Assembly: GCA_963924565.1 (NCBI GenBank)
Contig: OZ004607.1
Coordinates: 9,300,001 to 9,364,000 of the forward strand
DNA: 64,000 nt
Origin: Ascidiella aspersa
Taxonomy: Eukaryota
Direction: 5' to 3'
Shown: positions 1 to 64,000 of the stretch, in pieces
Numbering within the stretch: position 1 is the first letter of the stretch
Layout: each line of letters starts with the position of its first letter
The notes under the pieces: generated by a model
Databases searched by the model: none
Told to the model about the DNA's origin: nothing
The model's input: only the letters and a program-made list of their open reading frames with translations
Translations under genes and position numbers: made by a program

Positions 1-1556
1 TACAACCTTTTTATTTCACAACCCCAATTTAATTGGACTGGCAACACCGTATACATGCGACCCAGGTTGTTTTCAGATAAGGTTGTTTTCAGATAAGTAC
101 TGCTTGAACTAAGTCGCACAAGCGATTGAATATGCTTAAACACAAGTACAAATTCTGTTTTATTTGTTTGAACATTTTTATTACAATCATTACGCTCGTT
201 TAAGCCACTACCTCGAGCATGTAAACCAAACCATGAGCGTAATGAAATCCCTAAAACTGCAGGATGTGGTGATTGTTGGCGACCCCATAAAAGGTTCAGG
301 CGACCCAACATGGGGCGGCGAGACCACTGCCCTATTGGCTTGCAGAAATTTGATGTTCTTTTTATTCGTCCTGTGGTGTCATTTTTTAAGTTTCGACTTA
401 AAAACATTTTTGTTAAATCGCTGAATCTTCCCTATTTTTTAATGGTGCACATGACTTTCAGCGAGTTTCTGCTAGAAATAAAAAAATACATTTTAATCAA
501 AATGTAGGTCTCCACTTTGTATAATACTTTTTTTGAAATACTCTTGTTTGACATCATATTTATTTATGTATTTATTTATTTTTTTTATATTTAGTCACCA
601 GGTAGGTGTTAACTTCGTTAAAATATGTGTTTTTAAAGCAATGAAGTTTAAAACCAATATACTCATTTGAATGTAAGGTATTTATCGTGCCTTGTTTTTT
701 GGCAATGCATTGTATTTTGTTGCGTACAAAAAAGCATAGGCGACGAACGTTGGTGTGCAGAGCGTTTTTGGATGCCCCAAACGGAAAATTTGTTTAGCCT
801 AAAGGCGCATAAGAAAGTTATAAATTCCGAATAGTTTGTTTCAGTAATAACATGCAACACTGCAAAAGCAGTTATCTAAGAGCTCGCATTGTGTAATTAA
901 TAAGCCATTTGCACTGGTTAGAAACTAACGCCCTGTAATTTTGAAAGTTCAGCGCCCATGCAACAAACAATGCAAGCATTATGTGCTTGGTCTGTAGGCT
1001 GCGTATACACACAGCTGCCGTAAAACCGGCAATTTAATCGGCTAAACATTGCCAGAAATCTCGTGACTCTTCTGGCTCCATGCCGGCTTTTCCTGCACGT
1101 GCACGGTTAATTATTCTCAAAGAGCAAACCGCAGTACCATGGTCCATGATCTGGAGTTTTTGGTATTCCCGATGTTGTGTCAAATAATTACCAGGGCGAT
1201 CTCATGAAACATTTAAACGTTTTTGTAATAATCGACCTAAATCGGTTTCCGTTTTCCTAATAGTTCACCGACGATTTATCCACACCACTTCGAAAAGCAT
1301 CACGTTTTCCATTTTACCATTTTTTGTATTTATAATACCATTTTTGTTTTTTGTACTTAGTAATGTTTTGTTTGATTAAATGAATAATTTCTTTATGTTT
1401 AGCTCATTTTTATACCTTTTTGACTTTGTTGTATTCCTTATTACCAGAAAGAAACTCGACCTAAAAGGGAAAATAAAATAGGCCTAAAACCAAATTTAGC
1501 TCAAAAAAGTTACTCCAGGTTACGTTTGACATATTTTATTTAATTTTTTAAGCGAT

Positions 1557-1626
1557 GTATATATATACACATATATATATATATATTTTACTAAAAAAGT
1601 GAAATAAAAAAAAATATATATATATA
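1557..1626. repeat. (TA)n microsatellite pair
   Basis: Two TA runs around an A-rich spacer; another (TA)n lies at about 54035-54055. Confidence 0.6.
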
Positions 1627-1810
1627 CAGGGTTGCGATTTTGAACTCGCCCGCTCGCCAATGCAAGTGCAATTCGATGTATTTTCGTCTTGGCGAGTGTT
1701 TGCCCTAGTGCAGATTTTAATTTAAAACCAACCCTGGTATTATGCATAATATGCTTTTTAGGTATTTTAGCGAGAACGGTATTTTTAATTAAAATTTTTC
1801 ACCGCACTAG

Positions 1811-4800
1811 ATTCCAAGCCTTCTGGAACGTTCGGTCCAATCAACCCAACAATAATGTCAACCTACGACTTCATCAAGACTCTCTTCACCGACGTGCGAG
1901 CAACTTTTCACGACGCCTACATTCACTTGGGCGGTGACGAAGTCAATTTCAACTGCTGGTATGGCCGATCGTGCTTGCCGAATAAAATTATGATTACAAC
2001 GCTGCACGTTTTGTTTGTTTGTATTAAATTTTTGCTGTGATGATTTCCGTTTTTTCAGTTACCCATGACAATAGCCCAGGCCCGCACAACCATGTAAATT
2101 GCAGCAAACGATGTAACATTATCCGCTTATGACTTTAATCATAATTAAGAGCGGATTTGCTAAAGTGTTTTGCTTTTTAAAAATAAGATATTTATAGTAC
2201 GTTCATTTGAAGGCAATTTTTTGACTTCGCGTTTTGCAGTTTGTTTTATGTTTTTTAAGTCCTCGATTTGACTACATTGCCTTTAAGACTGTATACAACT
2301 TACCATTCAATGATTCAACGTTAATATGACGGCGATAAACTTCTCGTATGGGCCCTGATTTTATTTTTATTTTATATATATTTTTTGAGAAGTATATAGC
2401 GCCTACAATAAGCAACGTATTTTTCTACCGGTGTGTTTCCTACTTTGTAATGCGTGTTACGGCAAAAATCACGTAACTGTGAAGAAAGCATATTTTTCGG
2501 CGAACACACAAATAAACGATACATGTTTCTTTAAACTAAGCGCAAATCCATGTTGAACGCAAGATTAGTAATTGCATCGTATTGTGGCAGGAAGTCGAAC
2601 CCAGACATCAGCAAGTTCATGACCGCACACAACATCAGCGGTGATTACGCCAAGCTGGAGGAAATTTACATCCAAGAGGTGCTCAACATCTCCCAGCAAG
2701 TAGGATACAGCTACATCGTGTGGCAGGAGGTCATCGACAACGGCGTCAAGGTTAGGCGTTCATATACCTTTATGTTGTACGCTTTGGGCCAAGTGGTGTT
2801 TATTTTGTTAAATTTAAGGTTAGAAAAGTACTATAAATACAAAAGCTGTACATTACCAAGATGATGTTGATTCGCGTAAAGCAAAAAAATAGTTTAATAT
2901 ATCGTACAGTTTAACAAAACTTTTCATTTTTGAGGGTGCGTTGGGGAGAGGGGGCATGGCCACGAATAAACACCCCCCGGTATCCTCCCTTGTCCGTGAA
3001 TACACAATGCGATACCAAGCTTACATTGCCAGGCTAAACCGGACACGGTAGTCGAAGTATGGATCAACAACAGGCCTGACGAGGAGATGGCCAGAGTGAC
3101 CGCGTTGGGCTACCGGGCCATCATGTCGGCGCCCTGGTACCTAGATTACATCTCAACCGGTCAGGACTGGCGTAACTACTACCTTTACGAGCCGTCCAAC
3201 TTTAACGGTAAGGAATGCAGTCGGTTTATTTGGTTTTCGTCAATTCTAAGTTTGGAGCATAATGGTTAGATGCTGTAGTAAGACGTAGTAAGAATATCAA
3301 ACCCATACAGAAGTAGGAATCATTTTGAACGCGATGCTGAAAATCAATAAAGAGATATTCGAAACGTTAAAGATGATACCTATTTGTGGATGGGCTTTGA
3401 TATTCTTACTAATTCTAAGTTGGATGTCTGACCAATAAACAATTAACGGAATAAGGAAGGATATCACTAGTGAGTATATGTTCTAAAACAATCCTCCATT
3501 ATATAAGAGAACCTATTATATTTTTGATAGATAATAGACTTCCACGTCAGATTGATTAATGTTAAATGTGCATTAAGTTATCTGTTTTTTTTAAGTTTTG
3601 TTTTAATTGAAAATTAAAAAACTATTATTGTACCTATTTTTTTCAATATTTAAATCATTTAAGTTTGAGATTTGTACTTTTAGGAAATTCTGTCCTTTTC
3701 GGCTGTGCTTGTTATTATTTACGTCCTTACTTTAACCACATGAGTATTCTATATTGTTACGTCACAGGCACTGCGGCCCAGAAGGCGCTCCTGATTGGTG
3801 GAGAGGCTTGCTTGTGGGGAGAATACGTCGACGGCACCAATATTACACCGAGGCTTTGGTGAGATTTATTTAGATTTTTCGACTCTTTTTCCGTTTTCTT
3901 CATCTTATATGCTGATTTACTATTACAGCATAAATACCTTAAAGCAGGGGGACACCTTGGAATAAGTGGTATAAAAGAAGATTTTATTTAAATTTCAGTT
4001 TAACATTTTTTAGACCGAAAACAGCAGGTTTCTCAAGTCTACTTGTTTTATGACGTCATTTCTAAAATTTTACGCCACTCCAACGGCACCCCAAATGTTT
4101 TTTGTCCACGTTAAAAACGTTAAAGAACCACTGCCTTGAACAGTGATTTTTTACAAGATTTTTCAATCTAAATTCTGTTTAAAACTGTTTTCTTATGTGC
4201 TTTAAATATAATCTGTCTAATTTGCGTCTGGTACCATTGGTGCGAACTATTATGCTTCATTTAGTTGGCTATTTAAAAAATTATTCATCTTTTTTGATAA
4301 GTTTCAACCCTAGCTCTACAAGTCTAACGTAACAAAAAAATTAAAACAGAGAGTTACGAATGACGATTTTACAATTATTGAAATACGCCCGTCCTATTTT
4401 GGCGATGACAATTTCCACATATTTGCTAATAGTTTGTCTGACAAATCCGTTTCGTGGCGAATATGTGGCTCCTGTTTTCAATCCAACTGCGCTTTTTACT
4501 TTTAACTTCAAACAAAGCAAGCAAGCAAGTAAAACGATAACATGGAAATACTATTTTGTTTTTAAGGCCTCGTGCCAGCGCGGTCGCCGAGCGTTTGTGG
4601 AGCGCTGAAGATGTGAACAACGCTGACCTCGCCACGCCCAGACTACACCAGCATCGGTGCAACATGATTCGGTGAGTGCACGAAGCTTAACAACTTTAAA
4701 CGAAAGGCGTAAAATAAAGCTAAAAACTTTTTCGCAACTCGCGATAACAGCTGTCTAGCGGAACAAATCATCACCATAACTCGTGACGTGTCGCAGTTTG

Positions 4801-7051
4801 ACTTTTATTGCATGGGCATATTGGGCTGCTTACTAAAGGGAAAGAAATGCCGCACTATAGTAACTCTTCTTGTTCCTGCGTAAAATTATATACTGTGTCG
4901 TAAGCAAGATAAATTTGAAGTTTGGGATTGTCTAAATTTAAGCCTTTTCAGTTTTGTTCACTCCTAACACAGAATGCTATATTACATCCACCTAAATGCA
5001 ATAACGATAAGACTAATTTCCCAACTATACATAACGAGGTTTTGATCATTTGTGCCTTGTACAACATCAATTTTGGCTGTGCATTGCGATTAAAAAAACG
5101 CTTATCTACAGTTAAGATGATGTAACAATCTGCAAAAGCAACAAACGTAGTCATCCAGAATATTTGAATAAATTACAAAGTTTCATGGAAAATTTAGATT
5201 TAGTGAAAATCTAATTTTAAACAAAGCATTTACCTCCACCCTATCGGTTGGTTCCTTAGGAAAAATGTCTTTCACCCTGGGGTTAACCATTCAACATTTT
5301 AATAAAGACTTGTCTAGCCTTAGACCAGTGGTTCTCAACGTTTTTTTTTTCGTGGTCCATTTTCGTTGCACAAAAATTCTGTGGCTCAATAAATTTTTCA
5401 TTAAATTTGTTATAAGGAAAAAACTATAAAATAGGTTTGGAACAAAAAACAGCAGGACATATTTCAAAACAAATTATTTACTCAACCGTGCATTAGTGAG
5501 ATACTTGCTTCTGAACAATAAATTTAGGTTTCGTTTACATTCCTTCTTAATTTCTCCCCAAGCCATTATTCCTGTAAAATTAAGTATAGTGACTCAAATG
5601 TAGGGATGTTCAAAGTAGAATACCAAGGTATTCTAGAATAATAGGTTTCGAATCTAGAATAACGAATCCAGAATAGCGAATCCTAGTATAATTTTATTAA
5701 ATTATTTAACCTCGATTTTGTTTTTAGGGAAGGGATTTTTTGCTAACATGTGTACATTATAATAAAAAAAATCTTCGCTATGTTTAACATTCTTAACAAC
5801 TGTCATTTGAAGCAGTTGTGTAAACTGTAATATGTCAACTGTCCAGGTTGTTGCCAAAACTTATATTTTTGCCAATAGTGAGTACAATGCAACACCGAAC
5901 ACAGAATTCTTTAGCAATTCGGCCCTGTTTTTAAAGCATTGTTGGGTTTTTGTGCTTCTTTTTTTGACTAAAATGATCTGTTATGCAGTCAAATAATGTA
6001 CTGCAAAGAATAAGTTACTATTGACATAACGAATACTTGACAATTACGCTGTGCATTACTGTATAACCTCGCTGAATATTGGCCTAAAGTTGACCTTAAG
6101 TAACCCTATAGCGCATTTGGTTACATCCAGCACCTATTACAACGTAATGTTACGTTTGCAACTTAACGCATTTAGGGAAATTGGGAACTCCCCACCTGAA
6201 ATTGCACGTTAGTCGCTCGCCCAATAATACTTCATTGACACCTAATTATTAGACGAACGTTTTCGCGAGACGCGGTAATCGGTCGCCCGAAAATACGCTG
6301 ACGCTGAACTAACTGGTTACATTTAGCAATCACTATAAATTGGTCGCCGCAGCGACAGGCCAACTTATCACACGCGTTTGTACAATTAGGAGCGACGGTC
6401 GGCGGTAAAACGTTAAATTATATCGGTTCCAATTACCCGAAATAAACGGCAGAATTGGATTCGAATCTCATCTGGATTCGAATCCAAGGATTCGATATTC
6501 TACTTTGAACACCCCTACTCAAATGAAACTAAATTCTTTAATTAATCTCAAAACGCCATGGCCCACTGCAATTGAGAACCACCACTCCTCTAGTCTACAC
6601 CATTAACGTATCGTCACCAGTAATTGTGTTTTCGGAGCATTCAATGACGAAACTCATGTCCGGCTCGGACTGGTAAAATCCTATCGGACGCTGCTGGCAA
6701 TACGTCTGTTAATTTTAATGAAGCAAGGAAAATGTGACCACTACAATAGCAATCTCAACCTTTGGTACCTTTTTTTCTCTTTTAAAATTTAGTCACATTT
6801 TAAACAATGCACAACATTCATAAGGCCTTCGTGGACCCTTCAAAACTGGTCCACAGAGCTCAGTTTAGGACCCCCTGCTATAAAATAACCTATTATTATC
6901 GAACATATTTCGAGTATTTTCAGTCTTACAAGGCTATATGGTACTTTACAGTAAAGCTTTAAACTGAAACGTTTTCTGCTTTAACAGGAGGGGAATACCC
7001 GCCGAACCCCTGTCTCCTGGATATTGTGCTCACGAATGGGACCGAGTATAA
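1811..7051 (+). CDS. HEXB: Beta-hexosaminidase (GH20, HEXA/HEXB-like), 3' six coding exons; 5' part lies outside the window
   Basis: Exons 1811-1958, 2591-2750, 3033-3207, 3768-3858, 4567-4671, 6988-7051, all GT-AG and phase-continuous. Translation includes [12 protein letters not shown], catalytic [50 protein letters not shown] and terminal [20 protein letters not shown]. The alpha versus beta assignment is uncertain. Confidence 0.95.
5326..6586. mobile_element. hAT-like non-autonomous element (outer, degenerate right end) hosting a nested MITE
   Basis: Left end CAGTGGTTCTCAAC, right end ..TTGAGAACCACCACT; no ORF; TSD only loosely preserved. Confidence 0.55.
5601..6517. mobile_element. hAT-like MITE nested in the element above
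   Basis: TIRs TAGGGATGTTCAAAGTAGAATA / TATTCTACTTTGAACACCCCTA; perfect 8-bp TSD CTCAAATG at 5593-5600 and 6518-6525. Confidence 0.85.
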
Positions 7052-9062
7052 ATTGCAAAATAAAGGCATGGACACGTAAAGCCCTAGTATCCTACGATTT
7101 CTTGATTCTGCTAATTGAGCATATATCTACTACTAGTACTACAGTGTGTATACGATGTCAATCCCAATTGGAATCATCTTATGCAAAGCTTATACGACAT
7201 TTCTCATGAACTGTATTTTTTCACATGTGATAATAATCTACCTTTCACAAAGAAATTGTCTTTATCGCTTAATGCACTTATATCTGAAAGATTTTTTTTT
7301 TCACATCGTAAAATGCGAAAATTATCGCCCTTTAACACTAATTGCGTATTTCTTTTAGTAGAATTAGATTATGTATTTGCTGTCAAAGCTATGCGACTAA
7401 ATGGTAATGTTTTGATAACTGTTTTTCCTGCAAAACTTCGCGTTTGTTCAAATTCAATTTGTGTCATTGTGCAATCGCTTTTTCGCTACTGTGGAAAAAG
7501 CTAATAATAAACCTGATTCATTTTCATTCCTTATCAAAGCAAGTTGTGACATCTTAAACCATAAGTTGACCAGACTGGAGAATTACATTAACATAATTAA
7601 GTAAGCTAATTGGTTTTAGTAGATATATACCATGTCAGATACTAATGAGGGTGGTTCTTTAGAAAAAAAATCTCAATTGAAATAAGCATAATGTCATGTG
7701 AAAAACAGTTGGTTGAGCAGCGTGATCAGCGCTCTCACACACATTTTCTTGAGTCTTCGGCTTATTATGTCGACCGAACTGTGAAGGCCTAGAAAAAACG
7801 TAGAAAATCCTAAATAAGTCGTGTAGCAACAACCCATAGGGTGTATAATTTATACTTAAAAGAAAAACTATTTACTGTGTTCTCGCTCGAATGATTTAAT
7901 GCACTGCATTGGTTTTCTCCAAGCTGAATATCGTATTCCGGAACCAGACCAATCTTAAAACATATTAACAGTTAAACTAGTACACTAGACAGCCTTGTGG
8001 AGCATCTTATAGAGTATTGCTGACTTCTGGTTATACGGTTAGCTCGTTTAGTTTATTCCATAACACAAGGTCGCAGAATAGATAGGAAGCAAGGAGACCA
8101 GAGATGCCTGTTCTGGTCGTTGCGAGAGACTAATGCGATCTCTGATGAAGACAGTAGATACAAAGCCTATAAACAAAATAATAAATTACAACAGAAATAT
8201 CGTTTGACAGATAAAGCTACCGCAAGACAAAGGTTCAGAGTCGCTACAGCTTTTTTGAGTTTAAAAATGGCCAGGACTTGACGTGGAATAGTATTTGAAA
8301 ACTAGTGGATTCTATCTGAAATTATTATCAGTGTTGCATGAATTTATTAGAAGCACAATGGCTTACTCAGGTGGATTCACCCCTTATTCAAACAGAGAAA
8401 AGACCTTAAACTGGGACCAATGTCCCATTCGTTTTTTCATTGTCAATTTTTCAACTAAATAAAATCTTTACCTCTTAGTTTGTAATTTATAAATGGCAAT
8501 GCCGGGTAAATTTTATTTCAACGTATGACGTCCGTCGATACCAGGGCCTATACTGAATAGGCCTGTATAAACACTGTCGATACTAAATAGTTTGGGTGAA
8601 ATTATTTTCGTTCTGAATGAGTAATCATGTTCCCGAAAATCATTCATCCTTGAGAAAAGCAATTTTGTTGATGTCTATGAACATGAGGTTTGTCTTGCCA
8701 CTGGCTTTCTGTTCGTTTTTGTTTTGCACGGAATTTGACTTGTTCGTAAGTCAATCCTTCTCTTATTAGTGACAACAGCAGAAACACTGTTGTCACTAAT
8801 CACCCAGCAATAAAAAATAAAAATCCACAGAAAATTATACAGTCGTATTTTGCGTTTTTTTAAGTTTTTAAAACACTTTAGCTTTGGGGTTAACGACAAA
8901 TGGACGAGGACAAAGTCGATTCATTTTTAAGATATGTTTAGAGTGTTTAGTTTAGTAGTAAATTAACTGATATGACCCTAGCAGAACTTTTGTAGAGGTA
9001 CATAACTAATAGCTGAGTTTTAATTGAAAAATGCACATTTCTGAGAAAAGTTATGAGTTTTT

Positions 9063-9262
9063 TTGGCGCTGGTCTAGGAGCCTACCCAACGAACATTATT
9101 AGGGTGCGGGTTAGCGTTTGGGTAGGTTAAGTACTATGATTAAATAACAATACAATCCACCCCTCACCCAAACACTAACCGACAACCTAACCAGGTCCTG
9201 AACAATGTGAGGTGCTTTAATAATTGCTTAAACGATGTAGTAGAAAGCTAGACCAGCGCCAA
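9063..9262. mobile_element. Short MITE; related copy at about 35455-35700
   Basis: TIR TTGGCGCTGGTCTAG / CTAGACCAGCGCCAA; internal GGGTTAG-like and CTAACC-like tracts shared with the 35455 copy. Confidence 0.7.
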
Positions 9263-9594
9263 TCCTTGCTGATGGTTGCACAAACTCACAACATAAACTA
9301 AAAGTGTTTTTTGATATATACGACCGTAACTCCAAATTGCATTTTCTTGCACTTTTTATTAAGATCTTGCATGTGCAGTATAGCTTTTATGCACACCATG
9401 TTTAAGTGTGTGATTTACTAATTGAGGTGTGAAAACAAAAATTGCTTTAAATGCAATCTCAGGTGTACAGATGCATCACGAAATTATGGAGAAATATGGG
9501 AATATTTGCAAATGCCATGTGTTTGTTTATTTTAGAAAATTTCGTTTTTAACTAATGTTATTTTGGTGAGAATCAGAAATAAACCTGCCATACA

Positions 9595-12500
9595 ATGGCA
9601 AATTTGTATGATTCTGATGACGGGAATGAATTAGAAAGCTTCAGTGTCAACAATGGTGACCTGCTCAACGAATTCAATCCAAACCGACCCACGTTCAAGC
9701 AAACAAGAGAGGATGCACTTTATGGAATGTGGGCAAAAGATGAAGAAAGTGGATGGAGGTAAAACCTATTCATATTAAAACTTCACTTTATCTTAATCCA
9801 GGATTATTTTGTAAACAAATATTGGACTTAAAGTATTATCAAATGATATTTTATATGTGCACATACTTTTATATGATACCAGATTAAAAAAATTGATATT
9901 ACACCGGTGAAATATTTATGCAGTTGTACGGCTGTAATAGAAGATGAACTGAAATTTTGTGCCGCTATATAATAAAGTTCTGTCTTTTTGTCTTATGAAA
10001 TAACTGGATTTCTTTGTTTTGTTGCTTAATTCACCGTTTTGTTCACTTTCAAAGTTTTTTTCACCAAATAGTCGACATTATTTTTTTATGCAGAGTGTGC
10101 TGTAAAAGAACCAACCAATTAAACATTTATAGTCTCCCTATTGTTTTGATTGTGATTAATTAAACTAATGCACCATTTCTTACTCAGCACATTTAAAAAG
10201 CAGAAGCAGAAGTATTCGACTCCAGTTAATTTCATCAGTGGAGGAGTAAAACAAACAGGGTTGCCTCCTGAAGAAGAACCAGCAGTGGGAAAGGATGAAG
10301 CTGGTGATGGTGCAAAGTGAGTTGTTTCCTCAATTTTCTATTTGTCACTAATCACTATATTTTAACTGCAATTCTGGTAAAAGTATTCCACCAAGATATT
10401 TGAATAAATATTTTTATTCACATTGATTGTGAATCTAATTTTACTTTTTTTGGTTTTAATTGAATTAGTCTAGGGATATGAATATGGAAAATATTTTGTG
10501 TTGAACTTATTTAATTTGGCTTTAATTTGCAGTTAGGGTTGACTATATATACATATATTTTTCTTTTTTCAGATCTGATGCCTTTATTAAGTCTCAAAAG
10601 ACTTTCCATACAACAGACCAAAAAACTGGAGGCACTGGAAAGCAAGCCTCTTACAGCTTTCAGTCTAAGGGCAAAAAAGAAAAAGTTGATTCGCAATTTG
10701 CCAGCTTTGAGAGACACACAAAGGGAATAGGTAAATAAATGTAATATTTCTATGACATTGCAAAACAATGGCGCACAGACACAGGATATGTTAAATAAAT
10801 TTGTTTTTTTATACTTCATGGTAATTATATCATCTGGTGAACATTGATTTTGTTTTAAATCTATATAAATGTACAGCCGTCTGTATAAATGTTCAAAATT
10901 AAATGCTTCAAAAAATATTGTAACTGGTACATTATAAATTGCAGCAACTTAAAAAAAACATATATTTGCATCAAGCATTTAGCTTTTATTAGTGTCACTA
11001 CTTTTTACACTACACACACTCAATTACTTTTTTAAACAGTCACTTGTAATTTTAGGAATGAAACTGATGCAGAAGATGGGCTACAAAGTGGGTAAGGGTC
11101 TTGGAAGGGGCAACCAAGGAATCGTTAACCCCATTGAGGCACACAAAAGGGTAAGGAAAGTGGGTCTGGGCGCAGCGGGCACCGAACGCACAAAACAATC
11201 ACTCATCCATTTTCCAACACAAGACTCTGAAGAGGAGGAGGATAAAGAGTTTCAGGTTTGTTTCATTTTTTATGTTTTTTTAGGAACTTCTAAATCTGTT
11301 CTATTCTTTTGAGTTTTAAAACTCTTCTTTTTTACTAAAACAAAAGACACTGCGTTCATTTTGGGGAAGAAAATGTCAGAATGCCATGACTTTTGTGCAA
11401 GCAAGGAAATGTATATGTATTAATTTAAAAGAGGCTGAAGTTTGAAATAACTAACTCTTGATAAGGAAGGTAATAATGAGGTAGGAAACATTGACACAAA
11501 TTTGTATTTTTATACAACTTTACCAAAAAATGCAGTTTATAATGTAAGTTTGTCAATTATTATCGATTTTGCGCAAAAAATTAAAGTGTATATATATATC
11601 CAAATAACATTAAATTTATCCTTTTTTGACATACACAACAAGTATTAAAAAAAAAATTGACAATGTGCAAAAAATGTCTTCATAGTAAACATTAATTAAT
11701 TTGTTTTTATGTACCGTAGGTCAACCAACTAATGTTTTATGTTAACTAGTTATTGTGACTGAATAATGATTTTTTACTGCGGAATAATTATGCTAAGTAC
11801 TTTCCATGAGTTCTTTGGAGGCATTTGAAAAGGCTATCTAAATGAGTCAGCTTAATTAGGATGCAACAGGCAACTGTGCTATGGTGTTTATGAACTTACT
11901 TTCCGCTGAGCCTGTGTAGCTCAGTTGTTAGAGTGACGGTACCAGCATGACCGGACGTCGTGAGTTCGAACCTCACCACAGGCTATTTTTTTTTTCCAGC
12001 CTGGCCTTGCTTTCACTATAAACCTAATCAGACTGAATGATTCAGGTAAGCCTTTCTGAGGGCATCCTGTGTACTATATATTATGTCAGTGGTCGACAAA
12101 CTCTTTTTGTTGCGGCCCGTACTCTTTTCAGAGCTTTTGAAGACCCACTCTGTAAAACCACTACGAAATAGTTGCGGATTCGGGATATTTGATTTGAAGG
12201 TTTAATATAACATGGAGCCTTGATTGCCAAAACAGTGCCAAGTCATAATATAAAAGATACTATAAAAAAGGTTACTAGAGCGAAGCGCGAAACATTTTTT
12301 GTTTATGTATATATAGTTATGGTTGGCAAAAAATATAGTTCGGCTCTCAGGGCCACATTTGACACGTAGGGTTTTCCAAGCTGAGCCAATTTAAAAATGT
12401 TTATGCCAAACCAACTTTTAAAATAAAGTGCAATAAATGTAAGGCTATCACGCTGCCCACAACTACGTGATAACACTTAACTATCCAAAAGTGACTCGCG

Positions 12501-15500
12501 GCCCACTAAAAAGGCTCTGCGGCCCACATTTGGGCCGCGGCCCACAGTTTGCCGACCACTGTATTAGGTGATGTTATCATTGGTTAGTACTACTCCAATG
12601 GCTTGATCACATAATACACATTGTGCATATGTACATTTTAGTTACTTTCCGTAAGCTGTTAGATTTGGTATTGTAATATGTATTAACTCACATTGTTCAG
12701 GAGGAACTTCAGCAGTGGCGAAAAGGTTTTGAACCGAAAGAAAAGAAGCCAAAGTATAAGTACAAGACCATCGACGAATTGAGAAAGAGTGGAAAAACTA
12801 TGAAAAAGAAGAAAATATCGTCGCCTGATCACTCGCCTGCTGTTCCCAGCATGCACGCCAATGTTAAAGTTATTGACATGACTGGGAAAGAGAAGAAAGT
12901 CTTTTCAGGGTAAATGGTTCTATATACTCATCAGAAAAAAACATTGGTCTAAATTTTATACTTTTCTACTAAGTTGTGTTTAAGATGAGCAATTGAGCAT
13001 GGACTGTAACGCCACAACGCTACAAGTCAAATTATATGTCATTGTAGAGTTTATTCATTTGAGGTTTTTACATATTTTTTAAAAATGTTTTAGTTTATTA
13101 TAATGTGTAAATAAGATTATTTTTTTGATAGATTAAAAACTGGATACAGGATGCACATTTTAATTTTTTGAAATGGTAGTTTGGTGCTGAATAATCCTGA
13201 AGCCAGTGCAGCTGTAGATCACCTTGTTCAAATATTTCAACTAAATGGTTTTATTTTTTAAATATTAAAAACAATTTTTGTGAGTTTAAAATTTCATTTA
13301 ACAACTATTACTCTTTCTTCCTAAAATATACCATTTTGTAGGTTCTACAATTGAATAATAGGTATAATGCCTTTTGTAGTGCTTTAGCCTAAAAGGTCGA
13401 TGGTTTACCTGCGAATACTACATACGGTCTTTTTCAAAACAATGCCACCATTGTGGTTGTATTCTAAGTTTCTGAATTCACCATGGCAGCCAAAATTGCC
13501 GCTATTTTACAATTATCCCTAAAGTTTTACCATATTTAGCATTTTTTCATGAATATTTGTTATGGTTGCTTTATCCAGCTACCATGCAATCGCCGGGAGG
13601 GTGGCTGCTGGGTCTGATGCGGACAGCGATGAAAATGCGGAGGCAATGGACAATCGTTTGGACATCTTCTCCTGTCCGGAGCTGCTTCACAACCTGGAGA
13701 CACTAATCGAAGAAACTGAACAGAAGATTTTATCTGTATCTGCAGTTTTTTCTTTGATATAATTGTTGTTGAGTTTTGTTAGAAACGCTGATTTTTGCAA
13801 GTTTAAGTTTTTATGTCTCCAAAGTGATGGAAAGGTGTTTTGGTTATTTTAAATAATTTACCCCACGTTTTTTAAGGATTTTTTTACTTTAGGATTGGTT
13901 TTGTAACTGTTTCTACTGTAGTAACTGTTTTAATTTTGGTATTTTTTATTTGTTTAGTAAACAGTTCTTAAATTTTAAAGAGTTGTTAAAACGTTTGGCC
14001 AACTTAAACACGTTTTTGCACAATTTTACCTTGCCTGGTAATGTTCACTTAACAATTTTGTTTGTGTTTTTAGGTCGACAGACAGAAGCAGTACGAAGAA
14101 GACAGATCGGTTGGCCTCGAACACCAGAAAATCAAACTGGAAGAAACTCTGGAGAAAGAGTCGGCCGAAATTAACAGGGTTGAGGTACGAAATAATTTTA
14201 AATCTATGAATCCAACATTTTAACTACAAACTAAAAAAAAATTATTTTCGACCCCAGGTGTTCGCCTATTTTTTGACGTTTTTTCTGGTTTGTATTGCAG
14301 GCAAAGTTGCCCCGACATTTATAAATTAATTTTAATTTTTACATAGCAGATAGCACTTTTTGCTTTGTTTTTATCAGGCCATAAGCGTATAATGTCAATT
14401 TTGCCTAATCGAAACTGAAAAGTTGCACAAACAACAGGTTTACATAAACACAAACCTATATATTTATTCTATGCATAGCCTTTAAATTTTATTTCTGATT
14501 GATTTTTGAATTAAAAAAAAATGCTACAAAACACACATTTAAAACTTTTTGTTCTCCATTTCATCTACATTTAAAAACTACCTTTTAGACCGTTTTGCGA
14601 ACCATTGAATCGTGCGAAGAAAAGCTGTCTTCCGATATCCACTGCGAAGAACTCCTTGACCACTTCGCTGAGGTCATTGGAGACCTTCAGGTATCCTGTG
14701 TTCACGCAGATTTTCTAGCTTTTAAAGTAGTGGTTTGTTTTTGGCGTTGGGAAGCTATTTCAGTTTACTAAGAGTTCAGTGAAACAAAATAGGTCACCAA
14801 AAACCTTTGCTATTGTACCTCAGCTAATAATATTTAGGTCGCCGCAAAAATAATTGGGTAAACACTGTAGTAGAGTGTTTTTTGTTGTTGTCGAAGTATA
14901 TATTTTTATTGCTTTTTAGGCAATAAAGAATTAAGATATCTTATGATGATCACTAATCGGTGATTTCTGTTATCTCCTCTGGGCTCGATTAAAACCTTAT
15001 TTTGTATGTCTGGCGTAAATTGCGTGATGGTGAGTTTATACTGCTGCTCGGCTAAATTATTATATAAAATGCAACTGCAGGATTTCAGTTTAAATACCCA
15101 GGCTACTTGGAAATCGCTTTTTAAATTGTCGCTATGTTAATACGGTCTATTAAAATATGTACACCACAACCAAAGCAAGCAGTTGACAACAAAACTGTAA
15201 AACTTCTGGTTATTTACTTAAGAATACAGCAATCCTGAATATTTTCGGACCAAAATTATCGCTCTCGTATCCGATATCGAATGACGTCATAATGCGTCAA
15301 AATGCTTATACAAGCAAAATAGAGTAAATTAAACCGTTTAAGGTTGTTTTCAGGTTGTTAGGCTAACATTTCCATTAAGGTTAGTCGTCAGCCATTTCTT
15401 TTTATTCTGTTGTTAACCTACTGTTTTGTTTTTGATAAATTTACCTTTTAAGGTCATATAGCTGCAATTGATAAATCATGGATGAAATTCCAATATTAAT

Positions 15501-18500
15501 TTGGTATCGTATCGACATCGATACCACCTTGTTAACAAACGAGTACCGACACTACCACTTGACATCCGGTTTCGACTCCGATCTCGTATTATATGACATC
15601 CCTGGTCCTAAACATCGTAACCGGCGACGAATAACGTTTAGGTGTTTAAACTTTCTGTGTTTTCAGGAGAAGTACTTTGCGGAATACCGGATGTTCGAGC
15701 TTTCCAACCTTGCGAGGGTAATGGTATATCCTTTACTACAGAAATATCTCGCGAAGTAAGCCCTGTGTATATGTTGCAATTGCAAGGGTTTTTATACCAT
15801 TTCTCTCACTACGTCATTATCCTTTTTTGACTACAAAAATTTTTAATTTTTTTTACGAGAAAACTTGTTTTTAGTTTTATAGCTACAATTATTGAATCCT
15901 GAAAGTTTTGGTAACAAACAAAAATAAAAAATGCGTTGCCTACTTAGTAATTTTCGGTGTTCAATGGTTCTCCAAACTTGAAAACAAAGGAAAACAAGAA
16001 AACTGTACTGCTAAAGCAAACTTTTATTAAGATGTTCCTCAGTCTTTAAACTAACAAGCAAATTTTTTTCGGCTGCTAAAGCTTATAACGAAAACCAATG
16101 CACACAACTCTCTTTTACGCTAAAGAAAGTTAAAAATGCTCAAGTATACCCTTCCTAGCTTTACCCCAATGCCCCATAGTTATTTTTCGTTTGTGCTATA
16201 TGTCTCTTTGCGCATCTTTCCTGTCGTTTCTCGCATTAAACTCCGTGTATTTTTCGTCCTCAGCTGGAACCCTCTCAAGCACCCGCGTTACGGCTTCGGT
16301 GAAATGAAGAGATGGAAGCTGATGTTCGAACTGGACAAGTCGTCCTTTTCTGTACAGGTAAGTTACCTTTAAAGCGAATTAGGTCAAAAAAGCCATATAC
16401 ATTTCCCTTTTGGTTAACGATTCCCCTTTATATGTTAAAGTGGTAATTAAATATCGCGATTTTCACGAAAATCACCATATTATGTAAATAATCATCTTCA
16501 CATGTAAAATGAGTATTTTCTAACCAAATTTTCAGAAATTTTCAAATAGTAATGTTATCATATAATATCGGATTAAAAACGGTAAAAGGCCGTACATGTA
16601 TCGATACTCATAATCATAAAATATTTAGAATCTATAGGGACGAACTTGTATTGGGTATAAGCTCTGATCAGAAATATCTAAGTCGTCAAATCAGTGTGTC
16701 CTCTCTTTTTTAAGGATGTCGAGGCCGAAACCCTGAATATACCATATAAACTACAGCGCTAAACCACTTGTTTGCTTAACAACCCGTAAAACACAATACC
16801 ATTGTATGTTTTGAATCACTCGTTATAGCTAGGACTGCGGAGTTAATGAAAAATAACCCGAATCTGACTCCCGAGGCCGACTTCGGTAAAATGTGCGATT
16901 TTTTTTCGTAATTTTTCGCTCGTAATTGGTTCTTGAATAGGATCGGCGTTAGTTCTTCTAAGTGTTGTAATGACTCAAGTCATTGACTGTTTTCAAATGA
17001 CTTGACTTGACTTTAGTCTTTTCGACAAATGACTTGACTTGGACTTATGTCATTTTGTCTAATAACTTGGGATTAAATTAAGTGTTTTTGATTAAAAATT
17101 TGTCTTAATTTTTGCACATTAAACACTTTGCTTTTTGTATATTGCGTTTGTGTTATTTTTTATTTAAATTGTTGCTTATAATCGGACGAGATTACCAATT
17201 ATAATAGTTTACCAGTTTACTTTTATGTCAATGACATGGCTTGAATTGACTTGCTCTCATAATGACTTGACTTGGGAAACCGATGACTTGGACTAGGACT
17301 TGACTTGTTATTTTTCCAAAAGACTTGACTCGGACTTCAGTTACTTTTCAAATTTTGACTGGGACTTAAGTCATTACAAAATGACTTGTTGACAACACTA
17401 GTTCTTTTTGCCTAAAATACCGGGTGTCGCTGTCGGAATAAACACGACGAACGGTCATTCCTTTTCCTTTTCGCAATTAAATCCATACATAATTCTGCTA
17501 CCAGAATGTGTCGGAGGAGACCGATGTCTTCCAGCATATGATGTGGGATTGCTGGATGCCACGTGTCCGATCGCACCTCATCACTTGGGATCCTCACGAA
17601 TGCGAGCCGGTCCTGATCCTCGTGGAGCAGTGGATGCCTCTTCTTCCTCCCTGGATGCTGGAGAACATCCTCAGCCAGCTGGTGGAAGATTGCGTTTGTT
17701 GTTGCGAATTTAAAGAAACGGGCGAATCACTGATACCAACCATACTACTTTTTGGCCATTTTTTAATAGTTTGCAAAGTTTTTAATAGGAAACGTATCAC
17801 AGTTTTCGATGATGTTTTCTTATTTTACTTGTTTTTTAATTTTCCTGCTCAAAATATTTCAATTTCAGGGGAAATACTTTACTTTTTGAAAACCATTGGA
17901 AGTACAAGAAAACTCTACATTCAATGAATGAAATTATAACATCCGTCATTTTTTTGTTATTAAGGGAAAGGGGGATTAAGTTGTCGGTTGAGAAATCTAA
18001 TCACTGATGTCTCCATGATCCCTAAATGTGCAAAACGTATTTAACTAAGCATAAGATATTCGTCACAGAACCAGTGAAATATAATGGACAACTGGTTTAA
18101 CACCGGTTCTCAAATTCGCGACAAAATTAATGTAAATTGATATGGCTCGTCCTACAGCCACCTCAAACGACAATGACGTGTACAATGCACATTGGTATAA
18201 TAGAACTTTCACACAATGCTACCTAGACCTGATCTACTACATGTATTTACTTCTGCCTTAAACTTCAACCCCATTGTTTCTCGACGCAGGTTCTTCCCCA
18301 GATGCAGAAAGCGGTGGACGGGTGGAACCCCCTGACGGACCCGGTGCCCCTCCATTCCTGGATCCACCCCTGGTTGCCCCATTTGAACGAGCGACTTGAA
18401 TCACTGTAAGACGAGGGTAACTTTTCCAACCGGGCCGTATGCTATACACTCGTTATTTGTGTTGTATTTCCGTTTCTGCTTTGCCTAAACAGTTATTACG

Positions 18501-21500
18501 TGAAAAGAGATATCTGTAAAAGCCGTCGGGATTGCATTCTGTTACTGGGCTTAGGGAAATAAAAACGTGTAGAATGTTCAGTAGGTAGGGCTACAATCAG
18601 TTGGTAGAATGACAATCCTGTATACTTTAATCTAGCCCCACAGTACATACCAACGATTACGGAATACGATTACGGAGTGCCTTCAAAATGTTGACGGTGT
18701 GATGGTCGATTCAGAGGTCGTGAGTTCGAACCTCACAGTAGGCTAGTTGTTTTTCTCCTGGTTAAACCGTATTCATGATTAGACTGACTGATTTCGATAA
18801 GCCTTTTAAAAGGCCCCCAATGTAACTGAAGGTAACTCAGTTCTCTTGAAGTAAATCAGTTATGGATCCGCAAGGTTTGATATGTATGGCGTTTCTTTGT
18901 TGTACCCAAACATAACAAACCGTTTGCAAGGCCAAATTAATCTGGGTCAACCCTACAGTCGGGTAATGAACGTTGGGTGGCTCATAAATGCCAAAATTCA
19001 CCTCACATATTCAATGATCTCCACCCTGAAACTCTGTACTTCCTCGTCCAGGTACGGACCCATAAGACACAAGCTAAGTGGAGCTCTACAGATGTGGCAT
19101 CCAAGAGATCCCTCTGCCAAAATTATCCTTCAGCCCTGGCAGAAGGTCTTCTCTAGAGGAAGCTGGGATGCTTTCGTCATCAAGACAATCTTGCCCAAAC
19201 TAGGTAATAATGGGGATCGTAAGTTAACCTTTTGGATGCTGCGTTTTTAGTTCGATGATGCCCAATATTGTGCTCATTCGATATTATTTTACTACCAATG
19301 TAGGATACATACACATACGTGTGAATTGTACAACAACAGGGATCTAGCCTCTAAAGTCGTTTTTTAATCAACGATTACGACTTACGTATCATAGTAAACC
19401 GGGAGCCTTCAGTAGATTAAGCGAATCATTCGACCAATGATGCAAGCAAGGTCAGGCTAGAAATAAAAACGGCCTGTAGTGAGGTTTGAACTCATGTCCA
19501 TCGGATATTTAAGGCCTCCGGTACCTCTTTATTATATAGCTACTATATTAAGACATATCCCAGATTGAACAAAGCTTGTATTTTCTATAATCATTAACAT
19601 TTTTTAGCCAAATGCCTTCAAGATTTTGTGGTGGATCCCCGAAAGCAAGATCTGCAAGACTTTGAAGCGGTCGTTTCTTGGGAGGTAAATTGACATAAAT
19701 ACTAAGACTGAAAGCCAACTCCTCTTGGATAAACCCAAGCCTGCTTTTAGTTTATTTAGATATTGCTAGCGTCACCTTATTATCGAATCCATCGGCAGTG
19801 CGCCTTACCCAAATATCAGGCTTGAAAATGATAAGTGTTGAACATTCTATCAGGTAAAATTACTTAACTTGAACTTGACTCCAGTCTTTCGGATAAATGA
19901 ATTGACTTCATTTGGACTGGCGTTATCGACTCGAGTGTCTTAGTTTGAAATTGAGGGGTTTTATATAACATTTATTATAAAATTGAGCGATTTATTATAA
20001 AAAAATTAATCTATTTTATTATAAAATTAAGCTATTTAAGTTTTACAAATAAAACGATTAGATAGCTACATGTTGGTTTTTGTGGTATTTTTTGTTGAAT
20101 TGTTGCCCATAAAGCTGGAAACTTTAATAGTTTATCGTTATATTTTTTTGATATCAGTAATATGATACTTCGACATGACAAGTCATGGCACTAATGCAGT
20201 ACTTGAATCAACGTTCTCCTAATAGTTCAAAATTTTGTCCAAAAAAATTTATTTTTAAGTCAAAAATGGTCAAAAGTTCATTTTTCACAGGCGAACATTT
20301 TTCAATTTTATGTCAAAAAGTAGTCGCCCCAGTTATAACAGTATACTAAACAACACAAACGTATTCTTCCAGGGCCTTATTCCGTTACCTAGCCTAGTGA
20401 CGCTGCTGGAAAAGCACTTCTTTCCCAAGTGGCTTCAGGCCCTCAGCGTTTGGCTGAACGGCACCCCCGACTTTGACGAGGTGGGAAAATGGTACACGGG
20501 ATGGAAATCGATGATTTCCGAAGAGCTGCACACAAATTCGCTTGTTAAGGTACTAAATGCTACTTGTTGGACTACTTGTTAAAAGGAAGGTGCTACATAA
20601 CTCGCGTCAAGGGTAGCTGTACGGTGTTATATTGTTACACTTTGGGTTGTCCTATACATTTTTGCATTTTTGACACCAATACAAGATATTTTGGACAAAG
20701 TATCATTTTCCGATTAAATACCGAATGACGTCATTTCTATGCTCAAACAGGCAAAATGGAATAATTTAGAACGTTCAAAAGACTTTTTTTCCGGTTTATA
20801 AGCCAAAATTTGCTTAAGCCTTAAGACATTCAATAACCTCCAGTTGTTAACCTATGCTACTTAAATTTACCTTTCACGGTAGAAATCGCTGGGTAGGATT
20901 GCAAATCATGGCTGAAATACCTATGTTATTTGGTATCTGATACCAAAACAACCTCTTGGCATCAGGCATTGGAAACGAACCGATATTGTCGAACATCCCT
21001 AATTGCTACTAAAGTCATTAGTTTTTATTGCTTATCTGTCAAGTGTGTCTTTAAACGCAAAACAACGCCCATGTAACGCCCACCAACTCGTCCAATCACA
21101 GGACGCCTTTAAGCAAGCTTTAAAGATGATGAGCCGCGCCGTCGAGGGGAACCACCCAAAGGAGAATCGCGGCTACGAGCAAGAGGAGCTAGATCACGTG
21201 AGTATTTTTTTCTTCCAATTTTAGGTCTTTGAAAAGTCTTAAATTATTTCGGATTTTTTATAAAATTGTGTAGTAACCCTGAATACAAGAAATTCGACGA
21301 TTAAGATGATTTACATTCAATTTCTCTATATGTTAATACGTTTTAACACATCATCTGTAAATTAATTGTGTTTCCAAAACCATTATGGCGTACAGTACAC
21401 GTACAGGGTTGCCAAAGTTACTGATTTGCTTATTAAAAAGTTATAAAACAACTATGTTTTTTCAAAGTCTTGAATTTCTTCTGTCCTGCCAAGTTTTGCG

Positions 21501-22227
21501 TTTAGAAAGTGTCGTAGTAAAGCCAATTTTTCAAATATTTGTTATTCGACCAGGAGACTTATACTGTTTTCTTCGTTCTAATTTTAGATCTCCAAAAAGC
21601 TGTAAAATCTTTGAATATCGTCCACATTTTTTTTCATAAAATTTGTGTGGCGAACCTGTATGTTAGCTTCAATGCTTGTTTCACGTCAACAACCTCAACC
21701 AATATTCCGCCGGGAACACACAATAGAATCCAAAAAAGGAACAATACCTGAAGGAGAAAACTCTATAAAACCATACTATTAAGACCAACGACACAAATAC
21801 AACCAAATACGCAGTAATAGGCAGTACAGAATAAGATCGAAATCGTCTGATAAAGACCTAAATCCGCCGGAATACATGGTCAAAATAACTCTTATTTGTC
21901 CATTCCGCCAACACTATTCTTACAGCGAACTTAAACTCTTTGTAACCCCTTAACATCCAGGCTCCGGACTTTCGCCAGCATCCTTCGCGTCCACCTCTTC
22001 CTCCACCTCCGTCCTCTTCCTCCGTGCCTTCCAGCTTCCGGGATCTGATCCGGATGCGAGCCGAAGAGCGCGGCATCCTCTTCATGCCTCTTCCAAAGAA
22101 CAGAGACGGCCAGACTCTCTACCGCCTCGGGGAGCACGTGGTATACATCGACAAGGGGGTCATTTTCCAGAAGGCTGGAGACTCCTATCTTCCCGTCTCG
22201 CTCCAGGATATGCTGGACGACGCTTGA
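9595..22227 (+). CDS. TFIP11: Tuftelin-interacting protein 11 (TFIP11/Spp382/Ntr1, G-patch spliceosome disassembly factor), 17 coding exons, 824 aa
   Basis: Exons 9595-9758, 10188-10316, 10573-10730, 11056-11255, 12701-12909, 13579-13735, 14074-14184, 14589-14690, 15667-15755, 16264-16357, 17505-17681, 18290-18405, 19052-19203, 19608-19684, 20373-20549, 21102-21197, 21961-22227 join to 2475 nt in frame. Motifs: N-terminal [15 protein letters not shown]; G-patch [31 protein letters not shown]; VKVIDMTG; PELLHNL; [19 protein letters not shown]; [16 protein letters not shown]; C-terminal [15 protein letters not shown]. Confidence 0.95.
11910..12078 (+). mobile_element. tRNA-derived SINE, best-preserved copy; others at about 18586-18830 (+), 19390-19550 (-), 48205-48360 (+)
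   Basis: GCCTGTG..CACAGGC acceptor-like stem, A box TAGCTCAGTTGTTAGAG, B box GAGTTCGAACCTC, a T-run, then a non-tRNA body shared by the other copies; the anticodon arm is irregular. Confidence 0.75.
12087..12561. mobile_element. hAT-like MITE
   Basis: TIR CAGTGGTCGACAAACT / AGTTTGCCGACCACTG; TSD TATTATGT / TATTAGGT (7/8); subterminal GCGGCCC repeats. Confidence 0.85.
16960..17400. mobile_element. hAT-like MITE with GACTT subterminal repeats; relatives near 19860-20200, 36868-37000 and 63684-64000
   Basis: Ends AGTGTTGT / ACAACACT; TSD GTTCTTCT / GTTCTTTT (7/8); many GACTTGACTT units. Confidence 0.75.
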
Positions 22228-25200
22228 GCGCGCCCTTGCGGCTGATTTGCGGTCGAAGTTTGGTCGTACGGTGGCGATACAGGACGCTTGTCGTTAACGG
22301 CGTCGAGGGCCGATTTTGAGAGCCGAAAAGCGCAGCGGAAAATGCGAAATGTTTTTTTTATTTTATTTTTTTGATAAACTCTACTTCGAAAAGGCGAAAT
22401 ACGTTTTTTTAATACGGGTTTGGTTGAAATCCTTCACGACGAACGCATTTTCTCTCTTGAATACGGTTTGTATTCACTGCTTTACCAGTTTTTTGACTCT
22501 ACTTTTGATTACATGTTCTGTACGAAAGAAAAACGATCAAACAAGTGATCCCCGTTTTTTTAGCTCTATACTTCTTAGCTGTATCCGCAAAGTTGTGCAT
22601 GATTTTCAAATTGCCTAATACTAACGGAGGCGCAATGCTATCAATTTATGATTTTGCGACTGCATGGTTCAACACTGTCGATTAGTAGTCACAGCATTGT
22701 TCCCCTCTTCCAGGTAGATTTGCTTGACAGACCAAATGTGGGTTTAACACGTTGTGTTAAAAAAGGTCACAAAACTACTATTTCGAGCATTCGTTTCGGT
22801 GGATTAAAACTAAATGACTACGGTATTTTCACTCTGTTTGTTCTGCAGATTGCCCACCCTTGATATAGACAGTATTTTTACCAAAAAAAGATTAGAAAAA
22901 ATGTAAGTATTTCCTAATCGTAGTCCAATAAGAGCAAATCGTTTTTTGTCTTTGATGCTAGTATCGTGTTCTGTCTAACGGCTGTTTATCTATTACTTTA
23001 TTTTTACTATGCACGGCTAAGAGCAGTTTTAAAGCCTTCACCCATACGCCTGATACAAGTTCATCATAACACAACGTTAAGTGAAAAAAGAACCTTAGAC
23101 TGTAGTTTATCAGGTCACAAAAGGGCAGAAAAGAACTTCCGAGAAAGATAGAGCGATACTTTTAGCAAAATACCATGTTTTAAAAGAGTTGCATCTTGGC
23201 TGGCCAATGTGTTTTACAAAACGTACCAAGGCGGGGTTAAAGAAGGGTGACAATCTTTTTTCTGAAGCGGTCGTCTAAATGTTAAAAATCAACCCTACAC
23301 TTTAAGGCTGATGGATCGAATGCAAAGTCATCCCGCATATCGTCTTAAATGGATAAACACGATTCGAAGCTGGCAAGAAACGCTCACTTGGTTTCCTCCC
23401 CGGGACGTCTGTTCCCAACCGGAAGGCCCTAATTGCGACATTGACATTTTCCAATTACCCTGCAAATGTGTGACGCAAACGCCGATTTTCCCGGGTCCGC
23501 AGCGCCCTGGACGTTTATTGCCAATCGGGGGGAGCTAACAGTCCAAAATCTCGGTTTGCGCTTTTGTGTTTTGCCGATCGATTGATTTTTCCAATGAAAA
23601 CCCTTGGAAATTCGTGACCACCGTGGGACCTGGCACCTGCCGGAAAAATTGGCGCGGGCGTACTACGCAAAGAAATGCATTTTTTTAAGAAGCCGATTGC
23701 TTGAACTGCTTTTTAAATTGGTGGTGGATGTTGGCTAAAAATAGAAATATTACGTGGGTTACCGAAGGTAACGTAGGCTATAATATGACAAGTTTATGTA
23801 TTTTTAAAATAATATGGATCGACATTTGATCCCGTTGTCTACAAAGCATTGTTGCACATTTCAAGTTGGGTACGTTTTAACATTAAGTGGAGTATGTTTA
23901 ATACATTTAGGCCTACTTATGTACAAGTGGGGGTCGTCTTTTCATGATGCGTTCAATATTCCGTGCAAACTACAAGAGTCTTCTACTACGGTGTACCGTT
24001 AACAGGAATGATAGATCATAAATAAACTTAATTCGCCTATTGTTCGCTATGGTGCGTTGATTCCGTATAAAAACTCAATTTAATGTTTACAGTAAAGTCA
24101 AATTCAATAATGGTTTTACCATCCTCACGGTTTTAAACAAAAACGTAAATTGGCTAGAGAAAGCCCTGCAAAACGCCGTTTTTTTAGTGGTAGTAATCCA
24201 GTTTATCATTTACAAGCGATTTAAAAAACAAAAATACCAGAACATTTCTCGCAGCGGTAAGCTTGCAATTATAACCTTTCCGAATTGATCTTGAAATTGG
24301 ACTGGTGTCAATGACCCTAGTTTGCACTCCCGGGACAAGCAACTATTGCCGGCAATATCCTTGGCAAAGTTGGATTTTGGTGTATGTTGTCCGATGGATC
24401 TGTTTCTTTTTGAACAAAGTCGATGCCTTTTAGAAGCATTGCTATTCAATACAGGACGTCTCCTTATATGAATTCCACCTGGCAGGCTATTACTACCCCT
24501 TTTGTATATCTGTAAGAGTCCACTAGGTTCCCAGGAAAACTTTGGCATAGGGTAGTTATTGAAAGTGGAATTCTATTACCGGAACGCATGGAAATTTTTG
24601 AAGATGACGTCACAATGTTGCATTATAACGACTTCCAAAACAAGTAATCTAAGAAAACCTGATATTATCGTTCGATGTCGTGCACAAATATTTTAAAATC
24701 TTAGTTTAAATGTCGGTACATGTAAGGAAGTTGGCGGATGGCTGGTGAAAAAGCTATCACCTGGTAAAAAAGGACATTTTTTGGATACAGCGTGTTATAG
24801 CCTACCTGCGAAACTTCTTACCGTACCTCCGGGCTGACTTTCGCCACTGATCCAGCCCCAACCTTTCTTTTTTTAAATGTTCCGTTTGAATGCTAACTAT
24901 TTTGCTATTGTACCTTTTTATTTCCATAATGAATTACAATTAATTTTTTATATAAGGTTAAATGTAATTTGAGGTAACTACACTAAATAGGTTAAAAAGC
25001 AACTATAGATTTAAGGTTGTCACATTCTGTGATGACTGGTTCCTGTACTTTTTAAACCGCGTTGCTCAGTTTAAAACTATATTTAAACAGTAAGAAATCA
25101 ATTAAATGATAACTTTCTTGATATCGCCTTAACATTTTTATAAGGGGCTAGGGGAAGGTTGCCCTAGATGGGACGTTGCCTGAGTCAGGACTTGGGGATT

Positions 25201-27514
25201 ACATCGACGTGCCATTAGGTTGCGCCAATTCTTAATTATTTTTTGAAGCACCCAATGGTAGCCATTATTTTAACACAAAAACATTTCAATAGGCTGACGG
25301 CGTTTTTACAACATCAATCTGAAGAAAATAGGGGTGTTTTCTTGCTGGTTTTATTATTTTTATATCTGAGTTATTTCATATTTGTTGAAGTTGTATAAAA
25401 TTCAGTTTTTTACTAATATATGGGTAATTTACCAGGCTTACTCATACAGGTAAGATTTTCCAGTATATCTTCTGTATGGTGATGTGGGGTACGTAAGATG
25501 GGACAGGCCGTTCCCAAGTGAGGAACTATTTGTTAAAACCTACATTTTGGTTTATTCTGACAAAAAATGGACTTGCCATTACCTCTTTTTGAGAAGCTAA
25601 CATTTTGTTATAGTTCAAAAGTTTTCAACTAACAAATTTTAATATAATCAGTTTTAAATTTTTGATGTATGACGTAAAACATTTTATACGGTTTCCCTAT
25701 CAATAAAATATGGTATGAAATGCACCTGGTTAAAATGGATCACCGTATTAACATGTTTGTAAGAAATGTTGCAAACGCAGGTAAAACTTCACTTAACAAA
25801 AACCATACCTATTCGAATAATAACAAAATTATTGTTTAAAAGTCCACTAAAAAACAAACGAGCAAACAGACAATATTTGGCCTAGGCCGTGTTTGTTGAG
25901 AGCTATCAAGACAGGCAGAATATTTGTAGAAATGTATTCAATGTAAAAATATAGACACAACAAAACTAAAGTTCCAAGACAGTCACTTTTTGCCACGCAC
26001 TTGTCCTGTTGAAAGTCTGCCGCTTTCAAGTATGTGAATGCCTTTCCGAAACAGTAATGTGTTTATTTTCAAGAATAAAAACTCGCAGGTGATTCGAGGT
26101 CAAATCGCGGGCGGGAAAAGAAACAGCAACGAGGCAACAGAATAAAACGCGAGGCGGGAAGAATAAATAGCAAAAGGGTTATTCCACATGGGTAGTGTGG
26201 AGATGCTGAAACTCATTAAAACAGAGACGAAAAATGACATTGTGACGTAGGCGAAAAACACATTGTTACGGCGGCAACGATTTGGTTTTAACACCAGTGT
26301 ATAACAAAAGAAATATAAGATGAAACGAAAGTCGGAAACAGCCTTGAACACGTTTGAGAAGTTCAGTTACAAAACTAAGGAAATTGTTATAAATTTCGTA
26401 CAGCAGGAATACAACAAAATTTTATTAGAAACAAGACAGAACTAATTAACTACGAACTGAGACAGTTTTGGTTTTTTTATTTTTATTTGACGAGCAGCAA
26501 TATTTGACAATTTCCAGAGTTTGCTACGTTTTATGCATTAACAAGTTTGTTACGAGATAGCTATAGGCTTACACGGTTTGTTGATCTTTTAACTTAGTTG
26601 GATTATATCAAAGTGTCAAATAGGGTGTATTTGAGACATGATCGGCAACTGGACGTTGTAGCCTTTTTGCTGTTAGGAAGTTCATTAAATTGGGCAGAGC
26701 CCCCTAATTCAATTGAATTCCAAAACTTTTGCAAGAGAACTGTGAAAATGGCGAATAACAATGTTTAAAAAGTGGGATAAAACTAAATATCGCCAAAACG
26801 CGCTTGAAAAGGCAGCAACAGTAATGAAAGAGGCACACGAGAGCTACAGTGACAAGCTTCCTTATAAAAAGTGTAGGTTTAGTTTTACATGGATATAGGA
26901 GGTGCCACAGACTTTGAAAGGGTCATTAAACTAAGATGTGCTTCTAGTCTTTGGAAATAAAATATTGTTTGTGAGAAATAAACCCAAACTGTTGAAAAAG
27001 AGTGTAATACTTAAATGAAAAAGATTCTTAAAACGCAACACACCACTATAATCCCGTCCCGTACGACACATTGAGGTTTACAACTGCGCGATTTAAAAGT
27101 TTACGTTCACTGTTCGTCCATTTACTGCGAGGCTCAACTTGCAATGAAAACTTTTTTACTGTCAGTGGATGTCGGTTTAGTTCGTCGTTTAACTTTAAAC
27201 GAATTCAATCCGCAATAGCCAAACTGTTGGTGGTTTACACGGAGGTTAAAAGGAACCTAACCAGTAGAAAAAATGAAAAAAAAACTTTTTTAGGGCTAAA
27301 AAACAGGAAATTTTTTTTAAAACCAGGTTCCGTACTTTATTCTTTCGTGTTTTCACATAACCCGACAGCCCTTTCGGGATTGCTTGCGGGCTTACTGGCC
27401 AGCTGTTACGTCACAAAGAACCAGCTCAGCAACGGTTACGTCATGGGTGCACGTCAGAGTCTTTCCGCAAAAAGGTGAAAGGTCGAATTGTTTTTGCGAA
27501 ACCCGCGTCGGCCT

Positions 27515-29502
27515 TTATTCTTCGGACCTCATTTCGAAGCTGCTGTCCGAAACTAGGATTGGTCTTCCACGGTGGCGGATTGCGGAACGCGGACGAGGTC
27601 CGGACGGTTCCGCATTATCGCCGCGTCCCCGTGGAGCCTTTAAATGAATAACAATCTGGGGTTAGCATTGGAAGAATTGTATTAGTTTCAAGAGCGCCTT
27701 TAAGGGGATAATCTTTGTAAATGGCCGTATTTGTCTAATTCTAAATAGAGTAATCAAGTGACACTATGTAAAGCCAAACAGGTCTCAAAGTATACTTTAG
27801 CCTGATCAAGCACGGTTGTGCAAAAGCTTTTCAAGAATTTAAAGCAACTTGTCTTTACATAGTGCCACTTGATTCCTCTATTTAAGGGGATAACTGTCTC
27901 TAAACTGTACTTGAACTTTTTAAGTTATTGCTATTAAATTTAGTCATTCTCAAAATAAAAACGAATGACTATAATTAGGCCACACAATACGAATTTTTGT
28001 TTTTTAAATACGTTTAGTTTGAGGTAGAATTCGCAGATATTTTTAAAATTAAGGGCGCTCTAAAAGAATAGGCTAAAGGTTAATTAAGGACAATTCGTTT
28101 TTACATATTACTGACTTCAAGCCGCTACTAAACCGTCTGACGATGTTCTGCTTTCATATAAATGACGTAGGCCTATGGGTTGAGTTAGTAGGTCTGTTGG
28201 GTAATTTTGTTAAAGCGCGGTGTAAGAACGCCTAACATACATTACGAATGCCCTTAAAATACAATTATCTTCGGACTGTTCTGGAAAATAATCAAATTCA
28301 CTTTTTTTTTAAAAAAAGAATAAGTTTGATCAAGTCCCAGAACAGTATGAAGATTAGTTCGTTTTATGTACTAATCGTAATAGACATCCATTTTGCAATA
28401 GCAAAACGATATATTTTTGAGAACTTTTACTTCGATATCACCAAAAACGTTTCGCTTTTCCAATCAACACAGGTATGCTACGATATCAATAAATAAACAA
28501 AATACCAAAAAAACAACCAAACAATAGCAGGACGATTTCAAACACGAAAGGGTGCTTTAATGCGCGCAATTTGCTCTTATTTGGCAGCCACAAACTAGCA
28601 GCGTCTCTCTTATTTTCGACCTCAAATCACCCCGAGCGAAAATACTTACAGCGTTGGATCTGAGGAGATCGTCGTTGAAAGAACTGCTGTCGGGCGAATC
28701 CGAATCGAATCCCGAAAGGTCGTCGTCCGCCTTGTCAGGTCGCACTAGATTGGGAAGAAGTATTTCCTCGATGTTGCCTGTTTCAAGAAAAGCCTCATTT
28801 TAATTTTAGCAGCCCCGGGCTTTTGGCGCAATACGCTTATGGTGTGAAGTGAGTTCGTGCCGTGCGGTGTGGCGTGGGTTTTTTCGCTTGCAGTGCTCAA
28901 AACAAGTGGTTGTATGAAAAAGTGGTGAGATGCCTATCTTTGGTAAATAGCTTACAATGTTTAGATTGATAATAATTATTGAATGGCAAAACAGACGGTT
29001 TTTTTAAGTTGCCTCTCGAAAAAGCGGCTAAAAATGTTTTTACTAAAGCGAGCAGACTGTTTATCATAAATTCAATTGGCATATTACGGTCGGTCAAATT
29101 TTACTTTAAAGACATGTTGGTTTTATACGTTTCTTCGAAAACCTTTTAAAGCCTGTCAATCAAAATTAAAACATGTATGAGTAGGGTGAGTTTTAAAACT
29201 GTTCTTCAGTGACATTTGTGCCCAAGCATAAAACCATCTATTTCTGCAAATCGCTTAACAAACGTACCACACGCACGGGATTTTAGTTTCGAGGGCTCAA
29301 TACCCAGCGTCCGAAAAACAACAACAAAGGGGCTCACTTAAGCCCGACGGTAATTCCCACGTTAACCCCATTCACCCCTACCGTCGCCCCCGCCTGTGGG
29401 GTCCAGATTGTTTAGGAACTGTCGCTCGAGGAAGGCGATGCGAGATCTCAGCAATTCAATCGTCTTCCTCACTTCCGACATCTGGTCACGGTCGAGCGGC
29501 GC
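27515..29502 (-). CDS. Three 3' exons: EMID1/COL26-type C-terminal coiled coil, acidic segment, RGD-containing tail
   Basis: 29502-29382 [40 protein letters not shown]; 28777-28650 [43 protein letters not shown]; 27637-27515 [40 protein letters not shown]. Confidence 0.8.
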
Positions 29503-32500
29503 CTGTCACGTGATGCAAGTTGCGGTGATGTGGTGCGTGACGTTAGCGAGCAATAAACAGTCAACGCCGTATATGTTGATTCTATAGGCGCTACAGGTGT
29601 CGGTTTGGCGTGATAGTTTGTTGTGAGTCATTGGAACTAAGAGCCAAGACCAAAAGGCTTCCAAAGAACCCTAGGGCCCCGACTTTTGAAAACAGATTTG
29701 TGCCAAACTGAGTCGAAACGCGGCTATTTTGGTGGCTATTCTTGCCTCGGTTGAGCATCTTTGCTGCCAGCTCAGTCCGGGATTCGCCCTCTGATTTCAA
29801 TTACCGTGTGAACCTGTAATGTCGCCGCTGATTGATGTTCATTTTGGCGCAGGGAGTAGTATGCGTGTACGTGCGTGTGCAGCCAAAGTTTCAGTGGGAC
29901 AGGTTACTAGGACTCGGATGCCGTCTCGCCATTAGCTAACTCTTACTGCTCTACCAGCTTTTCACCAACACAGCGTTACAAAACGAATTATGTTACATAA
30001 CTAACTATAATGTAATCATGAACAGTTGAACACCCATCAAAGACAGGCAAGCGAGAAACTGTGGCAAAGTATATAGAAAAATATATCTTATACAGTTTTG
30101 CGGACGATTTGTTTTAAACGAGGTTCCATTTTAAAAATAATAAAGCCATAATATTCGACAAAATCGACATTTTTTGTTGTTGAGTATTGCCGTAACGATT
30201 GTGAACAACGAATTTTCCATTTTAGGTTAAATTGTTTTCTATTAAATTTCAAACTGGGAAGCCCGGCGCAATTTTTCCAATATCTAGACCTCCATTTTTT
30301 ATCATTTACATTTTACAGTCGAATTGTAGTCTTTATGAAAGTTGTCACAGTATTTGCCCAACGGAATTGAAAAAAAATAAGTAGATGTTTTCCTAAACCT
30401 AAACTTTTCAGTCGGCGATCCCAATTAACATTTTGCTACCTTTCATGTTTGACAGAGATAAGCAAAGCATTTTGTGATGTTTTTACTTCGGCAAGCGTTT
30501 GTTAAAATAATGTACAAGTCAGTTTAAGATGATTTTTTTAACATTAACAACGCAAAAGTTTCTCAATATAATGTAAAAGTTTCATACATTTCAATTTTTT
30601 GTGTGTCGCTGTCTTCTGGTCCTTTTCTTGCACAAGCCGTAAAACTTACACACACAAACTTGCCGCTTTTCTAAACAAATCTTTTATGTTTTATTCACCA
30701 ATGGTGAAAATGGAATGGAGGAAAAATAAGTGTAAAATTAAGTGAAAGAGGTAAGGGTTGTGACTGGGTTCTTCCCATTCGCCAGAAAGAAAACCGGGAA
30801 TGACTAAAAAAAATGGCCTGAGCCCAGTCCTAGGAAGCCGGTGCCGCCGGCAGGTAGGACCAGAGTTGGTACTGCACACAACCCTTTTGTTTGTGGTGTT
30901 GATTGAGGGAAAGTTTAATATCGTCCCGCTCATAACCAAATTTCCTAAGTCATTTTTATTGATTTTCAAAGTTTTTGATCCAGTCACTCCTTGTTACCAT
31001 CACCATCCACAGAAAGCGTGCTTGGGTCATTTTTAGGTCATTTCCCACTCGCTTGTGCAAAACAATGACTTAGGCACTTTTTCTATGGATGGGGATGGCA
31101 ACAAGGAATGACTTAGGCAAAACCTCTGAAAATCATAAAAAAATGACTTAGGCAATTTGGTTATGAGCGTGACGATATAGTGGTTAAGGTGAGTAAATGT
31201 TGGTATTATTTGTCTTTAGTTTCACTTCCCCCCCCAAAAAAAAAACAGGGTTCCCTTAAAATAAGCGGATTCTACTAAATCGGTTGACTTATTCAAATAA
31301 AAAGAACAAATATCTCCCTTAAAAAATCTTCCTTTAATGCCATTGATTAAGCGTGAAGTAGAATATCTGTGGGAACAATCCATGCCGATAAAACGTGTGT
31401 ATCGTGCATCATATCAGCGCCTGTGCATCGCTACATGCCGAGAATAACCTCGGTTTCGTTTCGGGCTACGTCCCCCTTTCGAGCCCCGCCCTTTCTTCTT
31501 AGCCAATCGCTGCTCGAGCTCGTCTAAGCGGGCGTTCACGGTGAAAGATAGAAGTAGAATCTCTGCCTTCATTTTTTGCAGTCGAACCCGCTGCATATCG
31601 GCGTATTAATAAATACAAATCTCGTGTTTGTTTTAACGCTTTAACTAAGGGGATAAGAAAAAGGTTATCTTTTGAATATTTAAATTTTTAACGACAGAAC
31701 TATAGTTTGTATTGCAAGATCTGTTTTAGGCAAGTATTTCCATTTTTAAAGAGATAAGCGTTAACCAAAATACCCCCAAGCCATAAATTATTTTTCACGT
31801 AATATTTATCTGAATTAGGGTTATAAACTTACGGAACTGCTGGATCTTGTTGCTTCTCCCTAAACAACAAATAAAACACGTTTAGCTTATACAAATGCTG
31901 TTGAAATTGAGTTTTAATTGCAATTGATTTACATTTAAATTCAACATATAAACCAACATCGTTTAAAAAAATTCCTTTAAAAGCTACGTTTGTTTTGTAT
32001 TTTATGCAACTAAGTTACTGTTATTGCAGTTTGAAAGGTTTTCCCTTTTATGCTATATAAAAACCAAGTTAACTGGTGCGGACATTTACTGTTTGTTTTG
32101 GAAATTTAGGTGTATAAAATAAAATTCGTCCTCACCTTTGATCCTTTTGGTCCTGGCTCTCCCTGAAAAGTTAAAACAAAATAGAATTAAAATTCCAGTA
32201 ATGCTTCCTAATATTATTTATTAATAGTGAACACTGCGATAGCTTTAATCATTTTCTGACTAAAATTATGAAAAGCAAATATTGTTTCACAGACAAGCCA
32301 TGTTGTTATAGTTTAACTACAAATACGTAAAATATGCATCCTAAGGTAAACTTGAACCCTTTGCCATCTTTACACTATTGCCTGAAAAGTCAGATGATGT
32401 ATAACGTAAACAGATTGGTTTATGCTTACCGTGGTTCCGACGCCGGGTATTCCTTGCGGACCCATGGGGCCGGCATCTCCCTTTTCACCCTTGGGGCCGG

Positions 32501-35500
32501 CGGGGCCAGCAACTCCTGACGCAGGACTAGCCAATTCACCGGTAAAGCCTCGAGGTTGGACGTCTTGCTCTGATAATAACGTTTGTTAGGTTTAACTTAG
32601 TTTTTTGTTTGGGTAACTTTACAGTTTCCAAACGGCCTAAAATGTCCCTTTTTTGGACAACCAAACAGCCTGGACTATATTGTAAGTCGAAACAACCATG
32701 GTAAAAAACGACTTTCCCCGGCGTAAATTATATACAGAAATTCAAAAAACGCTTTACATCAAAATTATGTAATAGAGATGTAGGAAATATTCATGAAGTT
32801 CCTGCTTTTGCAGCAGAATATGTATTTTGAAAGATCATTGAAGAGGTTGAGTTAAACCATTTCTGTGCGACAAAAATACTTGGGTCTTGAACTATAACAC
32901 TTCGTAGTGCGTGTGATTCGCCATTAAAAATTAAAAAAAAAACGAAGTTAAAACAATCGGTCGACATTTGGAAATCTTTATTTTTTTTAAAAGATCATTT
33001 AAGCGCCACAAAAACACTTAAAACCATCACAGTGCGTATAATTCATCTGAAGCAGGGGTTCTTGAACTATTTTTGCCGCGGACCCCTAAACATTTATTTT
33101 GCCTCGCGGGGACCACGGTTGGTCAAAAAATGTCAAAAATACCGTCATAAATTGACGTCAAGGTACAAATAGACTTCGTAAATTTGATGATTTCGGTTAA
33201 AAATGTAAAGTAAAATGAAGTCTATTCAGTGCAAAACCGTTTTATTTTTAATTCAACTGTTTTATTTAATAACTTGGTTACTTTTTAAATAACACTAATA
33301 TTTCAATTAGGCCTTTATGGACCCCCTAAAACTAGTTCACGGACCCCCAAGGGGTCCATGGGCCCCAGTTTAAGAACCCCTGATCTAAAGATTGAAAATG
33401 GCGGACAAATAAAAAAACAACTCACGGTTCAAATCGCTCTCAAGCGTGACCGAATAGTTGAACCCGTGAGCGCCGCAAACGTCCTGGCATTCCTCGGGCG
33501 TCTCAAAGTTGTTCCCGTTGCCCCGGCAACCGCCGTACACGAACACCGAGCAGCGTCGCGTCGCCGCGTCGAAGAAGTAGCGGTAGAGCGACGCGCGACA
33601 CGGACCTGCGCGCAGCGGTTCTGCGCAGGCCACCGGAAGCGCTCCATCGGCGGCGGGCAGGTCTTTGAGAGAAAAACATTTTTGTTAAAACAAACTTCGG
33701 AAATTATAGAACGTTTTATATAATTGTTGTACAAGGAGGGTGCAATCTAAAGATATTTTTTTAAGGTTTCGTTTTGGTTACAACTGATTTTTAATGCGAC
33801 TAAACATTACTGGGTATTATCACTTAAATTGGGAAATGTTTCGGATTTTTTTGACTTACAAGGGTTAGGTGGCGATACTTTTTTTCGAATTTGATCTAAA
33901 TTGACCTAAAAGTATTTTTGCCTTTTCCCAACATACAAGAAGGGAAAACTTAGTTTAGCCCAGGGGTTATGTACTGTAGTGTGAAATTATGCGCTATTTA
34001 GGCATATATGCGCAATTTACGAAAATCAACAACAACAAAACCATTAGTAAATCGACTGATTGTTTGTGTTTTGTAAATATTGTTGAACTTACAAGATCGT
34101 TTTTGATCGTTTTTAATGCATGCATTAAACACGTATGTTATAAATACACTGAGTTTAATTCCTATTATTACAATTTTATTTACTTCCGTCGGCCATTGTA
34201 GACAGGGGGTACGAGAAAATTTTTTGAAAGCTTAAAGGGTACAAGCGCTAAAAATGCTAAGAAACCCTGCTCTATCCTATTGGATAAACCTCCGACTTCC
34301 TTACGCACTTTCAATGTCTGTTCCTTTGGGCGACGCATTTCGTGAGCTGATGGTAGGTGGATCGGGTTTGTAAGGTTCAAACTCCAGGCTCGGTTCCCCG
34401 CCGCAGACCTTGGTGCATTGGGAGGCCTCCTCGAAGCGGTTGTCGTTGCCGCCGCAGCCTCCGTACACGAACACGTTGCATTTGTCGGTGATCGGGTTGT
34501 AGTAGAACATCGGGATGGACGCCTTGCAGATGCCCTTGATCCGTGGCTTGTAGCAGCGCTCTGGTAGAGTGTCCGAGTCTGCGAGAATAAGCGTGTTGTT
34601 GGGTTAGAGTTCCAAGACTTTTTTGGGTAAATTTGTTACGCTGCATGGGCAAATTAAGCGCTAAACTGCTTGACAGACGTATTTTTAAATCAGTGTGAAG
34701 CTTTAACTAAAGAACAATTATGTTTTCAATATCAGCTATTCGATTAAATGAATATAAATAGATGGGTACACTATGCACGAATCTGTAATGTAGCTTAATA
34801 ATAAATCGATTTTTTCAAAAATTTAAGGCGTCTTTTTGTAACTGGCCAAGCTCAGTTATGTAGGCATTGGACGTGTGACTAAAATATAGTTAACTTATAT
34901 AAGGCAGGTTTTCGCTATTCACCAAAAGAGATCTGCAATACGATAGCGCCGAGTTGGATGCCCGCAAATACAACATTTTTTGTGTTACACGTTGTTTACG
35001 TCTTTTTAGGTGGATAGAGCAAATAATTTTGAAGTATGAGCTTAGAGCCTAGATTTCACGAAAAATAAACAATTTAGACCCAAACTAGAAATCATGCCCT
35101 CCATAAGCCACTTTACTCTTCATTTACGTCGAAAACAAATCCTACCCGAATGCAAAAACGACGGCTCTTTTCCGCCGCAAGCGTCGCGGCATGCCCAGGG
35201 CGTGAGGAAGCGGTTAGCGTTGCCAGAGCAACCGGAGTAGGTGAAGAGCTTGCAGCGGTTCTCCTTGACACTGAAGTAGAATCGAGGGAATCTGCCCCGA
35301 CATGAGCCGTCCTTGCGGGGAAAGGTGCAGATCTTGGGCAGATCTAGCCTTGGGGCGTCGACTGGAAACGCAATAGAATAGTTTTAGGATGAGGCACCAC
35401 ACTTGCAAATGGGTTGTTTTGTTTCGACAGGCCTTGTAGGCTTATGTTGTATTTTCGGCGCTGGTCTAAAATCCTACCAATATTTTTAAGGTAGAGTTAC

Positions 35501-38500
35501 AACTTACACAACTAGTTATTGAAATTGGGAGAATACAAGAATAAATGCGCGACCCACCCGAACCCAAACGCTAACCCGTACCCCAACCCAACAATGTGGA
35601 CTGATTTAATAATCATTTGTTTGGGTTAGGGCGCGGGTTAGCATTTGGATTCGGTTTCGTTGCTGTTCCTAAAAAGAAAAGATTGTTGTAGGACCAGCGA
35701 CTCTAATTTTCCGATAGCAATAAAATGTGAAACTAGCACAGAAAGATAAACCATTGCACGTTTTGGTATAACTCTTTTTGTAATTTGACATTCCATTATA
35801 GCACATGTCTTGTAATAAATTACCAAACTCTTGTTTTAAGATAGTGGCGTTACTAAAGAACTTTAAAATGTGGAAATTTTGACACCTTTTGGTAGCAAAT
35901 CGCATTAACGATTGTGTTTTTAGATCTATTTTTATTCACATTCGTGTCAATTTGAAATAATCCTCATTAACAATGTTATAATGGCAATTTAAGAAATGTT
36001 ATAGCTTACATGAAAAGTAAAATTGTTATTTACCGACCTGATGCTTAACAAATTGGATGCTTTTTATTGCGCGTGATTGTACACCATATAATAGAAATCT
36101 CTTTCAGTCGAAAAAAAATTTAAAGGTATTTAAAACGAATATAACCTTACTGAAAGTGTCAACCGAATAATTTACGGTACACGAAAGGCCAGAGTTACAA
36201 AGCGATACAAAAATACAATGGTAATCTATTTTAAAATACCACCATCAAAAATATACCCACAACACAATAGGCGTTATTAAAAAAAGTTTGCAAAATAAAA
36301 TACAAAAACCCAGTGTGATGTTGCAAGGTAACTAAAACCGAAAAACAAAGTTAAAAATGTGATGATCGACGTGTTATTGAAATCATAAACAAAAATATAT
36401 ATGGGATTGAGCTTTTTCGTTTTTTTGTAAGATGGCTAAATAAAAACGCCCATAACATGAAGCCGCAAAGCAACGAAAACAAAAATATTGATTATTTTAT
36501 CGGCGCAGCTCCAAAAATATAAACAAAATGTGCTTGATTGCGCCGGGCGAAAGAGTCTTATGGCTTCGTGACAAACTTACTATTTTCGGGGGTAGAAACC
36601 CCGAAAATCATGTAGGGCCCCTGGCACACGCTCTCGCACTCGCCGGGGGTGTGGAACCGGTTCCGGGTGACCGAGCAAAGGCCCCGCGGCGCCCGGAAGC
36701 AAACATCGACCCGATAGTCGAAGTAATACTCGGGGAAAGTGTGATTGCAAGTGTCGAACTGAACCGCGTCCAGGCAGCGTCTTTGCGGCGGGTCGCCGAA
36801 GGCTGTTTTGAACATTTCAGTTTGACATGAGCTTTTACAGCAATAAACCAATAGGAGAATAAGCCAACAGTGTTGTAATGACTTAAGTTAATTAATTGGC
36901 ACTTGAGTCGCTGTTTTTAAATGACTTGACTTGACTTAAGTCTTTTGGATAAATGACTTGGGCTAAAATGAAGAGTTTTGATTAAGCAATTTTGGTAGAA
37001 AAATGGGTATTTATCCTAATTTTTTGGACACCAAAATCAAAACAAATTGCAAGAAACCGACGTAATGGAAAATAACGGTTGTTAAAGAATAATCTGTAAA
37101 TAATGATTGTTAAAGAATAAACTATCCATAAAACCGGGCACGTGTGTTTATTACCGTTGGTACGTCCGCATAAAAGATTTTAACTCGTAACTAAATCAAT
37201 CCACTGTTTTTGGAAAATGTATAGTTTTAATGTCAAAGAAAAATAAAAAAAAAGGGAATTTGTATTGGAGCTCTTTAGATGCTTTTCGTTTGTAAAAAAA
37301 CGATTTTTTACGTCAGAATTGCGCCCATGTTTCAAGTAAGGCGCTTCGAGCCAAACTATAGTATAATAATTTTACAGGCCCCCAAAAACGTTTCGTTCGA
37401 ATCAGTCGCCTTTTCTGCTGTCAAACTCAAATCACGATAATTTTTTTTAATATTTCTCACCTATTTCTGACGGCGGGGAAACCCCGATCGGTGGCGCACC
37501 GTCGATGCAGGTTCTCTTGCACAGCTCGGGCGTCTCAAAGTTGTTCGCGTTTCCCTCGCAGCCTCCGTACACAAAGCGCTGGCAGGTTCCGCTGGCCTCG
37601 TTGTAGTGGAACTTGGCGAACCGGCCTCGGCACGGACCCGAGTCGACTGGCAGTATACAGCGCGAGTCGGTCCCTGAGAAGGATTATATAGGTTTTCGGA
37701 TAATGTGGTTTTTCGGTTTTCTTGTCGGTGTCGTAACGGTGAGTCAATGTTTTTTAAACAATTGACTTGGCGTCGACTGTTTCGAATAGGGTTGATTTCT
37801 TGTGTCTATTTTGGTAGAGCAGGGGTTCATAAACTGGGGTCCATGGACCCCTTGGGGGTCCGTGAACTGATATTAGGGGTCCATGAAGGCCTAATTAAAG
37901 AGCTAGTGTATACTTAAAGTAATTAATTTTTAAAAGAAAACACTTTAATTCAAAATTAAACGGTTTTGCACTGAATGTATAGTTAGACTCCATTTAACTT
38001 TCACATTTTTCGGACCGAAATAACAGAGTCACGAAGTCTATTTGTATTGTGACGTCAATATATGACGTCATTTTGGAGCATTTCTTGTCTACCGGGGTTC
38101 ATGCAAAGCCAAAAAAAATTTGAGGGGTCCGCGGTGAAAAAAGTTTAAGAACCCCTGTGGTAGAGAGTAAGGCGTCCATTTTTACATTTAAATCCGTACA
38201 CTTTTCGGTTTTGACTTTTTTTGACCTTGCGAGCATTGTAGTCAAATAAACTTAGACCTACCTGTTATTAATTTTATGGTGTGATGATCTTTTTATTAAA
38301 ATTAAATGACTTTCTGAACCTTTAGGTTACAAATACTTCACTTAGGAGCAAAATTATCTTATTTGATTTGTATCAAGTTATAAGACAGCATTAAATGACT
38401 TGAATTAGGTCTTTGTTATAATAGTAAGAACTTTTTGCCCTGTTTATGGTTTAGTTTTCAGTGTTCTGGCGACTTAACTGCTGCCAAAGTGACCTGCCTG

Positions 38501-41500
38501 TCCTAAACGTTTGGTAAAGAATCGATGAGTTGACTTAGCCCTTTGGACAACTGTTATCGTGGAGCATGAAATTATTTTGTTCAGAGTTCATGATTTAAGC
38601 GTTGACTTTTGTTACTAACACAATTAAATACTTAAGGTATTTAAGAAATAACAATTTGCACGAACTATTAATGGATAAAATGAAATTGAATTAGGACTTT
38701 GAACCGCATTTGTTCTTCTGTCATTTCGAGCTCTGATGTTTTCGCAAATGCAATTAGATGACCGCAAAACGCGTCAACGTTAAACGATAAGCAATGACAC
38801 GCACCCCCATTAGTCGCAATCTAACGCTGACAGACGCGAGAGCGCTCCCAACTTAGAACGCCTTCAAATACCGCTATCTCGCCAATCGCTTGCCGCAAAT
38901 CCGAACTGTCAGTCTGTGATGTAGGACAGGGGCCTCGAAACACGCGATTCGGGGCCGAGTTCAAGTGCCTAACATCTATCATTTTTTCCTTAAGTCCCCA
39001 TTGAATCGCCCAGCGCATTCCAAGGTTAATAGGCTGCTGCTAGGATCGTGCAGTTATTCGTCAGTGCGTTGTGTACTAGGGACACGGGTGAGATCTGACT
39101 AAGCTCTTAAGCTGACGTGATGTTTTCTTCGCGTGTCAAAAAAACCTCCGAAGGGTCTGGGAATAATAAGATTGCGAAGTCGAAAGGAGTGGCCTAATTT
39201 GACGATTTTTTCTGCCAAGTTATTTAGGCGCCTTAGAAGAAAGTCGTCGGCTTTTCTTTTAAATCGACAAGGTCAGCAGCAAACCACGGATCTTGCAATT
39301 TTCTATAACCAATTAGTTCCCAGCAAACAGGAATTTACAGTTTCTTTGATAAAAAACGTTAAGGAGCTGGTTTAAAAATTTAGAGCTAAACATTAACGTC
39401 CTTCATACTATAGTTTGACTTGGAATTGAATCAAAATCATTTTCAGTAACGACCCAAATCAATCGATCCCTATTTGGGTTTGGTATAGTTGGCATTCAAC
39501 CAATTTCAACAAAAAAACTATTGATCTACTGCGACCTTCCTACTGAAGTTACATTTTTCTGCGAAAGCACTTTAAAAACGTTTAAACATGTAACTATTAA
39601 AAAAAATAGTTTGAATTAAAAGTGTATTTGGATATCCGTAAATAGAAGAATAACAAACGTTTTGAAAAACTTTATAAATCCCATTTTTTTTATATATTTT
39701 ATGACTGAAAAAGTGTGTTTCGAGACTCGACAACTTTTAAGACACATATAGAACACCCTTAATGCAATTGGACTTGACCGCAAACGGACTGGCACCGACC
39801 TTGCGGAGTCATGCGAGAATTGACTCCCGACAGTGGACACTGAGACGACTTCTCCACGGACCGCCTGGTCCTGTCCTCCACCCCGTCGTAGTCGTACTCA
39901 TACGCAGGATAATCTTCAGGAGGCCGCTCCGCGCTTCGCTCCTGGTGGGATGAAACGGAGGAAGAGGATGATGAAGATGAGGTCTCCTCCGATCCGTCGT
40001 CATCCTCGCCGCTTCCTGGAAGATGGTGAAAGAAGAAAATGTTGAATTTCGCAAAAAAACGAAAAAATAATTATAGCAAAGCCAGAAAGATATCCAAAGC
40101 AGAACCGGGGGCAAATGACTTTTAAACCCATGAAAATAGAGTCAGATACATATGTCTTATTTAGTAAAATATCGCTTCGCCACAAAGCTAACCGCTTTTA
40201 CCGATTGCAATCTTTCAATTGCCAACTTTCGATAAACGGCCACAAACTATTTTATCTATTTATTTACAAAACGGTGATGATTTTTAACGGTTGCAATCTA
40301 TCAAATTGTCAATGTTATTTTATAATATTTTGCAAAAAAATAACTTTAGATAAACGGACGCAAACTTTTTCCAAGGTGTCAGTGAATCATAGTAATTCGC
40401 ACTTTAAGCTATTAGGTTCAAGAATATTTTCTGTAGGACATTGTAATAGGTCAAACATAACCCTGTTTAACCAGGAAAAATTTATTTTGACAAAATTGAA
40501 GGGTTTTTAAAATGTGCAAAAGTCAACAAAGGTTTACTCAAAGGCTAACACTATGCTACCAATGTCTCTGTATGGGTGTATCATCGCAGTCACTTTAAAA
40601 TTGTTCGAAAGAGTTACACAAAATTTACTCCAACGCACGATTTACTAGCAATTTGTGCGAAGCTGAGGGGGTTACAGTTTGAGATGGTAGTTCTCTTATA
40701 AAGCCAATACCTTTCCGATGTTTTAACCTCTCACCTTCTCCGCTGCTTGCGTCCTCATCGGCCGGGCAGCAAACCTGGCAGCAGTAGCCCTCTGGCACGT
40801 ATTTGTGTTGGCAAGAGGTGGTCATCGGGCACTCGATGGAGAAGCAGTGGACGTCGCCGTCCAGGCAAACGCACTCAGTACAGGTGTCCGACTTCCACAG
40901 GTGGTTGTTGGCGTAAATTTGTCCCTCGTGTATGCACGCGTTCGAGCCTTTGGTGTCGATTGGGTGCGGGGAGGCAAGAAAAACAAAGTAGCATTGGTTA
41001 GATTTAGACGACTGAGGGCTGGTTGTTTTGTTTACTTTCGAAAAAACTACTCGGATCGTGATTGGCTGAGCGAAGCGAAACGTAACAAAGCGGCGTGATT
41101 CAAAGTGCGCGCTAGGTGGAGGCAAAGCGTGAATAATTTACTTTTGCAATGATTTTTTTTTGTTTTTGTCGCTAATGCAACCGATTTTGGCATAATTGTG
41201 TGGTAATTATTACCGCAGTCGATTATTAAGTTGAGTTTTTGGCGGTGTTGGCGAGAAATTAATCTTGCCGGTTGCACAAAAAACAAAAAGCAATGAAAAC
41301 TTACAAACTCGCAGGTTCGGCAGTTCTTGCAAAAAAATTGGAAAAATCCATCATTTGGATTGAAGTGCCTTAGGTTTAAAGGCTTTTAAGAATACACAAA
41401 ATGATCTAAATTCTTTACAAAACTAGCGCTAGGCAAGCTAAACAAGGTTTAGTCGCATCTAAGCAGGTTCTAATCTAATGCAACCCAATAGCCTTTGGTA

Positions 41501-44500
41501 GAAGTGTAAAGAATCCAGGACCTAGGTTATTCGCCAAGGAACCGCCGTACTTGCCAGTTTAAAGATATAAAGCGTCGGATAAAAGCACAATTAAGCAACA
41601 CCAAAATCGCATGCAGCTAAATGTTTCACTATAACAAACGGTAAACACACACATAAGTCTAAAACTACCAAACAAGTGTACAGTAATGTCATGCAGTTGA
41701 CTAAAAGCGGTGCGCTTGTGAAGGGTGTTTGTGACGTAACAGCAGTGCTGACGTGTCATTGCGCCAAGTGAAACGAATATTACCACTGGATTATTATCAC
41801 CTTTTGTACACCGATGTCATGCAAAATTGTAACTGCGGTTTGGTAAATTATTAAACAAGTGACTTTCAAAAATCGAGATGTATAAATTATATGCTTAGCA
41901 ACTTACACAGAAATAAAGTGTAAACTTTTTCGATCTTTTTTTGACATGCCTATGTGGCAGACTGGCAGTTTATCTGTGGTGGGTTACTGATGTAGCCCCA
42001 ATGGAGACGACTTAAGTGAAAAGGGCAATCAATTACAGATAGAAAAGTAGTAACGATGATTGGTATTAATACACAACACGAATGAGAAAGGAATGACGCG
42101 GAGAGAAGAGTGCAATTACTGCAATGAATCAAAAGCAAATGTTCACCAAATTAGTGTCCAGCTGGGCCCCTTAATTTCAAACCAGTTCCCTTATTATCCA
42201 TTCTTGCAGTATCCGTATAGAACGTGCCTCTTTTTAAACACACGTTTTGTAAGAATAGTTTTTACGCAAATGAACTTTGACAGAAAGGGTGTTTTGGCAA
42301 TAGGCTCGATTTCGTTATTGACAACTGCAGCTAATTTTTATTTGTTCTTTCCGTTATATATTTTACAGTTTTACGAAATATTGCCCAAACAAAACTATAA
42401 GAATAAGGCAAAATAATTTACCAGGCACAATTTTTCGTTTTAATCGTTCAACAAATATGAAGCTTGAGTCGGATTTAACTTGCAAGTATTGCAAAACACA
42501 ATTTAGCCCAAATTTAACCCAGATCTTTAACGTGTATTACCCAAGCATTGGAGCCCAGCTGGTTGACGCAATTACAAACTACGGTCACCACTTCCCATCT
42601 TCTGCTAACAAGCAATCTACTACAAAAATGGGCTGAGTGGTGCCAATTGAGTTAGGGGGTAGGGTTGAGGGTTGGATTGATCACTCTACACCAGCACACC
42701 AAACCGTGGGGGGAGCAGGGGGTGTCCCGGGGACTCACCACAGGCCGAAAACATGACGTCATCAATTGCAACGGAGGCCAGAGCGCCGGGCATGGGGCGC
42801 GCTTCAAAAATCACTTGGAAGGGTTGCTTGTAATCGGGCAGGGGCACGGCCGTTCGCCGCCAAGCGTCCTTGCCGCCGGCGCTGACGTCAGAGGTGACGT
42901 TGAGCACCGGAGTGCGGTAGCCGGCGTTGCACGAGAGTAGGTAGACTTGCAGCGGCGGAGTGCGCGTCGTTACTTGGGCGTCGAGAGAGCGGACGAGGTA
43001 GCGGAAAGTCATGCAGATTCCCTTGAGCGGGTTGACGAAGAAGGGGCTTGATAAGGTGCCAACCGCCTGTGGCGCTGAGGTAGTTTCGTGGTATTCTGCA
43101 TAGTGGTTCAGTCGCCCTTCACTCCAAGGCGTCTCGCCGCTTTCAACGTCCGAATACCCATCGTCGTCGTCGTTTAGATCGTTGGCCGGCCGCCGAGACG
43201 CGAAACCCCGCCGATTGTTTGACGCTTGCAGCGTTTCACTGGCGACTTGCCACGAAGCGTCGGTCTCGAAAAGACACATCGTCCCGCCGCCGCCCTTCCG
43301 CTTGGTGGCGCTGGTCTCGTCGCGCTGCCGCTTGCGGCGCCCCGGCAGCGACATGACGTTCTCGCGGTCGAAGTCGCAGCTCAGGTCGGTGACGATTCGC
43401 TTCCACAAGACACCAGCGCAGAATTGAACGGTCGGCGGGCCGTCGAAGGAGAAAACCCCGCCGAATGGATCGGACGGCGTCGGGCTCACGGTCGCTGCGC
43501 ATGGTTGGCGGTGAACAACCGAAATCGACGGTTTTAACCGACGCCGGGTAAACATAATGGGTCTCGGGCCGGGGTGAAAGTAGAACAAGTTTCTTACCGA
43601 AACGATGTTTTTTGTTTTGTTTAGTAAAACTAATTTATTTACCGGAGAACATAAAATTTTCAAAGATGGCATCACAACGGGACGTCTAAGACAAGTAAAC
43701 TTAGGAAATCTGGATTTTTGTTATAAAACTGAAATCTTAGTTTAAATACATCAAATGAGATGTCGGTATGGCCTGGTCAAAAAGGACAGTTTTCTCCCCA
43801 TAATTTTTTATTCCGGACTGTTCCGGCTTACTTTTACCTTTGGTCTCGTGGTTGGGTTTTTCGGCAAATGCACGCGTTACACACCAGTCAGTAACTGGCT
43901 AAAAATCGCGTTCTGCAAAGGCCGTGAGTCAGAAAACGTGCGGCGCTTTTAACGGCTGCCAAAACAAACGAGTTTCGAGACGAAAATAGCGGTTCATCAC
44001 ACAACTGCGACCTGGCGCTCCGGATATACGGAAGGCTGACTTACTAATTTTTCGGCCAGTGGCGATGCCAAGAAATAAACCCAATTTCCTTTTTCGAGTC
44101 GCGACAGGATGCCGGGTTAATAGGGGGTCTGAGTAACGGTCCATCACACGTTAATTGTCTGTGTTATTTGCCCGATTAAAATCAACTTCGCTCGAATTTG
44201 AACCGTTTAATCGAAATTTACTCGTCTTTATCTGACAAGCGTTTAGTCATCAATGTTATTATTTTACCGGACTACAAAAATAACTGAATAAGTGAAAAAC
44301 GGCCCACCACTACCCTTGAATCGATAAAAGGACTAGGTCTTTACCAGGGGTGGATTCAGGATTTTTGTTGGGAGGCACATTAATTTTTTAGGGTCAATGT
44401 CAAAAAATAACGCCATGGCGTGACATCATAAAACGACTATTCTGTGCACGGACAAAATTATAAATAAATACAGTCTAGGGCTAGGCGAAAAATGCGTTTA

Positions 44501-47500
44501 TTTGCCTTAAATTGCTAACTTTCAATCTAGAGATATATAAATACAGTCTAGGGCTAGCCGAAAAATGCGTTTATTTGCTTTAAATTGCTAAAACTTTCAA
44601 TCTAGAGATTCGGTACACATTAGCCACTTTGAAGAGAATTGCATATTGCTAAAAATAACAGAAATTATATTAGTTAACAAAAATTGCCCTTAAATAGAGT
44701 TTTATTACAAATTATGCATGGCGTTGTTACGCTAAATAGATTGCCTTAAAGCGGACAAAAACTATTAAAAATTTATAAAAGTTCATGCCACCCCTGAATC
44801 CACCCCTGGTCGTTGCACTATGTTTTTATTTATAGACCACTTCGCGAATCGCTTATTGTCGTTACTGAATAGCTTGCGCAGTAATGAAATAAACGGACGT
44901 AGACGGGCCAATACTTTAACATATGTACAAGCTAAGGGGACTCGACTAGCATTCAGAAAGAAACTAACGGAAATAACGTCATTGGCGTTAAAGGGTTACC
45001 GAAGTCTTCAATTGATACGTATATTGACTTGGGGAAAGTAATAAGCGAAACTTTCTCCCTAGCGATTGACTTTGAAACCATAGGTTTGTCCGTAACAAAA
45101 ACGGGTAACTCATTACGATTTCCAAATGCGTAATATGTGTCGCAAAAGGCTTTTATTGGTAAAATTGAATGTTGGCCTGAACAAACTGCACGTTTTGGTA
45201 CTTGTTTTCCTATATGTTATTTGTTGTAACTTAACGTGTATTCACTTCGCAATCCGGGTATGAGCATTTTCATATCTATATTATAACAATTCACCATCCT
45301 CTAACTAACTGATTCATACTGCATTGGCGGCAAACAGGTTGAACTTGGTTAATTTATATTACGCTCCGAAAGCAGCTAAACACACGTTTCGTGCTCGGGT
45401 ACCACAAAGATTCACTTAGTAAAAAAGAGGAGTATAGGGGATTTAAAAAAAGTCTAACTGCAGTATATGCAACGATTAACACACTTGTGTTAAAATCAGG
45501 TTGATAAAATAGGGAGTGTTTTACAGGGCCCATGTTATGAGGGTAATAGTCACCCTATTTACCTTACTTGGTTGATCGGGTTCGGGTGGGTAAAAAGGGG
45601 GGTTTACTTATCGTGCTGATTAAGACTAAAAATTGGGTAAAAAATCACGCTAAAAACAGGAAGCTATTGGCGCTGGTAAACGTGATTGTGTTTACTTAAA
45701 AGTGGCCATGCGACAAATCCAAGCCTTTTGAGCCGTCTGCGGCCAATGCGAGAGTTTCGACACAATTCCTTATCAATGTGCAGCGCGGCTGCGGTGTGTA
45801 CGTGCCTTGGCATAGGCGGCGGCTGGCGCACCTGCGGTCGTTCACTTCGGGAGGTTTCTGACTGCGACCGGGCCGACTTGCAAGCTTGCTGTCGGTTTGA
45901 CTGACGGCTTGCAATAGGCCTGCTTAAGGCGGCCCGGCGCGCGCAAAACAATGCCGATTGTTTGCGAACAAATGGCGCCGCTGGACATTGACGCCGAAAA
46001 AAGTTCGGACACAGTGGCGAATGCAGAATAAACCGTGTGTTGACCCATCCCGTTGAAGCATTGTGGAATAGCAAGTTTTCAGGCTTTAAGGCGCTTAATC
46101 TCAAATATTATGTCAATGAAAACCGAAAAGGGGTTTAAACACGCATCAAACATTAGACATTTAGGTTTCTAATGTGTCACAAACCGACAAATGTTTAACT
46201 TGTGTTGCAGGACATAAAAAGTGTCTCGGCAATACCACGCTCCAGGTCAAAAATTTAGTTTTTAAATATATCACAAACCAATCAAAATTTTCGTTCTCAA
46301 CGGAGGATAAAAGTGTCTAGACGCTTCATATCAAACTTTAGCTTCACGAAAAAAGAAAAGGGCCAAAAGTCGCGCCTCAATGTAAAATATTAGCGTTCTA
46401 GTCGATCGTCACCGATCAATCTTGACGTGCAATTCGATGTTAAACTTGGGGCGGTCACAGTGATGGCATATAGCAGAGGGCAAGTTGCCACGTTGACACT
46501 TGTGCCACTTGCCACTTGTCACTCATGCTCAGCAGTTGCCACCCACGACGGCCGTACAAAGCGGGCGGTGTAATCACTGTAATGCCTTAAGTCGCGGAAA
46601 GGCTCATCAAAAGTGTGACGTCACTACTTATTAACCGCCTGCTATTACGTCACGATCGCGGTGGGAACACAAAGCGTCTTTTTCACAGCGGAGTGCGCGC
46701 CGTTCGACGTGTTTTGTTGTCTAAACACTCTTACACGTGCGGCAGTGTCTCGTTACATACACTGGCTTGTCATTCATTGTGAAATAACATATGCGGGTTT
46801 TCAATTTAAGAACGCAAAATCCCGGCCAGTGCAGTGGCATGCACTTGTGCTGTTCTTAACGTTTCTGCAACAAGCGTGTGCAAATATGGTGTACTTGTGA
46901 AACTATCCTTATGTTTTGGAACACAATACACGGATTTTTTTAGTAACTTCAATAAAAATATAAAAGCCATAATATTTGATAAAAGCGACATTACCTTAAT
47001 TTTGTACTAAATACAGTAGTTTTGTACTAAATACCCCAACTTGGGTGGGTTTTAAGGCTACTTCATTGACTTGTCGCATTCATGTTCGTTGCGCTCAAAA
47101 CGTTATTTTACCGGCAAAAAGTTCGGGATTAAAAAAATGTTTTTAAGTGATAAAATATTGTACTACGTAATGAAAGCGTAAGATGATTTTAATGGAATTT
47201 TTAAACTTCTAGTAAAACTAACGATTTACAAAACATAGTTGTGTGACCAAAGCAAAAAAAAAAAAGAATAGCATTCTGGTTATCTTTACACAATTAGGTA
47301 AAATAGTTTTACTTTACTATTCGTTCGTAGAGTGGACTTAAACCTTAAAAAGACCAGGTGCAGATACTGGGCTATATAAGCTAAGCTAAGCGGACAAAGA
47401 AATCGCGCAAAACATTCGCCCGACACAATAAAACACTCAGCAGAAGCGCCAAAGCATCTTTACGCGTCGTACAATAAGTTCCAAAGCTGAGTACATTGCA

Positions 47501-50500
47501 GGTTTAAGCGCAGCTCTGCTTTAACTAACAAGTTAAACAAACAAGTACTTTCGCTTACCCGGAGAAACAACTGGGGTCGATTCTGAGGGGGTGGCCGTCG
47601 AGTCCGGGCACCCGCACACCCCGGGTGGGCCAGGTGGCCCCGCAGCGCCCTGAATTCCGGGTAATCCCCGATCGCCCTTGACCCCAGGGGCCGACGAATT
47701 CCCGTTACCAGGAGGGCCAGTTGGGCCTGCTGGACCTATGTCGCCTCGTTCGCCTGCAAAGTAAAAGTGTAAAATCGGATGCTAAGTTATGTAACTGGCT
47801 GTGGTATATATTGTGACTAGGGATGTCCGATACTTGACATTTTATTCCGATCCTGATTCCCAATTTTTTGGATAAAAAGTACCACAATCCGAACCACACG
47901 ATGTCATTACTGTGTCCAAATAAGCATAATACTGTAGTTGAAATCAAAACGTTTAAACGGCAATTTTTCCCAGGTTATTTGGCCATAACTTGCTTCACCG
48001 TTAAGATGTTCAGTTGTTAAAACAACTTAGATTTTGAAAATAACATTTAAGGCAGAATCACTACGTTAGATCTCAAATCATGTCTGAATTTCCATCTCAA
48101 TTTGTTTTGTGTGTTTACCACCCTAGTGTCGGACGAGTCTGATACTTCCACTTGGGAACGGCTATCGGCTCCGATATAACATTATAGGACAACCCTAACG
48201 GTGATCTAGCCCGGCTGAATACTCACCAACGATTATGACAAACTCCGGTTTGGGCCGAGGTCGTGAGTTCGAACCTCACTGCAGACTTGATTTTACTAGA
48301 TTTGATAATCGTGTTTAGGCCAACTGATAATAATTTGTCCGAAGGCACCCGGTGTAATTAACGTGCTTTGTTTAAGCGTAATTTTGATTAGGAAAAAGAA
48401 AGCGCTGTTTACAAAGTCTTTTACAGTTTTGAAATTCAGCCTTACCTTTAAGGCCATTTAATCCATCTGTTCCATTTACTCCCGGTTCTCCTTTAGCTCC
48501 ATCCAAGCCTATTTGACAAAACAATTACACTTTTTAAAACTGACTTTTCTTGTCGCTAAAGTAATATAATAAAGTATTGCTTTGGAAGCATATTGGCTGC
48601 ACATTTATTGACTGGGAAAAATAAGATCTTATAAACACTCTAAATTGTAAATTTGCTGACAACAACCAATAAGCCTTACACAGCGACTTTTGCCGTTTTC
48701 ACGCAGTATTTTATTTAACTTACCTGTTGGTCCTATGTCTCCTTCTTCTCCTTTTTCACCTTTTAACCCACTGGTTCCGGGGGCTCCCGTGGCCCCAGGT
48801 GACCCCGCCTCACCCCTGTCGCCCTTCAGACCGGCGAAGCCGTGAAGGCCCATCATTCCCCGGGACCCCTTTTGACCCTTGGGGCCGACAAGGCCAGGTT
48901 GTCCTGTGAGTCCGTCGGGGCCTGGCGGGCCGGCTGGGCCAGCGGCGCCGCGCGGGCCAGGCTGGCCAGGGGGTCCGACGGCACCTTGCGAAGTTGCTGG
49001 GCCTGTTGTCTGAAAAATGAAACGAGGGTGATTAAAACGATAAATTCTTATGTCAAGCCAGGGCTAATCAAGGTCGTATTTCGATACCGAAGCCTTTTGG
49101 TCAAATCCAATATAAAATGACGACATGTCGGTAATTATCAAAAGAGATGGACTGATAAACCATAAATGTTTGATGTTTTTTTCACCAGATAAGATTAAAT
49201 CGCCTTTAAAAAAATAGTTAAAGGAATAGTTTAATTATGAACTTCATTGTTAACAGTCAGTTTTAAATTTACTATTTTTATACAAAAAACTTTGGGGTAA
49301 AAAAATAAAACTTTGGGGGTAAGGTAAAGATCACTTCGTTGGATTGCAATCCTTGGCTTAACATGCCTATGTTAGTTTGATGTCGGATCGGCACCGATAC
49401 CACCCCAGTATCGAAAGAGTGCCAGTCCCATCACTTGACATCGGGTATCGACTCAAACAGACACCAAAATGACTAAAACGGCCACCCATGAGATGAATGC
49501 AGGTAGTCCATCCATATTTTTCAGGCTTGTATATGAGTCAGCGTCTACGATCCGCGTATCGCTCATGTGTGGTTCACAGCAAAAGAGGTCGACCTTTATG
49601 GTGGCTGATCGGGTTAAGTTCTTCTTCGTGAAAACGTTCGTTATTTACCGCTTTTCAATCAGCAGTAGGATTTCGGGATTGTTTTGATGAACATCACTAG
49701 TGACTACTACAGACAATGACAGACTGTCTATTAAAACTATTGGTTGTTTTACAAGCATTTCAAATACATCTTTCCCTGGGTATATTTTGGAAATGACAAT
49801 CACCGTCTATAATTGCCAGGAAAGGTTTTTTATTCATAAATCAACCGAACGAAAGCGGGTTTACCGAGGATTTCTTGGTTGTCGTCTTGGACATAGGTTT
49901 TCTGTATGATCCAAATTCACATTCCGGTTTATTTTATATTCATTTTCCGGCAAACAGAAATTTTTATTTTCACAAGAAATATTTAAAATAAGGATCAACT
50001 TAGTGTTTTGCTGAAAAAACGGTATATTTGGTTCCACTTGTCGTAAATATGGTAAATATACCGTTGCAACCAGTATACTACCACAATGAGGAATAGCGGC
50101 TGTGGTTACGTAAAAAAGCGCGTGGCTAACTTATAGCGCAACTATAGGTATGTCCGACACTTTGACATTTTATTCGTATACCGATACCCGATATTTTTGA
50201 TCTTTACCAAATGACACCATTACTAAGCCTAAACGAGCAAAATATATGAAAAAAAACGTTTAAAGTAATTTTTCCACCAGGTTACTAACCTAAAATTTGC
50301 CTTAGCGTTAAGAAGTTTAGGTACGCCCAGTTGTTAAAATAATATACTTTTCAATATATACTTGTTGTTCACCGGTAAACCGAGTTAGTCATTCACAAAA
50401 CGGCACTCATCCGATCAAACCGGCTCGTATAGTGGTTTAGACCGCCACCGGCCTCCCGACCAGACTAATGTGGTGTTTGTTGCTCGCGGCCGCCAGACCG

Positions 50501-53500
50501 ACAAACCTCGGCGGGCCGTTTATCGCCAAAGCAAACGCGGTCGGCTTTCTGTTTATTTTCGCCAATCAAGATTAGCTGCGCAGTTCCGTTGCCTGGTCAC
50601 GTCGGGGCCTTTTTTAGGCCAGTTTGCTTGGCCGATTTGCTAAACGGCAGGTTCCCTTTTCGAGAAACTTCTATTCAAGGCCCCTGGTAAATCGACAACT
50701 CGCTAGGACACTTTATAAATGTCCGATACTTTGTATTAACTCCGATATCGATACCCTGGTATTTTAGGATGAAAGTACCGCTGATCAGATCCGATACCAA
50801 ATGACGTAAATACTATATGCCTAATTCGGCAAAATTAAAATACTTGCTCTTGATGGAAAGAAAATCATTGGTGCTGGACAACTTCCCTTATTGTTGACAT
50901 ATTTAATGTAAAAATATAAAATCCTGATTTCTTGACTTTTTATTTCTTTTAAAATAGAACGCTCAGTTAAATTGGAAACAATCGTTGAAATTTTTCAACT
51001 AATTTGGATTGGCACAGATACCAGCCTAGTATCGGATATGTAACGACATTTCTACAATATAAATTTTCTTTCCAGAAGTCTACTATATTATTCTAAAATT
51101 TTTCTGGCATTTTTTACAATATTAAACACAGCTTTAAAATAGGAACCGGCCAAAAGAACTGGCCACTGTATTCGGCGCATAAAGCCTGATCGCATTGAAG
51201 GATTATGACTCGGCCTAAACAATTGGATGATTGCACGGATAGGCTCCCGACTACAAGGAGGTTTTAAAATCGGATTTTACTGGTAGCTTTGGTTCAAAGG
51301 TTAGATCATTACTGGTTTAAGTTTAGTTGTTCAAAGGATCTTTGCTTGTTTAGCTTTAGTTGGAATAATTTCAAACGAAACGCGTTTGACTCACGGTAAT
51401 ACTCAGCTACTAAGGGGTTTTGGTTTTTATTCACCCCTGTCCCTTGATGTTTCGCATCAAGGATTTTTAACCTGCATTGAAGCGCCCGCAGAAGCAGTCA
51501 GGGCGGGGATTCACCTGTTGAGAATTCCTTTGGTGATATCTCGAAACAACGCGATAAAAAGGCTGAGCTTTACATCGCTGTTTTCAAAAAAATATTTGTG
51601 GTTTAGGTTTTTTGACACGTTTTACTACTTTTTGGTAAAGTGGTTCAATCAACTTGTAATTTTTAGTTAATTGCAAAACTTTCAACGAAGAAAGCTCATC
51701 TTTTTCGATAGTAACTATATTCAACAAAATTGAGCTCAGTAGTCTTCCACTTTGAAATTGTCCACCATCTTTGTCCATAGATATGCCTATATCACCAGAT
51801 GTTTTTGTCCAGACTGAGTTTAAATTGAAGTTCGATAATTTCATTTTATCACGGCAAAGTTGAACTATGTATACTAGCCCAGGCTTAACACTAGACAAAC
51901 GATTCGAGGCATCTTATATTATATGTACTGCACTGTGAGGGCAGTTTCTTATGCTTGCCGCCAAGGAAGGAAACAAGCCGAAACGACGTTCACGTAGCGT
52001 TGTGCGTTTGGTCAAGTTCTAAATCCAAAACTTCCCGAAGCTTTCGATCCAAGCTAATATTTCCTTGTTTAGTATACGGGTGGTTTGGGCCAATTTTTGG
52101 AAGCCTGTTTAAGGCCTGTCACTTTATACTCCCTATATCACCGCATCAAAAGGATATCCTGATCACACCCTGGCTGTAGACGTTCCCGACAGCACACAGA
52201 CGCGCAGATCGTGGCGGAGATTAAACAGCCATTATTAAGTGTGCCAGTTTACATTTGCGCTTCGAAACCAGTCGAGGCCCTTTTTTACCGCTATCTTGTT
52301 TTCGTGTAGTTTTCGCCCTGTCGGTTTAGAATGGGACAGGGAAAATATGCCAACTCATCTGTCGCTGAGCGTATCAGTCACAGAATGGAGACGTGCTTTG
52401 TGCTGTAGCGAAATATACGTTTTCAATGATTAATTTTTAAATATGGGGATTGGGGATTTTTTATCGATTTACTTGTTAAGTAAAATCTATTAACTCAGTT
52501 CGTTTAAATATATATGTATTAGCCAATGGTAGAGTTTTTGAAGGATAGTAAGCCCAAGTACAAAGTAGAGGCCACGTGGCGCAATCTTTTTTAACATTTT
52601 GCTGGAATCTGTAAAATTGAATATTCCCGGGTTCGATCAAAAATCATTCCAAGTGTACGCCAATGAGTTTGCTCGTACACTCGGCTTGAATTTGCATATT
52701 CACTTGGCTCATGTTATATCAAAGTATTTGTCTTAAAGATAACTGTTTCGACCTTTTCGCGTAAGTCTAAAATATTGAAAAAATCGTGTTTTAATCATTG
52801 TTGAACTCACCTGTTGTGATAATTGCTCGACCTTCTCTTTGAGCGCTTCCACGATTGAGCAGTTGAAGCAAACTGCAAAAATTAAACAAAATATATTACA
52901 TATCGGTGTTGTGTTGTAAAGAAGTCACCTTTGAAATGAATTGATTCTAAGTTATGCCCCAAGTCATGTCAATATTATAGCAAGTCAACTTTAAGGCAAA
53001 TTACTCCAAAAAATGAAACGTTAAACTATTAAAATTTGGTAAAGTTGTTTGATTATGAAAAATTTAATAACTCAACTAAAAAATAACAAACATCCAACAT
53101 ATTACAAGCTAATTGTTTTAATTGCACAACTTCAAATCAATGTCCCAGAAGCCTTTAGAACAGATGTGACAATAAGCCAAGAAATGGTGTGTGACGAATT
53201 ACCTATACGCTCATGTACTTTGCAACGAAACGCGTATCCGTCGGCTTGATGGGACAAGGAAATGTCAATTACAAGCTTACATCCAATCGTGCGAAATGTA
53301 ATTGTGAAGGACTCCAGTCGTGGCTTGGAAATTTTCACACACGATTTCCATATTATGTCAACATCATTTTTGCCAGAAAGGGGAAGCGTCTTGACTTTGA
53401 TTGCTTTCGTGGTAAACGCTACGTGACAAAATCTAAAAGTGTGCGAACGTACGCGACTTTCAAAGAAATAAGAACTCGGCAGAAGTCTGACTGAAAAGGG

Positions 53501-56500
53501 TTTCTTTTAGTCGAAACATGCCTATTAACAAGCACAGTGCTGTCACAAAAATCCCAAATTACCGAGAGTTCGTAAGATATGGAAAATCCCGTGCAGTAAA
53601 CATAAAGGAGAAGGCTTTTGGGAAATTCCAATCAAGGAAATTTAACCTTTCAATGTAAACGGCATATTCTGGATACAAATTGGACACAAAAGATTATAGG
53701 TAATGTTTGTTGTTCATCTGTTACACGTCTAAAACAACTGTTGGTATAAAGAACCCATAAGAAAAACATCAAGGGCTTTTAAACACCCTTTTAAATAGGT
53801 GGACATTTTTAAAGCTCCCCACCAGTTGAAAAAGTCCCTAAAAGTATTTTTTAATGCTTTTTGTGCACACTGCAGAACATAGCACATACAAATTTAGTTA
53901 AAAATCGATTGCCCAGCAAAGAAGAGATTAGGCTAATACAGATAAAGTTAAGCTTTTTTTTATTAATTGATATTTTCCCGACCTCTACAAATGAGTTTAC
54001 GTGAACAGCAAAATAAATATAGCGGTTTATAGGCTATATATATATATATATATATGTAAGTGTTTTTGTGTCAATACAGATAAAGTTGGAAATACTTTTT
54101 ATTTAATATTTTCTCACGTCAACCAATTGGTTTACATGGGCCCACGAACAGACATATACATATTTTTTGTCTGCACGCAGCGGGACGTAACAGTTTGGTT
54201 GAAAATAGCTTACTTGGCAAGAAAACACAAAGCCGAAAAGGTCGCGAGAACTCATTGACTGGTGGAAGGCCAACCGAGACCTATAAATCGAAATCCATAA
54301 ACAGGCGAATGATGGATGTAAGTGAGATAAAGGTGCCGCAAATTTGGCAGAAGAGAGACATAAATCGAATCGACCGTCAAGGTGGAAATAATGCTTTGCG
54401 AGCATAGCATGGGAGGGAGGGGCGTGTAGGTCGTTTCTCAAGGCCAACTATAGCTTTTGTCGGGCCAAAGCAAGCAGGGAAGATAAGCTTATCGCCGAAT
54501 TGCTTTAGTTGGCATCGGTCCGCGCTAAATGGCATCAAAGCCATCGCGCCGTTCGACTATCGCCGCAGCCATCTCGTCTGAAGTGGATTTCGGGGCGATG
54601 CCGTCCCCGGTGCAAATCGGATTTCTTTTTTTCTCTGCGTCCAAAATGGAAAGCACAAACCAAACAAAAGTCGGCCAACGTCACACGGTCATAGGGCGTA
54701 CAACTCAAATCGAGGCCGGATCTCGTCGGCCTATCAACCGCAGCGGGTCTTGTGATGCGAAGCGGGCGCTAACGAAAATATGGTTTTGGAAAAGCTCGAC
54801 ACACCCTTCTACCGGCTGCGCGCTATTGTCGCCTTTCCAGGGCGAGTATAAATATGAAATTTAAAAGGATTGAATTTGTGCTGTGTACTAAACTGCCTAA
54901 CCTGTTGTCCAAAGTTTATCTACTTAATTTTTGTAATAAAAATGCTGTCGAATAAGTAACGACAACCCATTTGTAGTTGTTGAAAGAACAATGAGCTCAG
55001 ATAAAAAATATGTTCCATGCCTACTAACTTATAATTGTTTACCACATAAATAGGCCTAAATATGAACAAAGATATTTCCAGGCATAAATAGACAAAGCTT
55101 TTTCGTCAGTCTTAAGTCTCGTTAAATCAATAATATTAGACTTTACTCGATTGCGCTCTAACAAAGCGTAAAAGAGTTTTATCTTTGCTTCTATACTATT
55201 TAATCCTTAAAATCTAGCTTTTTATTGAAGTTTGTTCGCCTGACAGACAGCCGTAATATTTTGGTGATGGCGGTTTCAGGCCACGACTTTTAAGCTGTAC
55301 ACAATTCGTCAACAACTCTCTGCATTCAATTTTGCAGCAGGAACGCTGAAGGCGGCTTCGAGGGTTTAAAACCACAAAAAGGATTATAGCAAGGATGGCG
55401 CACCCTTTGATGGCAAATGCTTGACACGAAATGATTCGGCCCGGCAAAACCGCATTCGAAAGGCCGTTAAGCCGCAGACACGTGTGCAAATGGCTTTCGG
55501 TTTTCAGAGCGCAAATATCGAGATAAGGAAACCACGTGACGAATCTTTTCGGCGAATATATCACGATCAGCAAAAGTGTTGAGCTTCTTTAAAATTTTCT
55601 TCATGCTGTCCCACGTTTGCCAGTATCGTGACGCCCTGTCCTAGTGAAACTTGCGTCTGTGTTTGCTTATTACTTGACTTGGCCGTAGTCACTTGGACAA
55701 TACACTTTTTTTCAAGCTCTTGGTATTTGGTATTCGATATGATATTTCGATATATTTAGAGCTGTATATGGGAATGTTAGATAAATTATAGCTTCTAAGT
55801 TTCCCGCTAATTTAAGGCCGCAGCCCGCCGGTCACACAAGGTTTGGCAGCATGGAAGCCACACACATAAACTTCCGGCAGGCCTGAGGTTTCCGCTCGTC
55901 CATGGTTCAACGCAAAACGTCAGGCGGCAGAGTAGTAGCCGTCGAATTGTATCTCGACCTTTGCACTTGGCCGGATTCGAGCGACTTCAAACCGCGGATT
56001 AAGCCGCTCACATAGGCGTGAAGCGTCAATTAAGGCGCAGAGGACAGAAACAAGGACAGCTGTCGAAAATCAACCGCTTAAAGGCGGATCCAAGCGAAAC
56101 GATTTCCGCCGCGGACAAAGGGACTCGACCGCAATCGTGCCCGATCCGTTATTTGCGTCACACTCACCGGGGATCACGCTGATATCGAGATTGTGACGTC
56201 ATTATTTGTTGAGCTCTTGGACTGAGGCCCTTTGAGGTCGTGAGAACATTAAGGCCGCAGGATAAAAACAAGTGTGTATCTGATCAGTTTGAATAAAGTA
56301 CATTGGTACTGATTTTCGTGGAGACTACAGGTCATTGGAGGTCGTTGAACCCAGGTAACCCCTGTTTGGAGCAATAACGTGTCACGAGTGAGATTAATCA
56401 CCAGCCGCATTGTAAATACGCTCGATCAAATAAATCCGTAAGTAGTAATGACACAACCAATCTGTTTTTCTCTGCTGAATGTTAACCTCGGCGACAATTT

Positions 56501-59500
56501 GGAACCTAGCGGTTTCTACACTCCAAAGACCAATAGTTGTATGGAGAAAATGGTCATTGTGGTTCAAATAGCAAACGGTTGAAAACCTTATAGTTCATAT
56601 AACGAAAGACGTAAACAAAAAACGAGGATGTATCTTATAAGTTTGGCAAAGATACATTGGTGATTTCTATTCGTCAAATGGCGGCGCGTCACTTAAGGTC
56701 GTTGAACTGAGATGACCCCTGTTTCAAGCCCAATAATGACATTGGTAAAATTAGTCATCGTTTGAAATACAAAATGCGTCTGATTACATACATTTGTAAG
56801 TATTAATGTCATAAGGAAGCACTTTCTCTTTGATGGAATGTTAACCGCGACAATAATATTTTAACACCCCGTGTTTGCACCACAAGGCTGCTATAGTTGT
56901 ATGGAGAAAGGGTCGCTGGAGTATACCAATGTGGTATTTTGTCGATATTTTACAGCAGAATATATATAACAGGCTTGTGAAAATAGGCTACATCTAAAGA
57001 CTTAAAAAAAAAAAATTATTCCCCCGAGAAATGTTTTTTTTTCACAGTTTATTTTTAAGTTGTATGGAGAAAAGGGGTGTTTCAGCTTCAAAATTTTTTA
57101 TTTAGGCCTAAGATTTTTTTATCTAATGAGTGGTCTCTACAGGTGACATACCAGAATTGTAACACAACATGTTAAGCTCATTTCAAAAGGTAAGAAACTT
57201 TGTAAAACATTCTGTTCCAGCAATCTTGGCTTTGGCACAGTTTCGTTTCACTTTCACCTGTCGCCGCAACCCGTGGTCGAAAACTTTGGCCAAGGGGGAA
57301 AAGCGATACCGCTAATATGCAGGTTGGCGGAGAAATGCCCCGCTACGGATACCTCAAATTAACCTCAATGGCTTTCTAATTTCCAGTTCGACCAGCTCCT
57401 TTCAAACGCGAACGCCCTATGTCGGAACCCAAATCTAGGCGGGATAGTCACCACAATATCCAACCTCGTCCATCTGCCTTAGTGAAAGATATGTCTTTGT
57501 CTACGAAATAAGAACAGATGTCGCTTTAAGTTTAAAACATTTACTGCCGCCATTTGCTTCATACAGCCGTTTTGGGAGGCTGAGTCAGAAGTGTGATGTT
57601 TTAGATTTAGGCTTATAAATCAAAGTTAGAATAGGGCCTAAACCTTAAACAAATTTCAACAGAAGGTTTTCTTTGTTGATGGATCCTGAAAATTGCGCCG
57701 AAACTCGAAAACATATCCCATAAAAAGAAGAGTGAAGGATGACGTCATAATGATGTCTTCCTTATTCGCAGGAACGTCAAATATATATTCAAACCCTTTT
57801 ATCAACTTTTGGTTTCCGAGGTAATTTAACGTCTATTTGCAGAGAATGTTTGTTTTTTAGACACTATACGCTTTAATGTCTACTTTAAACTTTACCGCAC
57901 GGCTATCCTGAAAATAGTAGCTAAGCAAATGAATTCATCCATTATTCTTGACTGTGGTCAGAAAATACCATCGTTAAGTCACCTGTAAGAAGCACAATTT
58001 ACCACATATCCAGGGACAAACAAGACACGATACTTAGGTTGCAAATCTGCATACAGCCTGTTTTTCGGAGGCCTAATTAAGAAGTGTCGAGACCCATTTT
58101 TTCTCTTCCGAGTCTTGTAGGAGTAGCAAATACACACCTTTAGTTTGGGAATGCTACAGTTTAAAGAAAATTGACAGCACCACGCTAGCGTTGGTGTGAA
58201 TCAAATAAGACAAAATACAAAAGTAGGTTACATTTTAAATGTTCAAAATATATCTCTTTATTCATTTTCAATATAGATGAAAATGAATAGAGATATCGAA
58301 ACGTTCAAAAGATTAACCAATTCTATATGGTCTTTGGTATTCCTTCTGCGTCTAACCGAAACCTCCAATCATCATGCTACAAAAATACTTGTCGGTTTGC
58401 AAAAGAAGGCTAGAAACATTGGCTTTACGTGTATGCAAAACACCGGGTTAATTCACAGTTGTTTCTTCACGTCAGTAAAGGTCGTGAGAAAATCAAGGGA
58501 ACAGGAGAAAATAGAGATTGCATCCGAAAATGAGCACGAAGTTCAATTGAAATAACCGCGTGACTTATTCGGGGTCAAGTGGAAGTCGAAAAATCACCTG
58601 GATGTTGGGAAAAGACGTCGAAAACCGAAAAAAAAAACGTTTTCCTGTGTTTTACCGTTTAATCTTTTTCATCTCGCTTGTTTTCAAATTAAAAAAAACA
58701 ATGAAATGATATTTTTTCCCACAAACTTTCATCTAGCTAAACTACCGGCCACTAAATTGGTACAACCAAATGTAAGCTTAAAAACTTGAAAAGAAGGTTT
58801 ACAGAGCTAACAGACACAAAGGCGACCAATTGACACTTTAAGTCCGGATTTTTTCAGACAAGAATAATATCAAGCATTACGGCCGTGTATAATAATTTTT
58901 CCTTTTTTTTGTTTATCTTCTTTTTTACGTGGCTTTTTTAGGATTTGAAACAACGATACGATATTTAATCATATCCTTTTACATAATAGAACTATGGCAC
59001 CAAACTAGGTGGCTTCACATACACACCGCATAACTTAATCTAAAAAAGTAAAAAGAAGGCTTTGAATACAGTATAGCCAACAGACACAGAGGCGGCCAAG
59101 TGACAGTTTCGCTCAGGATTTTTCATACAAGAAGAAGAAGAAGCACAAGCATTGCTGCCGTGTATCCAAAAACCAAAACAAGACCGCCAACGCGACGCGA
59201 ACACGACAGAAGAAGGAGCGGCCGTGTTATGACACAGCTGGCTTTGAAACCGCTGATCGGTCGTGGTTGAGTTTTGCTCTCGATGGCCTCTGGTCCGGTT
59301 TCCTTATGTGTCCCCGGTACCCGGAAATGATCGCTCGACGCCGCTGCCCGGTGCTAAGCGGGTTCAGGGAGCAAAGGCGCGAAACGCGTCGGCGTTTTGT
59401 TACGTCACAATTGAAATGGGACGCTGGAGTTGACTATGTGGGATTGTTTGTTTCCAATATACGTATAAGCACGACAATGCTAAAGGCAAACTAACATTTC

Positions 59501-62500
59501 TGTTCGAATTTTAAACTTATTGTAAGCCTTTTTTATGCTTTTTTCGTTTTGTTTGCTTTAATTAATTAGCCTCTTAACTGGGGGGTCTATGGGCCCCAAA
59601 GGTTTCAACATAGAGACCTATTGAAAGGGTCTACAGGCTTTTCTGTGATGTGTTACTTCTGTCGATAAGCTGCGAAAAAGCTCATAAACAAGTTTGAAAC
59701 AATGGCTATCTGATCAACGGAAAAAGTAGAAGTTAGGGCCGGTTTTGTTCTTCGCATTTATGATGTAGCTCCAGGGATAAGTCTTTTACTCGTATCTGTT
59801 CGGGGTAAATACATTATCCCAACAAACTTGGTGGTCCACGGACAAAAATTAGTTGCAAATTCCTGGTTTATTTGAATGAACAACAAATATTTTTACACTT
59901 TTATCTGAACCAATGATTTTTCGTTTAGTTTTAGTTTTGAAAAAAAAATTTGGCTTCGAGTTTCGCCTTCCTTCAAAAAGACGGCAAACATTTTTTCACT
60001 TTGAAATAGTTAAAAAAAATTTCTCGGAAAATACTAAGCGGATCGCTGAAAAACCAAGATTTGAAATTGTCTTGCTAGTTGGGAGAATTTGTTGTGTATG
60101 AAGCAACGAAGGTGCAACATTATTTTAAGCTGATTGTTTCTGTTTGTCGCAACAAGAAAGCACCGCCTTAACGTAATAATTTTACCTGACCTGGACAATT
60201 TGAATACTGTTCGGGTTTCCTAGAAATCGCTTTTAATACGATTATGCTATTTCATCTTAAAATAGTGTAAGAAGTGTGTAATACTTTAAGCCCAATGGTA
60301 TGAGACTATGTTTGTAAGCATTATGTAATTAGCTTTTCCAGTAACAAGTTAAAACTTAAAAATATAACCGTCAGAGGTTGGAGGTTGTGCAGTAAGAGGT
60401 AAAACCAATGTGACAAGATACAAAACTAGGTAGCATTGTGCAGCCTTTTCAAATTCATCTGAATCATTATGTGACTTTTTAAACAAATTATTCTATCTGG
60501 CGACACGGGTCATCAAGCTGAGAGGTCTGATACTGGATATTTTATTCCGATGCAGTTACCCGATATTTCGAACAAAAAGTATTGCTATCCATTTAGATAT
60601 CAATTGACGTCAATACTATGCTCAAATGTTCAAAATTATAAATTCGAACGTTAAAAAGCCTTTTTGTTTCGGGTAACCAGGCCAAGATTTTGGTTTAGCA
60701 TTTCGAAGTGTAGTTACCTTCAGTTGTTGAGCAATTATGTTTTAATAAATTCCGCTTTTATATGGCTGCTTTCGTTCGCAAATCGCAGCTGAAATTCCTA
60801 TTGGCTTGTTATCGGATTGGCACCGATACCACCCTAGTATCGGACTAGTACCGACCATTTTGCATCGGGTATCGACTTCGATCCAAGATGATCGGATATC
60901 CTTAGGTATAAAGTATAAAATATTGGATTCTGAAACATCAGACATCTCAAATCGTTTTTAGTATGGCTGTAATAAAAATCCTCTCAGACCGGACGATAAT
61001 GAATAGAACGACTTGGCATCCGGTATCGGGTACGATAGGATAATATTGGACAATTTAAAACGATAGTATATAGTAATCAATAATAAGTATCTTTATATTC
61101 CAATTTAGGTTAACACGTGAAACTCAATTCTCAACGCATTCTAGTGTAAGGTGATTAAAGTTGTTTCTTAAATGCCTCTTCTGCTGATAGGATATTATCG
61201 GATAATGTTAACAAGGACCTTCGCCGATTTCGGTCTTACCGTTGCTGCAGGTATCCCCAGAAAATCCGGGACAGCATCGCCACTCGTCCCTGGTAACAAC
61301 TGCCATGCGCGTCGCGTAGAGACGCCGACGGGCGATGACGTAACTGGAAATGTAAAGCAAGAGTTTGTAATCGCGAAATATAAATAGATATTTGACCGTG
61401 AAACGATAGTTTATACTGCAGGGGTAACCAACACGTGGATCGCGATATCGACTGGTCGATCCCTGCATTTCACCTGGTCGATCGCGTCCAATATGTGTTA
61501 CTCATTACAGTAGCTGCCTCACACAAGCGAAACATTAAACCAATTGTTGTCTGGACAAGCCTAATAAAGCCTTCTTGAACGTAACAAATTAACCTCCATC
61601 GCTGGCTTAGAATGCTATTAACGCTCAAAATGTTTAATAAGTGTTCTTGTGAATTTTTTTAATGAACCAGTCGATCGCGAGTCTTTAAAACATATTTCCG
61701 TCGATCGCAAGTTGGCTACACCTGGTATATAGTAATTAAATAATAGGTATCCTTTATGTTCCAATTTAGGCGATTTTAACAGGTGAAACTCAATGCTTAA
61801 CACATTCTTGTATAAGGTGACTCAAGTTGTTCATCAAATGTCAATTCTGCCAAAATCTTAGTTTCCTAAACCATTTTAAATTGCCTACATAGGTTTGAGA
61901 ACCTGGTGCACTAAAGGGCCACTACATCGAACTATAAAGAAGTACACAACTGCATTATTTACAATAGAAAACTCGTTCAACATGTGTTTTATTAAAAACT
62001 GTAAACAAATGAAATTTCGGTCTTGTGTTTTCGTTAAACAGCTTGAAGGTCCATGTGATTTAAAACAGGGAAAATGTCACGGAATGCGAAAGTGGTTAAT
62101 TGTTGCACAACTATAATCAATTACTATTAAACTATGTTGATACTAAGTAAACTAAAAACGCAGTTGTTATTAACTTATCGCTGGACGATAAGAGTTTCAA
62201 ATTGAAGAACCTCTTCCCAAAGCGGACCGCATCAGCCAAAGGACTCAATTCGGCAAGGGGACAGAAATGGGAATTCCCCGGGGAAATAGGATCATTCTGA
62301 CGTAGCGAGCGAATCATCACAATGCGATAATGTGCTGTCATGCGTTGCCAGCAAATCTTGCGACACGAGAACCCATTAACCGTGGAACGCAGATCAGTCA
62401 ACAGTTGCCCTATAATATCTTGTTGAGTGACTCATTAGCCCGGTTGTCGTTTCTGGGTGTTGAACGATGCCATTCAATCGTCGGGCGTGAAAACCGCAAG

Positions 62501-63516
62501 CAATAGGGCTTACGACACCACAGAGGTCTCTAAATTAAATCTAAGTCGACTGTTTGACCACAATGTCGTTTACCGTCCTTAATTATCCTGATAATAAAGC
62601 TGATTTTGTCTTTTTAAATAGGCGACATTGAGCCTAAATATAACCCTGATTGATTTGTACAGTTAAGTTCCAATTTGCAACGTCACATAGTCGATTCCAA
62701 GGCTATTTGGTAAACCACTGTTTGGTGGTTACATAATTCGCATTATAAGCATCCTTACTGGCGCGCTTTGAATTCGATTAAAGCTTCAGTAGTTTGGTTT
62801 TCAGATTATTTAGGGCCTTACTCATGGGATAAGAGGTGAGGTAAGGATGGATCTATTTATAATAGCCTACATCCATGGCAGCCTTGCCTACAAGCAGTAA
62901 TGTTTTTTTTATGAAACCGGCAGTTCAAGTTTAGGCAAATAGGCTACTGTCACTAGTTTACCTGTGTCCTAAAGCAAAACAAACGTGTTGTCATTTTACA
63001 AAATAATTTTTTTTTAATCTTAGGATTTTACGCAAAATAGACCTGTCGAAAAGTAAGAGCTTTGTCAAAAATTACATGTAAAAAGTTTTTAACTATTGCA
63101 TTTTGTTTTTTACATTCCAGCGTTCTACACGTTAAGACTCTTTTAAGTTTGAGATGGCGTCCGATAAAAAGCAATGCACTTCTACTATTTAGAACTATGG
63201 ACACATTTTAGTGGAAAATGCTATTTTTTATAAAAGTAGGACATGTCATCACTACAGATTTCTTGAAAGCCCTAAAACGCCTTTTTTCCTACACAAATAT
63301 TTTGAAACATATTTTCACCTGATAGTGGGGTTACAGTAGAGGTCGTTCCAAGGGCAATGCGACACCACCCTCTTCCGGTAGGTCTGTGTACCGTTGGTGA
63401 ACCTTTGAGGCACAAGCTTCTTCACAGGGTAGGCGCAGTAGCGGCCCGTGTAGATGGTCCGCTTGTCGACCGTATCCGGCACCAGTTCCAGGTTTCGCCT
63501 GCTGCTTGATGAGGTG
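27515..63516 (-). CDS. COL26A1: Collagen XXVI/EMID1-like mosaic protein: EMI - coiled coil - COL1 - MAM - VWC - acidic Ser-Gly linker - 5x Kunitz - COL2 - coiled coil - RGD tail (about 1270 aa in window; signal-peptide exon upstream of window)
   Basis: Minus-strand exons 63516-63319, 61343-61240, 52872-52811, 49009-48724, 48508-48446, 47753-47559, 43494-42739, 40947-40735, 40015-39800, 37673-37461, 36802-36581, 35361-35146, 34578-34309, 33662-33426, 32569-32430, 32162-32136, 31859-31833, 29502-29382, 28777-28650, 27637-27515. All are AG/GT flanked and phases match at every junction. The family call rests on EMI + CxNC coiled coil + two Gly-X-Y blocks + a C-terminal heptad segment. That all exons belong to one transcript is inferred. 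Confidence 0.8.
30921..31175. mobile_element. TA-flanked MITE with long inverted termini (Tc1/mariner-type target site)
   Basis: TA|TCGTCCCGCTCATAACCAAATTTCCTAAGTCATTTTT ... AAAAATGACTTAGGCAATTTGGTTATGAGCGTGACGA|TA. Confidence 0.75.
31414..31590 (-). CDS. Candidate alternative terminal exon: coiled coil plus Lys/Arg-rich tail
   Basis: Phase-0 acceptor ATGCAG, then [58 protein letters not shown]; a GC-rich, exon-like island in an AT-rich intron. Confidence 0.65.
   Translation of the reverse strand, partial: RVRLQKMKAEILLLSFTVNARLDELEQRLAKKKGRGSKGGRSPKRNRGYSRHVAMHRR
31833..32569 (-). CDS. Three exons forming short collagen segment COL2, including two 27-nt micro-exons
   Basis: 32569-32430 ..[29 protein letters not shown]; 32162-32136 GEPGPKGSK; 31859-31833 GEATRSSSS; canonical splice sites. 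Confidence 0.85.
33053..33382. mobile_element. hAT-like MITE, family copy A
   Basis: TIR CAGGGGTTCTTGAACT / AGTTTAAGAACCCCTG; TSD ATCTGAAG / ATCTAAAG (7/8). Confidence 0.88.
33426..33662 (-). CDS. Exon: Kunitz domain 5 (P1 Arg)
   Basis: [51 protein letters not shown]; 237 nt, phase 1-1. Confidence 0.93.
34309..34578 (-). CDS. Exon: Kunitz domain 4 (P1 Lys)
   Basis: [51 protein letters not shown]; 270 nt, phase 1-1. Confidence 0.92.
35146..35361 (-). CDS. Exon: Kunitz domain 3 (P1 Arg)
   Basis: [51 protein letters not shown]; 216 nt, phase 1-1. Confidence 0.92.
36581..36802 (-). CDS. Exon: divergent Kunitz domain 2 (six Cys kept, non-canonical loops)
   Basis: [51 protein letters not shown]; 222 nt, phase 1-1. 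Confidence 0.88.
37461..37673 (-). CDS. Exon: Kunitz/BPTI domain 1 (P1 Arg)
   Basis: [51 protein letters not shown]; 213 nt, phase 1-1. Confidence 0.93.
37820..38157. mobile_element. hAT-like MITE, family copy B, inverted relative to copy A
   Basis: TIR CAGGGGTTCATAAACT / AGTTTAAGAACCCCTG; perfect TSD TGGTAGAG; body is the diverged reverse complement of 33053-33382. Confidence 0.9.
39800..40015 (-). CDS. Exon: acidic Ser-Gly / poly-Ser / Tyr-acidic linker with RTRR site
   Basis: [72 protein letters not shown]; strong polypyrimidine acceptor TTCCAG, donor AAG|GTCGGT; 216 nt, phase 1-1. This frame is not in the ORF track. Confidence 0.8.
40735..40947 (-). CDS. Exon: von Willebrand factor type C (VWC/chordin-like CR) domain
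   Basis: [57 protein letters not shown], with CxxCxC and CCxxC motifs; 213 nt, phase 1-1. Confidence 0.92.
42739..43494 (-). CDS. Exon: MAM domain with insertions (756 nt, phase 1-1)
   Basis: SCDFD...MCLF...W...GTLSSPFF...ICMTFRY...LQVYL...WRRTAVPL...FQVIFEA...[11 protein letters not shown] matches the MAM pattern; acceptor GCGCAG, donor GTGAGT. Confidence 0.88.
44345..44808. mobile_element. hAT-like MITE with an internal tandem duplication of about 73 bp
   Basis: TIR CAGGGGTGGATTCAGG / CCTGAATCCACCCCTG; TSD GTCTTTAC / GTCGTTGC (6/8); ATAAATACAGTCTAGGGCTAG...CAATCTAGAGAT occurs at about 44464 and 44537. Confidence 0.8.
47559..49009 (-). CDS. Three exons forming collagen triple-helix segment COL1
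   Basis: 49009-48724 [25 protein letters not shown]...[12 protein letters not shown]; 48508-48446 [21 protein letters not shown]; 47753-47559 [65 protein letters not shown]. Confidence 0.93.
47818..48197. mobile_element. Older MITE family with CCGATAC/GTATCGG subterminal motifs; relatives near 15225-15604, 20643-21001, 49370-49450, 50146-51050, 60520-61050
   Basis: Ends TAGGGATGTCC / GGACAACCCTA; shared internal sequence (GATACC..TGACGTCAT..CAGTTGTTAA) across copies; TSDs decayed. Confidence 0.65.
52811..52872 (-). CDS. Exon: CxNC plus short coiled coil following the EMI domain
   Basis: [21 protein letters not shown]; acceptor TTGCAG, donor GTGAGT; phase 1->0 bridges the neighbouring exons. 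Not in the ORF track. Confidence 0.85.
56270..56925. repeat. Diverged tandem duplication, unit about 350 bp
   Basis: Shared blocks TGTATCT, TACATTGGT, GGTCGTTGAAC, ACCCCTGTTT, GTAAGTA, GAATGTTAACC and ATAGTTGTATGGAGAAA occur in the same order in both units. Confidence 0.75.
58745..59165. repeat. Diverged tandem duplication, spacing about 260 bp
   Basis: AAAAGAAGG..AACAGACACA..GGCG.CCAA.TGACA..GGATTTTT..ACAAGAA..CAAGCATT..GCCGTGTAT occurs at about 58789 and 59051. Confidence 0.7.
61240..61343 (-). CDS. Exon: C-terminal half of EMI domain
   Basis: [35 protein letters not shown]; WRCCPG(F/Y)xGxxC is the EMI signature; acceptor TTCCAG, donor GTAAGA. Confidence 0.92.
61419..61724. mobile_element. 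hAT-like MITE with GATCG repeats
   Basis: Ends CAGGGGTAACCAAC / GTTGGCTACACCTG; subterminal GTCGATCGC repeats; TSD weak. Confidence 0.6.
63319..63516 (-). CDS. Exon: N-terminal half of EMI domain
   Basis: ..[44 protein letters not shown]; acceptor AAACAG, donor GTGAAA; resembles the EMID1/COL26A1 EMI start (C..NGT..CPW..C). Confidence 0.85.
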
Positions 63517-64000
63517 CTGTTTTGGGCAACCAGAAAATTGCGGTTAAACACTTAACGGGGGTTATGGGTGGCTTTTTTGGTGGAAGATACCGGCCAAGTC
63601 CAGGCGTTTTCTACTATGTTAAGGTTGCGGTTGCACCTAACGAAAAGGTTCAGTCTTTGTCATTATTCTAAGACTGAGTCTACCAGTGTTGTAAACAAGT
63701 CATTTTATTATAACTTTTAATATAAGTCCCAGTCAAGTCATTTTTTAAAACAACGTAGGTCCAAGCCAAGTCTGTTAACAAGTTAAGTCCTTTTACAAAT
63801 AACAAGTTAAGTCCCCGTTCAAGTTAAAGTCATTATTAAAGCAATTCAACTCCAAATCAAATCCGTAATATAAAAATGAAATAATAAATCATATAAAAAT
63901 TGGGAAACTTGTACAATAATATACAACAACTGAGCTAAACAAATAACAAAAAAAATCATGAAGCAATCGTTTTACGTGCAGAAATTAAGATAAATAAGCC

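Follow-up and report, generated by a model that had tools for sequence, protein, structure and literature searches.

Collagen XXVI (COL26A1/EMID2) and EMID1, members of the Emu/EDEN family, share an N-terminal EMI domain followed by two Gly-X-Y segments, and they contain no gC1q or EGF domains, which sets them apart from EMILIN and multimerin. Collagens VI alpha3, VII and XXVIII combine a collagen triple helix with a Kunitz/BPTI module. Papilin is a secreted multi-Kunitz matrix protein with TSP1 and ADAMTS-spacer domains and without a collagen helix, EMI, MAM or VWC. The DNA analysed here, termed the window, is a 64,000 nt stretch of the sea squirt Ascidiella aspersa (GCA_963924565.1, contig OZ004607.1, 9,300,001-9,364,000), in whose coordinates all features are given. 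It carries, on one strand, exons of a probable collagen XXVI/EMID1-type gene together with exons for MAM, VWC and Kunitz domains.

Results

Gene model and splice phases

Fifteen minus-strand exons were rebuilt from 63516 to 32430, leading from the EMI domain through COL2 (Table 1). All 15 have AG/GT borders and no in-frame stop, each incoming phase equals the previous outgoing phase, and the junction codons are never stops. Between COL1 and COL2 lies an insert of eight exons, every one of them phase 1-1, that amounts to 2343 nt or 781 codons and encodes one MAM domain, one VWC domain, an acidic linker and five Kunitz domains. A search of the 10 kb upstream of EMI exon 1 gave no convincing exon that combines a start codon and signal peptide with a phase-2 donor. 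On the 3' side of COL2 several frame-compatible sets of candidate exons exist, with no single choice among them; the sequence-only reading had joined twenty exons, and while the 15-exon chain from EMI to COL2 was recovered, the count of twenty was not reproduced. Pfam searches of the open segments downstream of COL2 detected no gC1q or EGF domains, and in this respect the gene resembles EMID1 and collagen XXVI rather than EMILIN or multimerin.

Table 1. Exons and other features of the locus, in window coordinates
Feature	Position	Strand	Phase	Profile match and remarks
EMI exon 1, N-terminal half of EMI domain	63319..63516	-	2 in, 2 out	Open, AG/GT
EMI exon 2, C-terminal half, WRCCPG motif	61240..61343	-	2 in, 1 out	
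CFNC exon, 20 codons, about two heptads	52811..52872	-	1 in, 0 out	Donor score 11.9
COL1 exon a, 29 Gly-X-Y triplets	48724..49009	-		Pfam Collagen 60.6 bits; counterpart L002:6353-6859
COL1 exon b	48446..48508	-	1-1	Gly-X-Y register unbroken over the COL1a/b and COL1b/c junctions
COL1 exon c, triple-helix end, GVCxC cysteine motif, Ser/Thr/Pro-rich tail	47559..47753	-	1-1	Pfam Collagen 32.1 bits
GC-rich (0.61) single-copy patch in COL1c-MAM intron	45800..46000	.		Unexplained
MAM exon, 251 codons, polybasic loop and acidic loop	42739..43494	-	1-1	Pfam MAM 44.5 bits, profile positions 41-155
VWC exon	40735..40947	-	1-1	Pfam VWC 46.5 bits, profile positions 1-57 of 57
Acidic linker exon, Ser-Gly sites, poly-Ser, acidic Tyr cluster, RxxR site, Cys-Pro	39800..40015	-	1-1	
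Kunitz 1, P1 Arg	37461..37673	-	1-1	Pfam 74.8 bits
Kunitz 2, divergent, P1 Asn, YGGC motif lost	36581..36802	-	1-1	Pfam 25.3 bits; canonical Cys spacing
Kunitz 3, P1 Arg	35146..35361	-	1-1	Pfam 61.6 bits
Kunitz 4, P1 Lys	34309..34578	-	1-1	Pfam 67.0 bits
Kunitz 5, P1 Arg	33426..33662	-	1-1	Pfam 73.1 bits
COL2 exon, 9 uninterrupted Gly-X-Y triplets	32430..32569	-	1 in, 0 out	Pfam Collagen 20.5 bits, below cut-off
Candidate terminal exon, heptad stretch and basic tail	31417..31590	-	0 (acceptor)	Open to a stop; no Pfam match
Candidate alternative 3' exons, heptad, acidic stretch, short tail	29502-29376, 28744-28631, 27552-27515	-		Frame-compatible acceptors and donors; no Pfam match

Two junctions tie the insert to its host, COL1c to MAM (47559>43494) and Kunitz 5 to COL2 (33426>32569), and both are phase 1. 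As COL1b, COL1c and all the insert exons are phase 1-1, the phase match is weak evidence for either of them and would arise with a nested gene too, and splicing straight across the insert (47559>32569) is equally in frame, giving the junction codon GAG. At the first of these junctions, moreover, the pyrimidine tract of the MAM acceptor is weak. An alternatively spliced cassette would use this freedom: the gene would make mainly a short EMI-COL1-COL2 form and include the insert exons, or any subset of them, by tissue or stage. The codon formed on skipping is not a stop, several insert acceptors scored below those of the EMI and COL1 exons, and the insert is missing from collagen XXVI of echinoderms and vertebrates (PMC10381214), which also counts towards a skippable cassette. 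Such a mainly short gene is nevertheless judged unlikely, since the insert exons are open and evidently constrained in two distant species and must therefore be used in some form, while neither the short nor the long form was seen in the RNA run sampled (X5, about 6%). It also overlaps with the single-unit explanation favoured below, from which it differs solely in how often the insert is included.

Domain content

Profile and sequence searches, run exon by exon, upheld the domains that had been named from the sequence, with Pfam placing EMI, collagen, MAM, VWC and five Kunitz domains where they had been read, on the minus strand. The N-terminal EMI domain was judged by its halves. EMI exon 1 alone gave no Pfam match and no usable match in the protein atlas, but is 57% identical to an exon of a distant relative (L002:182-376) that covers EMI profile positions 2-39; EMI exon 2, scored alone, reached 26.6 bits against a cut-off of 25 over positions 40-69 and is 63% identical to L002:1377-1499. 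Genome G000 yielded just one other EMI exon, at C2:20798308, which is part of a separate gene and has EGF-like exons after it. The coiled coil that had been placed between EMI and COL1 came down to the two or so heptads of the single short CFNC exon, whose counterpart is conserved at L002:4506-4565.

A non-collagenous region separates two Gly-X-Y segments, COL1, whose three exons hold about 50 triplets, and COL2, which has nine; further, weaker Pfam Collagen matches were found at 48524-48375 and in COL2. COL1c is 57% identical to L002:8617-8841. Its RGD, put forward earlier as an adhesion site, is missing from the relative's COL1c exon; a functional role in adhesion was rejected, and the motif is probably incidental.

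An AlphaFold2 model of the MAM exon product has a core pLDDT of 80-89, and its top Foldseek matches are the MAM domains of neuropilin-1, SR-C, PTPRK, PTPRM and meprin, so that the predicted structure confirms the MAM fold. The VWC domain is 47% identical to that of the relative, which itself scores 43.6 bits. For the linker a counterpart was recognised by composition, with a Tyr/acid cluster and RRKR-S at L002:14201-14455. Conserved polybasic (furin-type) motifs in the MAM loop and at the linker end suggest proteolytic processing. Kunitz 1 is 55% identical to L002:15581-15760. All five Kunitz domains have the spacing C-8-C-15-C-7-C-12-C-3-C, and P1, which in order reads R, N, R, K, R, is basic in four of them, as it is in inhibitors of the trypsin type; together these signatures support the serine-protease inhibition that had been proposed for the array. 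Binding of BMP by the VWC domain and adhesion through the MAM domain may be expected from the families to which these domains belong.

Conservation in a second species

Two independent metagenome contigs (L001 and L002) represent a distant relative with 42-63% amino-acid identity to the window exons. On one strand and in the same order, the relative has EMI1, EMI2, the CFNC exon, COL1a, COL1c, MAM, VWC, the linker and Kunitz 1. The comparison reaches Kunitz 1, where both contigs end, so the shared order holds that far, with the Kunitz 5 to COL2 side beyond the contig ends. In both species the MAM, VWC and Kunitz 1 acceptors are phase 1 and occupy homologous positions. An assembly artefact was ruled out, as DNA runs cover the region and both relative contigs show the same order; dead exons were ruled out as well, all being open, with intact cysteine patterns and conservation in the relative. 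In genome G000 the MAM exon and the EMI1 exon each occur once.

The frame that continues past the COL1c donor closes after 8 codons, as it might if two tandem genes had been misjoined, an EMI-COL1 gene ending after COL1c and a second comprising MAM through Kunitz 5, COL2 and the tail, and no RNA contradicts this. The COL1c donor G|GTAAG, however, sits at the homologous codon, in the same position and in phase 1, in both species even though the introns themselves do not align, which argues for a donor that is used. A second gene would moreover require an unseen first exon. Misjoined tandem genes are thus regarded as highly improbable. A single transcription unit is further favoured by COL2, which begins in phase 1 and is therefore impossible as a first exon, and by the MAM exon, which opens not with a start codon and signal peptide but with a Ser/Thr/Pro-rich linker whose composition continues that of the COL1c tail.

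The COL1c-MAM intron and the region beyond Kunitz 5 bear on a further arrangement, a same-strand nested gene in which MAM to Kunitz 5 would have their own promoter, signal-peptide exon and poly(A) site and the host would splice over them. The intron is 4 kb long in the window and contains the GC-rich patch, for which there was no Pfam match, no second copy in G000 and no conservation in the relative's intron. Weak signal-peptide-like ORFs are present in the intron of both species, and beyond the Kunitz 5 donor the frame closes after 13 codons, with AATAAA/ATTAAA motifs 160-180 nt downstream. The intron ORFs, though, differ between the species, and the phase-1 donor they would need is absent in L002 and poor in the window; the corresponding intron of the relative is shorter, at about 1.1 kb, and no conserved exon was found in it on comparison with the window. 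The poly(A)-like motifs fall within an AT-rich cluster at a frequency close to chance expectation. A CpG-island promoter in the intron was rejected, as the window-wide CpG observed/expected ratio of 1.09 makes CpG islands uninformative here. Furthermore, under exon definition, host transcripts would have difficulty in skipping eight exons that lie on the host strand with usable splice sites. A nested gene is accordingly considered a poor candidate, if a somewhat better one than misjoined tandem genes.

Database and RNA searches

As the sequence-only reading had anticipated, no described or annotated protein was found that combines EMI, collagen, MAM, VWC and Kunitz domains. A spliced or annotated protein containing the MAM exon was found neither among 1.84 billion representatives nor in 90% clusters; the homologous-protein search with the MAM segment returned a single match (P0002), MAM homologues from other sources comprised nine single-exon ORFs, and scans of genome and viral contigs found no relative. 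Reads from RNA run X5, low-coverage DNA-like run X4 and DNA run X1 were compared over 42650-48649. Run X5, sampled at about 6%, left COL1b, COL1c and the MAM exon without reads and showed no joints there; its reads in this interval fell on short high-copy repeats only and speak neither for nor against the junction 47559>43494. Among the indexed sequencing runs, none carrying the searched sequence was listed as RNA.

Discussion

The explanation that is on balance probable is a single minus-strand transcription unit of collagen XXVI/EMID1 type that has acquired a shuffled eight-exon phase-1 insert and makes at least one mRNA form carrying all of it. The earlier proposal of an EMI and two-collagen gene with an inner MAM-VWC-linker-five-Kunitz block thus stands as regards Pfam content, splice chain and order to Kunitz 1 in a second species, while a single transcript with all parts is supported as a prediction from the exon structure.

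On this explanation the host, probably an ascidian chromosomal gene, would consist of an EMI domain, a short heptad segment, COL1, COL2 and a heptad tail, and exon shuffling would have brought eight symmetric phase-1 exons into its phase-1 COL1-COL2 intron at a time when the L001/L002 lineage had not yet diverged. The insert-bearing mRNA would encode a secreted chain of some 1200-1300 residues, predicted to trimerise through its two triple-helical segments and heptad stretches, with the EMI domain enabling higher-order assembly. Each chain would carry one MAM and one VWC domain, an acidic linker that is probably tyrosine-sulfated or glycanated, and five Kunitz modules; as the P1 residue is Arg or Lys in four of these, serine-protease inhibitors of the trypsin type would be retained in the matrix as part of the product. 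A more tentative proposal, which we hold to be possible though less probable than the gene structure itself, is that the locus represents an old tunicate-specific collagen class, a trimeric, convertase-processed and tyrosine-sulfated scaffold with up to fifteen Kunitz domains as well as MAM and VWC, that controls cascades of serine proteases in the matrix of the tunic, the epidermis or the blood vessels.

Provided that the exons share one transcript, the locus would show exon shuffling clearly at work in nature, with a complete symmetric phase-1 cassette placed in an old collagen gene, at a phase-1 intron, and retained in at least two distant sea-squirt lineages, and would provide a collagen with a multivalent protease-inhibitor array, a combination not catalogued for EMI collagens. 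The resulting hypothesis is that, in tunicates, trypsin-type proteases are controlled by a matrix-anchored protein which is processed at its conserved polybasic sites.

Among known systems, collagen XXVI and EMID1 share the basic plan of the sea-squirt gene, which differs from them in its extra 781-codon block and in a predicted chain about three times longer; should MAM, VWC and the five Kunitz domains share its mRNA, the gene would depart from the EMI-plus-triple-helix-only composition of these proteins. Unlike collagens VI alpha3, VII and XXVIII, it has no VWA domain, Pfam giving no match to one on any exon, and it has five internal Kunitz domains and an N-terminal EMI domain. With papilin it has in common a tandem Kunitz array in a predicted secreted matrix protein, whereas none of papilin's defining domains were seen. 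The ascidian 'proto-fibronectin' and 'proto-VWF' genes (Hynes 2012, PMC3308698) are likewise chordate matrix genes with domains added by exon shuffling, although of different families. The architecture described here is absent from that review. Matrix architectures peculiar to one lineage occur often among invertebrate deuterostomes (PMC3308698), and the finding extends this known pattern without overturning it. The gene is best placed as a probable lineage-specific, exon-shuffled variant of a collagen XXVI-type gene, encoding what is probably a trimeric matrix protein with Kunitz inhibitors.

Domain content and gene model

Each of the domains named in the sequence-only reading was matched by Pfam on the minus strand: EMI (26.6 bits, profile positions 40-69), collagen (60.6 and 32.1 bits, plus two weaker matches), MAM (44.5 bits), VWC (46.5 bits) and Kunitz 1-5 (K1-K5; 74.8, 25.3, 61.6, 67.0 and 73.1 bits). 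The window, G000:C1:9300001-9364000, contains no N and comes from an assembly of 75 contigs (308.6 Mb). The predicted structure of the MAM exon is a MAM jelly-roll with a core pLDDT of 80-89, and its top Foldseek matches are the MAM domains of neuropilin-1, SR-C, PTPRK, PTPRM and meprin.

Splice sites were assigned with simple weight matrices for acceptors and donors, guided by the sequence of a relative, and the chain was checked one exon at a time without a joined product. Fifteen minus-strand exons, running from 63516 to 32430, have AG/GT borders throughout and zero stops; their phases are 2>2>1>0>1>1>1, then 1 at every junction up to COL2, the collagen segment after the insert (1>0), and none of the junctions creates a stop codon. 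In COL1, the collagen segment before the insert, the codons split at COL1a/b and COL1b/c encode glycine and keep the Gly-X-Y register, which independently validates both junctions. The insert consists of eight exons (MAM, VWC, an acidic linker and K1-K5; 2343 nt), every one of them phase 1-1 and divisible by three in length. Since COL1b and COL1c share this 1-1 phasing, a skip from the end of COL1c to COL2 (47559 to 32569, junction codon GAG) is equally in frame, and matching phases alone therefore do not show that the insert is included. Several frame-compatible candidate exons lie 3' of COL2. In the 10 kb upstream of the gene model, no signal-peptide exon was found.

Features of the window and exons of the relative (contigs L001 and L002)
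Feature	Position	Strand	Identity to window	Remark
Candidate 3' exon, option 1	ends 31417	minus		heptad stretch and basic tail; frame compatibility
Candidate 3' exons, option 2	end 27515	minus		heptad, acidic, short-tail series; frame compatibility
G-patch and GCFC gene, TFIP11-like	10992-20600	plus		convergent with collagen gene
tRNA match	11910-11984	plus		inside TFIP11-like gene
GH20 hexosaminidase-like exon	2550-2861	plus
Relative, EMI exon 1			57%
Relative, EMI exon 2			63%
Relative, CFNC/heptad exon				third in order, after EMI exon 2
Relative, COL1a				fourth in order, after CFNC/heptad exon
Relative, COL1c			57%
Relative, MAM			42%
Relative, VWC			47%
Relative, linker exon				acidic, Tyr-rich; between VWC and Kunitz 1
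Relative, Kunitz 1			55%

Conserved splice sites at the proposed COL1-insert junction

A metagenome contig scan recovered two contigs of one relative, L001 and L002, that carry the same exon order as the window on one strand from EMI to Kunitz 1; both stop shortly past Kunitz 1, the limit of the comparison. The relative's domains were confirmed by Pfam, its two EMI exons covering profile positions 2-39 and 40-69. Scans of genome-contig and viral-contig collections yielded no relatives, and a protein atlas look-up gave no usable match. A phmmer search of the MAM exon against 1.84 billion representatives found single-exon ORFs in nine clusters, 24-51% identical to it, with the same N-terminal cysteine motif and terminal exon border as the window; the long matches were multi-MAM proteins, and no long annotated or spliced protein carried the gene's MAM exon.

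The COL1c donor (G|GTAAG) falls in a homologous codon, in phase 1, in the window and the relative, as do the MAM, VWC and K1 acceptors, and these splice sites are conserved despite the loss of alignment in the introns. The conserved donor has to splice to some phase-1 acceptor downstream, the conserved MAM acceptor requires a phase-1 donor upstream, and COL2, with its phase-1 start, cannot serve as a first exon. These constraints are most simply explained by a single transcription unit that carries the cassette between COL1 and COL2 and splices it into all or some of its transcripts.

A nested gene on the same strand is less likely: its first exon would have to be one that was not seen and is not conserved, and its transcripts would have to terminate after Kunitz 5. 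The COL1c>MAM intron, 4 kb long in the window but only about 1.1 kb long in the relative, holds no coding block conserved between the two; its signal-peptide-like ORFs are weak and differ between the species, and their phase-1 donor is absent in L002 and poor in the window. Some room for a nested gene is left by an unexplained GC-rich (0.61) single-copy patch in this intron at 45800-46000, open in all three minus-strand frames, for which there is no Pfam match, no second genome copy and no conservation in the relative's intron.

One RNA run, of which about 6% was read over 42650-48649, showed neither joints nor any read that landed on COL1b, COL1c or the MAM exon; all reads placed in that interval fell on short high-copy intronic repeats. 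The result shows low or absent expression in the RNA sample, and has no bearing on the splice pattern. The repeats that took up the RNA reads, at 46915-46992, 47817-47851 and 48255-48288, reach depths of thousands in the DNA run against a single-copy depth of about 110. Contigs of DNA run X1 omit 64 and 119 intronic bases at 43746-43811 and 47851-47971, probably indel polymorphisms.

Predicted properties of the product

Each of the five Kunitz domains keeps the canonical spacing of its six cysteines, with P1 residues R, N, R, K and R, and their pairwise identity of 27-49% indicates old duplicates. The linker contains Ser-Gly sites with acidic flanks, a poly-Ser run and an acidic tyrosine cluster that is also present in the relative (L002:14201-14455). 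At the linker end (~39880-39860) a polybasic furin-type motif, followed by Cys-Pro, occurs in both species, and the conserved tyrosine cluster just upstream of it is likely to be a sulfation site. Another such motif (~43330-43260) sits in the loop between MAM cysteines 1 and 2, which is disordered in the predicted model; it is shared by four of the seven homologues covering the loop (P0002, P0003, P0008 and P0011) and absent from P0007, P0012 and P0016. Together, the Kunitz, linker and polybasic features suggest that the product would be trimeric and matrix-bound, would carry trypsin-type protease inhibitors and is probably processed by convertases. The RGD proposed earlier to act in adhesion probably has no such role: this COL1c motif is missing from the relative's COL1c exon.

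Genomic context

In humans, TFIP11 and EMID1 map together to 22q12, and the TFIP11-like neighbour may reflect old synteny. Outside the collagen gene, a single EMI exon was found genome-wide (G000:C2:20798308-20798409, plus strand; loci L007-L009); it precedes EGF-like exons rather than collagen and is part of another gene of the EMI family. A genome-wide Pfam search found 16 Kunitz exons, four of them in the collagen gene (K2 was missed); tandem clusters elsewhere comprise four exons at G000:C2:24017838-24022957 and two at G000:C1:14185199-14185817, both on the minus strand. The K5>COL2 intron holds a GC-rich, palindrome-like element (~33390-33310) that recurs at ~37800-37900 with similar translated peptides and looks like a dispersed short repeat. 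The genome also has a GH6 exon (28.1 bits), in keeping with an ascidian; to our knowledge, GH6 among animals is confined to tunicate cellulose synthase.

Comparison with known collagens

Collagen XXVI is described, for echinoderms too, as consisting of no more than an EMI domain plus two triple-helix sites, and Kunitz-bearing collagens combine VWA domains with one C-terminal Kunitz domain (PMC10381214). In the gene described here, MAM, VWC and five Kunitz exons lie between the two collagen segments. Literature searches found no report of this architecture. Ascidian matrix genes with extra domains, and exon shuffling in matrix genes, are well known (PMC3308698); the gene would add to that pattern.

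What the first reader, a model, noticed from the sequence alone, without database searches (positions are those of the whole stretch)
33426..43494. The whole insert is eight symmetric phase-1 exons: an exon-shuffling cassette that can be spliced in or out
Seen: exon lengths 756, 213, 216, 213, 222, 216, 270 and 237 nt are all multiples of 3 and all phase 1-1, one domain per exon (2343 nt, 781 codons). The flanking donor (47559) and acceptor (32569) are also phase 1, so a direct join stays in frame (G+AG=Glu) and gives about 490 aa in window, close to a conventional EMID1/COL26A1. Known: class 1-1 modules are the standard units of extracellular exon shuffling. Inference: the ancestral gene gained the modules within one phase-1 intron and may make a short structural isoform plus combinatorial long isoforms.
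Basis: partly seen in the sequence, partly recalled or inferred. Interest (0 to 1): 0.75.

Follow-up and report, generated by a model that had tools for sequence, protein, structure and literature searches.

The report
Domain-per-exon block inside a collagen gene
Eight real exons, each coding one protein module and each cut in the same reading-frame position, sit between the two collagen parts of a sea-squirt-type collagen gene. The RNA available shows them included rather than skipped, so this is a clear but textbook trace of exon shuffling.

Summary
On the minus strand, eight AG/GT-bounded exons of 756, 213, 216, 213, 222, 216, 270 and 237 nt are all phase 1-1. They code for MAM, VWC, an acidic Tyr-rich linker and five Kunitz domains; 7 of 8 have Pfam hits. 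The flanking collagen exons end and start in phase 1, so a direct join would read GAG (Glu).

Spliced contigs of one RNA-like run reproduce the Kunitz exon borders to the base. One contig runs K3-K4-K5 into the downstream collagen exon.

An unnamed second species in two metagenome contigs has the same order: EMI, collagen, MAM, VWC, acidic exon, first Kunitz. It has the same phase-1 borders at 42-63% amino-acid identity. The block is therefore old and conserved, not a recent insert.

The "spliced in or out" part has no support. No skipping joint was seen, and the one RNA contig passes unbranched into the downstream collagen exon. The 47559->32569 junction itself could not be tested.

Gain by exon shuffling is plausible. 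Vertebrate and echinoderm collagen XXVI are described as only EMI plus triple helices. That is textbook in kind.

The scan noted the same gene before (s1-801584).

The parts
63318..63512 (-). EMI domain, first half (exon, borders approximate)
   Evidence: Cys pattern; 57% identical to L003 101-295. No Pfam hit on its own. Single copy in the genome.
61229..61360 (-). EMI domain, second half (exon, borders approximate)
   Evidence: Pfam EMI PF07546, E 1e-5, 26.6 bits against cut-off 25, profile positions 40-69. 63% identical to L003 1296-1418.
52802..52879 (-). Conserved short exon between EMI and collagen (heptad-like, borders not set)
   Evidence: tblastx, 50% over 26 aa to L003 4425-4502, collinear.
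48724..49009 (-). Collagen exon C1, 286 nt, phase 0 to 1
   Evidence: Sequence read; Pfam Collagen 1.2e-16; splice table.
48446..48508 (-). Collagen exon C2, 63 nt, phase 1-1
   Evidence: tblastx to L003 6859-6897.
47559..47753 (-). Collagen exon C3, 195 nt, phase 1-1. It ends the first triple helix with GVCGC and a Ser/Thr/Pro linker. Donor at 47559.
   Evidence: Pfam Collagen 9.4e-8. The L003 counterpart 8543-8755 is also 1-1.
42739..43494 (-). MAM exon, 756 nt, phase 1-1, with a basic loop (RRKRQR...KRK) and an acidic loop inside the domain
   Evidence: The L003 counterpart 9909-10715 (807 nt) is 1-1.
40735..40947 (-). VWC exon, 213 nt, phase 1-1
   Evidence: Pfam VWC 5.8e-13. The L003 counterpart 12954-13163 (210 nt) is 1-1, 59% identical.
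39800..40015 (-). Acidic Ser/Tyr-rich linker exon, 216 nt, phase 1-1, with RTRR followed by S..CP
   Evidence: Its last two bases AG fit the 2-letter overhang of X2 record 14. L003 14172-14363 (192 nt) is 1-1 and has RRKR.
37461..37673 (-). Kunitz exon K1, 213 nt, phase 1-1, P1 Arg
   Evidence: Pfam 4.7e-21; X2 record 14. The L003 K1 starts at 15504 in phase 1, 55% identical.
36581..36802 (-). Kunitz exon K2, 222 nt, phase 1-1, divergent, P1 Asn
   Evidence: Pfam 4.4e-6; X2 record 12 matches both ends exactly.
35146..35361 (-). Kunitz exon K3, 216 nt, phase 1-1, P1 Arg
   Evidence: Pfam 4.7e-17; X2 record 9.
34309..34578 (-). Kunitz exon K4, 270 nt, phase 1-1, P1 Lys, with a Pro/Ser tail
   Evidence: Pfam 1.3e-18; X2 record 9.
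33426..33662 (-). Kunitz exon K5, 237 nt, phase 1-1, P1 Arg
   Evidence: Pfam 1.3e-20; X2 record 9.
32430..32569 (-). Collagen exon C4, 140 nt, phase 1 to 0 (nine GXY triplets). Acceptor at 32569.
   Evidence: X2 depth 68.3 at 32447-32460 and 0 at 32575; bin depth 48.1 against 47.8 expected if record 9 covers exactly this exon.

Best explanation
The eight exons are ordinary coding exons of one single-copy gene for a secreted collagen XXVI/EMID-like chain, and they are included in the RNA seen here. By earlier notes and a GH6 hit, the animal is probably a sea squirt. The protein reads: EMI domain, a long interrupted triple helix closed by a Cys pair, then MAM, VWC, an acidic Tyr-rich linker with a dibasic site, five Kunitz domains, then a short second triple helix and a C-terminal part.

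Each module lies on its own exon between phase-1 introns. The host collagen exons also split their Gly codons in phase 1, so only 1-1 modules could be added without breaking the frame. The block was most likely built long ago by exon shuffling into the linker between the two helices, plus tandem duplication of a Kunitz exon. It has been kept since, because a second, distant species has the same order and phases.

The symmetry is a trace of how the gene was built. It is not a sign that the block is switched in and out. Inferred function: a trimeric, matrix-bound carrier of up to 15 Kunitz inhibitor heads (4 of 5 per chain with Arg or Lys at P1) plus a VWC and a MAM module.

Shown: exon borders, phases, domains, inclusion of K1-K5 with the downstream collagen exon in RNA, and conservation. 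Inferred: the C3-to-MAM join, the mode of origin, trimer formation and inhibitory function.
For: Exon borders, lengths and phases. Domains: 7 of 8 exons; EMI, collagen.

RNA: X2 contig record 9 is spliced K3|K4|K5 at the predicted bases and runs on for 195 letters. Depth arithmetic places 140 of them exactly on C4. Record 12 is K2 exactly. Record 14 is K1 plus 428 letters, whose length fits acid+VWC+1. Contig depths of 49.7, 66.1 and 68.3 are alike. The few X5 reads on the exons have the first mate on +, as expected for an RNA from the minus strand in a usual stranded library.

Single copy: the MAM, EMI1 and C3 exons each match only themselves in the 308.6 Mb genome.

Conservation: L002 and L003 carry EMI1 (L003 only; L002 starts downstream of it), EMI2, C1, C2, C3, MAM, VWC, acidic exon and K1 in the same order and strand. 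C3, MAM, VWC and the acidic exon are 1-1, and K1 starts in phase 1. All 7 MAM-exon relatives whose sequences I read end in C-G-E/K, the read-through of G|GTGAG or G|GTAAG, which marks the same phase-1 donor.

All five Kunitz exons keep the six Cys.

Outgroups described without the block: review passages.
Against: The C3-to-MAM junction (47559->43494) was not seen in RNA. It rests on order, strand, matching phase, the lack of a start or signal peptide in the MAM exon, and conservation.

The 428 letters of record 14 and the first 30 of record 12 were not shown to me; only their lengths and the bin depths fit.

Inclusion is shown in one sample, from contigs, which drop rare forms. X2's kind is not on record; I call it RNA-like because its contig is spliced and most intron bins are empty.

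Contigs break at K1|K2 and K2|K3. I explain this by low-depth unspliced reads (depth 3-8 in those introns), but a minor alternative join would give the same break.

Orthology to collagen XXVI was not tested by a tree. No full-length annotated relative was found.
Confidence: 0.7

Rival explanations
1. One reading: the block is a regulated cassette. Some transcripts join 47559 directly to 32569 to give a short conventional EMID1/collagen XXVI-like chain, and others include all or subsets of the eight exons.
For: Every exon is 1-1 and the flanks are phase 1, so every skip stays in frame. X2 contigs break at the VWC acceptor, K1|K2 and K2|K3, which a minor alternative join could cause. Several acceptors have poor pyrimidine tracts (MAM, VWC, K2).
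Against: None of the 15 listed joints links exons while skipping others (47 more were not shown). K3-K4-K5-C4 is one unbranched contig. Bin depths are explained by full inclusion plus unspliced reads at depth 3-8. In-frame symmetry is also what the history of the gene requires, so it does not argue for regulation.
Confidence: 0.18
2. Two genes: a separate MAM-VWC-Kunitz gene nested in an intron of the collagen gene on the same strand.
For: The 47559->43494 junction was not seen. The intron before the MAM exon is long, at 4064 nt.
Against: K5 is spliced to the downstream collagen exon on one contig, so the 3' side is shared. The MAM exon starts in phase 1 with no start codon or signal peptide of its own. 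tblastx finds no conserved coding block between C3 and MAM in either species; in L003 that intron is only 1153 nt.
Confidence: 0.04
3. Chance or prediction artefact: open frames with splice-like ends picked to fit the lengths.
Against: Spliced contigs match K2-K5 at both ends, and match K1 at its 3' end and to within 2 letters at its 5' end. There are Pfam hits in 7 of 8 exons. The same exons and phases occur in a second species.
Confidence: 0.01

Closest known systems
Collagen XXVI (EMID2/COL26A1) and EMID1, the EMI-plus-collagen chains of vertebrates and echinoderms
   Same: N-terminal EMI domain followed by two triple-helix segments. [quoted passage not shown]
   Different: 781 codons of MAM, VWC, acidic linker and five Kunitz domains lie between the two helices. 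No such form turned up in my paper searches. Orthology was not tested.
[quoted passage not shown]
   Same: One module per exon, both borders in phase 1, inserted in a phase-1 context, with tandem repeats of one module type.
   Different: Nothing in kind. This is a clean new example, with the host collagen exons themselves 1-1.
Collagens VI alpha3, VII and XXVIII with a C-terminal Kunitz domain
   Same: Kunitz modules on a collagen chain. [quoted passage not shown] Here a conserved dibasic site lies just before the Kunitz array.
   Different: Those have one Kunitz at the very C-terminus and vWA domains. Here five Kunitz domains are internal, between two helices, with an EMI head and no vWA.
Papilin and other multi-Kunitz matrix proteins (recalled, not tested)
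   Same: Arrays of Kunitz domains in a secreted matrix protein.
   Different: They have no EMI or collagen helix; the partner domains differ.

Membership tests
Class 1-1 exon-shuffling modules | Exon length a multiple of 3, with both flanking introns in phase 1 | tested here: met
   8 of 8 exons. Borders of K1-K5 confirmed by spliced contigs.
Class 1-1 exon-shuffling modules | Exon borders coincide with the borders of a folded module | tested here: met
   7 of 8 exons hold one Pfam domain each, with short linkers; the eighth is a linker exon.
Class 1-1 exon-shuffling modules | Recipient intron of the same phase | tested here: met
   Donor 47559 and acceptor 32569 are phase 1; the direct join reads GAG.
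Class 1-1 exon-shuffling modules | Relatives of the host gene lack the modules (gain, not loss) | tested here: inconclusive
   Literature only: vertebrate and echinoderm collagen XXVI are described without them. Orthology was not tested. The only relative whose locus I could read (L002/L003) has the block.
Class 1-1 exon-shuffling modules | A donor gene or other genes with the same module in the same phase | tested here: not met
   The MAM exon has no second copy in the genome. Donors for the VWC and Kunitz exons were not searched.
Collagen XXVI / EMID family | N-terminal EMI domain | tested here: met
   Second half: Pfam EMI 26.6 bits, over the cut-off of 25. First half: no Pfam hit, but a conserved Cys-bearing exon upstream.
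Collagen XXVI / EMID family | Two collagen triple-helix segments and no other globular domain | tested here: not met
   Two segments are present, but seven extra globular domains lie between them.
Collagen XXVI / EMID family | Groups with collagen XXVI/EMID1 in a tree | not tested
   No full-length relatives could be fetched, and I made no joined model.
Alternatively spliced cassette exons | Junction reads or transcripts that skip the exon(s) | tested here: inconclusive
   None among the joints and pieces listed for 32400-38399 in 4 runs.
Kunitz/BPTI inhibitors | Six conserved Cys and the Pfam Kunitz profile | tested here: met
   5 of 5 exons.
Kunitz/BPTI inhibitors | Basic P1 residue after the second Cys, and inhibition of a serine protease | not testable with these tools
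   P1 read: R, N, R, K, R (4 of 5 basic). The P1 position rule is recalled. Activity needs an assay.

The most novel reading that the evidence does not exclude
The short and long products are made by cutting the protein rather than by splicing the RNA. A proprotein-convertase-type site (RTRR in this genome, RRKR in the second species) sits in the acidic exon just ahead of the Kunitz array. A cut there would split the chain into an EMI-collagen-MAM-VWC matrix part and a free piece of five Kunitz domains. That piece would be held as a trimer by the short second helix and C-terminal coiled coil, giving a 15-headed protease inhibitor released from a collagen. A second conserved basic cluster lies inside the MAM domain.
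Probability: 0.2. Interest if true: 0.55.

Novelty: new variant of a known kind. Interest (0 to 1): 0.35.

Why it matters
This is a very clean natural example of the exon-shuffling rule: eleven phase-1 introns in a row, one module per exon, inside a collagen whose own exons follow the same rule. It also shows that a collagen XXVI-like gene, which vertebrates and echinoderms are described as keeping bare, was turned in another chordate-side lineage into a carrier of protease-inhibitor, VWC and MAM modules and kept that way. That gives a testable case of how a matrix collagen gains a regulatory function. It does not open a long-standing question, and the splicing idea that made the finding stand out has no support so far.

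Tried and rejected
A megablast of the MAM exon against phage records was pointless and found nothing.

The findings search by words 'Kunitz MAM collagen EMI' found nothing.

The word-based protein search with the VWC exon found no candidate. That says nothing about relatives.

The MAM-exon word search gave only two unnamed exon-sized ORFs. The full representative search gave 39 hits. I scanned 7 of the 29 long ones, and all 7 are generic multi-MAM proteins without EMI, collagen or Kunitz. The other 22 long hits were not scanned. I scanned 8 of the 10 short ones, and they carry only MAM. None of the 10 clusters looked up has a name or accession.

I hoped to use 'longest contig' sizes as a fingerprint of shared contigs. 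That came to nothing.

No insert-less paralogue exists in this genome for comparing intron phases.

Four paper searches for the architecture found no description. The library lacks most subscription journals. The echinoderm review's Supplementary File S4 (its tree) could not be seen because supplements are closed.

Vertebrate and amphioxus intron positions were not compared, as I had no such sequence and human sequence is barred.

I considered mutually exclusive use of the Kunitz exons. I rejected it because K3, K4 and K5 lie on one contig.
Full report
**What is there.** The gene runs on the minus strand.

| Exon | Coordinates | Length (nt) |
|---|---|---|
| MAM | 43494-42739 | 756 |
| VWC | 40947-40735 | 213 |
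| acidic linker | 40015-39800 | 216 |
| K1 | 37673-37461 | 213 |
| K2 | 36802-36581 | 222 |
| K3 | 35361-35146 | 216 |
| K4 | 34578-34309 | 270 |
| K5 | 33662-33426 | 237 |

The sum is 2343 nt. Pfam finds MAM, VWC and five Kunitz domains, and nothing for the acidic exon, so 7 of 8. All five Kunitz exons keep the six cysteines. The residue after the second Cys, which is the P1 position by the BPTI rule as I recall it, is R, N, R, K, R.

**Flanks.** Upstream lie three collagen exons:
- C1, 49009-48724, phase 0 to 1.
- C2, 48508-48446, 63 nt, phase 1-1.
- C3, 47753-47559, 195 nt, phase 1-1.

C3 ends the helix with GVCGC and a Ser/Thr/Pro stretch. Downstream lies C4, 32569-32430, 140 nt, phase 1 to 0, with nine GXY triplets. 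Further upstream are the two halves of an EMI domain. A direct C3-C4 join would read GAG. The phase-1 run is therefore 11 introns long and includes the host's own collagen exons.

**RNA evidence.** The run search found three runs of organism A that hold the MAM exon, one of organism B, and one raw RNA run. I laid X5, X1, X2 and X3 on 32400-38399.

X1 and X3 cover introns evenly and are DNA-like. X2 is RNA-like: most intron bins are empty and its contigs are spliced.
- Record 9 (918 letters, depth 68.3) is K3 | K4 | K5 at the predicted bases, plus 195 more letters.
- X2 has depth 68.3 at 32447-32460 and 0 at 32575. The bin 32400-32599 has 48.1, against 47.8 expected if the contig covers exactly C4.
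- Record 12 (depth 66.1) is K2 exactly, plus 30 letters upstream.
- Record 14 (depth 49.7) is K1 plus 2 letters (AG, which equal the last two bases of the acidic exon), plus 428 letters that I did not see. Its length of 643 equals K1+acid+VWC+1. The extra letter is expected because the MAM exon and the intron both end in G.
- Bin depths also fit a K1-K2 and a K2-K3 junction at about full depth.
- The contig breaks at K1|K2 and K2|K3 coincide with low-depth unspliced contigs (depth 3-8) in those introns.
- None of the 15 listed joints links exons. All lie in repeat-rich intron stretches, and 47 more were not shown.

The raw RNA run X5 had only 278 reads laid, almost all on repeats. Exon bins had a depth of at most 1.07, so it says nothing on junctions.

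**Relatives.** The MAM exon is single copy in the 308.6 Mb genome, as are the EMI1 and C3 exons. Protein searches found only unnamed, exon-sized ORFs from ENA, Logan and JGI assemblies. All 7 whose sequences I read share three features: the unusual start (C...LW....LSCDF), a basic loop, and an end in C-G-E/K. That end is what G|GTGAG or G|GTAAG gives when read through.

One relative is in JGI metagenomes, which gave two contigs, L002 and L003, 99.86% alike. On L003 the following lie in one order and strand:

| Exon | Position in L003 | Identity to the window |
|---|---|---|
| EMI1 | 101-295 | 57% |
| EMI2 | 1296-1418 | 63% |
| short conserved exon | 4425-4502 | 50% |
| C1 | 6392-6673 | 48% |
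| C2 | 6859-6897 | 54% |
| C3 | 8560-8754 | 55% |
| MAM | 9920-10714 | 42% |
| VWC | 12956-13138 | 59% |
| acidic exon | 14172-14363 | 33% |
| K1 | 15506-15679 | 55% |

The contig ends 281 bases after K1, so K2-K5 and C4 cannot be judged. In L003, C3 (213 nt), MAM (807 nt), VWC (210 nt) and the acidic exon (192 nt) are all 1-1, and K1 starts in phase 1. No full-length annotated relative was found.

**What animal.** Earlier follow-up notes on other parts of this genome call it a sea squirt (unchecked AI notes). A GH6 domain hit over Pfam's cut-off in this genome, found in none of the 14 control genomes, fits that. I recall that tunicate cellulose synthase carries such a domain. I did not identify the species of L002/L003.

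**Reading.** The block is real, expressed and old. It sits in the non-collagen linker between the two helices of a collagen XXVI/EMID-like chain. A review describes vertebrate collagen XXVI as only EMI plus two helices, and echinoderm genes as EMI plus one or two helices (passages). Gain in this lineage is therefore the simpler reading, though I did not test orthology.

One module per 1-1 exon in a phase-1 host is the textbook mark of exon shuffling (passage in PMC4686782; Patthy's rule recalled). The five Kunitz exons, at 29-41% identity to K1, look like old tandem copies. Symmetry is what the frame demands of any added exon, so it does not by itself point to regulated skipping. The RNA at hand shows inclusion.

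**A different route to two products.** The acidic exon carries Tyr-rich acidic runs and then RTRR (RRKR in L003), followed by S..CP, just ahead of the Kunitz array. The MAM exon carries a conserved basic loop. A convertase cut would release a Kunitz array still joined to the short helix. This is inference only.

**Limits.**
- As told by the operators, I made no joined model, and all searches were exon by exon.

Noticed in passing
window 39800-40015 (-) and L003 14172-14363 (+): The acidic linker exon keeps Tyr-rich acidic runs (sulfotyrosine-like) and a dibasic R-x-R/K-R site followed by S..CP in both species. This is a possible convertase cut just before the Kunitz array.
   Followed up: partly
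window 43200-43330 (-), inside the MAM exon: The MAM domain is split by a basic loop (RRKRQR...KRKGGGG) after the first strand (LSCDFD) and by an acidic loop. Both loops recur in all 7 relatives read. Pfam therefore matches only profile positions 41-153.
   Followed up: partly
window 33200-33399, 34600-34799, 36800-36999, 37800-38199: Intron stretches with summed contig depths of 6e4 to 2e5 in the DNA-like runs, against about 100 nearby. They also carry most of the raw RNA reads laid. These are high-copy dispersed repeats that are transcribed somewhere in the genome.
   Followed up: no
window 63318-63512 (-) and L003 101-295: The EMI first half keeps the stretch RFTNGTQTY unchanged between the two species. 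A paper in the search listing reports O-fucosylation of EMI domains (PMC11949838, abstract only). Whether this Thr is such a site was not checked.
   Followed up: no
window 45667-46107 (-): A 147-aa open frame sits in the 4-kb intron between C3 and the MAM exon. It has no Pfam hit and no counterpart in L003. It is probably not coding.
   Followed up: partly
G000:C5:19613851-19614090 (L006): A glycoside hydrolase family 6 match (28.1 bits, over the cut-off) in an animal genome, as expected for a tunicate cellulose synthase.
   Followed up: no
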